A DNA stretch of 64,000 bases from Cercozoa sp. M6MM. Lineage: Eukaryota; Protista; Endomyxa: Ascetosporea. Of the stretch, positions 1-64,000 are shown one piece after another (position 1 is the first letter of the stretch; each line of letters starts with the position of its first letter). The notes beneath the pieces are model-generated. The model saw only the letters and a program-made list of their open reading frames with translations. It was not told where the DNA came from and searched no databases. The stretch lies in NCBI GenBank assembly GCA_040357565.1, contig JBDODJ010000036.1. The stretch is one strand, 5' to 3'. Both the position numbers and the translations under genes were made by a program.

Positions 1-181
1 GAATTTTCCGAGAACGTATATACGTTTATAACACGTTTTACTTGTACTGGTAGCGCATTGACTCGACCGCATACTGCAGCATCGTAACTGCGCTGTGAGC
101 AGACGATCGCGAGATCAGACTACCGTATGTACATTTAGTTGACTGTAGGGTAGTATCATGAGAACGATCGGACTAATTTGA

Positions 182-2434
182 TCAAACCAGACTAGAGATC
201 GAGTAAGATTTTGATTTTTCGTGGGCAGGCGCCGATGTCGAGGCTGCAGGTGCCTGTGCACTGGAAGCGTCGTCAATGACAACGACGTCTGAGTCAGAAT
301 CGGCGTCGTCGCTGTCACTGACAAGGTTAGCAGTGCCGAGACTGGTGTCGGTGGTGATGACACTGACCGCTCGTGGCGGCGGTGGTGGTGCTTGGGACTG
401 GTCCAAGTGATCCGTGCTCGCCGAGGGAGCGACATCTGAGGGAGCGACATCTTCGGAGTCTGAGTCGGAATCGTCATGTACTTGCACGTTTGCGAAGGCG
501 TTGCTCTGTCTCTGCGATTCAGCAAGGGTTGATGACTCTCGCTTTCACCCTGTCCATCTCTGTTCCCACACACTTGTACCTTTTCGTCCTGTCCAACGAG
601 AGACTGCAACGTTGTCTCAATCTCTCGCTTCTCGCAGGGCCGAAATTCGAGCGGCGTTTCTGGTGTCTCTTGCAACAACAACTGCAGTGAAGCAAGAGTA
701 TAGGACAAGGCGGTAAGACGGCAAGAAGCAAAGTGGAAGGGGTATAAATACATATCAGACTAGATACTTGCAGTGCCTCGTCTGAAGCGGTCTCGTGCGT
801 CGCAGTACCGCCACAGGTGTCGTCGAACAGTGCCAGACGCACCGTGTAGACCAAATCCACGTGCGACAAGTGTCTAACAGTGCAGAAGATTTACAGGGTG
901 TAGGTGAGGGAGGGTAGACGGGGAGGGGGTACGGAACAGAATCGTCCAGAACACCAGACTTCGTATTGCCCGACTCAAACATGAACTCTAACATACACAA
1001 GAAGATAAATGGTGGCGGGGGGGGGGGGATAAAGCCCACCAAGGTTCTCAACGTGGAACAGAAAAACCGGTCGCACAGCGTCCTCGGACACACTTGCGTC
1101 GGTACTATCAATGTCAGTATCGACTGCGTCTGACAACTGCTTCCGCGCGGAAGTAGATGTGTCTGCGCGGAAGTGAAGCGAGCGCGTTAGTGGCACCGTC
1201 AATCTGTCGCATCGAAATCGATGGCTACCGTCATTCTGACGCTGCATAAATAACATCAGTACAGGAGAAGAAGGTAAGTAGGAGGATAAAGGAGCATGCG
1301 ACAGATAAAGAAGTAGAGTAAGGTTAGAACAGGTACAGCCAGCGACAGTTCGGTGTCTGTACCGACCACGATCCACTGCGACACACTGCGCGAATCGCGC
1401 GGAGCCTCGGTGCGCGTGCACAGTCGTGTCAGCAGTGTCCCACGGAGTGTCCAGACATCACCTGTGATCCTATTGGTGGCGCAGAGGTATACAGAAAAAC
1501 AAGGGAGCGGTAAACTGTGCTTGTACCGCTGTTTGCGCAAGGAAAGCACGCGCGAGGAGGCACGCAGCAGAGCACCAGGCGACACTGACGGTGCCTCCCT
1601 TGAGGAAGCATTAATCTACAGACACCATCTGTGGTATACAGGTTACTACAATAGTATAAATGGGATACATAAGATCAAAGGAGTAGAGGAGATACCACAT
1701 TGAGCGCTAGAATGAGCGAAGTCGACGCGAACTGAAGTTCTTGCAGCAGCGGTTCCAAGTGCGACAACAGAAACGTGCGATCACTCAGTCGGCCACGCTG
1801 TTTTGCCGCCAAGAAAACACGGGGTAAAGGGAAGGGTATTAAAGTTAAGATCGCAGAAAACGGCACTGTACCCACTTGGTGCGACACTTGTGCAGCACTG
1901 TATCTGCGCGGTCGAGCACTTCTCGCGTCTGTCGCACCACGCCATCAACGGCACTGCTCTATGGCACGCGCGGAGCGGGGGGGGGGGGGGGGGGGAAAGG
2001 GACAAAGAGAGTCAAGTGGCAAAGAGAGAAAAGATGGACACAAAAAAGGAAAACGGCTACCTTATGCAGAGCCCAGACGGTGCAGAATTCGAGTGGCTGC
2101 AGTAACGCGCCCATCTGTTGCAGCACCTGCCGCATCTTGCGCCTCACCTCACCATCAATCGCTTCCGATGGCAGCACCTCTACAAGCACCGGCACCCTAA
2201 CTCACGCAGTAGACACAAAAGCTACTCTACCAGTGAGCACCCAGCGAGAGACATCGCTCGCAGCAGCCACTGATGTTGAGAAGGAGCGAGCCTGCGCGAA
2301 GAGCGCCCTGCCCCCAAAAAAGTACAATCACACAAATCTGCAGCACTTTAGGTACACAGTTCACCAGGCGGAAGACAACATTATAAGCAGATCTGTGCAC
2401 ACCCTGCTTTTTGGGCTAGTTATGGTGGGCCACA
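182..2434 (-). CDS. Multi-exon hypothetical protein with acidic low-complexity C-terminus
   Basis: Series of GC-rich minus-strand segments bounded by GT-AG introns (e.g. VRRKMRQVLQQMGALLQPLEF, LSHLEPLLQELQF, PVFLFHVENL, EIETTLQSLV), ending in the D/S-rich ORF 182..487. No family recognised; 5' end uncertain. Confidence 0.5.
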
Positions 2435-2550
2435 TTATCAGCGCCTCGATCGTTGACCACCGCACATTGAAACGCTCCAACTGGCCAAGCGTTTTAGACT
2501 AAATGATTTGCTGCATATGTACAATCCTAGGAGGGCGAAAACGGCGAGAT

Positions 2551-3487
2551 TCAGTCTTTCTGCTGTTTCGGCCGGCGACGACGACGACGCTTGCGTTTCT
2601 TTGGCTGCTCGGGCCCAGGTGACTTGGAGGCAGCGCCAGAGTCGCTGTGTTCCTGCTGAGCAGACTGCGAGGTCCGAGAGGTTTGGGAACTTCCTGGTGT
2701 CTGTTGGGCCGGTTGGACTGACTGTATCGATCTGGTCTTGCTCCGTGATATGTTGCGTGGTGTGCCGGCTTTCTGGCGTTCGATTCGCTCGCGCGGCTTG
2801 TAGGCTGACAGCGGCAGGCCAGTCTCCTGCAACACGGCCGACGCGAAGTGTCGCGCGAATCGTTGCGACAGGAGCGAGCTGCTGGCGTGCGCGGCCACGG
2901 CACACAGGAAGCGTTTCCTCTCCTGGTCCGGGCTTACTTTGAGTACACGTTGCAGCACTACCGCAAATGAGAGAGTCGAGATAACACAAAAGCACAAACA
3001 GAGCGACAGGTAAGGTACCGTAGTTGCCGTAGCGATCGACAATGAGCGACTTGAGTAGATCCGCTTGCACCAACTTCTCGATCACTAAAGGTGTTGCGGG
3101 GTTAGAGCTTAAGAAGCAGGAGAGAGGTAGGAAGCCAACTCACTAGCACTGCGAGTGCCCGACGAGCACCGGATCAAGCACTGTTCGGCCACGTTGCTCG
3201 CGTGTCGGTCGCGACACAGCACGCCTGCGTCGGCACGCAGCAACGCCTTGGCCACACTACATTGGGGGAGGAGTAAGAGTAGAGCATAGGTGACGTGAAC
3301 AGTGTACCGATCGGCAAAGGCGGTGCCCTGCTGCAGCAGGTGCTGCAACACGTAGTTGCCGAAGGCATCGCTGGCTAGAGACGGCGCCAGTGCCACCAGC
3401 TGCGAAATCAATCGTGCGCCCGTCTCTTTCCAATCGGCATGCCTCTCGACCTGTCTCATATACGTGTAAGGTTGTGTGTGTGGTGTG

Positions 3488-3570
<83 letters not shown>

Positions 3571-5515
3571 CACAATACGACTCGCTGAACGACGCGGCAG
3601 CCAAAATCGTGCGTGCACCAGCTCTGCACACGAGGGGGGGGGGTGAGATCAACAGAACAAGGCAGTCAAACGGAACGCACGTGTGTGTCGCCCTTGACGA
3701 AGAGTTCGTCACACACGAAAGCGACGAGAGGCATCGAGCACAGTCGAAGGGCCTGAAAGATACTCTCATCTGTACCGGCACAAGGAGAGGCTACAGATAA
3801 GTCCTTGCTGTACCTGTTGAACGACGTGATGCGCATGCCGGTGCGACACAAGCGTCGGTACGCGCCCTTTCATCACCTGTCAAACACACCCAACATTGAC
3901 AGGGAGCAACAACGCTGGGGGGAGGGCTACCTCCACAATGGTGGGCTGAACATGCTCGTGTCGCAGCAGGTGCTGCAGCACGCGACATCCACAGGCGTGT
4001 CGCATCAGTGTCAGCGTCTTGGTCGCGCCAATCTTGGCCAGCACCTTGACGGCACACCTGCGTTGCACACACGAGGCAGCCCGTAAAGGTTGCAGGGGGG
4101 GGGGGTAAAGCCGAGGTTACTCATCAGTCTGCACGAGACGCTGAACCACATGGTTGCCGAACATGTCGCACGACACTTGTCGCACCTGGTGCTCCTGAAC
4201 ATGAGTGGTACAAATGCACAAACATAAATGCACACATAGCCCGTTTCAGTGTACCGACAGTGAGTCGATGATGCGCTCAATCTCCCGAGGCGATGCCTCG
4301 TCCAACAGTGCCTGCAGCAGTCGCGAGCCCTTCTGCCGCATCGCCAGTGCCGTAAACACGCTCTCGTTTGAGACTACTCTCGAGTGCAGGGGGTAAATGT
4401 ATATGAAGGGCAGGGTCTAGCACGGCTACCATCTTGCAGAGTGAGATCGGATCGATTTTCGAGTATCTTGACGTCGACCACCTGCGAGGCAGCACTGTCG
4501 TCGCCATCCTCGTCTTCAGTGTCGTTGACACACTCGACGCTTTCGCTGACTCGGTGGAACTGCGGTCGAGCGTCCATCGGTGCACTCACCGTTCGCATGT
4601 ACGTCCTAAGTACTCATAACGTAACACAAACAAGGAAAAGGAGGATGACAAGAAAAGTGCTACATGTCTGGCAGGAACGAACGCGGCCCTTCTGGTGGCG
4701 GCGACATTCTGAACGGGGAGGGGGTAAAAGAGGCCACGCGGACTACATAGAGACCAAAAGGTACAGTTCCGATAAGGCAGACAGTGTGCTTGGCGGCAGC
4801 TGCACGTGCGGGCGTGGTGCATGAGAAGGTGAGGCACCACTCGTCTGCCCAGGCGGAAAGGGCCAAGGGGTAAAACGGTATGGGTAAAACGGTATGGGCA
4901 TGGCAGGGACAGGTAGGTCGGGGTAGATTGAGCACTACCGTGCCAGCAGGTGTCATCCACGACGGTTGGAACGGCGCCTTTCGCTCTGATTGCTGCGACT
5001 GGACAGGGACCTGTCCTCACGCAAGACATACACAACATAGGACACAACATAGGGCATGTATCAGCATGGTCAAATAGTACCGTCGGAAGAAACTGCGGCA
5101 CCGACGGCGCTTCTTGCTAAGAACCAATTATTTCTTATCCTCATTTATACATGATGCGAACAGAAAATACCCGTACAGGCGACGGAGAGGGCCCGCCCAT
5201 GCCGAGGAAGTGCTGGAGACACCTTCGTTATGTCCCAACAACAACACACAGGACAAGCAGCAAAAGGCACGTTACCATGTGGCCCATCGATGGTCTCGTT
5301 CTGTTACACAACAGCGGCTATAATAAGGACGCAGCAAACAACCTCCTACAGTGCCGATCGCTTACCGGTGAGCGCCAACCGTCCGTGAGTGTGAATGTGA
5401 GGGCATCGTGCCCTGAGACGACAATAACAGCATGTATTGGCACAAGAACTGTGAAACTAGACTTGAGTTGTACCTGCAACGAGGGGTGCACGCGCACCTC
5501 TGGCCTCGACGACAT
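2551..5515 (-). CDS. Pumilio/PUF RNA-binding protein with 8 repeats
   Basis: Spliced exons give repeat signatures GSRLLQ, FGNHVVQ, CGCRVLQ, HAHHVVQ, FGCRVVQ, FGNYVLQ, HASNVAE and YGNYVLQ, the canonical Pumilio order. Basic tail KKRKRRRRRR; stop at 2551. The 5' end may extend to ~5820. Confidence 0.9.
3473..3565. repeat. Intronic (TG/CA)n microsatellite
   Basis: Direct reading. Similar tracts at 9098-9200, 9410-9510, 15426-15516, 33920-33961, 35993-36050, 36513-36545, 45515-45596, 58848-58910, 59796-59993 and 62290-62360. Confidence 0.95.
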
Positions 5516-5905
5516 GTGAGCGTTCTGTGGCTGAAACGAATGCACCGGCCGGCCGGATCACAGGAAACGAAATAATGGCGTCTGTTCGCTACCTCAATGA
5601 AGCTGACTCGCCGTCAAAGCAGCTCTACACAACGTCTGCGGCCGTGTGCACGCGTCCGAGCGTCTCGGGGCGTCGAAGAGTGCCCAAAAAAGCCAGACAC
5701 AGGAAAACCACACACCGGGCACGCACCGCTAACGACACGCCCGATGGCTTGAACGAACCTTAAACAACGCTACACGCCGCTTGGGCAGTCTGCATGCCGT
5801 GGTTTTGTGCGATCATGATTTTGACCGAGAAAATGGCACAAACATGCCTTCCTAAGAGGCTTACTAGACGCGTCTTTAGGTGCTTCGTTTGATTTACAAT
5901 TGTGT

Positions 5906-7849
5906 ATGCAAGCGAACGAGTACTGTATAAGCCAGGAGGTACGCGTAACTTGTGTCGATATGCACACGCAGGCTCACATCACAGCGTGAATGCAAAGGCA
6001 CCAGTGTACATGACGTGTCGTATGCTGTCGCAAATGCGTCCGTTTTCGCTGGCGGCAGCGTCTGGCGTGCAGCCGCTGCAGCTGCCAAAACAACAGGCAC
6101 AGGTGCAGACCTTTTGGTGTGTGCGTATGTGTGCTACTGTGTGAGATACATGCAGGCGCGCCTGTGGCAGTGGCAGCCTCGGAAGCGACGGAAACTGAAC
6201 AGCCCTGGTGTCTTACGATGTTTGAGTCGTGCTTGCACCATCGTTGCACGTGTGTGAATGTGCAGTGGTGGTACACAAGGTGTCAGTCTGTGGAGTCGTC
6301 GTGTCCAGTTCGCAGAAACCCAAGTAAGCGCGTACTCAGCCTGTGTGCCAGTGTGCGTGCCACATATATTGAGCGATGCTACAGATACGACGATATGGTA
6401 CTAGATGACGGCACGGCACAGATTCGGTGCATTCGCTGGAAGGCACAAAAGGACGGTACCGTGTATAAATATATATATATATATATATATACCATACATA
6501 CTTACATACATACATTGGGTTTGGAACAGATTACTCTCAAGAGTGGCCACTTATTGGACACGCTGTGCGAACAGAGGGCGTGTTGCAGAGCTATGTGCAC
6601 TGCACGCAAGTCGTCGTGCAGCACTACGGTAGTTTTGCCTGAGCGTATATATCTACCTATCTATATACATATATATATATATATATATTTATCAGTATTG
6701 TATGTTTAGTACGGGTGGACGCGACAGCTGAAGCACACCACGCGGCAAAGGCAGCCTTGTTGGCACTCAAGCTGTGTCCTCATGGTACTACACTTGTGTA
6801 TACCCCATTGCATACTCTACGCTGACAAATGTGCATAGACAAAGAGGACACTGACTTTAGGCCTAGTGCCTCGCTGCCTGATCCCTTCTTCTCGCAGGTA
6901 CAAAAGACTGTGGTGATCAGTGGATAGAGAGAGAGAGAGAGAGATGTGGGAGTGGAGTCGACACATGACGGTTCTGTAGTTGGACGAGCAGTCCTTCGCG
7001 TCCATGGCACTCGATGTGTCCATGTGCTCGCCTGTCGATCGCTGTCTCTTTGGCTTCTCGGAGGTACGTCGAGACCCTTGTTTATTTTGATTTGTTCTGT
7101 CCATACCCCCGCGCCTCACAGACCTCGGTAGAAGCAGCGATACTGGGCGTGCTGCGACAGAAGGCAGACACGTCACCGGCCACACCCTTCGATCAGCTGT
7201 GCCGACACGACGACGTTCGCAGCGCTGTCGTGCGAAACCATACATCACGCACACAGTGTACATCATGCCCTGTGTTACACTGGCTACAACCTTCTGTACA
7301 TATGGACGGTACGTACGGATTTACATCTGAACGGTACTGTAGCCCAACTGACGGACCGTCTCCTGCGCATGTTTGCGCAGCACGCACTTGTTCGACTCTG
7401 TGGTCGGTACCCCTGTTACGGCGACATTTTAGATTTTTTGATGTGCTGTGTTGGCACTCGCAGCGGTGCCGTCAGGTGCGTGAGTGCTTCGGACGATACC
7501 TATGCACCGTTGAAAGTCTCCGACGTGGCTCATGTTCTTTTGGAGGTGTGCTTCCTGCCTGTTTAATGTGCTTGCATGTTGGGTTGGTACCCACCCCCTA
7601 TGGTCAGAGAGCGAAACTGCTGGCACCTGCGCCGTGCTCGATCGAAGTGTTTCGCGAGTGTGTACTGAGGCACTTTCCTGCTGTCAGCACGCGCACGTTC
7701 CACCACGCCATCCGTGCCCTCATGTACCCTTGTCTTTGTCGCCCTTCTCCGCACTGTTACGCAAGCTAACTTGCAGTGCCGAGAAACAGTTGCGGACGGA
7801 AAAGCGGCGCGGCCGGACGCTCTTTGTACTCGAAAAACCAGCGTCGTGA
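5906..7849 (+). CDS. STN1: STN1-like CST complex subunit (RPA32-type OB fold plus C-terminal winged-helix-like region)
   Basis: Spliced OB-fold motifs KVSVCGVVVS, MVLDDGTAQIRCIRW, IGHAVRTEGVLQSY..QVVV, then DATAEAHH (cf. STN1 DPNxExxH), then helical C-terminal exons. Stop at 7849; start approximate. Confidence 0.7.
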
Positions 7850-7895
7850 CTTAAACCAACAATTAGTGTTTTGTTGCCTCAACTTCTTGTCTAAA

Positions 7896-9096
7896 ATGCT
7901 TAAAAACGTGAACGTGGGCGTGCTGGGCCACGTGGATGCCGGGAAAACCGCTCTATGTCGCATTCTAGTGCAGCACGCTGGTGCGTTTTCGCTCTTGGGA
8001 CGAGAAAAATCGCAAGAGTTCTTTTCGACTTGTGTTTGCATTCCCTGCGCAGAGGCAGGCGTGAAAAGCACTGCTGCCGACGATAAAAGTCGCCAAAGTC
8101 GAGAGAGAGGAATCACTCTGGACCTGGGCTTTTCCAGTTTCCGCGTGAATCGAGAGGACGATGACTTCCAAGTGACGTTGGTTGACTGGTGCGTTTCGTT
8201 AGCTTCAAAAAGGAGCACAGTTTGGGAAAGTGTCAGTGTGTCTGAGTAGTCCGGGACATGCGCGTTTGTTGCGAACGGTGCTGTGCGGTGCGCGCATCAT
8301 TGATGTGGCCGCACTGGTGGTTGATGCTGCCGAAGGCATCCAACCGCAGACGGTGGAGTGGTACCCACATGCACTGACATGCCAGATGTCTGCACCTCTC
8401 AAGTGTACAGTATGGTGTTGGCCTCGTTGCTCAAAAAACCGCTGCTGATCGTACTGTCCAAGTGCGACAAGGTCGACAAGAAACGCGCCAGCGTTGTCTC
8501 TCGTAAGGTAGGCGTGCGCTTGCCTGTCTGTGCTGGGAGCAAACTTCAGGTATTGTACAACAGGTGAAACGCCAGTTGCGGGAGCTCGGCTTGCAAACAA
8601 AGCCAATGGTGGTTGCCACGTCCACCGTTTCTGACGAGGTAAGCATCTTGTCGACCTATACATGTGTTTTATTCCAACGCACTATCATACAGTGGGCGCG
8701 TGACTCTGCACTGCGCGTGGTGGAAGCAGTGGCACAGCTGGCACATGCGCACACACGTGCCAATCCAACAGACCAGTGTGATCGTGACGGTGCAGATGAT
8801 ACGGTTGTGGCTGTTGATCACGTCTTCGCCGTCTCTGGACGCCAAGGTGTGCTTACATGTTACTGTCTTGTCGTACGTGTGTCAATGGTAGTTGAGTGCT
8901 TGTGTAGGTGTAGTGGCCACTGGAACAGTTTTGTCGGGCCGTGTTTTGGTTGGTACTTTACTGTTGTCTCAGCTGAGTTTAGTTTCCGTGTGCGCTTAAA
9001 CACTGTCTGCAGGTGACACCATGCATGTGCCAAGTGCGTACAGGGTGACGCATGAGGACACACACGAGGTAGAGAAGTTCGTGTGGTTCTTGTTGT

Positions 9097-9144
<48 letters not shown>

Positions 9145-9154
9145 NNNNNNNNNN

Positions 9155-9205
<51 letters not shown>

Positions 9206-9457
9206 CCAGATCGACGCGGTGACGACAAACGATGCTTTCACTGTGCAGTCGCTACAGAGTTTCCGGTTTACAGATTTTCTGTTTGAGGCGCATGCACCTG
9301 TTCTTCTTTGTATCATGCGTGTTTCGTAGCAATGCGGTCGAGAGTGCCGACGCCGGTGACCGTGTCGCCATGCAGCTTACTCTCGTACCCCAGGCTACGC
9401 CCCGTGTGCACGTGTGTGCGCGTGTGTGCGTGTGTGTTGTGTGTGTCTGGTGTGTCT

Positions 9458-9501
<44 letters not shown>

Positions 9502-10720
9502 GGTGTGTGTCTGTGTTACGCACTCTGATATTCAGTCACGCCAGTCGGACAAGGAGTCACTGAGTCGTCTGTTGTCGCACGATCGCGTGTTGCTCGGGGT
9601 GTAGGTTTGTACCTCTGCAAAGGAACAAGAGACAGACTATCTGTCTTTTTACGGGTTTAATACAGAAGCGAATCTGCCGTGACTTACGTACAGCACGTGG
9701 TTGCGAGTGTTGTACCTGTCGTGACTTGCACTCGACCCAGTACTTGACTCAGCTTGACTGTAATTTATCCTGGCGTTGGATTGTATGCTGTAGTCGCGTC
9801 GGGTACGAGCTGGCATGTCAACATCGGCAGCGACACTGTGATGGCCACGTGTCATTTCTTTCGTGAACCTGCATCGAGCACATATCGTGGCGGCGTCTTC
9901 GACCACGCATGCGACTACGTGCATCTAGATGAACTGCCCAGTCACACAGATGACAATGAGACTAGTGCACTGTGCTACCTTATTTTTGATCGACCCGTTG
10001 CAGTGGTACCTTTGGTTGTCCCTTCGCTCCAATCTTCGGTGTGCTTTTCCTTGTATTTCGATTTGTATGCGAGATAGTCACGCCAGAATCCAGGAATGCT
10101 AGTAGCGGCGGCATTGCAGCAGCAGCAGCACCGCGAGTGCCGACTCGTCTTCCGAGGCACTGTGCGCGCGTTGCGCGCAAAGCCGCGTCGCATGCGTCAA
10201 AAACTCCGCTTTGGGGTATGTCACTTTGAATGTGTGTGTGTGTGAGTGTACATCCATGATTCTGTGTAGTCAGTGGAGCGGTGCAAGGATTGCGAACTCA
10301 TTGTCATTGGTCTCTTTGACAAGGGTATGCTGGGTTTCTAGTGTAGTGTGTGAGTTAATTGAATGTTTACGCATATGTGCTTTACTGTCATGCACAGGGG
10401 CCAAAACCGACAGATTCAACGGATTGAGAGTTGCGCTTTTCCAAGAGGAGCCATCCCGGTACGCCGAAACGCCGGCTCTCGTGTTCGACAGGTGGTTTTT
10501 TTGAGAGTCTTTTGTTGGGATTGACATTTTGGTGTGCTGCTCCAACCTGAGCAGTGCCGACGCCGTGGGTGTCATCACCGGTGCCTTTGGCAAGAAAGGC
10601 AAGATTCGAATCAGGATTGAGACTGTTCACAACGAGAGCGTCGAGGACTGGACACGCGCGCATGTGGCTTTGCCGCTGAAGAAGTATGTCGGTGGCGACA
10701 GGAAAGCCTTGCTTCAGTGA
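7896..10720 (+). CDS. EEFSEC: Selenocysteine-specific elongation factor eEFSec (eukaryotic SelB)
   Basis: NVNVGVLGHVDAGKT (G1), QSRERGITLDLGFSSF (G2), TLVDCPGHA (G3, across an intron), GARIIDVAALVVDAAEGIQPQTVEC, domain II DHVF..GTVLSG and AGDRVAM, and C-terminal GVITGAFGKKGKIRI typical of eEFSec domain IV. Confidence 0.92.
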
Positions 10721-11059
10721 TCCCTTCGATTTCCACCTAGCGTAGTCATGGCACGTCATCCATCACGTATTCATATTCCGTACCGAACGTGCTCGGCAAA
10801 ATGGCGAAGTTACCGTAGTCTGTCATGAGCACCGGCAGTTTCCCGTCCGGCCGCCTTTGATCGATGGATCGTAAGCGAAGGTAAACTCGAGTTGGCATCC
10901 AGCGTGCCTCGACTGCACAGTATCCTTTGCCCAGTCGGGGACTCTAGATTACTCCTGTAGATCTGGCCAGCCGAGTCAGAAATTGCCGTCCGCGCGGATC
11001 TTCCAAGAAGTCATCAACAGGTTTCGGGGTGGTTTTTTAAAATTTTGCAAACTGCTCAG

Positions 11060-13712
11060 TCGAGCTAAGTTTTTCCGTCTCTGCCGAGCATGTTGATCTA
11101 CTCGAGCGTCGACAAGGCGTCGCGTCGCCCCTTATGGATGAGTATCATTGCAAGATTTTGAGTTTTACAGACAGAAAGTGAATTCCCTTTCTGTCTGTAA
11201 AACCCCAGTAACGGAAACAAATTTCGCATGTGGTTCTTAGTGCTTGGTGCCTTCGGTGCCAGCGTAATCGGGTATGCTTTTCTGATGTGGGCGGATGCTA
11301 ACAAAGCGAAAGCATCGGTCATGCCTGAGGGTATTTTTACAAAGCGCTACAACTGACAGCAGCATTTCACACCGATTTTCATTTTCGCAGTTGCCAGCCA
11401 TGGACATGTGTTTCACTGGGACAAACACGAAGATTACAGCTCGTTGATGTCAAAGCGGTTTACTCCTGAAGTAAACTTTTCATTCAACTTGCCTGCTGCT
11501 CATCCAAAAGTTGTGTAAGTCAACGTGTTGTTCCAACAGGTGTACCGAAAATTGAAAGGCATTCGCACAAACGAAACTGGCACTACGATTGAAGATGTGG
11601 TGCGTGATGCCTCTGTGTTTTCTTCCTTTTTCTTCGGTCTGACTCGCGGATTCCAGGTCAAGAGCGGTGTCGAAATGCCAAAGTCCAAGATTGGTACGAT
11701 TTGTTCAGACTGCGGCTGTTCCCCAGCTTCGGATTGATTATGTGGCGCATCCAGGTGCATATGCCACTGACGAAGAAAGCTATTGGTGACTCCCACCCTT
11801 TAAATTTCATCCCCGTTAAACCCCTGCCCTTACCTTACCCCCCCCCCCAGTAGGCGATTCAGCCAGCTGTTTTACAGCATCATTGCGGATTACCATAACA
11901 ACTACAACGCTTATTGGTCCGAGCATCATTGTAAGCAGTCAATTTAATTTGCCCATACATTATATTTATATTGCAATGTCGACTCACTCGGGTTGCGCAG
12001 CCGATTTGAACCCGAAGAAACTGTACCACCGCATGGACACGGAAAAGATGGAGCGATATGTTTTAAGCACGCGCATTCGTAAGTTTCATGTTTTGTAATA
12101 CCTAAAGTATACTATAAATTTAGGTGTACCCTGTAAATTTACCTGCAACATGCTATTCAGGAGTTGGACGGAATATTCGAGGTCTAGGATTGACTCCGGG
12201 TACCTCATGTTGGGTCTCTGCGTTAGATCTACAGTTTGTTTAATGATGGTTGCTTTGCTTTTTCCTGTAGGCCAGAATGCTTGGCAGCGAGCACAAGTTG
12301 CCGAAATTGCCAAAGATGCTCTGCAATTCTTCCGAGGCGAGCTGGAAGGTGAGTACATGCCAGTGAAAGACATGTCCGACCAGCTTCGACAAGAACTAGA
12401 GCGTGATCACCTGATGGCGGGAAACGACGACCCGTATCTCAAAGCAGCAGGAGTGTACAAGGTAAACCTGTCTGTCACCCGGGGGGATATTATACAACTT
12501 TTGCTGAGAGCTTTTTTGATCACGTTTTACCCAGGATTGGCCTGTGGGTCGCGGTGTCTTCGTCAATAATGCCAAGAACTTTGCAATCCAAGTAGGAGCT
12601 GAGGACAGCTTTCGCTTGATAAGTCAGGAGCCGGGTATAGTTAATTTACGCAGCTTGTTCTATATCCATCAAGGAACTTTGTCTTTGTTCCAGGCGCAAA
12701 CTTTCGCCGTGTACCACTACTTTTGAGAACTGTACCCTGTTTTGAGGGCAAGATTTAACTCACTTTGTGCAATAGGTTTTTTCACGCATGGTCCACGGGC
12801 TTAGTACGCTTGAGAAAGGCATCACGTCCTTAGGTTACGAATACTCGTGGAACCGTCACCTTGGCTTCATTCAGGTAAGCGAGAAGTGAAAAACTGCACA
12901 TGACCAGTCCTTTACAAAGGTGCTGGCTCGTACTTGAGACATGTTCTGTATATTTAGTCATGTCCCTCCAACCTGGGAACTGGACTTCGTTGTTCAGTTC
13001 ATGTCCGTTTGCCAAATTTGGTGAAATCTAAACGTCTGAACGAGTTGATCGAAAAATTGCAGGTAGAAAAAACTCACGCCCTCCTACATAAACTACCACT
13101 TTGCATGTCATTCTATCACGTTGCTTTCACGATTCAAATGACAGCTGGAGCTTCGCAGCGCTGTTGATGAGCACGCTGAATTAACTGGTGACGTTGTCGA
13201 GATCTCCAACAAGATAAGGGTACTGGCGACTGGCCGAGCCCTCTTGAAGATCTGTAGTTGTCCCCATAATTTAACTTTTTCAGCTTGGCTACACGGAAGT
13301 GGAGTTGGTGAACAAGCTGATTCGCGGAGTTGAGCAACTAATCGAGGAGGAGATTTTGCTTGAGCAACAAGCGGCCAGTGAGGGCGTCATCGTGTCTGAA
13401 ACCCTCCCGACAAAAGAAAAAAGCTCCCAGCAAAAACCGGTTGTACTCAAGAAAGAGAAACGAGTTGGGCCTCAGAAATCCCATTTGAAGCGGAAAAAGA
13501 AGACCCCCAAGAAGGAGAAAAAGAAGTCGCAAAAGCCTGATCAGCTTCGTGCTCTGGAACCCAAATTGCCGAAAGAGACGACCCTAGAGCAGTCGGAAGA
13601 GAAGACGAAGATTCTAGATGAGTCGAGCTATGAGCAAGAAGCCGAGGAGCAACCGAGTCAGTTGCTTGAAGAGCTATTTGTGGAGTTGGAAAGTGTCGGC
13701 GAGACTGAGTAG
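11060..13712 (+). CDS. Phosphagen kinase of arginine-kinase type, with N-terminal hydrophobic segment and charged C-terminal extension
   Basis: Spliced: SLMSKRFTPEVY, VKSGVEMPKSKIGAYATDEESY (short GS loop with Tyr, AK type), VLSTRIRVGRNI, DWPVGRGVFVN, SCPSNLGTGLRCSVHVRLP, EISNKIRLGYTEVELV. Stop at 13712; 5' end uncertain. Confidence 0.9.
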
Positions 13713-14238
13713 CGACCGGAGTAATACCATCACACTCAACTGGCACCGGTACAGTTGTTACAGACTGATTAAGATTATGCAGTCTCCGCGGGGTGAACCC
13801 GGACTGACCAGTTGGTCTACTATCGTTGAAGTAAATTTTAAAAGAGAAAGAAGAGTTAAGTTTGTGGCTCTGCGATTGAGCCTGCCAGTTGGCAAAAGAG
13901 AAAACCTCATCTACTTGGCATCAGCTGCTCAGTGTAAATTTACTGATATCCACCTCTACAGGTAAGCATTGGCTGCTGGTGATGCAAACAAACTAAGGAA
14001 CGTAAGAAAGTCTGTTCTTGGGAAGAGTGGCCAAGTGTCAGTTTGAAAGAGTGAGTTACCCCAACGGTTCAGTTGGGCGGCAAAGCACTAATGGACGGGA
14101 AAGTCACCCGTCAGATGGTAATTGAGTTGGCGTGAAGTAAAGAAAAGAAGAAGGACCTCTGGAAAGGCAGAGGACAGGTAGAAGCGAAGACAACTGGTCC
14201 TGGAGAGATCAGTTTGCCTGGTCGAAAGAGAGCCCTTC

Positions 14239-14359
14239 TTTGAGTTCAGCTGCAAAAAGCTTGCTACAAGGCTTCCCAGCGAACACACGTCAAAATCTTC
14301 CACACCTCCCTTGAGGATTTTTGTAAGTTGTAGGGTTGCTTCCGCGCGGATACAGTAGA
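14239..14359. repeat. Dispersed ~120-bp element, copy 1
   Basis: Aligns with 33469-33586, including a 34-nt identical core CCCAGCGAACACACGTCAAAATCTTCCACACCTC and a terminal GCTTCCGCGCGGAYACAGTAGA. Confidence 0.9.
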
Positions 14360-14445
14360 AGACACTCATGTTAGCGTTGTTTGAATACTGTAGCGTAGAA
14401 ACTGACCCCCCACCCCTTGCGTACGTACGGTACTCGACTCTCTCA

Positions 14446-15423
14446 TTAATCATCGATGTTCATGAGATCCTGCTGCGTGATGATGCCCAGGAGTTGGTCG
14501 TTTTTGGTGACGAACAATTGCGACAACGTGAGCATCGTGAACTGCACGCAAACACAAACACACCCAAGACACATGTCTCGGCGCAAGTTGCGAAGAGTAG
14601 GGTACCATGTAGTGAACCTTGCGCAGCGGAGTCGATGGGAACACCACTAATGGCGCATCGTTGATGAAGTGCGAGACAGCAGCAAAGTCGATCCTTGCCT
14701 GCACAGGATAGGGTGTATACACAGGGAACTGGAGTAAGGGTGGATACACGTACAGCCAAGGCGGCGTCAACAACGCGATGTTCCGTGTCGACGCCGTCCA
14801 ACTCCAGGTCATCACTGTCAGCAATGGTCGGCACGGCCGAGTGACCACGCGGCACGGCACCCAAGTCTGGTGGCCCGATCAAGTCAGCGTTGCTGTTGCG
14901 CTGCGCACTGCGCGACGCCGGCGGCAACTCGGTCGGCTGCTCGTCCGTGCGGAGGTGCGAGAAGTGCCAGCCCGTATCTGTACGAGTGAAGGCCCACTTG
15001 CGTCGCCATATCTGGAGGGAGGAGCCAGGGGATGGGGGAGGTATAAAGTAATAGGCAAGGGTACCTCCTGCCGGTGCGCGCGACGACGCTGAACGACGGC
15101 ACGCGGCGTGGCACCAATCTGCGAGGCTGCAGCTGACTCGCGACGCGTCACCACCTGCCCCGTCCAAGCCACACATGTGTAGATTCCTTAAAACCTCATA
15201 ACTATACCCCCAGTAACGGCCTACCTCGGTGAGTTTGTTGCGCGAAATACTGCCGAGCAACACGATGGAATCCTCCGTGACCTAAAGGGACAATGGGTAG
15301 GCGTCGGGTTGAGGGGTAAGGGGCGTGAAGAAGACGGTACCTGCACCAGTGGGAAGTGCGCAAAGTTGCAGTTCTCCAGCAGTCGCACCGCATCGGCAAA
15401 GGTACTACATGAGGTGAGAAGAT

Positions 15424-15516
<93 letters not shown>

Positions 15517-18500
15517 NNNNNNNNNNNNNNNNNNNNNNNNNNNNNNNNNNNNNNNNNNNNNNNNNNNNNNNNNNNNNNNNNNNNNNNNNNNNNNNNNNNN
15601 NNNNNNNNNNNNNNNNGGGGGGGGGGGGTAAATGTGTTACCTCAGCCGTCTTGGTGGTGGCGACCTCGTGGAACGTGGTGTCGTGCGGCAGACCCTTGCC
15701 GGTCTTGAGCACGTCATACACAGACACGGAGAAGGCCGAGGCCACGGCGTAGGCCAGAAGCACCGACAGCAGCACCGGCAGCACGTGGTGCAACTGACCC
15801 GTCAGTTCGAACACTATCAGTGCAGTCGACAGCCTGTTGCACCGGGAGGGGTAATGGGGGTAAATGGGGTGATGCGGAGGTAACAATACGTTCGCGTGAC
15901 ACCGGCCGTCAAAGCAGCAGCACCAACGACGGCGTAACTGCCCTGCACACACAACAATATAATACGGGAGGGGGGGGGGTTAAAGAGTTTATACCAGCTG
16001 GACATGCGAAGAGGCACTCATAATGCCCATCGCAACGGACAGCTCGGCCTACAGTAGGATAGGAAATGGGGTCAAGGGGGGGGGGTAAGAAAAGATACCC
16101 ACAAACGGCCAAACACAGCGCCAGTCGCGAACACTGGCGAAAACACTCCCGTCGGCAACGGCAGCAGCACACTCACCACTGCAATCACACGCGCACACCA
16201 GTCAGTGAGTCAGTGAGACGGTCAGTGAGTCAGTGAGTCGGTCAGTGAGTCAGAAGGGACCACGTGACCACAAAAAGTACCAGTCAGAGCGAGACGAACA
16301 AAGCAAAAAATCGCGAGGTTGAGCGGCACGTTCTATCAGACGGGAGGGAGGGGTAATGGGGCCAAGTAGATAGGGGTAAAGGGGCCAAATAGATAGGGGT
16401 AAAGGTAGAAAAGGGGATGGTGGCGGGGAGGAGTAAAAGTACAGGCGTGTTCCAGCGCGGAAAGTCGCGCAGGTCCTTGAGACTGAACATGTCGTTGATG
16501 GTCTGGTGTCCCTGGTGTCGTAGCATCGGCGGCAGTGTCAACAGACCGGCCAGAACGGCCACCACCACCGTACCCTTCCATCTGTACCACTGGGAGTAGA
16601 GGTACCAGGAGGCGCAAAGGACACAGGCTACCTGCAGGACAGCACGCGATGCACCTGGCGCAGCAGGCCGCCCAATAGACCGTGCGGCGAGGCAGGTCCG
16701 TGCGTGATAAAGTGACGAACGCGGGCCACACTCCTGTCCATACACCATAGGCAGATTAATGGGTATAGATAGATAGATATATAGGTAGATAGGTAGATAG
16801 GGAGGAAGATAGATAGATAGATAGATAGGGAGATAGGGAGATAGGGAGATAGGGAGATAGATAGACGAATGGATAGACAAGTAGAGAGATAGATAGATAG
16901 ACGAATGGGTAGACAAGTAGAGATAGATGGATGGATGGATAAATAGATAGACATATATATACATACAGTCAGGTGTAGATAGATAGGTAGACAGATAAAC
17001 ATAGATATAGACAGATATAGTGTTTATAAATATAGTACCACACGAAAAAGACGCCGAGACCGCCGCATGTGATTCCCAATAACGAGTACGACACCAGTCT
17101 GCAAGCAAGGGGTATAGGGCAGTAAGCGGAGGGCGGGGTGGGGGGAGGGGATAATTTACTGCCAGTCGAGTTCAAAGCGCTCGAAATCCGTTTCTCGGAA
17201 GAGCTCGGCGATGCCTACAACGGGAGGGGTGTAAAGGGGTGGGGGGCAGGGTTAAGGAGACGCACTCAACTCGCGCATGATGATGAAGACGCAGACCGTA
17301 ACGACGGCACAGTAAAAGCAGCGCCACAAGTTCGACACTTGGAAGTAACTCACCGTGATCTGGGGGGAGGGGTAAGAGAGGGTAAAAAGAGGGTGAGAGG
17401 GGGATTAAAACGGAGAAAGAGGGTGTTAAAAGGGGAATAAGACAGGGGGCTAAAATGAATGTGAGAAGAGACACCTCGATACTGAAGAGCACGCCACCGA
17501 CAGTGGTGCCAAAAGCAGCCGTCACACCGGCCGCCACCGCCGCCGCCAGCATGCGGCGCCGCAAGCCGCTGTCCGCGCGGATCCACTCAAACGACGGCAC
17601 ATACCTAGCCATCAACGTAAGCTATCGCGGGAGGGGGCAAAGGGAGGTATACCGCATGAGCAACTCGGCAATACACGCCGTGGCGTGAACGAAGGGACCT
17701 TCCTTGCCGACACTGAGACCACTTCCCAGGGCCAACGACAGACTGCGCGGGGGGGGGGGGGGGGAAAAGAGCAAGAGGGGTAAAAGTGGGGTTTACCCGA
17801 CACACTTGACGATGAGAGTGCGCAGCGACAGAAAGTAGCGCAAGTGCACGCCCATCAAGACCGAACGCATCTCGGGAATTCCGCTTCCCTGGGATCAAAG
17901 GAGGTAACAAGGAGGTAACAGGGGGAGGGGGGGGGGATGACCAAACAACGCACCTCGGCAGCACGCGAGACCACTCGGCACAGTGCAGTGGCCAGCAGAC
18001 TGAGTCAACCACACAGGTATACATACCCCTACCCCCAAGCATACAGGGCAGTGAGGTGCAATACCTGCAGATCACAGGCAGTACCACCCAACAAACCGGT
18101 CCTACTCACATACATATCCACCTAGTGCATAGGAGGACGAGAAAAGGTGCCTACCGATGCCCTTGTACTCCAGCAGGGCCTTTCGCAGCATGTGCAGTCC
18201 GAGGAAGGAGGCATCCACGGCCACACCTAAGGATACATGCACACACATATATTTATATCTGTATCAGACTGGTAAGCAGGGAGAAAGGCACCTAACAAGG
18301 CAGCAGCAATGGCGAGCAGTGTCAAGAATATCCAAATCGACGGCACGAAGGCATCTCTTCTCTGCGCGTATCTGACCATACCCCAACCCCCCAACTGACC
18401 CAACACAGGACACATGTAGCACCTTCCAAGCTTCTCGGAACTGCTCACTGCGCGACATACGACCTGCGTCACAGGTGAGGTTTAACGCTGTACACAAGAC

Positions 18501-18672
18501 AGTACAGGAAGAATTCTTGGCCACACCACTGGAATACGAGGTTTCATTATCGTCCTCGGCCACTGTGAATCTCGCCGACTACATTGTGCGAGAATATCAA
18601 CTAGTATATCCAATTCGCCTTTTAGGACCAGGCTACCTCAGGCTCGTCACCGTGCAGTGGCACCGCCATCAT
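14446..18672 (-). CDS. CLC-family chloride channel with two CBS domains (ClC-1/2-like)
   Basis: GSGIPEMR, GLSVGKEGPFVH, GVTAAFGTTVGGVLFSIEV, PTGVFSPVFATGAVFGR, YAVVGAAA, LSTALIVFELTGQLHH, SVYDV; CBS2 FTMLTLSQLFVTKNDQLLGIITQQDL. Stop at 14446. Confidence 0.95.
16199..16253. repeat. Intronic (GTCAGTGA)n tandem repeat
   Basis: About 5-6 copies of an 8-bp unit inside a CLC intron. Confidence 0.85.
16765..17020. repeat. Intronic (GATA/GATAGGGA)n satellite
   Basis: Direct reading; fills a ~300-bp CLC intron. Confidence 0.9.
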
Positions 18673-19025
18673 AAAGGCGCCCTCGTCCTCGAATGAAGAT
18701 ATAGATGACGCCATCCTACGCACACAACATTAGGCACCGCTTGCAGATCAACGCACTGACGCCAATTATATTGATTCTATTTCACCCTTCTAATCCTAGA
18801 GATCGCACAGCAAGTAGCTGGCGTAGCACCTCACACCTCGCACCTCGCGTCCCTGCGTTTTGGACACGACAGCTCTTTTATATTTTTGCGCACTCTATCT
18901 TTTATTGCAGACAAGCGCTAACGCTGACATCGCGGTATTCACACGCGTGCTCACGTTACACAGTGTGTGCTCAGTACTGCCTGTAGGCTAGCAGGTTGTA
19001 GTAGATTTTTTGTCAGAAGCCAGCA

Positions 19026-19826
19026 ATGCAGCGTCGTGTCGCCGGTTTTGCGCGCCGCCAGTTTAGCCAGATCGTCGAGAAGAGTGCCTTTGCTGCAACA
19101 GACTTGCCCGTTTGGATGTGCAAATATCGAAATGCCCGATTGATCATGCGTTTTGCTTCGGTAGGCAGCTCGAGTGGCTCTGTCGACCTCGCGCAGTCGC
19201 AGGCGCCAAAGCTCGCTGCGGTTCCCTTTTGTTTCGTGTCTCTTGTCTCGATTGTTTAGTTTAGTTCTAATGTCGTTGTTGCAGGCACCGAAGAAGGTGG
19301 CGAAGAAGGACCCGCTCAACTTCTCTCGTAACTTGCTTTCCCTTCAGTTGTCTTTTCTTTGTTTGTTTGTTACTGCTGCTCTTGTGCCCTTCCTGATGGA
19401 CAGAACGACTGCTCGTGTTTCTTGCCGGTTTTGGCACGGTACATCACGTCTCTCTCCTTGTGCTATAACCCTTTTCTTGCATCCTCCCTTGGTATTGGCA
19501 GGCCAGCGCACTCGGTCTGTACTCGGCGTACGAGGAGCTGCAGACGGCGCAGCGACAGATGAGCAAGGAATTCGCCGGCATCAAGGGTTTCTTTGCCTCT
19601 TCCTGCTGTCCTACTGTCCTCCTGTCCCACGCCTCCCTATTCTCTTACCTGTGCTCACAGGCGACATGGAACTCATGGCCAAGCGCATGGACACACTCAG
19701 CGAGCGACTCAACAAGCTTGTGCGTTTTGCCTTTCCTTCCGAGTGCATATATGTATGTACATGTGTCTGCTCTGTTGGCAGGAGTTCCCCGAGGCTGCCA
19801 ACGAGGAGGTCACGGAGACTGAGTAG
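19026..19826 (+). CDS. Small probable mitochondrial single-TM coiled-coil protein
   Basis: Arg-rich presequence-like start MQRRVAGFARRQFS; spliced QRLLVFLAGFGTASALGLYSAYEELQ (TM), followed by coiled coil ..MAKRMDTLSERLNKLE. Stop at 19826. Confidence 0.65.
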
Positions 19827-19997
19827 ACTGAACTGAAGTGTCTTGGAAGTTCCTGCATTGAGATCGAGCTGCATTGAGATCGAGATAGATATACGATATG
19901 GATATTGCGTTGGTCTCGTTGCATGTAAATTGACGCAAGTCAACTGCGCGGCGAGAGGCTGCGCTGAAGTAACGTAAAATAAACACCGACGGTCGCG

Positions 19998-22650
19998 TCA
20001 GAACAGGTCCTCGTCGGACAAGAAACCGTCGTCGGAGTCGCCGCCAGTTGTGGCAATCGGCACGGTCTCTGGCGGTGCTTGTTCCTCATGTTCGACGGTG
20101 GTCTCCGGCAAGAGCTCTTGCTCTTCTTGCCGTTGTTGTTGTTGTTGTTGTGCCTCTTGGACTGGAGGAGACTGCTCAGTCAGCACAAACATACAAAAAT
20201 GTACTACAAGGGCGAGGGGTAAGAACACAACGTACGCGCGTAAGGTCGCCGTAGTCGGGCACGGCGATGCCAAGGGCGGCAAAGGCAGCGCGACGCTGCG
20301 CAAGCGTTTCTCGTGTCAGCGCGGACAGCTGCTGCCGCTGCCTCAGTCTGACGTATAGCAGTATAACCCCTCCCCCCCTACCCCGCCCCTGAAAGGAGTA
20401 GTACTGATTCTCGGCAGCGACGCCGGCAACGGGCGGCAGCACCGACACGAAGCACAGGTGTCGCTTGTGCGTGCGCAGCACCTGGTGGAACACCAGGTAG
20501 GCGTCCGTGCGCACGCGCAGTCGACTCGACGGGTGGAAGTACACCTCCGCCTCGTCCCTGTGGGGGGGGGGGGTAAAAGGTAAATGCGGGCTGCGGGGGG
20601 GGGGGGGGGGGGGCAAAGAAACGCACCACACACGAATATGCGCGTTGCTGGCTGCGTCGAATCTCACCAACTATCAGGGGGTAGGGGGTAAGAAAGGGGT
20701 GGGGGTGGGGGTAAAACCTGGCCTACATTGAACGGATTGGCCGAGGCGAGACACATCGAAATGGCGCGAGCACTGTCCTCCTTCGACTCGAGGTTCGGCA
20801 ACTCGTGCGGCTTCACCTGGGGGGGGGGGGTAAAGTGGGGGGTAAAGAGGTGAAGTAGGGGGAAAGAGTGAGTAAAAAGGGTGAGGCAGAATAAGTGGGG
20901 TAAGGGGGTATAGGGCGTACATGTCTCCGATGCAGTCGCGAGCACCAGCGCGCGCACATCTGCCGCAACTGACGGTACGCCTGCACGGCACTCTCCAACA
21001 CACGACGTGACACGTACTTGTTGTGACACCTGCCGGGGTAAACAGGGGGGTAAACAGAGGGGTAAACAAGGGGGTAAACAGGGGGGTAGACAGGGGGTAA
21101 AGGGTAAAACCAGGTGCTAATGATGGCCGAGGAATCGTCCTCGTTGCGACCGCGTTTGATGGCACCTTCCCGTCCTACTCAGTCGGGTCCACTTGTACCG
21201 GTCCAGTCGGGTCCATTTGTACCGTGTTCACTTAAGTAGGTCCATTTGTACCGGTGTTGACCAGGTAGGTGGCGTACTCGTTTGGATCCTCTGTGACGCG
21301 AATGAAGGCGCGCAGCAGCTGCACCTGCACTTGGGCAGTTTTACCCCCCTACCCCATTTACCCCCCTCCTATTACCCCCCTACCAGAGTCATGTGGTCGC
21401 CACTCGGATGAAGGAACTCGTTCCACGCTTCGACTGCCGACGACCTGGGCAGTCCACGTTTGTACTCTTATTCCCATACCCTCCATACCCCCATATCCCC
21501 ATACCCCCATATCCCCCATACCCCATACCCTTAAACCCCCGTACCAAGCATACCCCCGACTGAAAGAAAGGTACCACTCGGAGGCGTTGCGCGAGCGTTT
21601 CCAGACGGCGTGTGCGTTGGGCTGTTCCAGCAGTGCGCCCACCAGCAGCAGGTCGTCCGTGCAGCCCAGGCCTGTCAAAGGGGGTGTGTGGGGGTGGGGG
21701 GTAATAGGGGTAAAGGGAGGTAAACCTTGCTCGACCGAAGTGGGCCGCATCGACAGAAAGACGGCACGTGACATGGCGGCACTCACTGGCATCGACGTCA
21801 TGAAGGCGCCTGCCTCCGTCAGACTCAGCAGGGCTGGAGGGTAGGGGTAGGGGGTAAGGGTGTGGGGCGGGGGTAAGGTGNNNNNNNNNNNNNNNNNNNN
21901 NNNNNNNNNNNNNNNNNNNNNNNNNNNNNNNNNNNNNNNNNNNNNNNNNNNNNNNNNNNNNNNNNNNNNNNNNNNNNNNNCCCCCCCCCCCCACTTTACC
22001 CCATACCCCCACCTACAGCATCACGTACCCGACCCAGTCTCGCCGACCACGACGATTACGCGGCCACCTACACACATCGTTGTGTAGTTTACTCCCTTGC
22101 CCCTTACCCCTTATCCTTATACCCCTGCCCTATACCCCGACCCCAAGACCCCAAAACAAAAAGTACCGCCGCTGGTGGCGTAGAGTGCATTGTACACTTT
22201 GGAAAAGTGTGCTTGTGCCTGTACAGATATGTACACGTGCATTTTTGGACATAGCTTGGACGGTCCAAACGTACGGGCAGGTTGGACTGCCAGACACTCG
22301 CCGGCGGCAGTCGCTCTGGGGACTTCTGTAGCCACAAGTGTACTCAGCCCCTTTGATCCCTCAAACTGTACGCACCTCTTGCCATTGAAACACATCGTTC
22401 GGCAACTCAAACTTCGACTCGTCGTCGACTGCCACGACGTCGTCCATTTCCGGCAGTGCCTATTTTGTTTTTTCATTTTTTGTATTTTTATTGGCGAGCT
22501 CTTAATTAGAGCCCAGATACCACAGCAAAGCTACCAAAACGTAACACTGTGTAATGAACACACACGGGAGTGCATCAGAATGTATGGAAAGTGCTACGAA
22601 GCCCCCTTAAACTATCGTTAGAGTGATCAGCGACAGTCTGAATAATCGCT
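19998..22650 (-). CDS. DEAH-box RNA helicase (RecA core hidden in an assembly gap)
   Basis: Walker A exon RVIVVVGETGSG at 22029-22067 lies just before the N-gap. After the gap: HA2 domain GAFMTSMPVSAAMSRAVFLS..LGCTDDLLLVGALL and OB-NTP-binding region VYFHPSSRL..YLVFHQVLRTHKRHLCFVS. Stop at 19998; start approximate. Confidence 0.85.
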
Positions 22651-22711
22651 TAAATCTCACGCAGATAGATACTCTGGTAGTGGTCTGCGGTTGAAACTGG
22701 CGCGTTATAGC

Positions 22712-22939
22712 ATGGGGTGGCAGTCATGGCGCCGGAGCGTCAAGTCAGATTTCTGCATGGAGATCTCAGTGTGGCTGCAGACGCTGCTGCTATCGCTGGT
22801 GATTCTCGGCATACAGTACGCGCCAAAGACCGATGTTCTGCTGCCAACGATGATTTTGGTGGACGTGGCCTGTTTTTTCTTGATTTCTTACGCCATTCTG
22901 TCGCCTATCAAGCACGCTGTATGCATGTTATCTCCCCGT

Positions 22940-22987
<48 letters not shown>

Positions 22988-24000
22988 GGTGGTAATGTGT
23001 ATGTATGTTGTGTAAATGTGCATGTGCGTGTGCAATGGCAGAAGCGTGCCGTGCGACAGTTGTTGCACACGGCCGAGAGACCGCCGGTGCTGCAGGCGAT
23101 CCCGATGGTCGCAGGTGCCGCTGCGCACCTGCTGTTGCTCTGCGTGGTCGTGTCAGCCCATGCGGGTCTGTACCGGTATTTCACCCTCCCCACCCCCTCC
23201 CTTTGCCCACTACCCTATTTTACTCCGCCCTCAGAGTGCTACAGGGTGAGTCGGTGCACGTCGTGGCGATTCCGCTGCTGTTGTTGAGTGCTGCACTGAT
23301 GCTGTACGGCGTTCTCTTTGTTTCCTGGACACTCGAGTGCTGCACGGCCGGCTGTCTGCTCGTTGTCGTAGTTTTACCCCTAACCTCTCTTTTTACCCCC
23401 CTTTACCCCCTTCCTTTATCCCCCGTGCAGTACTCTGCGCTGACTCTGGCTGGCCGGCACTCGCTGCTGCCGCTGCTGGCACTGGCGGCAGCCTGCACGC
23501 TCTACTGCGTTGCACTGCTGTTCGTCGTGTCCTTCTCGTCGCACGGTCGACTACTGGTCTGTTGCTGTGGTGTTCTTGTACTTGTGGGTGTCCGCGCGGA
23601 CATGTTGTTCTGTCAGACCGTGCTGATGACGGTCACGTTTGGAGTGTTCACAACGGCACTGGCGCTGCTACACTGCGGCAGCACTGCGCAGACCAAGACT
23701 TTCGTCACTCTGAGTGCGATGTGTCTGCCTCTTGCGTTTCTGGTATCCGCCGGGATGTTTGCTTGGGTGATTCGCGTCACAAGTGAGTCACTGATGTGAC
23801 CGGTGCTGTGTAGGCTCTGGTGTGTGCACCAGTACAACGATGCGGGAGTCATGCTCACCTGTGGCAGTCGCGACACCTGCACGTGCTGCATTTGGCCGAT
23901 GCTGCGGTACCTCGCCCCTCGCTCTTTCGGTGTCCTCGCGTATACTGTACTCCTGTATAGCACACGCCAGAACGAACATTCACCGAGGATGATGAGGTAG
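22712..24000 (+). CDS. Hypothetical multi-pass membrane protein (~7-8 hydrophobic segments)
   Basis: Six spliced exons with long hydrophobic stretches (LQTLLLSLVILGI, LLLLSAALMLYGVLFV, LPLAFLVSAGMFAWVI). No family recognised. Confidence 0.65.
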
Positions 24001-24537
24001 TTCTACTCCAAACTCACAATTCTCAATGTATAGATTGTGTATTAACATTATATCTGCGTGTGCAGAGAGTGCAGCGCCTGCCTGCGAAATTCACCGAATC
24101 CGGCTCTGGCAGACGGAACAGTACAGTTTCTGTCGATGCGTGTTGTGCGTGTGTCTTAGTAATTATACCCAATTTTGTATTGCACCAAGGTAAGCGTCGG
24201 TCGGGTGTGCTTTCGCGTTAAACTCGAACGCGATTTGAAACCAAATCGCATCTGAACGTTCTACCTCCCGGCCTCGCCATCGCATCGCGCAATATGCGAC
24301 GTCGCGTGACGGTCCCATCCGATTCGATCTTCCGTTCCGACCCGACCGGACGTGCGAGTCCTTTCGCCAGGTCGTTCCGTCTCACGCCCGTCAGCGCAGT
24401 CGTACTGTACGGTACAGTACTCGACTTCGCTTACCCGGGTCAGTTCCGTCAGTCAGTTACGTTACAGATGTACAGTCAAACATCTCGTCTACTCGTACTT
24501 TCAACTTTTCAAGAACGCATCCGATGGCGGTCAATGC

Positions 24538-26894
24538 ATGAACGGAACGGAACTGGTGCACGCGACGACCGAGCCTCCGCTCCCTGGCTCACCCTACCCT
24601 TGCGTTGAAGTTGACTTCGACAGCAGGTTCCGCCTCCTGCGACCCGACTGCGCGACCGTCTGCCGCCGCACGACTGATGACGTTTTTGTAAGTTACGCCT
24701 GAACGACAGATAAATAAATTACTAGAAAACTAACTAAACTTAAATCCGAAAAACTAACTGAACGTGCACGTGTACACTGGATGTAGCATTTCGCGCCATT
24801 TCGTTCTGATACCGATGGCTTGCGGGATCGATATCCGCGCGGAGCTCATCACAGAACTGACCGTTTATGATGAATGTTCTGGTAGAGCAAGAACGCAAGT
24901 ATAGTGTATACTCCAGCCCCGTTCTCCAGCCACTGTACACGCATGCAAACTATCACGCTTAGGTTACTTCTTCCGAGCAAGGAAGAGGGACTCACAACTC
25001 TGCTGCAGCAAAACAAAATTTCCATCCGTGTTGGAGAGCGCGCTTATGAGGTCGGTCGCGGCCTTTTGGTAAACCAAGCTGTTATGTGCGCGAGGTTGGG
25101 AGACCTGATAGCGGTATTTGAATTCGTGCTACAGGAACTAGTGATGCCGAAAGTGGGCGTGTGTGAGACAAATGAAACATCGCTCGTAAAGAGAACTCAA
25201 CTGCTTACCGAGAAAAACGTCTCTTCGCTCGGTACAGTAAATGTATATATGCCCACAACATTTCGCTCAATTCAATCCAGTTTGTCTCCCCAGTGACGCT
25301 GCTTCAAACTGGAGAAGTCGAGCTCAGCATAGTTCAAGTTCCGGCTTTCTACGAAATCGGTACTATTTAGTTTATCAGCTGCACGCCCTATATATACGGC
25401 TACTTTACTGCTGTTTGCGGGGTAGGGTTTGACTTGCAGAGTCACTTGCTGTTAAAAGCGCTCAACAAAGTTGTGGCGGCTCGAACTGATCAGTTTTTCG
25501 TGAAGCTTCTTTGCTCAGGGTTGCAAGGCAAACCACTGAGTCGCTATCTCTTTGCTCTTGCTTGTGTGCTGATGCGTGTTGCGAAGTTGTGGCGAGTCTC
25601 GCCCCGAAATTTGGCATCTGCATCCCTCGCGGTGCATTTTACACTCGAGCGGCGGCACCTCATCGAGGCTTTTTCTATGTCGCGTGACCTCTTTCTGATG
25701 TAAGGACGCTCGCTTTCGCATCACTGCACATGGTTTTCTGGAATGATACTGCAACTCAGGCATTTGCTGAAAATATTCGATTTGACTGGGTGCCCGCGAG
25801 GTATTGCGGAACAATATTGTCGTCTGGGTAAGGCAACTTAATTATGTGAAGCTGCCCACTCTGTATCCAGGGAGTACCTTGCGGCGATTTGGCAAGATTC
25901 TGTTACAACGAGCATTTGAATTCACTCCCGCGATGGCTTCGAGCGCACCTCAGTTTCTCCTGTGTTTCATACTTGCTGCGGATCTTCCACAGGCAGCCTA
26001 CCAAAGCAGCACGTTCGAGCAATTGTTTGCCAGGCCTCAGGACAGCTTGCGGAAAAACAAGAACCGGGCGGTAGGAAAGATGTTGAGATCTGCCCTCGAC
26101 AGTCAGAATCAAACAATCAAACTCTACGCCGCGCTTCAGGTTAGCTCGTTGGCATCTCCCCTTTTCCTTTTTTGTTCAGCATGTGCCCTTCAGACATTTC
26201 GCGCGATGCCGCTTTTGCGCGCTCTCATCGCAGAAGAGGAAGTGCTCGAGCTTGCTATAGTGGCGAGTCGGGTCCCAAGAATCAAACGCGCGGTATGTTA
26301 AACTGTTTACACGTCAGTTTGCGTGTTCAGTTTACCTCAAAATTTACTCGCACTAGCACTGTATATTAGTTGCACTCCGGAAACTTGCTTTGTGATGCAA
26401 GTATTTTCAGTCGCAGTTGGCACACGGTATCTTTAACTGCTTTAACTTACACAAACCTCCGAAAACCTTAAACTTACATATGCGGAAATCTCTTTTAAAG
26501 GTGTCACCTCAAACCATTGTGGACGCAGTAAGACAGCATGTGTACGGAGGAGATTTTTTGCACGAGGTCGAAGCTTTGCATGCAGGTATTTTCGCACTAA
26601 CATGTGTGTCGTTGTTTTTATCATGTTGCGAAGCGCGTGGGCGTTTGCCGCCTCCACCTGGCGAAAAGGATGGTGAGTCGATACTTCTGAGCCAAATAAG
26701 TCCGTTTGCGAATTCACAAGGGTCGTGCATGTCGGCGCGTTCAAGCTGTCAGACTAGAAGTAAAAAACGCGACCAACTTGCGCGAGCCCGTCGTTTTCGA
26801 CGCCGAGCTCAACGAAAGTCAACTCAGGTGGTGCGAGCAACTAAACGCAAGTCAAGGTCGTGGAAAAGTCGGGCTCGTGCCCGAGCTAGACTGA
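24538..26894 (+). CDS. Multi-exon hypothetical, largely helical protein
   Basis: Chain of plus-strand exons separated by T-rich GT-AG introns (e.g. LGDLIAVFEFVLQELVMPK, LRRFGKILLQRAFEF). Boundaries approximate. Confidence 0.45.
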
Positions 26895-27023
26895 CCGGCA
26901 GATTGGGATACCGTCACTCAGGAACGTCAGCTTTAGAGCTTGGCGGTACTGAATTAGTCTAAATCAATCGGCCTCCGGGACGTGTCAAGTGATTTTAGTT
27001 CGCACCTTGTCGTTCACGGAAAC

Positions 27024-30000
27024 TCAACTGAACTCTTGAAGTTTCATTATCCGTTTGCGGAGCCAGCGGGCTGCTTTTGCGCAGTCGTCAAATGTCAGGA
27101 TACGACATGCGTAAGGATCTACCCGAGCCAGGGCATCGTCAACGAGATCAATTGCCGACTCGGAAACCTCCATATCAATTTCTCTTGACTCCACGCTTTG
27201 CCGGAGAATCACTCCTCGCGCAACGCGTCGCAAGAGACGCGCAGCCTCGTGCTGGCAAGTGGCACGATATACAGGAGAGCTGAACTGCTTTAAAGTGTTG
27301 ACATGTTGAAAGTACTGTACCTCGTGCAAAACCCCCGCCCTTTTGTCGTCGAACTCACGAAAAGTGCGCGACAACTCAGACAACTCTGCTCTCTGGTTCC
27401 CACAGCCAAGAGTCATGTCCCGTAAAAAAAAGGAGGGTAAATGTTGAAAGTTACCTCCCGCTGCAACACTGCATAGGCTACAGCATCTAGAACAAGTTCA
27501 AAGCGCGTGAGCCGGCGAAAGCGGCGCTGTTTTCGAAGCAGTGTAGCGGCTGAATTAACAGTAAAATAGAATTGACATCAGCAGACAAACACAGCAGTGC
27601 TACGCTGTGTTGCGTCGCGTCTCCGCACGCTTCGCTCAAGTCGGCTCTCTCCAAAGCTGCTGCCTCCAACTCGTCGTCGCTCAATGTCCAATGATTCAAC
27701 GTCTGCAACCTCTTTCTTTTGCGTCCGCATGACTTTGTCGAAGTGCTTCACGATGCAGTTGGTGAGACTCGGGTGCCTCTCGAAAGATCTCTGCCAAACA
27801 CATTGTTTCACATGACTTCTCCACCTTGTATGTTCATATGCATTGTTCGGTGCCAGTACTACAATTTACCATAATCATCTTTCTGGCTAAGGAGACCAAC
27901 ATTGGAGCCGTCGCCGTGTCTCGAACTCTTTGAGATAGGTTGGAGGAGTGCGTCGGCCGAAAACTCGTAGTTGTTTCACTATCTCGGAGAACTGATCGCA
28001 AGCCGTCCATCTGCGTCAACGCAACAGCCCATTTGAAAGTTTAGAGTTAAGCAAACGGAGATAGTCTGAGAGGTGAGGCAACAAAACTGTACCAAACGAT
28101 CGCGAAGCTGTTCGCGATTGATGCGATCGACGAGGGCTTCCGACACTTTGTTGTCGAGTGCATCTCGAAAGGCGGCTGCTTCTCCGTCAGTATCCTCGTA
28201 GCGACGGAGTGCCAAAATGAGCTGGCGAACCCATGCTTTCGCGGCCGAGTCCTTTGGCTTGACACTTTCACCACAGGGTGGGTCATGCATCGCGGTCGAA
28301 CTGACACTTTCGATATCTGCCTGAGCGTGCCAACGCTCAAAACTGTTGTAGTGACGCCGTCTGGCGAACGAAGGCTTTCGCACTCTCACTACTCGCGGAC
28401 GACGGCGTATGTGCTTTTCTCTCGTCCAGTTGCCGACGTTTCCGAGTCTGCGAGTAGCGTCCTGAATCACGAACTGTTGCAGCGAGAGGCGGGGTCGTTT
28501 CAATGCCACGCATCGGTCGTCTTCGCGTTTCTTCTCCAGCAACAAGCGACGGACTAAATAAAAAACGGTTGCCTTGCATCCCCAGATAGAAACCTGAAAG
28601 AGTATCGAGTGAACTGAAACATACCTTCGCGATGCAGCTTCCCGAGAGACCACTTGCGAGAGCCTTGACCAAACTCGTACTCGTGCGAGAACAAACTCAG
28701 TTGTGACCGGCCTGTTCTTCTTTTTCGCTTTCGCTCTTGGTTCCAGAAAAGCATTTCAGAATCGTCTTCGTCCGAAACAGGTTCGTTTGTAGGCCTCTCA
28801 TGCTTGATACCCTGGGAATGACCGTGACTTTGACTCTGTGGACGAGCAGCAGCAGCCGGACGGCTTTGATTTCGACTGCGTACAATCGCCGTTTTAGGTC
28901 GACTCCTAAACGTTCGTTTCTTGTCGTCAATGTTGCAGCTTTCCAACAAGGTGGCACTGTCGACTTCTCCACGTGATTGAGTAGAGCTAGAACCCGTTTC
29001 AATCCGCTCGCTGAACTCACTCAGCCCCTCGCTTTGTGTTGGTACCTCATCTCCCTCCGAATCCTTTGAAGATTCAACGTCAGTGCTGTACGAGTCACGC
29101 AGTTGCTGTTCAATCTGTCGTGACAAGCGGCGTGACTGCTCGAGCAGTTGTTGCTGCGACTCTTCGTTTTTGTCGGCTTTGGTGTGCAACTCGCGCTCAT
29201 GTTTCAACAGCTTGTGATGCAAAACAGGCGAAGCACACGGAGAATCGGAGATTTCGACAGCTTGGCGTTCCTTTGATATGCCGGGCAGCTGCCGCGGGCT
29301 GTCGATCTTCCCATCTGAATCGATTTCGTCCTGTTTTTCGCCTTCAAGCTGTTCGCCGTTCGCACGGTCGTTCATAATCGTCAACAACAGAGACCGCAGC
29401 TTCTCGTTTTCGACTTCATTGGCATGAAGAAGTTTCGCGATGCTGCGCCAGATTGGGGCCACGTCTTGCTCGCTTTTCGGAAAGAAATGGACGCCTGTCA
29501 CTTCAAAGAAGCGTTCAAAGGCGCTCACCTAAATTTACATCACGTAGACAATACACTCTGAGTTGGACTCGTTCGTGTCTGAGTGAAAATTTGTAAATAA
29601 ACGTACGAAGCGGCCAGGCAGAAAGTCTTTCCAATGAGCAACCACCTCTTTGAGCGCAGTCAAAGCAGCGGTGGTTTGTACCGCAATGGCCTGAAGCTCC
29701 TGAGTATCGACAGTTGAAGTTCCACTGTGGAGAGCAACCACATTGGGAACAACACTGGAGCGACGAATGCGCGAAGTAGCCGACTTGATGCGGCTGGCAG
29801 GCAGATACTGTCCGACCAGAGATGAGACAAAATCCAGAGTACTGTCGACGCGTTGTTCTTTCTCCGACACGCCAATGGTCCCAGAGAGACACTCCACGCT
29901 AGTGCTCTTCGGTGTGACAACCGACATGCGCGGTTGCGCTGGAGGTGAATGGGTGTCTTGCCGATGTTTCGGGATGGGTTTCCACACTAGCTGTGCTAAA

Positions 30001-32295
30001 GTTTGGCACTGAAGCTGGAGCTTTTTGTCCGGTATACGAAACTCGATGCACTCGGGTTGCGCGTTGAAACGTCGAAGTTCGCTCTCTGCTGCCGAGGCAA
30101 TCGCTGCGAACTCTCGTAGGAACCTCGCGGGTGTCAGGTTTCTGTCACCCCACAGTAAGAGTTTTGCTTGACTGATAATGTTAGGTTCTGTAAACGTTAC
30201 TTCATTGTGCGCAAGTCAAGGACGAAGTGTTTGGGATAGATCTGAAGCTTCGAGAAAGACACCGATTTTCGGCGCAGTACGTCTTTCGCCTGCTCGAGGG
30301 TATCGATACTTCAAGCTGGTTAGTGTTCTCGATACGATAGGATTTACCTGCTCAAACGAAGTGACATTGTCCACGACGACAGTTTCGGAATCCATGGCAC
30401 CGCCCTAACCGTGCATCCGGTTACGGTGACTAAACGACGTGCTGCGCTGCTTTGAATACTGCTGACTGGGGAGTAAACCCGGAATTCTCCGCATCCTCGC
30501 GGATGCCAGAAACTTGAACTTCAGTTGGCAAGCTCAGTTGAACAATATAAAGTCAGCATCGAATCAGTAGAACCGTCGTGTCGCGACCACGTCCGTTCTG
30601 AGCAAGTCGAGGTACCAAACACCATGATCAAAGTTGAAGTAGCCTTCAAACACGGCTTGCGGGTGCACTTCTCTCAGTTTGGCGAACTAACAGAGAATGC
30701 AATTTCAGACACTGAAGTGTTCAATTGCTGTTATTAAGTTAAGCAAGCCTACATATGCATTTCCTTTTCTCCAGGCAGCGAAATCGCGCACAAAGAACTC
30801 AAACATGAGGAAACTCGAGTCTGCACCGTCGAAACTTGTTGGGATGCTATACGAGTCCGGGAGAGTGACAGAATTTATGGATAGAACTGAGGTTGTGTAC
30901 AGAAACTCGGGAGTGTAGGTGCGAAAGAAGGGTCGATCAATGTCATGCGGAGGCAAAGCGCCGTCGAAGGTGTCATCGTAGTGTCTCGTCGGTACAGTGA
31001 CTTCAGTGTAGGTACCTCGGTTGACGTAGAGCAGTCTGCCCGTGGAGTGATCGATGCGAGTAACCCATCCGAGTGGCAGACGCGGTCCTCGCGGCAGAAA
31101 GCCGCCTTGCAGCAAGTGCTGACAGTTGGGCATCTTCATGCGACGGCGCGTGCCTTCTTTGGGGTCAGCAAAGGAAGCATCGTTAATTTCGGGCCACGAG
31201 TCACTTGGCTCCACCGACACAAAGGAGAACTCTCGGTTGCCCAACTCAGGAACCCTGCGCTTGGGAAAGGTAAACTGGGTGTAAAAAGAAACAGCCAAGG
31301 GAGTAAATTAACCTTGCATAAGCAATGCCGACCTCGGCTCTGGTCAGTCGCCAGGCGTATCGATTCACTTCTTTCGCCATGTGTTGCTGCTCTGCTCAGT
31401 CGACTCTCAAATTCAACTTGCCAGTGCACGAACAGGGTCATACTTGTACCCTTTGCTGCGACTTGGGGAGAAGGATAATGAACGAGTTCCAAGTATGACC
31501 TGAGACGTCGCACAACTTTAACTGTTCTACTCAGAATTTAAAAATAATAAAACCCGGCGCAAGGCTTTATATACCAAAATTCACTGGGAATACGTTGGTT
31601 TGTCGCCCTTGGTTCGCTGTGCAAAGATAACATCCAATGCAACGTTCTCGTTTATTCTGCGTCAACCGAGACAGAGCAATTCAAAACTGACTCAAAGGAA
31701 ACATAAGTGATGCACAAAACACAGTACAGTACCTTCGGGTGCTGAGGATATCGCGCCTCTGGTTGAGCAGCACGCTGTTGCGTTTCGTGTGGAAGGCACT
31801 GGCCGAAGTGTCAGTCTGTCAGTCGCAGCAGTACGACGATACTGTAGTTTGAAAGTACAGTACAGTACCATTGAGTCACACAAAACATCGCCATCGTCGA
31901 GCATTGACAGGTGTTTCAAATCTTCATCGCGCATCTCTTTCGAAAGCAGTTCGAGAAGAGCCTACCAGTCGCAATCTAGTCCTTGCATGTGCCCAGCAGG
32001 CACGACATTGTACCATGGAACTCGCTTCTGACTCCTCGTCATGATCGAGCTGTGCAGAACACCCCAGCGGTACAAAATACAAGCAAAATGAAGTTTCACA
32101 CTCACACCATTCGAAAGACGCGGTAGGGCAGGGATAGATCGTGCTGCAAACGTGCGCTTCCATGCATGTGCGACAGGTCGAAACTGCTTTTCGCCCAACA
32201 CCCACTCGCGAACAGGAGCCAGGCAAGTAACAGCATTGTTGCCCAGCACTCGCCGCGACGTCTAAGCTCCGTAGATTCGGCACTGGGAATGCCTC
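27024..32295 (-). CDS. Long minus-strand coding region (one or several genes) with a WW domain, coiled-coil and an EF-hand-like C-terminus
   Basis: WW-like LPLGWVTRIDHSTGRLLYVNRGTYTEVTVP at ~30990-31079; 324-aa charged ORF 28554..29528; C-terminal RTFREFDDKRAGVL and LTFDDC. I could not resolve how many genes are present. Confidence 0.5.
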
Positions 32296-32399
32296 ATTTT
32301 CAATTCTGCCTTCGGAGTTTCTGTCACCACGCTCCTGATTCTAAACTGCAAAAGAGGCCAGGAGCTGCAAGCGAGCGGCAACTGAAATGCAAATTAAAA

Positions 32400-33655
32400 G
32401 CAGTCGAAAGTACGAGCGAAAACGGATACTGCAAGTTTATATTATTGTCCAGTACTGTTCGGCTTTGCATTTATGAGACACATAGTCCACTAGAACAGCA
32501 AGAAAATATTAGTGCTTCGTGTGAGCAACCCCTATGTCGCCTTCTATGTGTCCACGGTGAGGTTGTTTTGAGTTGTGTGTCCGCGCGGATTGCTTTTCGA
32601 GTTCAGATGCGGTTGTCGTGTACCTCAACGCCCTCACACAGCCGAACCTGTCAAAGCTGATGTCGAAAGACCAAAGCGCAGTCGCTTGTTTCGATTGTGC
32701 CGGTTTCTGTGGCGAGTTGCGACATTGTACGCTTTGTTTTGGCTTTCTCCCCCAAGTGCGACTGGCGCTGTATTTCTGCATTCGAGCAGGCTAAGTCTGG
32801 CGCACAAAGTGTTCCGGGTCGGAAGACATGTTTTGCTGCTCGCAACAGAAGGGTATGCTTCACCTTTCTCAGCTGTACATTGTGTCTGATATTTCTTGGT
32901 TCTGCCAGACACGGAGGTACGCTTGGGATAGCTTTGATGCGCACAACCGCGCGGATACAGTTTCTCGCACACCGACTGTTCGGCTACAAGAAAGTACAGC
33001 GTTCGATTGTATCTTTATGTGTTTGGTTTCATTCAAGATACTTTATAATTAGAGTCGCGTGGTGGAGCACATGCTGGACAAGAATCTCTCGCTGGCCCTG
33101 AACACACTCGAGGTCGCCAAGCGTGTTTCCCAGCAGCAAGCTCATGTGAGATTTCTTTCTTTCTTTTTGCAGGAAAATACAGAACGAAAGCTTATGCGAC
33201 GATGCACAGGTCCCGTCGACATGGCTGCAGCGTATGCAGCATGTGGTGCCGCCGAGTGCTCTCGCCGGCGCCGTCGATGCCGCGATCCTCGTGCAGCACT
33301 GGAGACAGGTCTCGGTACACATCCTTTGCTTGATTTAATTAATTGCTTTAATTGCTTTCGTTGTTGTATTGTGCTGCAATCGAATTCTCGCGTAGCTCAA
33401 GTGGTCGCGCATCTACGCCTCGGTGCTGCGCACTCTGCGCTTTCTGCTCAACCTGCTGCAGGCTATGTTTTGAGTTCAGCTGCAAAAGCTTGCTCAAGCT
33501 TCCCACCCAGCGAACACACGTCAAAATCTTCCACACCTCTTGCGGTTTTCGGAAGACTTAAATGGCTTCCGCGCGGACACAGTAGAGTATGTTGTACATA
33601 CGTAGTACGTAATGCTAGAGTAGATCGCACGGCACGGCATCATATAGTACGGTAG
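32400..33655 (+). CDS. Hypothetical TPR-like helical protein
   Basis: Spliced Ala/Leu helices LSLALNTLEVAKRVS, MAAAYAACGAAE, VAHLRLGAAHSAL. The last exon runs through repeat copy 2. Confidence 0.45.
33469..33586. repeat. Dispersed ~120-bp element, copy 2
   Basis: Alignment to 14239-14359. Confidence 0.9.
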
Positions 33656-33736
33656 CGTGCATGCGCAGACGATCGACGGACCAATCGCAGTGATAACGCG
33701 ATGATTGCAAGATACAAGTCAGTCCTGCGCAGTGAA

Positions 33737-33924
33737 CTATGATTCTTCTTGTGCCTGGCCTGGACTGACATCGTCCTCAGACTGCTGCTGCTGCTGCTGC
33801 TGTTGCTGTTGTTCGGCGGCGTCGTTGTTGTTGTTGGCGAGACGGCGGCGCAGTGCCTCAGGCTCGGTCTTGTCGGTCGTTGGCGGTTTTCTAGGACAGA
33901 AAGGTATAGACACACATGGGTGTG

Positions 33925-33963
<39 letters not shown>

Positions 33964-35990
33964 TCAGGGTACTGTCGGTACTCGGAGAGTTCCTCCCAGC
34001 GGTCCTGCAGGTGCTCCTCGGAGTGCTCGCCCTGCAGTGCCGACACAAAGGCCGCCACCTGGCGTGGCGAGAAACTCTGCATCAGCTCGTCCACGTGGCC
34101 GTACCTGCCGGCACGGGGAGCAAAGGGGGTACAGGGGTACAGGGGTAAATGCAGTAGAGGGACAAAAGCACTGTACCGAGTCGTGATGGCACTTTGCACT
34201 TCCTCCGCCACTACAACACATACACGTATGTTTACCCTCCCCCTTTACCCCCTCGTTGCCATACCTTCTGTCAACTGACGCTGCAACTTCTTCTGCGTGT
34301 CCCAGCCTAGAGGAATCGGAGGTAAGCGAGGGTAAAAGGGGGGAAGAGGATATGAGGGATGGCTACAGTTGAGAGCATGTGGTCGCAGTCGCTGCACGCG
34401 ATCAATCTGCGCTTGCGAAAGACCGACTTGCTTCCCCTCCGGGGGGGGGGGGGGGGGGGTAAACGGAGTAGGGGTAGGGTAACATAGCGTAAAGCATGGC
34501 ACCAGCAGAATGCGAAACACTGACGTCGGCGACGTGAAGAACTCCGGCCTATCCACGGGGGGGGGGGGGGGCAAGAGGGGTAAGAGGGGGTCAGGGGGGA
34601 TAAATACACTACCGTCGCTGCGAGAGCGCCCAAAGCAGCCACTTGGAGTGGTGTAGCGGCTCCAACGCCACGGCCACGCGGTTCACGTAGTAGTGCACCT
34701 GTCCATTTGGACCATAGTCCCCAAGAGGTACGGTCCATTAGTACACTTGAACAGAAACGCAATATACCGCATCCTGACGCAGTCGAGAATTCTCAACAAA
34801 GTCGCGCAAATGCTCGGCCATCTCGCCCTGCATAATACCCTCTCATTTACCCCCTCTTCACCCAACCCCTCCCTTTCGCCCCCAAGACAGACACAGGCAG
34901 ACAGAGAGAACCTGATCCTGCGCGCTCTTCAAGGCTACGACACATATGCATCATTGATACAGAGGGGCAAAGGGGGCAAGGGTAAAGAGGCTATACCCTC
35001 CAGGGCCGACTGCTGCGCCTGCTTGTGTCGCTGCGCCATCTGCTCGCGCGACTGCGTCTGTTGCAGCTCGCCGCGTTTCAGTTCCCTATGGGAAGGGTAA
35101 AACGGTAATGGGTAAGAAAGAAGGAGGGGGGTAAGACTACCTCAACTGCTCAGTGAGCTTGCGTTTCTGTTCCTCGAGCGACGCGATGTAGGCCTTCTTT
35201 CTCGCACGTGCCTGCCGCGCTTGCTCAGCCTGAGGGGTAATGGGGTCAAGGGTAAACAGAGGGTAAAGGAGGTGTAAACGAGGGGGATGCCACCTTCTTC
35301 TTGAGACGCGAGCTGCGCCGTCCAGTACCCGATGATGCGACCGAGTTGTTGGAACCGTCGCTGTCAATCGGCACTGCCGTCAGTGCCGCCGACTGACGGT
35401 GTGCCACGTGGCCACCTCCCACGTGGTCGCCTGCCGTGCCGACCGAGTCGACTGTGCCGACAGCGACACTGCCTGTCACCGTGGGCACTGGCGTCACCTT
35501 GCGACGTTTCTGCGGGGTGGCAAGGGGGTAAGGGGAAGAGGGGATAGGTGGGGGATAAAGGGGCAAAACCATGTCAGGCTGCACAGCAGTGAAGTGGAGC
35601 GACGACAGCGCCGGAATCGTCGGCGGCACTGTTGGAGCGTGCAGCGACAATGCCTCATGTTGCTGTTGTTTTTCTTGTTGTTTTTGGTGTTGTCGTTGTT
35701 GTTGTTGCTGCTGCTGCTGCTGTTGTTGTGGTTGTTGTTGCTGTTGTTGTTGTTGCTGGGAGTACAGCGGCGCCAACTACATTGGACGGGGATGACGAAG
35801 TACAGAAGGTAAGGGGTACAGTGCTAGTACGAGTGCGCTAGGCGACAGTGCATCATCGAAGAGCGAGGAACCTTGCGCCAGTAACGCTGCCAAGTCGCCT
35901 GCCTCAAAGGGAATAATGGATAAGCACAGGTGGATTAAAGAGCTACCACTCAGTGCACTCTCGTGCATCTGTGCCTACAACAGAAGGCGG

Positions 35991-36052
<62 letters not shown>

Positions 36053-36508
36053 ACACGTGCAGGCATGTGTACAACATGCTGCGTGTGCGACGGCACTTGC
36101 GTCGAGTGCATCGACATGGCCGACGCAAAGTCCACCGCACTTGGCAGTGCTGCACTGCACACGCATACACCATGGGGAGATCAGTATACAAACATAAATG
36201 GTATGGGAAAGGAGGCTACGTGCTGTCAAGACGAAACGTGTTCCGCGCGGAAGGAGGCGTTCCTTGCGGCGGTGTCGGTATGTCTACACAGGCACAACCA
36301 TAAAGAGACGCAGGGAAACAAAGGACACAGGTACCGCTCAGCAGAGGATTGCCCTCCAATAGCGACACATCGTCACTTGTGCTGTCTGCGAACATTGACC
36401 TGCGAACGAACACGAAAGTGACTGAGTACATCCTTGAGGGTCAAAAAGAGAACAATACTCCATCGGAGTCGTGAGCGAAAGCCATTGGTCCGGGCCGATG
36501 TTATTCAT
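33737..36508 (-). CDS. bZIP transcription factor with polyQ tract and C-terminal helical (DOG1/TGA-like) region
   Basis: Basic region and zipper RLKKKAEQARQARARKKAYIASLEEQKRKLTEQLRELK; polyQ at ~35660-35757; C-terminal VGLSQAQIDRVQRLR and FSPRQVAAFV. Confidence 0.85.
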
Positions 36509-36511
36509 CCT

Positions 36512-36548
<37 letters not shown>

Positions 36549-36835
36549 TTTTTGGCCTGCGTCAGGAACAACACGCTCGCTACGGCCAGCTTTAAAACTC
36601 TACGGACACACACTTGCGCACACTAAGGCTGCTCACGATGCCCGGATTGTGAAAAATAGTTGACCGTCGTTGTTGTTGAGGTTGATCGATTGATCTGTCA
36701 GCTTTTTCCCCAAAAAGCATATCGATGGTTTCTAACTAATTCAGAGTAAAGTCAGCGCTTAGTTTACGCTACTTCGAAAGGGCACTTTGTTGTTGGCTTC
36801 GAAAGAAAGCCATCCCTCCGCGCGTCACTAAAAAA

Positions 36836-39299
36836 TTATATCCTCACTAACAAAAATGTTGTTGGAGTGTTCGGAAGCGTGTGGAACGCACCGTCACTGG
36901 TCGCCTTACGCAAATGTCCATCCTGCGTCAGGCGGCGGTATCTTGCAGCAAGGTTGTGTGCGTCGCCTGTCAAGTCCCACAGTACAATTTTAAATGGGGA
37001 CACAGCCAGAGACCGTGTTGCAATTGGGCGAAACAGATCGTACTGTCAATGTGTGCTCTCTTCCAAGCGCGTGTGTCACTTTGGCAGTCCTTTGAGGTGC
37101 CGAATGGAGCCGAGAGTGGACTTTCGTGTCGCCATTGCTTCGCTTTCTCATCGATACCGCTTGGTCGGGTCTCGTGCAATACTCGCAGCTGTTGTAGCGC
37201 TGCATCCACATCGAGGTGCGCGACAACACTCTTGCGTCCCGGAATCTCATGTGCGCTCAGCACTGTGGCACAGTATTTGCTCGCAGTCTCGTGTACCAAA
37301 TAAAAGCAGGCAGCGTACAGTAAGTTTAATTTAGAGTGAAGCTTACTGGGCGCGCCTTTGACGTTGGCCAAATCAACGTGAAGAGACGCCATGGTGTGGT
37401 TCTCAGGGTAGGTTTGTGTGTCGTGCGGATTGAAACTTTTTGACTACAGTTTTCAAACATACATGCACTGTACACCCAAAACCACGCAGTTGCAGAGCGA
37501 AACCTACAGCTGCTTCGCGTTCTTTCCACTCTGAAAGCACCTTGCGCGACTCGGCGTACTCTTTGGCGAGAGCGCGTTCGCCAACGTCGCTCCCTTGGTT
37601 CCACGGCTTGTTCAGCGGATTCCGTTCGGACGATGTGTACAGATATGCGAGCTTTTCAGGTGCAGGTCGTCGCACCGAGTGCGCAGTAAATTTATCGGCG
37701 TCGATTTGGTCGCGACTCGGCATGAGGTAGCCATCGATGGCTTCGATTTGCTGCTTTTGGAACGATTTCAGACAGGGTCTCCGTCTCACTCTCGGTTGCA
37801 TGAACTCTTCCTCGGGCTGAGTTCCAACTCAATTCAACAGCTAAACTGAAATTAAACGTAAAGAGTTCTTGCCAGATCAACGGCCTTGTTTAGCAGCAGT
37901 GACGTCACGCGATCTGAGTTTAGAAGTTTCGTAGCACGTTTACGAGAGCCTTCCTTGACGATGAGTTCGTCTTCAAACGATTCAGTCTGGCAGTGCATAC
38001 CACCGACTCGAGGAATGTGCTCCGGTAAAGGCCTATCCTGCCAAGAAATGATATCGCCATGTCCTGGTCGTCTGCGCACTCTACGAGGGGTTTCGCTCAA
38101 AGGTATTTGGTCAAACACGTCCAACGTGTCACCTCGACGCGAAACGGATTGTTTTTTGCCGGGTATCAACTTTGACGTCAGACCGTCGCCCTGCTGCCAG
38201 CTCACAACATCACCGTTACCAGTCGCGTGTTTCGGTCTTCGCAAAGATGGCTCAGGACGCAGGATGGCGTATTGGCGTGCCGTCATATCTATCTCCGAGT
38301 ACTCTGACTCTGGGGGCAGCTCTGTCTCAGCTGCGAATCCAAGAGCATGAATGATGAACCATCTCGCCAAGGATGAATGATGCGCACTTCAGATACCTTC
38401 TCCACGACGTCGGGGCTGATGCTCGACCGGGCGAAGAAAAGCGCGAGACAAGTCGCGCAGTGATATGCTATCCGGAGCAGTATCGACGCAGTACAGCAAG
38501 TGCTCCTGCTCGTCGGACAGCTTTGTGACTCCCAGAAGCGGGGGAATACGCTGGCGCAAGTAACTCGTCGACAACTCTTGTCGGAGGAAGCGGCGAAACA
38601 GTTTCAGGAGAGAAGAACGAGCCTCTTTGGACAGCATCGGCGGGAGCTCAGTAAACTCAGCTGTGTGCAGCGCCTTCAAGTGCGTACGCGGAGCAGCAGG
38701 TGCACGGTGCTCGCGAAAGATGTCGGCGCGGTTTTTGTCGGTTTGCTCCCACGACAACTGGTCGTGCACATACCTCGCACTTTCTCTGCGCGGACATACT
38801 GTCACGTGCGAAGAGCTCAACTCGTCGAGTGGAGCGGTTGCAGCTGTTGGGGATATAAGAGCGGCGCTCGAGAGCAAGTTGCTTTGGAGCGCTTTTTGAA
38901 TCTGCAACGGCTTTTCTTCGCAGGTCGGATCCGTCGTCATGAGAGCAGAAAGCAAACCTCGAAGATGTGGAGGCTCGCCCAAATCGATTTTGCGAAGGTA
39001 CTCTTGCAACGCACCCGTTCTCTCGACACCCATCGCGGTAACTGCGCAAACCAAGCAGGCAGGAAGTTTCGGGTTAATTCAGAGCAAAGAGGCAGGCGAT
39101 GCTCCTGATACAGTGCAAAAAACTCACGTGCATCGACCAATTTCATTCCGCCGATTCTTCCTGTGGCAAACTGCTGGAAAAGACTTAGTACTTCGTCCTT
39201 GTGCTTGGAAATCGCTGTTCTTTGGCGTTCTTGAAAATCCAACGAGATGCCAAGTGAAGTGCTGCCGGCGGTGTGACTACTTGAGCCACTTGCCGACAT
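36836..39299 (-). CDS. Multi-exon hypothetical protein (degenerate EF-hand-like segments)
   Basis: Successive long minus-strand ORFs 38937..39299, 38389..39054, 37852..38370, 37403..37801 and 36970..37392 linked by short introns. Motifs VLSLFQQFATG..MKLVD and DTAPDSISLRDL. Confidence 0.5.
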
Positions 39300-39356
39300 G
39301 ATATAGTTCTCTATGCACTAATCTCCCACGCTGCAAAAAGTTCCGATCGAGTTAAC

Positions 39357-39828
39357 ATGAGTCAAGTTTTCACGCGCAGCGTTTCGCAGCCCTCGGGCTT
39401 GCGTGACGAAAAACTGTCACAGCAGACAGGGTACCGGGACTGTAAATTGGCACTGGTATGCACTATACGTACCACAGGCTTTAGGTGCTTTAGTGCGGGA
39501 AACAGTATTGCCGGCCAGGCCCCGGAGGCAAAGAACGAGTGTCGTGTCAGACTGTGCACAGTCGAGTCCGTCGAGTAGCCGGGCAGAACTTCAGCCAGTT
39601 AGTTAGTTGAGTCTTCTAGGAAACCAACTATGTAGTTCCCCTGCACCAGTCTGGGGTGGGTCACAAGAGCATGGCCGTGTCTACCGCCCTCTTAGGGTAG
39701 GACCATACAACTCCCCTTTTGACGTTCCCCAGACACCGAAGTCGACTTCATGGTTGGTGCCAATTTACGCCGTGACACCAGGAGTACTTGAAGCCGAAAG
39801 TTGGAATCGAACCCAGGAAGTAGATTAA
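39357..39828 (+). CDS. Possible small hypothetical gene divergent from the 39299 gene
   Basis: ATG at 39357 and short ORFs with plausible splice sites; a full consistent model was not obtained. Confidence 0.2.
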
Positions 39829-39985
39829 ATAAAACGCAACGTCAGGTGCACTTCGTGCGGTCGCGATTGCGACCGAGTTAGTTCAAGGAAGAAGGAAGGG
39901 TTCGAACGAGAGCCCAGTCGGGCTACACAACGACAACGGGGAGGTGCAGAGTGCAAATACAGACCGTACTCTGCCTCCAGTCAGT

Positions 39986-41820
39986 TTAGAAGTGCTTGCG
40001 TTTTTCGACCACAAGCTCGACGTGAGCCTGTATGAGTTGATGCGCACTGGCGGCGGAGAGTTCGCCGTTCTCTTGCGCCTTGAGAATGACGGCGACCTGG
40101 CTGACCAGTGCGCCGTCCTGTTGCGACGGGAGTCGCGTGTACCTGCAGATGCCACACAGCACATACACACACACAGAGTCAAGTTGTGACACACACACAC
40201 GCGCGCGCGCGCAGTAAAGGCAGAGTGCGCGTGAAGTGAGATGGTTGGTTGTGTACCGCATGGGCGGCACAGAAGTCGTTGGCAGTGCCTCTGCCAAGAG
40301 GAGGTACTCTACAGACAGACACGGTCAATATAAAGGTATGACGGGAAGGAGAAGGAAGGAAGGAAAGACAAGAAGGGAAGGAAGGAAAGACAAGAAGGGA
40401 AGGAAGGAAGGAAAGACAAGAAGGGAAGAGACAAAGAGACAAAGAGACAAAGGAGAAAGAGAGAAAGACAGCTACCGCGCCACTGCGCGAGCACGGCTGC
40501 ATGCTCGGCAACGAGTGTGCCGATGCGACGGTAAGTCATCGCGAGCTGCTGGCGGTGCAGCACCAGACCAGCAGCGTGTTGGGCAGCGCGCTTGCCCAGC
40601 GCGCGCTGCACACCGCCCGACTGCTTGTCAGCAGCTGCGGTGATGGAGTGCAAGACGGCCAGTCTGGCGGCCTTGCGGCGGCGGCGGCGGAACACGCGGG
40701 CAGAAAGTCGCGCCACGCCGCGTTTCAGGATCTTCGGGATCGCTTTGGGATTCTGTCCCACCAAACGATTACAGGTAAAACTTAGATTGACACAAAAACA
40801 AAACAAAACAATTGTACACTCCTCTAAACAAGCAACAACACAGCACACGAGGTGTCACCAACCACGCGGGCACTAGTGTGTGTACCGTCGCTTTGTCGGT
40901 ACGGTAGGTAGAGGACAAAAAGTGTTTTCTCAGAATTGGTGATCGATCGGTGCTCAAACGATCCCGGTCCAGCACGAAACCGTGCAGCTCGACGAGTGTG
41001 CCACCATTTTGGCGTTTTACGTGTACACTGCTCTTAACGTAGTCTAGAGCAGTGCATTCGTACCGCACACACAAAATACAAAGTGCTGGCTGTCCAAGGC
41101 GAACTAAGACGCAGTGTGGCGTGAGAAAAGCCCGAAAACAACAACCATCGGTCCGGGCCCTGTGGCACACGTTTTGAGGAATTTCTCGCTGTGGAGTGCC
41201 CCAGGAGGCACGTGCTTTGGCAGATGGCACGTGGCACAGGTTCCACGCCCAGCGACGGACCCTCGGCCTCGTTCCTTAGGATCCTGCGATTGATCACAAT
41301 TTCTGATTTCTGGGTCACTCTGCAAAAACAGCGAGTCGACAAGGCAACCGATAGCAACTCGTACGTGCCTGATACGCTCCGGACTGCCACTGTGGCACAA
41401 ACACTCTAATCTGCCTCGGCAGACCGTGCGCCGAGGCTTGCTGTGTGTAGCCAACACAAGACGAAATCTCCTTGCTGGCATCACTTACAGTACTGTACGT
41501 TCGTGCTACTATTACTGCTTTGTGTCTATTACAGCAATCAGAGTTGCCAACCAAAAGAAATGGCATCGTTGCATCACGGTTTGATATGGTGGCAGTCGGA
41601 ACACTAGCTGGTTACAGTACTGTACAAGGGTATTAAAAAGGAGGTCATAAGGGCAGGGGTGCAGGGAGCAGAAGCTGGTACAGAATACATGACGTCTTTT
41701 GTTCATGAGACGAACACAGAGAGCGCCGCGAGCGGGGGGTTGCTTTCCGTCTTCTACGACAGGCAGAAACAAGAACACCGGACGATACATACGATAGCTG
41801 CAGAATCGAATGGTGCCTGT
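39986..41820 (-). CDS. Multi-exon hypothetical basic protein
   Basis: Exons PKAIPKILKRGVARLSARVFRRRRRK and QLIQAHVELVVEKRKHF*; stop at 39986; 5' end uncertain. Confidence 0.5.
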
Positions 41821-41980
41821 AACTGAATGGCATACACATCAGGCCAGTACGTGGCCGGGCAATCGTAGCTCACCAGTTTAGGTAAAATCAGCCCAGTAGG
41901 TAAAAGCGTTAACCGAAAAAGTAGGTAAAATTGCGCAGTTCGCATGAACATCAGACAGCGCATGCCGATCGCGGAGCCAC

Positions 41981-42418
41981 TTATCGCCGCGCCTGCATCG
42001 GCGCAGTGTGCGCAAATCGTCGTCGTCCGACGCGCGAGCGATCGGCATCGTCTAGCGGCGGCGTGCGGTGATGCTGCTGGCGCTGCAGACGCTGGTTGAC
42101 GCTGAGCAGTGCATGTACATGTCAGAGCCCTTGATGGAAGGGAGGAATCAAATCAAGGAACAGCAAAGCCAAGGTACTGCGCAGGATCGTGTGCGTGCGG
42201 ATTGTGCGCGTTTGTGTCGTCGAAAGGCGACGACTTTTTCGACGAAACAGGCTTCCTGCTGCTGCTGCTGCTGCCACGCTGTCGCGACGACGGCGGTCTC
42301 GCTCGCGGCATCTGCGATGAGTGCGGATGCCCGGCGGTGCCGTACGGCGTCTGATACGGATGCGTGAACCGTCTCTCGGGCACAAACTGTGTTTGGACAC
42401 AAGACAGTCAGATACAGA

Positions 42419-42463
<45 letters not shown>

Positions 42464-45400
42464 AAGAGACTACCTGTGCATCCGGCTGTAGCAGCACGTA
42501 GCCCACGACGAGGCACAGCATCAGAAAGAAGGCCAGCACGATCGTGTCGCTGTACTGTCGCAGCATCCGACGCACCGCGTTGCGCTGGCGTTTGCCGCGC
42601 TGTACAAACCACATGCGTACATCGCTACGTCCGGAGATACCACTTCATGCAGGACAAAACTGCGAAAACTACCTGTTCGCGCAGCTTGCGTGCTTCCAAA
42701 CATTGTGCGTGCTTCTCCGCCAGTGCTGCCGAATCGCTCGATGCACCTGCTGTATCACGAAACAGATATACACGTTAATTAATACAACAACAAGAAGAAA
42801 AGTACAACTGTTGCGAGAGCGTCGGCGTGTCCTGCGAGGTTTGCCGACCGGGACCGCAGTGCCACTGTCAGAACTGGTGCCAGCACCCGTGCCACCGTCG
42901 ACGGAATGAGCCGGCCGGTGCTGTGGCAGTCGCTGCAGCACCTTGCCCGCCGGCTGCAGTCGCCGTCGTCTCCGTCGCCTGCGCGAGGGCGACACATGCG
43001 ACACCACCTGCCGCGACTTTGGCGACTGCGACGGAGCTCGGTAGGAGTGAGCCGTATCGTCGGCAGTCGACGCAGAGTGCCGCGGTGTCTCAGCTCTCGG
43101 AAATGTGCGCGGTTTTGACTGCTCGGCTTGCGGCCGCTGCTCGCTCGGCACTGTCGTGTCGATGCTGCTGTCGGCGTTGGCCACCGTGTTTCGCCGTGTC
43201 CGCGCGGCGGGTACGGGAGAAACGGAAGCTTGCGACGGCAAGACAGACAGATGCGTCGCTTTCGCCGATGCCGACACGCGTTTCCGCACGGTAGTGATGG
43301 CACCTGCTGACACAGCACAGATGTGAAGGGACAACCATACGTAGACACAGGAAGCAAGGGGGCGGCAGTACATCGATGCAGCTGGAAGTCGCGACGCGGC
43401 GGCATTGAACGCGAGCGTTTCGTGCGTGTTCGCGGAGCAGCGTCGGTGGGTTGCCTCATCAGTTGAAGAGGAGACACTTCAGTCGCACTCTCTTCTTCCT
43501 TTACCCCATGCTCGTGCTCTGGCTTGTCAGCTTCCCGCACTGCTTGTGTCTGCGTCTGTGTCTGTATCTCTGCTTCTTCAGCCTGTGCCTCCTCCTCATC
43601 ATCGTCGGTGATGACCGAGGCCTGCAGGTTACGCATCGATGCACGCGACTGTCGCTTGCTGGGTGTTGTCTTGTCGGTGCACGAGTCAACCTGTGCGCGT
43701 GTGCATAAGTACCCTGAGGGTGGAGAGGGCAGAGGAAGGGTCGACGTCGAGGCGAATGTACCATGCGCGAGTCTTTGCCGACAGAGAGCGAAGGCGACGA
43801 GTGCGCCGACATTGACATCGGCGGCAGTGACGACAGCGTCGACGGCCCCGTGGTCGTGTCGGTGAGCTGCGTCGTGCCTGTCGTTGTCGTCGCACTGTCC
43901 ACGTCGTCTACGTCGCCGCCTACTCAAACACACACACACACAGGCATAGATAACACAGGGCATACACTCAGACAGCGGTGTCAACCAGCACTGGACGAGT
44001 CGGCGTCAATGTCGGTGTGCCTGGCCTCCTCGAGTTGCTGCACCAGCAACGTTAGGTACTGCACCTCCTCGTGCACGCGCAGCAGCGACTGCGCCGTCTG
44101 CTCGAACGAGCACGCCAGCGTGCGCCGCGTGTGCGACAGTGCACTCAGCTGCGGCGCCGACAGAAACGACGTCTCCGACAGTCGACGTCTGTGCACACAT
44201 TGTCCATACCTTAGACAGGCCACGTACACATACATCGGCACACTGAGGGTGCTACCGATCTCTCCTGCCACGACGACCGCGCGACACCTTCTTGGCACGC
44301 GAGTTGTCCTCGGAGCACGTGGTGCACGATGCCTCTGAGTTGGCCGACGCGGGTGACAGCGCACTGAGCGGTAGCAGTGCCTCGTCAAAGTGCAGCAGCT
44401 GCAGCACCAGCTCGACGAACTCGTCGAAGCGCTGGGGACGCAGCAAGATCAGCCGACGCAACGCGCCGTACTGGCAGGGACTACGTGGACAGGCCAGTCA
44501 ACTTGGACACAAACACAGGCACATATGAAACAAAGGCAGCGTACCTGTAGACACACGCCGAAGCAAAGGCGAGTTTGCGCAGTGCTTGTAGTGCATCTCC
44601 CTGCAGCTGCACCGACACGGTGTCGACAATGACCTGGAGGGCACGACGCGCCAGTGAGACGGCACTCACGGCGTCGGCGAACTGCACGTGCGGCAGTGAC
44701 CAGGAACGCGGCTGTTCGCTGCTGCCGTCGTCCTTGTCGCTGTTGTTGTCTCTGGTGCCGGTGGTGGTCGGACTTTTGGCCGCACTGCTCGGCTTGGGCA
44801 CCTCGTCGTCGCACACGACGCACACCGGGAAGAAATCGTTGCTTCGTCGCTCCAGGTACAACACGCGCGACTCGCCTGAAACCCAGCATCACCTCAATCA
44901 AAGACAGAGAGGGCAGAGACACAGGGCAGTACCGACATTGATGCGCGAGCACAGGAACTCGCGCACGAAATTGAAGGCGCGTCCAAAGTCGCCGCTGCGC
45001 ATCGGGTGGCACGCGTACGCCACCAGCAGCTTGTCGGTGAGGAAGGCGCGCAGTGCCGCCTGCATGTCGGTCGGCGCAGACCACGGCCACGGCAGCAACT
45101 ACACCATGCATTGCGACCAGTCAACTTTACGAGGAAGGGTGTGAGCACATGTGTACCTGCGAAGAGTCCTCCTTGCTGCTGTCACGCGATAGCACCGGCA
45201 CCGGCGCGGCGTAGGACGCGAGGTGTCGAATCACGCGCCACTCGAGGTTGCTGCCGGCGCCGAACCACTCGCGCGACGACATGCCGCTCACCGGCGGCAG
45301 CACTACGCGGCGCGCCAGCGAGTCCAGTGCCTGTCCAGTCGGGTCCACGAGCACAAAGTGACCGCCCAGCGGCACGACGCAGAGCGACTTATGCGCCGCG

Positions 45401-45528
45401 TCCCAGGCCGACAGCGAGAAGTCCCAGCGCGACACGTCCACCGACTCGGCCAGCGTGATCAGCGGCGCGATCGGACGCGCGTTGCTCGACACTCCACAGG
45501 CAGCTGCACACAGTCACACACACACACA

Positions 45529-45597
<69 letters not shown>

Positions 45598-46240
45598 TGT
45601 GCATGCAGATACACAGAAGGTCAGGAGGAAACAGGCTACCAGCACGAGCAGCGATGACAGCCTTGTTGAAGTGCCAGGCGTGCACGACAAAGTCGAGGTC
45701 GCGCGGCGAGCGGTCCTTCACCAGCACGTCGAGCACTGCGCCGCCGCGCAGCATGCAGTGACCGGTAGCGAACCATTCAAACGTGTGCGCACCCAACACG
45801 CACCGCATTAGGTCAGCTAGCGAGACCTAGGAGATACGGTATACCAGCAAGAAATACTGCAAAACGGAAAGGTGAGGGTACTCGGGCCGGAACACGTGGC
45901 AAGCACGGTTCTGAGGTGGCACTCGGCATCGTGATTGGTGCACGTGGCACAGCGAGCGGCACAGTGAACTGCATCGGCATCGGCCCGCCTGCGTTGGTCA
46001 CAGCAGGCATCACCGGCACCATCATTGGCATCAGCATCTGCGTCAGCGTGTTGGGCTGCACCGACATTGTGCGGATGTTCTGTACACACACGCACACAAA
46101 AACACTGTACGGGATAGAGATCGGTGCGCAAGGATACCCGCATGAAGGACTGCACAGGCAGTGGCTGCGCCTGCATCGACGAGTCAAGTTCGCGCAGTCG
46201 CTTGCCCACCAACATGGCGGCCTGGTGGTCCACAATCTCC

Positions 46241-46277
<37 letters not shown>

Positions 46278-47304
46278 GCTGCTGCTGCTGCGGCCGGTGT
46301 TGTTGTCGCTGCTGCTGTGGCGCACTCTGAGCCATGCGGTGGCTGCTGGCCTGGCTTGCGTCATTCTCGGTCCTGCTATTGTCATTGTTGTTGTTGTTGT
46401 TGTTGCTCTTGTCGACACAGCGCCGCTTGGGCGACACGCTGTCACCGGTCCCGCCAACGATCGGCGGCGGCGACTGCGAGAGCGACGACGCCGAAGCGTA
46501 GCGACCGAGCGACGGGTGCACTGCCACGGCGGCCGCGTCGTTGAGCTGACTGTTCGGCGACGGAATCGACGCGCGCAGAGCCGATGGCGATGTGTACACC
46601 AGTGGCGACTCTTGCGTCTGCAGGTTCGGCAAACGTGCCTGCAACTGCGACCGCGACTGCTGCGCGTGCTGTAGCTGAGAATGGTGTTGATGTGACAGTT
46701 TTTGGTGTGACTGTTGTTGTTGGTGCTGCTGTTGTTGCAGCGAACACTGTTGAGACATTGACGGGTGCGCAGCTGTCGCTGTCGGCACGAACGTGAACTG
46801 GTGGCACGGCGACCCGTTTTGCGGAATGAAAGGCGACGACGCCGACCAGGCCTGGCCCAGGCAGCTCACCACCGAGAGTTCGCAGTTAAACTGCGGCTTC
46901 TGGAACAAACGCTCGAGACGTGCCTGGATCGCCGGCGACCAGTAGACACGCGCGCGCGGCCAGTGCGGCGCCACGCACGCCAGGAACTGCGACAGCGACT
47001 CGTGCGCACCCGGATGCAGCGGCACGCTTCCTCCTGCCGCCGCGTTCAGAAAGTCCGCCACTGCCATGACGTCATGTGCCGAAGAAACACCAAGGAACGG
47101 CATCTCTGGCGACAGCACCGACGAAGGCGGCAACGCGTTGCTGCCATCGCGCACTGCTGACAACGAGCCGCCGCTCGCGCCGCGCAACTGCGACAACGAA
47201 CGCGACGATGACGCACGTACTTCCATGCGTATGCGTCGCCGCGAACGCTTCGGCGTGTTCGGCGTCGAAACTGACCGGTAAGTCTGCTGCGCCGAAGAAG
47301 ACAT
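41981..47304 (-). CDS. Large protein with divergent class II nucleotidyltransferase (CCA/poly(A) polymerase head-like) domain, Q-rich N-terminus and C-terminal transmembrane helix
   Basis: Hand-splicing gives a continuous frame. LRGGAVLDVLVKDRSPRDLDFVV (motif A), SRWDFSLSA (motif B-like), LVDPTGQALDSL, NLEWRVIRHL (motif D-like); TM TIVLAFFLMLCLVVGYVLL at ~42490-42550; stop TAA at 41981. Confidence 0.75.
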
Positions 47305-48290
47305 CTGTGCGGCAACAAAACGAAAGCATAAGTACACAGTTGAGCGAGACAAAGGTGCAATGCGTCACTGGATAATGAGGGAATGTTGCCAAGCTGACAT
47401 AAAGCTAGCACCCTGTGCTCAAAGAGTCAAGCCACACAAATCAAAGACAAGCCTTCTTTCCTTCGCCATGGCACGCCAAACTTTCGTCAAATTCGCCAAA
47501 ACCGAGTCCGGTGAAATTACTGAGAAACGAATTTTCGCAAAACGAGGTTTCTACAACCAAGGCTCACCCCACAAAGCGCGAGCTAACGCCCCCAGACAAG
47601 AGAAACACGCACAATCGTTCTAGACAACTCAACGACAGCGCAAACAGGCAAGCCCGCTACGTCCGAACGCAAGGATTAAAAATACCGGACGCTGGCACGC
47701 GCCCAAGCGTACGGTTTGCCAGCGGAAAAGAGGTATCTCCCAAACTACCGCACACTCCGCACAGTTCGCGATACACAGCAAAGCGAATCGAAAACACTTT
47801 GGAGAAGAGAAGTTTGCAATGATGCGGGCATGTCGCGATCACAAACAAGCGTGTGAGGGCAATTTGCCAAAGGAGATCAAAGCACAAAGCTTGAGGACCA
47901 AATCGAGAACACCCGAGCTCGAAAGGAGAGACGAAAGCTTGTAAAACGCAAAGACGAAAGCAGGAACTCACCAGATAAGTGTTTTATCGAGACCCAAATG
48001 GTTCGTCTCGTCGGACGCTCACGCAAGCAGCATGAACACGGGGTCACGCCCCAGCAGCCTGCTTGCTAGATTTGCTGGACTTGCGTTTCTTCCCTGCAAG
48101 ACAGAACAATCAGTCGAGCTGCGAAAAAACGAAACGCTGTCAGAAGAGAGAAATATCGCGAGACTTGGCGCTTACAGGGCGTGTGCGGGTGTATTACAAA
48201 AGCTTACCACACGCCAGTTGGTCGTGACGGCTTCCGGTGGGAGGACAGTAGGATCCACGATCAACGGAGCGTGCATTGTTGACCACCCCT

Positions 48291-48365
48291 CAGTGCAACC
48301 GTGACTCGACCTGACATCATCGTCGCAGTGCAAGCGTGACTCGACTTGACATCATCGTCGCAGTG
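48291..48365. repeat. 35-bp tandem duplication
   Basis: CAGTGCAASCGTGACTCGACYTGACATCATCGTCG x2, just downstream of the giant gene's stop codon. Confidence 0.9.
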
Positions 48366-48416
48366 GTACGGTTTAGTTGTTGACAGTGATTATTATCGTA
48401 CAGTACTGCGCCGCTG

Positions 48417-49117
48417 TCATTCGGCTTGAGTTGTGTTCTCACAATCGTCCGATGGTAAGCCAGCGGCTGCGCTCGCAGGCTGCTCGTCGATCTCAAGCGG
48501 CGCGTGCGTGTTGCCACTGATGCCGTCCGGCCGTTCAATAGGCTCCTCTGAGCCAGTGGCGCTCACTGGCGGCAGCTCCACCTCTTCCTGTGTTTCAAGG
48601 AGTGGTAGTACAGCAGGCCTTTTGAGGGCAGAGGCGTACCTTGGCTGCATGCTGTGCTTCCAGTAGTCCGAGACGTCGCAGATCGAACACGTCCTCCATC
48701 ACTGCACGGACACTTACAAGAACACACTGAGTTTAGAGGTCTCTACCTAGTCTCAAGCCGCCAAAGAAACCGCGTTGACTCAGGATCTCTGTGTATGTTT
48801 ATACACGTGTATACCAAAGAGAGAGAGAGGAGGATATTGACAAATAGAAGAAGGCACCTTGGGCAACGTCCCTGCCTTGTGTCTGACCGACAAGGAGACC
48901 GCCGCCGCGGCGGAAGAGATCAAAGTCGCGTGGTGACACCAGGCACGTCGCCAGGAACTGGTCCAGCGACTGCCCGCCGAAGCGCAGTTCTGTCCAGACA
49001 GGCAGGTTGTACCAGCCCTCTTACCCCCCTCTGCCCCCCAAAGAAAAAGCCTACGAGCGAGAGGCGAACACGTGATACACTCCACCACTCGCGACAGTGC
49101 GCGCTTGGCGCAGCCTA

Positions 49118-49153
<36 letters not shown>

Positions 49154-52100
49154 ACATGTATATATTATGTTTATATTATTTACAATATATATTATATATT
49201 ATATATTATATTTATACCATATTATACATTACAATATATACACATTTAATTTATACTATATATATTATATTTATATTAAATTATTATATTTACATTTTAT
49301 TATCACATATATACCAGGTGACATACCATCACTCGGGTCCACCGACACGACCTTGACGGCACGAATGTCCACGTCACCGTTCTGCAGGTACAGTCGCATG
49401 CGGTGGCCGCGTCGTCGGCGCCATCCCTGACACCAGGGGGGGGGGGAAAGGGCTGATGGGGTAAGAGGGGACATACCAGCGACTTGACGGCCACCAGAGC
49501 CAGCACGAGCAGCAGCGTAGAAAACAAAACCCACAGTGCAAACAGCGATGACTGCGTGGCTGTTGAGGTAGTACGGGGTAAGGAGGTAAGGGAGTAAGGG
49601 GTCAGGGGTGAGGGTAAGGGGTAGGGTGCAAGGGGGCAAGAGATATGGTGTAAGGGGTAGGGCGTAAGGGGGGTAACGATAGTACAAGTCATTGGAGTGT
49701 CGGCAGTAGACAAAGCGAGCGCAGTCAGCAGATGCGCGAACAGCACCATCTATGCGGAAGGGGTAAGCGAGATAAAGGGGGTGGAGGTAGGGTGTAAAAT
49801 ACAATCTCCATAAGGTTGTCCGAGGCACGTCTGTATGGCCACCAGACAGTTTGCACCGCTAAAAACACGGCCGTCAACGAGCCCACCTGAGCACGCCATC
49901 ACACGGGTTATGCCCTTATACTCCACCTTTACCTCTCTCCCAGTGTAGGTACCAAGAAGAGCATGCGAGCGGTCTGTTCTTCGTTCGTGTTGACAAACAC
50001 CACCACCAGCAACAGCTACAGTCGACACATCAGTTTACCCCCATTACCCTTCACCCCCTGTGTTTTTGAGAGACCCACCGTGCGACGCAGGAGAACGACG
50101 ACCTCCCAAAAGTACATGCGCGGTCGGTACACTTCGGTCAGCACGCCGATCTTGCTCTGCGCCGACTGTGTGAACAGCGTCTCTCTGCAGGGGGGGGGGG
50201 GGGGGGGGTGGGGGGTAAGTGAAGGGGATAAGTGGGTAAGTGGATAAGAGGTGCCCTACCGACTAAGTCGACGCCGCATGATGCCGAACAAGTAGAGTGG
50301 AATCCCCAGACCAAACACGATGCCGATAATGCCCAGGAAGAACTGCATCCAATAGGGGGTAAGAGGGGTATGGGGAGGGAGAGAACGACTACCTTGGTAG
50401 TCTTGTAGGAAGTAGAAGCACAATCCATCGATGGATACTGCTTCAGCACTTGCTTGCCGTCCTACACATGTCATACATGCATGGGACAATTGCACAGGAG
50501 GAGGGGGGGGGAAACAGTACAAGACCGGCGTCGGTGCACCCAAAGACCACTTGGATCACAGTGTCCAGTACCGCCGCTGTGTATGCAGGTTAGGGGAGGG
50601 TTAGGGAGGGGTAGGGAACACGAGAATGCCCAGTGTGAACAAGGGTGTCAGTACACTCGTCCTACAGCAGGGGAGGGTAAGGGGGTAAAGTGGGGGGGGG
50701 GGGGGTAAAGGGTACCAGATCCGCGTGAGCGCACTGACGCGGCCGTAGCACATGGAACCGCCCGTCATGGCCACGATGTCTACGGCACACACATTTGTAT
50801 TTGCGCACATCCGCGCGGACACTGGTGACTAGACTACTTACCCATCTGGAAGAGTCCAAAGAACAACTTGGCCACCCAACTGAGCACATGCACACATAGG
50901 TCACATGGGTAACATGACGGTGTGGGAGAAACGCACCCGCTAAGTGAGACATCAATGGCACCGGCGAACATCTTGCTACGCACATGTTGATGTTTACCTC
51001 CCTCCTTTACCCCCTTCCCCTGGCATGGCAGAGATGCCTACCTCATCTGGACGTAGTAGAGCATGATGCGGACCGAGGCATCGCGCAGACTTTGCGCCAG
51101 GTAGTGCATCACGCACACGTACAGCACGTACATCACCTGCACACACAGGGGGGTTAAGGGGTGGCGTGGGGGGGGGGGTAAAGCTAACCACAACAGCGGC
51201 GATGTTGCCGGCGACACTGCCGTCGTTGTCGCACTTGATGCAAGAGCCGCCCCACTCGTAGTACTCGTCCAGACACACGCCGCACAGAGGGTTCTCCGAC
51301 GCCGCCTTCCTGTTCTCCGAACTGCCCGGGGGGGGGGGGGGTAAAGGGGTCTGGGCGAGGGGGGGGGGGGTAAACACGCAGCTACCAGCACACTTGCGGC
51401 TGCGCAGTCGTCGAATCAGCTGTGTCGCTCGCACACAAATCACCGGCCCGACAGTGACCCTGGTAGCACTGCGAGAGGGGGTAAAGGGGGAGGGTAAACA
51501 AAGGTAAGAAGCGTACCCTGTAGGCACCGATGTTGCCAGTGGTTTCGCCATAGTCCAGCCAGTAGTCTGAGGGTAGGAGGGTAGGAGGGTAGGGATAGGG
51601 GTACGGGTAGGGTAGGGGTAGGTAAGGGGTAAGGGTGTAGGGGTAAGGGTAAGGGTAGGAGTAGGAGAGGTAGGAGCCCTACCCTCGAGTGCAACGATCT
51701 GACCGTCGGAACAGAGTGCTCCGGGAGGACACAACTGACACGGACCCAGAACGCGACCATTGGCGATGGGAGCGTACTGCCCGGCACTGCACGGGTTGCA
51801 CGCCGCCAGTCCCGTCACTGGCACGTACTCCTCGCCTTGGCGCACGATCGTGTTGGCGCCAAAGCACGGCTGGCACTGTGCATGGGGTTAAGGGTAGGGA
51901 AAAGGGGAGGGTAGAGGGGAGGGTAGAGGGGAGGGTAAAGGGGGTAAAGGGGGTCGGGGGAAGGGGTAAAACCTCAGTCTGCTCCGGCAGCGGGTTGAAC
52001 TCGAACGCGCCACACTCAACGCACTTTGACTCAGTCGCCGTCACCTAATCATGACAAACAAGCTTGGCATAGACACTTAGGGTTAGGTAGATAGTATGCA

Positions 52101-55100
52101 GACACTGGAAACTACCAGGGCATAGGTGCCAGGAGCACACTGCGTGCACATCTCGCCGCCTTCCGACGTCCAGCCGCTCTTGCAGGGTACACACTGAGCC
52201 GGGTACTCTGACGACGGCTCGTGGTTCGAGGGACACGGCTCGTACTACAGTACATGGGCTTAGCTCCCGTCCGGTTAGACAGAGACACTGTACAACATCC
52301 CTACCTGGATACGGAAGCCAGTTTCGACAACATTCGGCAGGTCACTTTCCCAGTCCTGCCGCAGCACCCGGAAAAAAACAAAGTAACTGCACAGCACAGC
52401 TTGGCTACAGGCAACACTACCTCTTGAGTGTATTCAGTTTCGTTCCTGAGCGACAGCACCTCGAGCCCGAACGTGAAATCGCCTGTCTCAGTAATTCAGT
52501 TGAGAAAAACTGATTTTGGGCTCAAATTGGGACAAACGGACGGTACCAGGCACAGTTTTTGGAATCATTGGCAAGTAAAAGTCCAGGAACATCGAGCCCT
52601 AGTACAGCACACAACGCACAGTTTACAGTAGATAGACTTAGTTTTTTGATTGCCTGGTTTTTTTTAAACTGTGTGGGACTGTACCAGAACGTTGCCTTCG
52701 CCGAGTGAGACCACGGAGTCGTTGTGCAGCGACGCACCACCGATTCGGATGCCGTAGGACATTCGATCGGCCATGTTGATGCACAAGAGGCGCAGCAGTG
52801 CACCTGCTCTCACCCCCCAAGATCAGTCATGTCCGACACTAGACATCACAGGACTCGGGTATGAATACCGGCTCCCGTACGAGGGCAGTTGACCAGGGTG
52901 TTGCCTTGGACCTCGCAGTTAGTCTGACAGAACAAGGTACTGTACAGTGCACACAAGGTACGAGAAAGGGGGAGAGGGTACCCCCGAGACAACGTTGGCC
53001 TGCGACAGTTGGACGTAGAAAGCGCTGCTGTAGCTCAGCAGAGGATAGAACTTCGCCTGCTGTCCGACCGGCAGTGCGAAGGAATCCATCTACAAGGGGG
53101 TAATGGGAGTATAGGGGCAATGAAGGGTAACACAGGTACCATATGTCCGTAGGCCGTGCACTGGTCGGGCGGATCACAAGCCATATCGGTCGGATCGTCC
53201 TGCGCACACAGGTGGGCACAAGTAGGAAGGGAGATAGATAGAAAGGTAGGTAGGTGGTAGGGAGTACAGTTGCAGGAGTTTCGCCTGGCTTGGAGCCGCT
53301 GCGCAGCGCGTGCGACACGTTGAAGTTCAAGTGCACGCGCATGCCCGCTGACATGCCGTATGACTACAAGGAGGACAGTAGAGTAGGGGGTAAAGGGAGG
53401 GTGGGGGGGGGATGAACTCACAGCCGGGCCCTTGGGACTACGGAAGAGCGCAACGATGCCACGTTCTCCGTTGGTCATGTTGAACAGTGTCTCGTTCACT
53501 GCCGAAGGTACTGTCTGTCCAGTACACAACAAACAAGGTGGTCTGGAGACACACTTGAGGCACTGAGGGACACATGGTACCACATGCAGTGTCGCCTGCA
53601 GCGACTCGGCTGTCGACAGGTCCACAAATTCCAAAGCTCCTGGGCAGGAAAAGGGGTAAGGGATCGGGGTAGGGGCAAAGGGGGCTCAACACACCGTAGC
53701 TGATTCGACTCTCCTCGCTCTGCGTCGCCGTCGGCAGCGCCTGCCACTGCGCACGTGTGCCCTGTCGCACCTGCCACCGGTCAGCAATGTGTACAGCCGC
53801 GCGGACCTGCACAAAACACAAGGCCAATATACAACAAATCGCAACTGACAGGACTCTGCTACGCCATGGAAGGCTTGGCGATTCGGCAGCAAGAACACGT
53901 CGAGTCCCGTGCCCGACATTATCAGCCTAAACAGAGGTGAAGGGGTTAAAGAGGGGAGGGGTAAAGAGGCGGTAAAATAGTACCAGTCATTGTCGTCGGC
54001 GTCGACGGCGCAGTTGGACACGGACTGACACAGCTCGACTCGACCGGAGTCACGGCACGTGAACGGTGGCTCGTCGTTGCGACAACTGCCCGTCTCGGTG
54101 TTGGCCTAGTTAAGGGTGAGACAGAGGGTTAATTAAGGGTGAGACAGAGGGTTATTTAAGGAGAGGGTTAGTTAAGGCTGAGGTGGGGTACACTGCGCAC
54201 GGACGTGATAGTGAAGACCGCGTCCTGCACCGACTGCAACTGGCCCGACTCGCGCTGTGGGGTCAGCAGGTAAGCAAGGCAGTAAGGTAGAGACAAAGCC
54301 GATACCATGGCGGCGTAGTCGGGCCACGTGTCAAAGTGGAGCATACTGGAGCCCCAGAAAAACTGGTCCAACTCTGCAACAACAACAAGCAAGTCAGAGG
54401 AAGTGTCTGTGTACATCTATTGGGACAAACGTACCACTGTAGTACTCAAGTTGCATGTCGAAGTCCTTCACTTGCTTCAACTCGGGGCCGATAGAGACAT
54501 ACCTGTCACGCAGCCAAAGGGGCCCAAGGGTGGTGGGGGGTAAAGTGGCAAGGGGGTATATTAAAGGGGTAGAGGGGGGGCAAAGAAAAGGGGAAGCGGA
54601 GCAAGTACGTGGTGAAGTCGACAACGATGCGTCGCGTGTGACGGTTGTCGCACTGCACCGGCGACAAACAGTCCGCGCGGACAAAGCCGCGTCTCAGCTC
54701 CTCGCCTGCTACCTGCTCCGGCGCCTGTTATAGGTCACACTTAGACCTTCCGCGCGGACACCACCACGGTCTGATAAAATTACCTTGACACCGAACCACT
54801 CGGGTCGAATGCCAGACGCGACGATTTCAATCGCGTGTCGCGGCATCGGCGAGCTACACGGGGTATAAGGAGTGCGGGGTGTCGGAGTAAGGGAGGGGTA
54901 AAGGGGTAAAGAGGTAGTGACGGAGGTAAAGGGGTAAAGGATACATCATGGTACTCGCAGAAGTGATCGATATGTCAACTGCCGCCTGTACAAGAGGGGG
55001 TGTTAAATGGAGGTAAAGGGAGGTGGGGGGGGGGGGGTAAAGTGTACCACAGGCGTCATGACAGCCGCCGACAGTCGCTGCTGCGGCGCCAGAGTCAGCA

Positions 55101-58100
55101 GACGCAGCCGCGGCTTCTCATACTGTCTCAACAACACACAAGCAACACAAGCTCTAGTTGTTGTTGAGACTGTTGTTGTTTACTTGATTAAAACAAGAGG
55201 TACGAACGGCTGCAGTCGGAAGGAGTTGAATACGTTCGGAACAGTCGGCACCTGTCAGACACATCACAGTTGGGGCAGAGTCAAGATGCACAGAAAACTC
55301 AGAACCTCGCCGTGATTCTCCAGACATCCCGTTGAGCCGTGGCGAGCTGTAGCCACCTCAGTAAGCTAGCTCAGAAACGTCAACACGCACAGACACAACA
55401 CTGACCTACCTGGCAGCTGCAGGTGGAACACGAGCTCTAATGGAACGTCATTCACTGCCAAGCACACACATCGCGAAGCTGAACACCACTCCACACAACT
55501 GTACAGTTCTCGAGTACCCAAATCCAGCTTGTACGGCTGGAGGAACGAGTGAATGTCGAACGTCACTTCCGACAGGTATCTGCATTGTCAGGGCACACAC
55601 AAGGCATATCGACAAATTTACCTTCAACAAAACAAGGCCTACTCAATGCCAGTCGCGGAACTCAAGGGACCAAAGGACCACCTAAGAAAACACTCATCTC
55701 AGTGATCACCACACTTTTGGAAAACGCTATACTGCTCGGGTCCGATCCAGAAATACTTGGCCTCGTCGCTCTGTAAACTGACATGATAACCGGGAGGAGA
55801 AAATACGCTAGATACGACAAAGGCTTGGTACCGGCACATAGGGTGCAGGCGATCCGGTCATGTTGACGTACGTGGGAATGAGCATCACACCGGCCAATTC
55901 AAACTGTTGCGAAGTAACTGGTTAAAACATACAAGTGGAAAAAGTCACGAGAGAACGCACTTTGTTGCCCCGGCCATCGGTAGCGTTGCTCTTCTTTGAC
56001 CAGTCCTACGCACACGGTCCGCGCGGATGCACCGGAAACCAAGGAGGGAGGGATATTCAAAGAGGTACCACAGGAAGGGCATACGGCAACGAGAGCGTGA
56101 GGTTGTTGTGCGAGTCAATGTCGCCGTAGTTCCACACGACGTCAAACATCTGTAGAACCATCCAACATCAGGGATGTCGCCATCTACCAAAAAAACAATG
56201 CAGTGGCAAATACATTCGGCTGCTCCGGTAGCGAGAAGGTCGGTAGCACTGTATTTGACATTTTCGTTGAGTATACATACTTCAACGACATCCAGGCGTA
56301 CCAGTCCCGTTGCACATGTCCTCGCGTGCTCCCGTCACTCTGAAAGCAAGGCAAAAGGTGGTCAGTCCCTAGACAGTCAAGATAGCAGTACGTGAAGGCA
56401 AAGGTACTCATCAGGCCACGTGTAGTCCAGGAGCCACCCGTTGTACGTGCGTAGGAAGCGATCGCTGAGAACCGTCGGTGTGCACAGATGCGTCTCGCTT
56501 TGGTCGTTGGCGAAATTGGGACCGTAGTACCCGAGGCACCTGCGAACACACACACAAGCAGGGTATGCTGGCTTCGACTGATGGCAGATCACTAAAGGCC
56601 AACTTACTCAAGTACAAGTACGCCCAATGGAACGCGGTCCACACCGAGCGACAGTGCCGTCCAACTGTACAGTAGCCGGGGTCAAAAATAATGATTCTTC
56701 TGTCTGACACGAAAGTACGGCAGTGCGCCCAAGGACACAGCATCGTTGTTCGTGCGTAAGTGCTCGCTTTCGTACACCTATGGGAGAGGACATATAAGAT
56801 CGGGTAAAAACGTAGGGGGTAAAGGTGTGCAAACCACTTGCGCAGAATCCACGTTGAGGTTTCGATATTTCAGTCTGAAGGCGACTTTCATCAGTCGGTC
56901 GTTGTCAGGACCCAGAGTGTCCTGCAAAGGAAACACACAGGGAAGGAGTGGTAAGGTAGTCAGGCAGGGAGATCACGAGGTATGACTGACCGCCCAGTTG
57001 ATGCCGAGAGCGGCACTGTCGAGTACTGTCGAAGGCAGTCCATGCGCATTAAGAGCAGCCGCTTGCAGCGAGAACTGCAGTCATGGGGAAGGGGTAAAAG
57101 GTTCGAAGGATAAGAGAGGGTAAAAAGGCATACCACAGGACGACCGTGCATGACAACACCGAGCGACTGCGTGGTCTGTCTGGACCAACAAGAGGCGATT
57201 TCGTCGCCTTTGAAGTCGTGGCACGCGCTTTCGTCGGCATCGCGGTACAGGTCCATCTGTATCAACACACATATATAAACATATATATATATATATATTT
57301 ATCCAGCATCTGTATCCACAATACCTATATCTACATTTATACATAGTATATCTTTATACAATATGTATACTTGCGAAAGGTGTATCGTATACCTTTGTAC
57401 AATATCTAATATCTTTGTATGCATATATATATATATATATACTACATCTGGACTGAAACAAGAGACAACTGACCGCGCCAAAGACGAAACGACCCGTCAG
57501 CTCGATCGCGTTGCCGTCGCTTGCGAATCGCGCCATCTTGCGCAGTGAGGCATCTGTGCACACTCTCGCCAGTACACTAACAAAACATACTCTCGAGAGA
57601 AAAGGAGCATACGTGAGAGGTAGACATCGTGTCGGTAGGTCATTTGAGACACGTCAATCACCGCTGGCAGTGAGAAGGTTTTCTCTGGGTAACCCTCGGT
57701 GACGGCCTAAACACAGACGACCGATACGGCCCTTTCCTTGGGATGGGGCACGGTGAGGACATCGTACCTCCCAACGCACATCACCAGGCAGATCAGGGAT
57801 TCTCGGAGAGCTGCCTTCGTACGGTTGACCTGGCATTCTACGCATGTTGCGCAGCATCACCGCGACACTGAACGTGTCAAAGGTGCCTGTGCGGTCGGAA
57901 GACATAGACCATACATATGTTTAACAAAAAAACTCATTGGACCACGTACCGAACACGTCGATAGGAACCTTGGGCGAGCTCGCGCTGACTAGGAGGTGTG
58001 ACGGAGTGAACGGCTCGACTGTGACACTGTATTCGGGCTGTCTGGGTCCCTGAAAGGTCAGTGCGTACGAATCGTCGTCTTTCTGTGCATGAACAAGTGT

Positions 58101-58845
58101 CAAGTGAAAAGAGTTAAATTTTAGTTGTTCAAATTTATTGAAGCTGACTTGGTCGGTACCTTTTTAAACATTGTCGAGATTGCAATATCGTTGACATCGT
58201 CCAAGATGCAACGTCCAATCACGTGACCCTACACAGGGGTGACACAAGAACAACGTGCACTGGGTACAGACAACAAGAGGACACTACCTGACTGTCCTGA
58301 GGCACAGCGACCTGCCCGGTGTGCGAGACGGGCAGTCGCATCACTCGTCGTCGCATGCGGTGTCGCAGTGCCTGCACGAGCGAATTAACTTCCCAGTCAT
58401 TTTCGGCGCGCAGTGCGACCATCTTGCTCAACTGCAGCGAGGCTAAACTGTCGCCGGTAGCGTTCGAGCCACCTGTGTTGACACATGTCCGTCTAGCTCG
58501 GGTGATTGTACACAAACAGATAGAGATGCACAGGTACCCACAAAATAGAGCATCGGCGTGGTCGTGCTGTTGCATTCGAAGATCTCAGAGCCGTTGATGC
58601 TGAGTGAGAAGTTGTTGTGCACCGTGGCTTGATTGTGCAAATACGTGGCCACCATACTGATAAGTTTTTACACATCCAGATCGATTATCAAGGGAGAGGG
58701 ATGGGAGAGCAAAACGAGAGGGAGTACTCGTCCACAGCGGGGTGCTCGTACAGACGCACATTTGAAGTAGTAGGCATGACGCTGCTGTAGTGTAGCTGTC
58801 CGGACGGACACTGCTGAATCGAAGGGTCTGGGAACGTGACTACTG

Positions 58846-58912
<67 letters not shown>

Positions 58913-59854
58913 AACACACAGTGTAAAGTAAGCAGCTGTACTCTTGTCGAACGTGCGATCCTGGGGCGGACTGCTTGACGAAGATATCTGCCACTCGGCA
59001 TTCTGCCAGTAGTCATACACCTGCCCACAAGACATCAATGCACGAAAAGCAGCAACCAAAGTGGGAAGGAATGCAATGCACCTGAGCGTAAGCCTCGACG
59101 GCGATGGTGAGTGAGTAGGCGTGCGTCAGAGCGCACAGGTTGAAGTCGACGACGCCGTTGAGTGCGAAGCCGGCCTTGTGCACGCTCTCAAGACGTGGCA
59201 GCAGCAGCCGCATGCGCGTGTTCGCGCTGGAGGAAGGATCTGTCACCTCGAGTTTGTTCGTGACCTGCACAGCAGGGTGTGCGGTGCAAGAGTACACAAA
59301 ACAATTGGTCCACTGTACCCAACGCAGGTTCGGAAGGCTGATTTCTTTGTCGTCGTAGTGTGCAGTCAAGCCAGTCTCGGGAATCTTAATCGTCAGCGTC
59401 TCAGCGTGGCGCACATGCTGCATGACCTTGGACACGAATCGCACAGCACTGTCCGTAATATACACATGCCAAAGTACCCGACACAGATAAACTGGAGCAC
59501 AGAAGCTTGTTGGCACAAGGGAGAGTCGGCAGCTTGGTTCTCGGGGAACTGAAACACGGCGTCTCCTAGCGACAGCGACTTTGGCGTCAGCAGGCTGTGT
59601 CATATCCAGCAAACTTAAAGTGTACACAGCTTGAGCATTTATGGATCGCCCCTGGTACCAATCAGCAAAGCTATTGAGAGCGATGTTTTGCGAGGCCTCG
59701 TCGCTATCAAGACCGAGGTGAGCAGTCCATTTCAGGTTTGACACCACGAGGTTTGAATTGCCGAACATGCAGTAGGGACTACGTACAGAATGTTTGTGTG
59801 TGTGTGTGTGTGCGTGCGTGTGTGTGTGTGTGTGTGTGTGCGTGTGCGTGTGTG

Positions 59855-59936
<82 letters not shown>

Positions 59937-59946
59937 NNNNNNNNNN

Positions 59947-59997
<51 letters not shown>

Positions 59998-61424
59998 CAT
60001 CCAGGGAATACACCTTTGCCAAACAAGGAACGTACCTGACACCACCACCGGTATTCCGGGGGTATCGGTACTGCTCGATATCTAAGTAGTGGATCGCCTT
60101 GAGATTCGGGAATGTCGGCCATGCTGTGACAGAGAGAATCACCAAACGGATGCCATGTGTACAGGAAGGGAACATACGCGCATCCTGGAGCATGGAACGC
60201 TGAGGGCCAAGACTGGGCAGCGAGAACTTGCCCACAATCTCCAGATCGCCCAGCGGTGCCTATAGATCCATGAAAAAGGCACTGGGTAGGGCATTAGCGG
60301 GGAGTGAATAGCTACCGCACCTGAAAAGTCAAGATGTTGCTGCCGATTTCGAGCGACGACGCAACCTTGATCATCGGAAAGTCCGTCAGCATGACTTGGG
60401 TATTCTCGCTGTGTCCACGCACAGAAAGAAATGATACACACAGAAGAGTTATGGGTGGAGAACAGTACGCATTGCTCTTGACCGAGAAGTCGCCAATGAT
60501 GCGATGCAGCGACCACCGGCTGTCGCTGTGGGAGAATTGTTTTGCGGATAGATCTGGGCACGAAATAGAGAGAGAGAGAGAGGGGGGACCTGCGAAAGTT
60601 GACGGTCAGCGAGGAGTTGGTTGCACGGACACGAAACGACTTCATACGGCCACAAAACTCAATGTTATTGAGTGGCAGGACGCCTCCGGCTTCGATCAGG
60701 CTGCACGTCCGTCAGACGTATTAGGTTTTGGGAGGTTTTACTCAACTAAAAATATGTGGTACAGATCAGCATTGAGAATGACTTGGCGGTATGAGTTGTA
60801 GCTCGACAACTCTGTCAGTTTCACCTGGAGGGACACAAAAACACAAGCATATATGCAAGACGACAACTTGATGAGCACCACATACCGATCCGTTTATACA
60901 GACTGCGTTGCAGTTGTTTCTGGCGGCAGACTCGATCGTTTCGTGCCATCGCAGCGGGGTGGCATTTGTGCCATCTCCCTGGATCGCCAAACACAAGTCA
61001 TAGATGGTCATAGATGTGCCGGACTCAGTTACAGACAGATCAGCACACCTCGAACGTGCAGTCAGCACTGCAGTTCTGAGGGCATCCAGCACGTGCGGCG
61101 ACGAACAACGCTGCCAGTACGGCGACTGTCCACAAAATACGCACAACATGAGCATCTGTCTGATGCACGATCGCTTCTTGTTTGATCTTCTTGATCAGAA
61201 ATCGCGTGACACTGCTCGATGCTTCTTTTGTACCAAACCAGATCATCCCCGCGGCCCTGCAATCCCAGTGGCCTATACTTCAGTCGATTGATACGCCACT
61301 GTCGATCTGATACGCCTGCAGCTTTCAATAAGAAATAATTATAGGGGGGAGCGACGTCAAACACTGTTGAAGAAACATAAAAACCGTATAGGGAGCAGTG
61401 TGACGCTCCAACCTGTTCTTGCAT
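48417..61424 (-). CDS. Giant Cys-rich multi-pass membrane receptor-like protein (LRR/L-domain-like N-terminal region, GCC2/GCC3-type Cys repeats, multi-TM C-terminus)
   Basis: Frames connect across the introns checked. Cys repeats CVPCKSGWTSEGGEMCTQCAPGTY, CNPCSAGQY, CQLCPPGALCS..EGYW, NPLCGVCLDEYYEWGGSCIKC, then TM helices with VRIMLYYVQM, GIIGIVFGLGIPL and YRPRMYFWEVVLLRR. N-terminal LPNLR/LPRLESV/FPNLKAI repeats. Confidence 0.75.
49119..49312. repeat. Nearly pure A/T low-complexity intron
   Basis: (TA)n-derived sequence. Similar tracts at 6468-6490, 6665-6690, 22944-22983, 42419-42450 and 57272-57441. Confidence 0.9.
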
Positions 61425-61523
61425 GTGCGCTTAAAGTTTTGGTGGCAATCTAGCAATTGAGCACGTGTATCTTAACGATCACTGCAAGGATTTGGCACTT
61501 CTTTATCTGCTAGAAGTGAGTAA

Positions 61524-61946
61524 ATGCGTGTGCGCTTCGTGGACTGGACACAGGTGGCCACAGTGCACTGGAACGTCACCCCTGGAGAGGTATTGATCTC
61601 TATCTGGGCGGGACTTGAGTTAATCACGCTGAAACACTCGTAGGTGTGCGGCATCTGTCAAGCCTCGTTCGAGGAGTCAAAGCAGCACGAGGTGCCTCTG
61701 TGGGGCAAGTGCTCGCACGTGTATCACCAGCACTGTATCAATCAGTGGCTGTCACAGGTGTCCTTCCACCTTTCGGCTGTGTTGCAACGTTCGGTGTGAG
61801 TTGTCCGCGTGTGTGGCACTGGACAGAAGATGGAGCGTGGACAGCCCGGTACATGCCCAATGTGCCGGCAGATGTGGCGTCAGGCAACACCGCCCGAGTC
61901 GCCCTTTACGCAACGAGAACGGCGGGCGCAACAGCAGCAGTCGTAG
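61524..61946 (+). CDS. APC11: Anaphase-promoting complex subunit 11 (RING-H2); exons 61524-61589, 61644-61757, 61827-61946
   Basis: MRVRFVDWTQVATVHWNVTPGEVCGICQASFEESKQHEVPLWGKCSHVYHQHCINQWLSQKMERGQPGTCPMCRQMW matches the APC11 pattern W..VA.W.W...CGIC..F...WG.CSH.FH.HCI..WL....CPMCRQ.W. It is not visible in the ORF track because of introns. Confidence 0.9.
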
Positions 61947-62041
61947 CCAGTTGTTTCTCAGTTTCGTTTCTTTTAAATCTAACGTGTAATTCTCACGAAC
62001 GTCATTCGAGTCGAGTCAAGTCATCACAGGGTCCAATTGGT

Positions 62042-62316
62042 CTACTCGGCGCCCGACTGGGCGGCCACTTCGGCGAGTTTCTTGGCACGCCGCTCGCGCG
62101 ATCGCTGCACCTGCTCGGCGCGACGTCTCCTGTGCAACAGGCACACACATCATCGACAGAGAGACAGAAGGCTATGTCAGGGGAGCGCCAGGATCAGAGA
62201 CAACAGTCGGTACCAGTAGTCGATCTCGTCGAGCGAGGCGTAGAACGGCGTGGTCACCTCGGACTTCCAGAAGTGGTACCTGCGAGTACATGTGTGTGTG
62301 TATGTGTGTGTATGTA

Positions 62317-62363
<47 letters not shown>

Positions 62364-62432
62364 CCACAGACATGCGGTGTACCACTTAATTCGAGCGTTA
62401 TCGAACCAGAGTTTCTTGAGGTCTAAACAAGC

Positions 62433-62463
<31 letters not shown>

Positions 62464-64000
62464 ACATGGAGAAATATACCAGTCAGTGACACGGACTCGG
62501 GCTCGCCCAGGGCAGCAAAGTACTCCCTGGCCTAAGGGACGAATGGGAAGTAACGGGGGGTACAGGCAGAGAGTGCATAGCCTACCAAGTCGTTGCCAGT
62601 GACACGCGAATATCGTGGTGGCAAATACGCATCCCTGGGGGGTAAGACGAGGGGTAGACAGGGGTATAGGGGTAAAGGGGAGGGAGTAAAGGGGTAAGAA
62701 CCCACACACCGGTGTGTCATGGCGGCGGCACGGAAGTGTCCGAGTCGCAGCAGGTCGTCCAAAAACTCAGCCAGGGTCTCACGCGACATGCTGCTCCGAC
62801 CGAAGGCATCCCACGCCAGGTCGATACGGCGCATATGCGCCAACAACTGCGCCGAGATACAGGGGGAGGGGGTAAAGGTGGGGATACAAGGTAAAGGTGG
62901 GAGGGGGCAAGAACGACCTTGGTGAGCTGTTCCCTCTCCTCGTCGGAGGAGACCTCGCCGAGGTCAAAGGCGGCACTGGCCTCCTCGAGAGTGTCATCGA
63001 CACTGGCCGCATCCAGCAGCGACAGAGCGACCTGGACGTCGCGCTCGTGCAGCTGCACCTGGCCGTGGTGCGGTTGTGCTACAGGGGGGTAAAGGGGGTA
63101 AGGAGTAAGGGTAAGGGGGAAGAGGTGGAAGGGATAAGGGGTAGGAAGAGGGGAAGAGGGGGTGAGGGGGTAACAGGGAGTAACAGGGGGAGGGGGTAAA
63201 ACGACACCTCTCGCCTTGGTGAAGAGCGTAAGCGTTTCCCATTCGTTCCACGGACGCACCAGTTCCTCCTGCCGATTGGCCCACTCGCCCTGGCAGCAAG
63301 GGCAGGGGGTAAAGAGGGGGTAAAGAGGGGGTAAAGAGGGGGGTAAACAGGGGGGTAAACAGGGGGGTAAACAGGGGGTAAGGGGGAAAGACACAAAAGG
63401 CACCGGCTGATACAAGAGCAGCGACTCGTCGGAATTGACGAACTTTTTGGGACGCCCGCTGGCGATGGCAAGATCCTCCTTGCTCACCAGGAACTCGCTA
63501 CACCCCACAGTACCACCTGAGTCACAGGTCTTTCCCCTTAGGCAGCACCTCCGCGCGGACAGAACGAACAAACCTGTTAGCCGGCCGGCGGGCGCGCAAG
63601 CCGCGCAGTGTGGTACACAGCTGTAGTCCCAGTAGATCCACCTGTGCCGTGTCTACATTGAGGGAAGGTAAGAGGGGGTAAGAGGGGGTAAGAGGGGGAT
63701 AAGAGGGGGAAGAGGGGGTAAAACCGCCTACCCTTGGCAGCAGCAGCCAGTTCGCGCAGCTCCAGCGGCGTCAGCCACGAGGCCGCCACGAGGTCGTTGA
63801 TATCGGCGCGCTGCGCGCCCTGTCGACATGGGGTAAACGGGGTCAGGGGTAAAGGGGGCCAGGGGTAAAGGGTAAGGGGTAAAGGGTAAGGGGTAAAGGA
63901 GTAAAGTGGTAAAGGGCTAAAAGCGGTTAAGACTGCAATAGACAGCACATACCAGCGACTCAGCAGCCGCATCTTCTGCGTCATCTTCGACACTGCGATC
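62042..64000 (-). CDS. Multi-exon hypothetical protein, 5'-truncated by the window edge
   Basis: Spliced exons ..AWDAFGRSSMSRETLAEFLDDLL.., KKLWFDNARIKWYHFWKSEVTTPFYASLDEIDYWRRRAEQ..; stop TAG at 62042. Confidence 0.65.

Follow-up and report, generated by a model that had tools for sequence, protein, structure and literature searches.

The window, the whole stretch of 64,000 nt analysed here, carries 14 copies of TCCGCGCGGA, an exact 10-letter palindrome for which 0.04 copies would be expected. An earlier note on this DNA had listed these copies, and every one was found again at its coordinate; a strand is given below where one was assigned. The copy at 17572..17581 (minus strand) lies in phase 1 of a coding exon, reading W-I-R-A-D, inside a Voltage_CLC match (PF00654, E 9e-10). 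The copy at 54672..54681 (minus strand) falls in phase 1 of a predicted exon with a low exon score (F-V-R-A-D). The copy at 54749..54758 (minus strand) sits midway in what is probably a GT..AG intron of 59 nt, whose removal joins two open frames. The copies at 50810..50819 and 63550..63559 are probably intronic, with minus-strand predicted exons at 23 and 224 bp and at 50 and 173 bp, respectively, and the copy at 32580..32589 is flanked by predicted exons in divergent orientation. The codon model assigned to non-coding DNA the copies at 1142..1151, 10989..10998, 23591..23600 (46 bp past a predicted plus-strand exon), 24834..24843, 36242..36251 and 56018..56027, the last in the region of a large minus-strand gene.

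The copy at 14341..14350 adjoins a conserved block that recurs at 33466-33590, and the copy at 33568..33577 is its paralogous partner. Both paralogues retain the motif with about 12 bases of flank, next to which ~25 bp have diverged. A one-mismatch copy, TCTGCGCGGA at 1162-1171, follows 20 bp after the copy at 1142, forming a short 20-bp array. The recount of CCGCGCGG octamers in the window gave 17, the same number as before, and all six one-off variants reported earlier were recovered. Two more were added, TCAGCGCGGA at 20316 and TCCTCGCGGA at 30494, so that the window holds 8 one-mismatch variants. The ten longest ORFs of the window gave no Pfam match, and no homologue was found for a 755-aa ORF. 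Among public sequencing runs, the locus was found in one DNA run and no RNA run.

Abundance and authenticity of the copies

The strong enrichment claimed in the earlier note was observed both in the window and across the assembly. In 100 dinucleotide-preserving shuffles of the window, TCCGCGCGGA occurred with a mean of 0.04 copies and a maximum of 1, and Markov models of orders 1-4 fitted on the window predicted 0.04-0.06 copies. Orders 5, 6 and 7 predicted 0.37, 3.1 and 11 copies, an expectation that climbs only because the motif itself dominates the sub-words. Across the 23.6-Mb assembly, TCCGCGCGGA was counted 2239 times (1 per 10.5 kb) and the reversed word that served as its matched control 33 times, which makes TCCGCGCGGA about 70 times commoner. 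With up to one mismatch allowed, the corresponding counts were 5087 and 920, and the average one-mismatch variant of TCCGCGCGGA had about 95 copies assembly-wide. In 264 kb (the window plus C1:1-200000), it was the sole non-microsatellite 10-mer with an observed/expected ratio near 150, apart from words overlapping it and telomere-like G-rich words.

These copies could in principle be an artefact, an adapter, a transposon footprint or the remnant of a single repeat family, and some do lie in tandem arrays (C64, C364, C50, C15). Such arrays hold only about a tenth of the copies, however, and about 90% are solitary. An independent assembly of public reads (Logan contigs, run X1) spans the copies at 50810, 54672 and 56018 with zero differences from the assembly. 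The four assembly gaps coincide with tracts that are G-rich or made of (CA)n/(GT)n; none is nearer than 1.1 kb to a copy, and only distances measured across them are affected. The flanks are unrelated, as the note had stated for all but one pair; this holds for most copies, with the 14341/33568 paralogues as the pair in question and the 20-bp arrays as a further exception. Furthermore, conserved-protein frames run through the word without an indel. A transposon, its footprint or a repeat family is ruled out by the unrelated flanks and the in-frame coding copies, in agreement with the earlier view that this is not a transposon body, and the traits of REP, MITE or transposon elements (insertion origin, related flanks, target duplications, confinement to non-coding DNA) were not found. 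The artefact or repeat explanation is refuted for most copies and its overall probability is negligible.

Footprint, spacing and genomic context

The element extends beyond its core. Flank positions +1 to +3 deviate from the generic CGGA context (chi-square p 1e-5 to 1e-8), symmetrically on both sides, which lengthens it to about 16 bp with the consensus G-Y-N-core-N-R-C. The centre-to-centre distance of pairs is never below 12 bp, and counts rise sharply at 18. Judged from sequence, the flank bias and the minimum distance fit a putative footprint of about 16 bp. Within 60 bp, 135 pairs were observed against about 11 expected, many of them at 18-22 bp, or about two helical turns. Distances between close pairs peak at 18-22, 24 and 27; coding repeats account for the two thirds that are divisible by 3, and no clean 10.5-bp series was found. 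Of the clusters examined, the best has three copies, all within a 101-nt intron that interrupts a kinase glycine loop. Scans of metagenome and viral contigs for the paired word returned only high-GC bacterial contigs and unrelated minisatellites.

A role at the RNA level was considered, in which the self-complementary word would pair between copies or bind an RNA-binding protein, a palindrome working whichever strand is transcribed. The copies are mutually complementary and close pairs, including the intronic triplet, are common. Yet most copies stand alone, the symmetric flank preference is that expected for recognition of duplex DNA, and the window has no Rfam match; this role is very improbable.

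The distribution of the word is indifferent to gene features. Of the 27 unbiased copies, five lie in predicted coding DNA, where 5.7 would be expected; the calls come from a self-trained codon model of moderate sensitivity (its seed was amino-acid composition, and exons of ubiquitin, prohibitin and kinase served as checks) and cover these 27 copies only. Copies were observed in Pfam-confirmed exons of a CLC channel, a cysteine desulfurase, a PI-kinase and ELP1, in phases 0, 1 and 2, and also in clear introns. The earlier description of a HIP1-like iterated palindrome, exact and scattered over exons of unrelated genes, introns and spacers, thus stands, and the suggested survey of reading frames shows all three in use. 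The 65 spacing intervals fit an exponential distribution (CV 0.97, KS p 0.64). The periodicity looked for at the earlier note's suggestion is therefore absent, and evenly spaced origins or anchors get no support. Density differs 4-fold between contigs, as expected if the force tracks local recombination. Context statistics, which cover about 300 kb (the window, 200 kb of C1 and further loci), show the same GC and CpG content around copies as around random positions.

CG-rich palindromes are familiar as factor sites, including the orphan CGCG element TCTCGCGAGA bound by BANP/ZBTB33, the palindromic E2F site and the PDRE/NIT4 site TCCGCGGA. These sites, palindromic like TCCGCGCGGA, measure 8-12 bp and have either a TC...GA frame or a CGCGCG core; they are bound by dimers, as TCCGCGCGGA probably would be. 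An ordinary promoter or enhancer element of this kind, with exon and intron copies as intragenic regulatory sites or by-products, would account for the palindromic 10-16 bp form and the homotypic clusters. A few copies are indeed found close to probable gene starts or with divergent exons on either side (32580; C1:190780, which is about 170 bp upstream from a large ORF on the minus strand), and the genome encodes an E2F/DP domain, whose site has the same core, CGCGCG, as the word. However, the known sites concentrate in promoters and CpG islands, whereas TCCGCGCGGA shows neither an upstream concentration nor a depletion in coding DNA, lies deep within conserved exons, and has no CpG-island or GC-rich context relative to random positions. 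The best cluster sits inside an intron, and perfect copies far outnumber degenerate ones, unlike typical factor sites. Additionally, TCCGCGGA, TCTCGCGAGA and TTCGCGCGAA are not enriched (1, 0 and 0 copies in 264 kb). No Zn2Cys6 match (PF00172) to a PDRE-like protein was found, a search of uncertain power because the control genomes were uninformative for this family. We consider an ordinary transcription-factor site unlikely.

Coding copies and the question of methylation

The coding copies indicate how the word arises and at which level it is constrained. In the cysteine desulfurase, for which no homologue above 68% identity was found, the IRAE codons face ITNE, IAAR and IRDR of homologues in an alignment free of indels. 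In coding DNA, TCCGCGCGGA arose by substitution, not by insertion. The exact word encodes 4 of the 6 [ILVF]RA[DE] peptides in predicted exons and 1 of 3 SAR[x] peptides, whereas codon usage predicts 0.44 and about 0.02, respectively. The [ILVF]RA[DE] peptides themselves are not in excess (6 against about 5.5 expected), so that it is the DNA, not the protein, that is constrained. Codon bias alone, already dismissed in the earlier note, fails on the same numbers: the preferred codons xTC-CGC-GCG-GAS spell the word in phase 1, yet predict about 2e-5 per codon, or about 60 copies assuming ~8 Mb of coding DNA.

The closest known parallel is HIP1 (GCGATCGC) and the other cyanobacterial highly iterated palindromes, which are likewise exact, short, grossly over-represented in coding and non-coding DNA, and spread by substitution rather than insertion. 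For HIP1, a model tied to methyltransferase recognition and methylation-dependent repair has been put forward (Elhai 2015, PMC4390886), and there is debate on whether selection favours the word or biased repair yields it as a by-product (PMC4390886; PMC13756078). Several differences separate the two. The present word, TCCGCGCGGA rather than GCGATCGC, belongs to the nuclear genome of a eukaryote, which has spliceosomal introns, and is longer (10 bp, or about 16 with flanks). Its copies are about tenfold sparser (1 per 10.5 kb versus about 1 per kb; PMC4390886), the quasi-periodic spacing of HIP1 is absent, and no match to a cognate methyltransferase was obtained.

The earlier note had linked the word to methylation, in the sense that a methyltransferase would recognise it and methylation-dependent repair would make or keep it. 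The HIP1-like behaviour and the three CpGs within TCCGCGCGGA speak for such a link. Against it, CpG observed/expected is 1.00-1.06 in the 264 kb, and the proposed search for methyltransferases gave no match to C5 (PF00145) or N4/N6 (PF01555) enzymes in the assembly, which may be incomplete, although the control genomes did match. The three CpG-to-TpG variants of the window had been read as a sign of methylation. Counted over the genome, CpG-transition variants are commoner than other variants by a factor of only about 1.4-1.6 per class, with no sign of CpG hypermutation; given so modest an excess, the three carry no signal. These results give the methylation link no support, and a HIP1-type mechanism based on methylation is hardly likely here.

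A proposed transmission bias and its alternatives

The explanation we favour, with a probability of roughly 0.4 on the basis of one genome, is a HIP-like recognition word spread by biased repair or gene conversion. TCCGCGCGGA would be the core of a ~16-bp palindrome read by a sequence-specific protein, most likely as a dimer; a chromatin, replication or recombination factor is a possible reader. The word would multiply by point substitution at near-matches rather than by insertion, and a weak, position-independent directional force would then hold it. Most likely, this force would be one of biased transmission: through the protein, mismatch repair or meiotic gene conversion would favour the allele that carries the motif. 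This might occur by a Vsr-like choice of strand in mismatch repair, or because the chromatid with the motif is a local cold spot for breaks, the motif-free homologue being cut and copied from the motif-bearing one. If the word counts are read as a stationary distribution, they give the perfect word a scaled advantage of about ln(2239/95) = 3 over a one-off variant, and of about ln(2239/33) = 4 over background. An advantage of 3-4 is comparable with strong codon bias, and would explain how synonymous codons are overridden without amino-acid change.

The first of these routes resembles very-short-patch repair by E. coli Vsr at Dcm sites, in which sequence-specific repair also pushes near-cognate words toward the cognate one. 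Vsr, however, has a small effect on word counts, cannot act without a methyltransferase partner and makes the variant with T rarer. In the present genome no candidate for the reader protein emerged, neither a Vsr domain nor a methyltransferase was matched in the assembly, and transition variants of TCCGCGCGGA are not depleted, which counts against a strict T:G-to-C:G repair drive.

Less probable than biased repair or gene conversion, but possible, is a selected function independent of location, in which each copy brings a small additive benefit, as do bacterial Chi, uptake sequences or GATC strand-discrimination sites. The word might be where a protein of repair, recombination, replication or chromosome architecture is loaded or recognises the DNA, or it might mark self against foreign DNA. 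Its exactness and footprint, and the way it prevails over synonymous codon choice, speak for this possibility too, and the excess of pairs many of which are 18-22 bp apart suits cooperative binding. The motif and near flanks preserved in the diverging paralogous pair, and the arrays with their spacing of about two helical turns, would be explained just as well by a selected binding site. On the other hand, random spacing and the variation between contigs indicate that no set density is maintained. A coding density equal to that of free non-coding DNA would be odd if cost-free sites existed elsewhere, and many of the close pairs are tandem duplications in coding repeats.

The DUS/USS uptake sequences and Chi are likewise short, high-copy words irrespective of gene context, tolerated in coding DNA where the peptides fit, and maintained by drive or small additive benefits. 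In contrast to TCCGCGCGGA, they are non-palindromic, strand-biased and tied to competence or RecBCD machinery; strand bias cannot exist for a palindrome, and to our knowledge neither machinery is to be expected in a eukaryote.

The enrichment across exons, introns and spacers points to a DNA-level force without a described counterpart in the eukaryotic nucleus. In the literature, the word was met only in primers and human TERT promoter sequences, and no eukaryotic iterated palindrome was found. We place just short of an even chance on the broader proposition, namely that a eukaryotic nuclear genome carries an iterated palindrome of 10-16 bp at thousands of sites, including synonymous positions of housekeeping genes, as a motif-specific transmission bias or a Chi- or uptake-like self mark, without DNA methylation. 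If this is true, nothing of the kind would have been described in a eukaryote before. As far as we know, HIP1, uptake sequences, Chi and similar iterated words are confined to bacteria, and selection versus biased repair as their origin has been debated for thirty years. A case in an organism with introns, probably with meiosis, and with no sign of DNA methylation would untie the phenomenon from bacterial methyltransferases or competence, and would offer an independent system to separate drive from selection. The word is also a ready handle to isolate its putative reader protein. By overriding synonymous codon choice in conserved genes, it matters for models of codon usage and substitution in this lineage.

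Abundance and exactness of the word

A pattern search of the window returned exactly the 14 perfect copies of the 10-bp palindrome listed in an earlier note, versus 0.04 expected from dinucleotide-preserving shuffles. Markov models fitted on the window gave 0.04–0.06 at orders 1–4, and the expectation climbed at orders 5–7 because sub-words of those orders are mostly the motif itself. The octamer CCGCGCGG was likewise found 17 times, with the T...A frame on 14. The one-mismatch variants noted earlier were all recovered; their total is eight, two beyond that list. Across the assembly (23.6 Mb, 2235 contigs), 2239 copies were counted, one per 10.5 kb, against 33 of a control word with the letters backwards. 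Allowing at most one mismatch, the counts were 5087 and 920, respectively, so that each of the 30 one-off sequences averages ~95 occurrences versus ~30 for the control. The over-representation peaks sharply at a single exact word, surrounded by a modest halo. Across 264 kb of unbiased sequence (the window plus C1:1-200000 of the assembly), the word lies ~150-fold above the order-3 Markov expectation; leaving aside telomere-like G-rich words and words that overlap it, no other non-microsatellite 10-mer comes near this level. The kindred palindromes TCCGCGGA, TCCGCGCGCGGA, TCTCGCGAGA and TTCGCGCGAA showed no enrichment there.

An artefact or repeat remnant is extremely improbable. A single public run contains the locus; assembled independently, it reproduced 50700-56100 without differences, and its read contigs run across the copies at 50810, 54672 and 56018. 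None of the four assembly gaps in the window comes within 1.1 kb of a copy; all sit in G-rich or (CA)n/(GT)n tracts, leave the word finding intact and touch only distances measured across them. Apart from a single paralogous pair and some short 20-bp arrays, the flanks of 50 copies were unrelated.

Telomere-like G-rich tandem tracts, with units such as GGGGTAAA and GGGTAAAGGGGA, were observed in non-coding DNA (window 16349-16405, 21035-21101, 51885-51943, 63305-63378 and 63830-63921). These tracts give many alternative joints in the read contigs between 51347 and 55024, and are therefore repeat-collapsed in short-read graphs. At the 100-N gap 21881-21980 (within 21836-22025), such a tract lies to the left and its C-rich complement to the right, an inverted arrangement that may be behind the assembly break.

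Genomic context and codon usage

Coding segments were called with an iterated codon model that took amino-acid composition as its seed; it retrieves ubiquitin, prohibitin and kinase exons and misses weakly biased genes. In the polyubiquitin gene used to check the model (C1:197540-198346), interruptions between repeat units produce separate open segments. Predicted coding segments, 18–24% of the unbiased sequence, contain 5 of its 27 copies versus the 5.7 expected on that basis. Among exons confirmed by Pfam or homologues, copies were located in a CLC channel (window 17572, phase 1), a cysteine desulfurase (phase 1), a PI3/PI4-kinase (phase 2) and an ELP1 propeller with three copies (one in phase 1, two in phase 2). 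Another, in phase 0, lies in a short-chain dehydrogenase ORF, outside the stretch weakly matched by Pfam (E 1e-3). In the cysteine desulfurase, the word spells IRAE within a variable helix, opposite ITNE, IAAR and IRDR in homologues with no indel, so this copy originated by substitution; homologue searches returned no close relatives in the protein collection. Introns also carry copies: one at 54749 in a probable 59-nt GT..AG intron, and three, 20 bp apart, in a 101-nt GT..AG intron on contig C15 (C15:16007-16107), which divides the glycine-rich loop (GTLGK and GAFGHV) of a cyclic-nucleotide-dependent kinase. These three copies make up 30 of the 101 bases, and cyclic-nucleotide-binding-like exons lie upstream.

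The unbiased sequence is also characterized by short exons and TA depletion (0.65-0.74). No Pfam matches were obtained for the window's ten longest ORFs. A 755-residue open frame of protein-like composition (C1:185732-187996, minus strand), adjoining a WD40-containing ORF, matched nothing in Pfam; a search of 5.8 billion proteins returned no homologue of it either, and it looks like a lineage-specific orphan.

Third codon positions are strongly biased toward C and G, and the phase 1 reading of the word consists of preferred codons; independent codon choice would yield the word at only ~2e-5 per codon. Within 16,156 predicted codons, [ILVF]RA[DE] peptides occur 6 times versus 5.5 expected from amino-acid frequencies, and the exact word encodes 4 of these 6 versus 0.44 expected. 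It also encodes one of three SAR[x] peptides versus ~0.02. The peptides are not enriched and their spelling is; the force on the word therefore operates at the DNA level. This force beats synonymous choice yet is too weak for protein change. If the word counts reflected a stationary distribution, the perfect word would have a scaled advantage of ~3 over one-offs and ~4 over background.

Footprint and spacing

Folding both sides together, the flanks prefer C and avoid G at +1, contain a purine in 83% at +2, and prefer C and avoid A at +3 (each p 1e-5 to 1e-8 versus the generic context after CGGA). The full element is therefore a palindrome of ~16 bp. Close pairs were also abundant, with 59 versus 4.2 expected at gaps of 0-19 bp and 76 versus 6.6 at 20-50 bp; the minimum centre-to-centre distance is 12 bp, with a sharp rise in pair counts at 18. 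Multiples of three make up two thirds of the shortest distances and belong to coding-like tandem repeats; others are arrays in non-coding DNA. On contig C64 (32712-33378), 14 copies show 13 of 13 spacings in multiples of three, in an open array of 8-9-residue units whose two strands read LFRADGIRS and AVRAEE. In the paralogous pair (window 14239-14359 and 33466-33590), an identical 34-bp block (minus-strand reading GVEDFDVCSLG) and the motif with ~12 flanking bases are kept in both members, whereas the intervening ~25 bp have diverged, with a length difference of 4-5 bp.

Methylation and the favoured explanation

Among described systems, the HIP1 class of cyanobacteria comes closest; it shares the behaviour of this word and differs in its letters, methyltransferase link and quasi-periodic spacing (PMC4390886, PMC13756078). 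The literature search gave no account of a comparable word in the nuclear genome of a eukaryote. A methylation-linked system of this type is improbable here. CpG observed/expected is 1.00-1.06 in the unbiased sequence, and exon-wise searches of the assembly for C5 methyltransferases, PF01555-class N4/N6 methyltransferases and Vsr were all negative; control genomes gave signals, and the same method yields 149 kinase segments in this assembly. Assembly-wide counts allowed Y at the two outer pyrimidines as well as at each of the three CpG cytosines, and were combined with the total of 2848 one-off copies; singles were apportioned from doubles by listed rows, so that the per-class counts are rough (~240 transition, ~165 transversion, near 270 CpG transition). 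The CpG-transition ratio to other classes, ~1.4-1.6, is neither the many-fold excess of 5-methylcytosine nor the depletion of strict T:G correction. The three CpG-to-TpG variants in the window, previously read as a methylation sign, are thus unremarkable.

Insertion, a repeat family, artefact, codon bias, a promoter element and a CpG-island element each failed a direct test. GC and CpG content of the flanks equal those of random positions, inter-copy intervals fit an exponential distribution (CV 0.97, KS p 0.64), and density varies 4-fold from contig to contig. A regulatory factor site appears unlikely, and an RNA-level role very unlikely. Given the symmetric 16-bp consensus and the minimum spacing, a protein reading the word would probably be dimeric. 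We tentatively favour biased repair or gene conversion (probability roughly 0.4), because the word ignores genes, falls at random intervals, reaches the same density in coding as in free DNA, and varies between regions. A selected function that is independent of location, like that of Chi, uptake sequences or strand-discrimination sites, fits almost as well and is a somewhat weaker possibility; the conserved paralogous copy and pairs near two helical turns support it. A sequence-specific protein would read the word, and a weak directional force would favour it everywhere in this genome.
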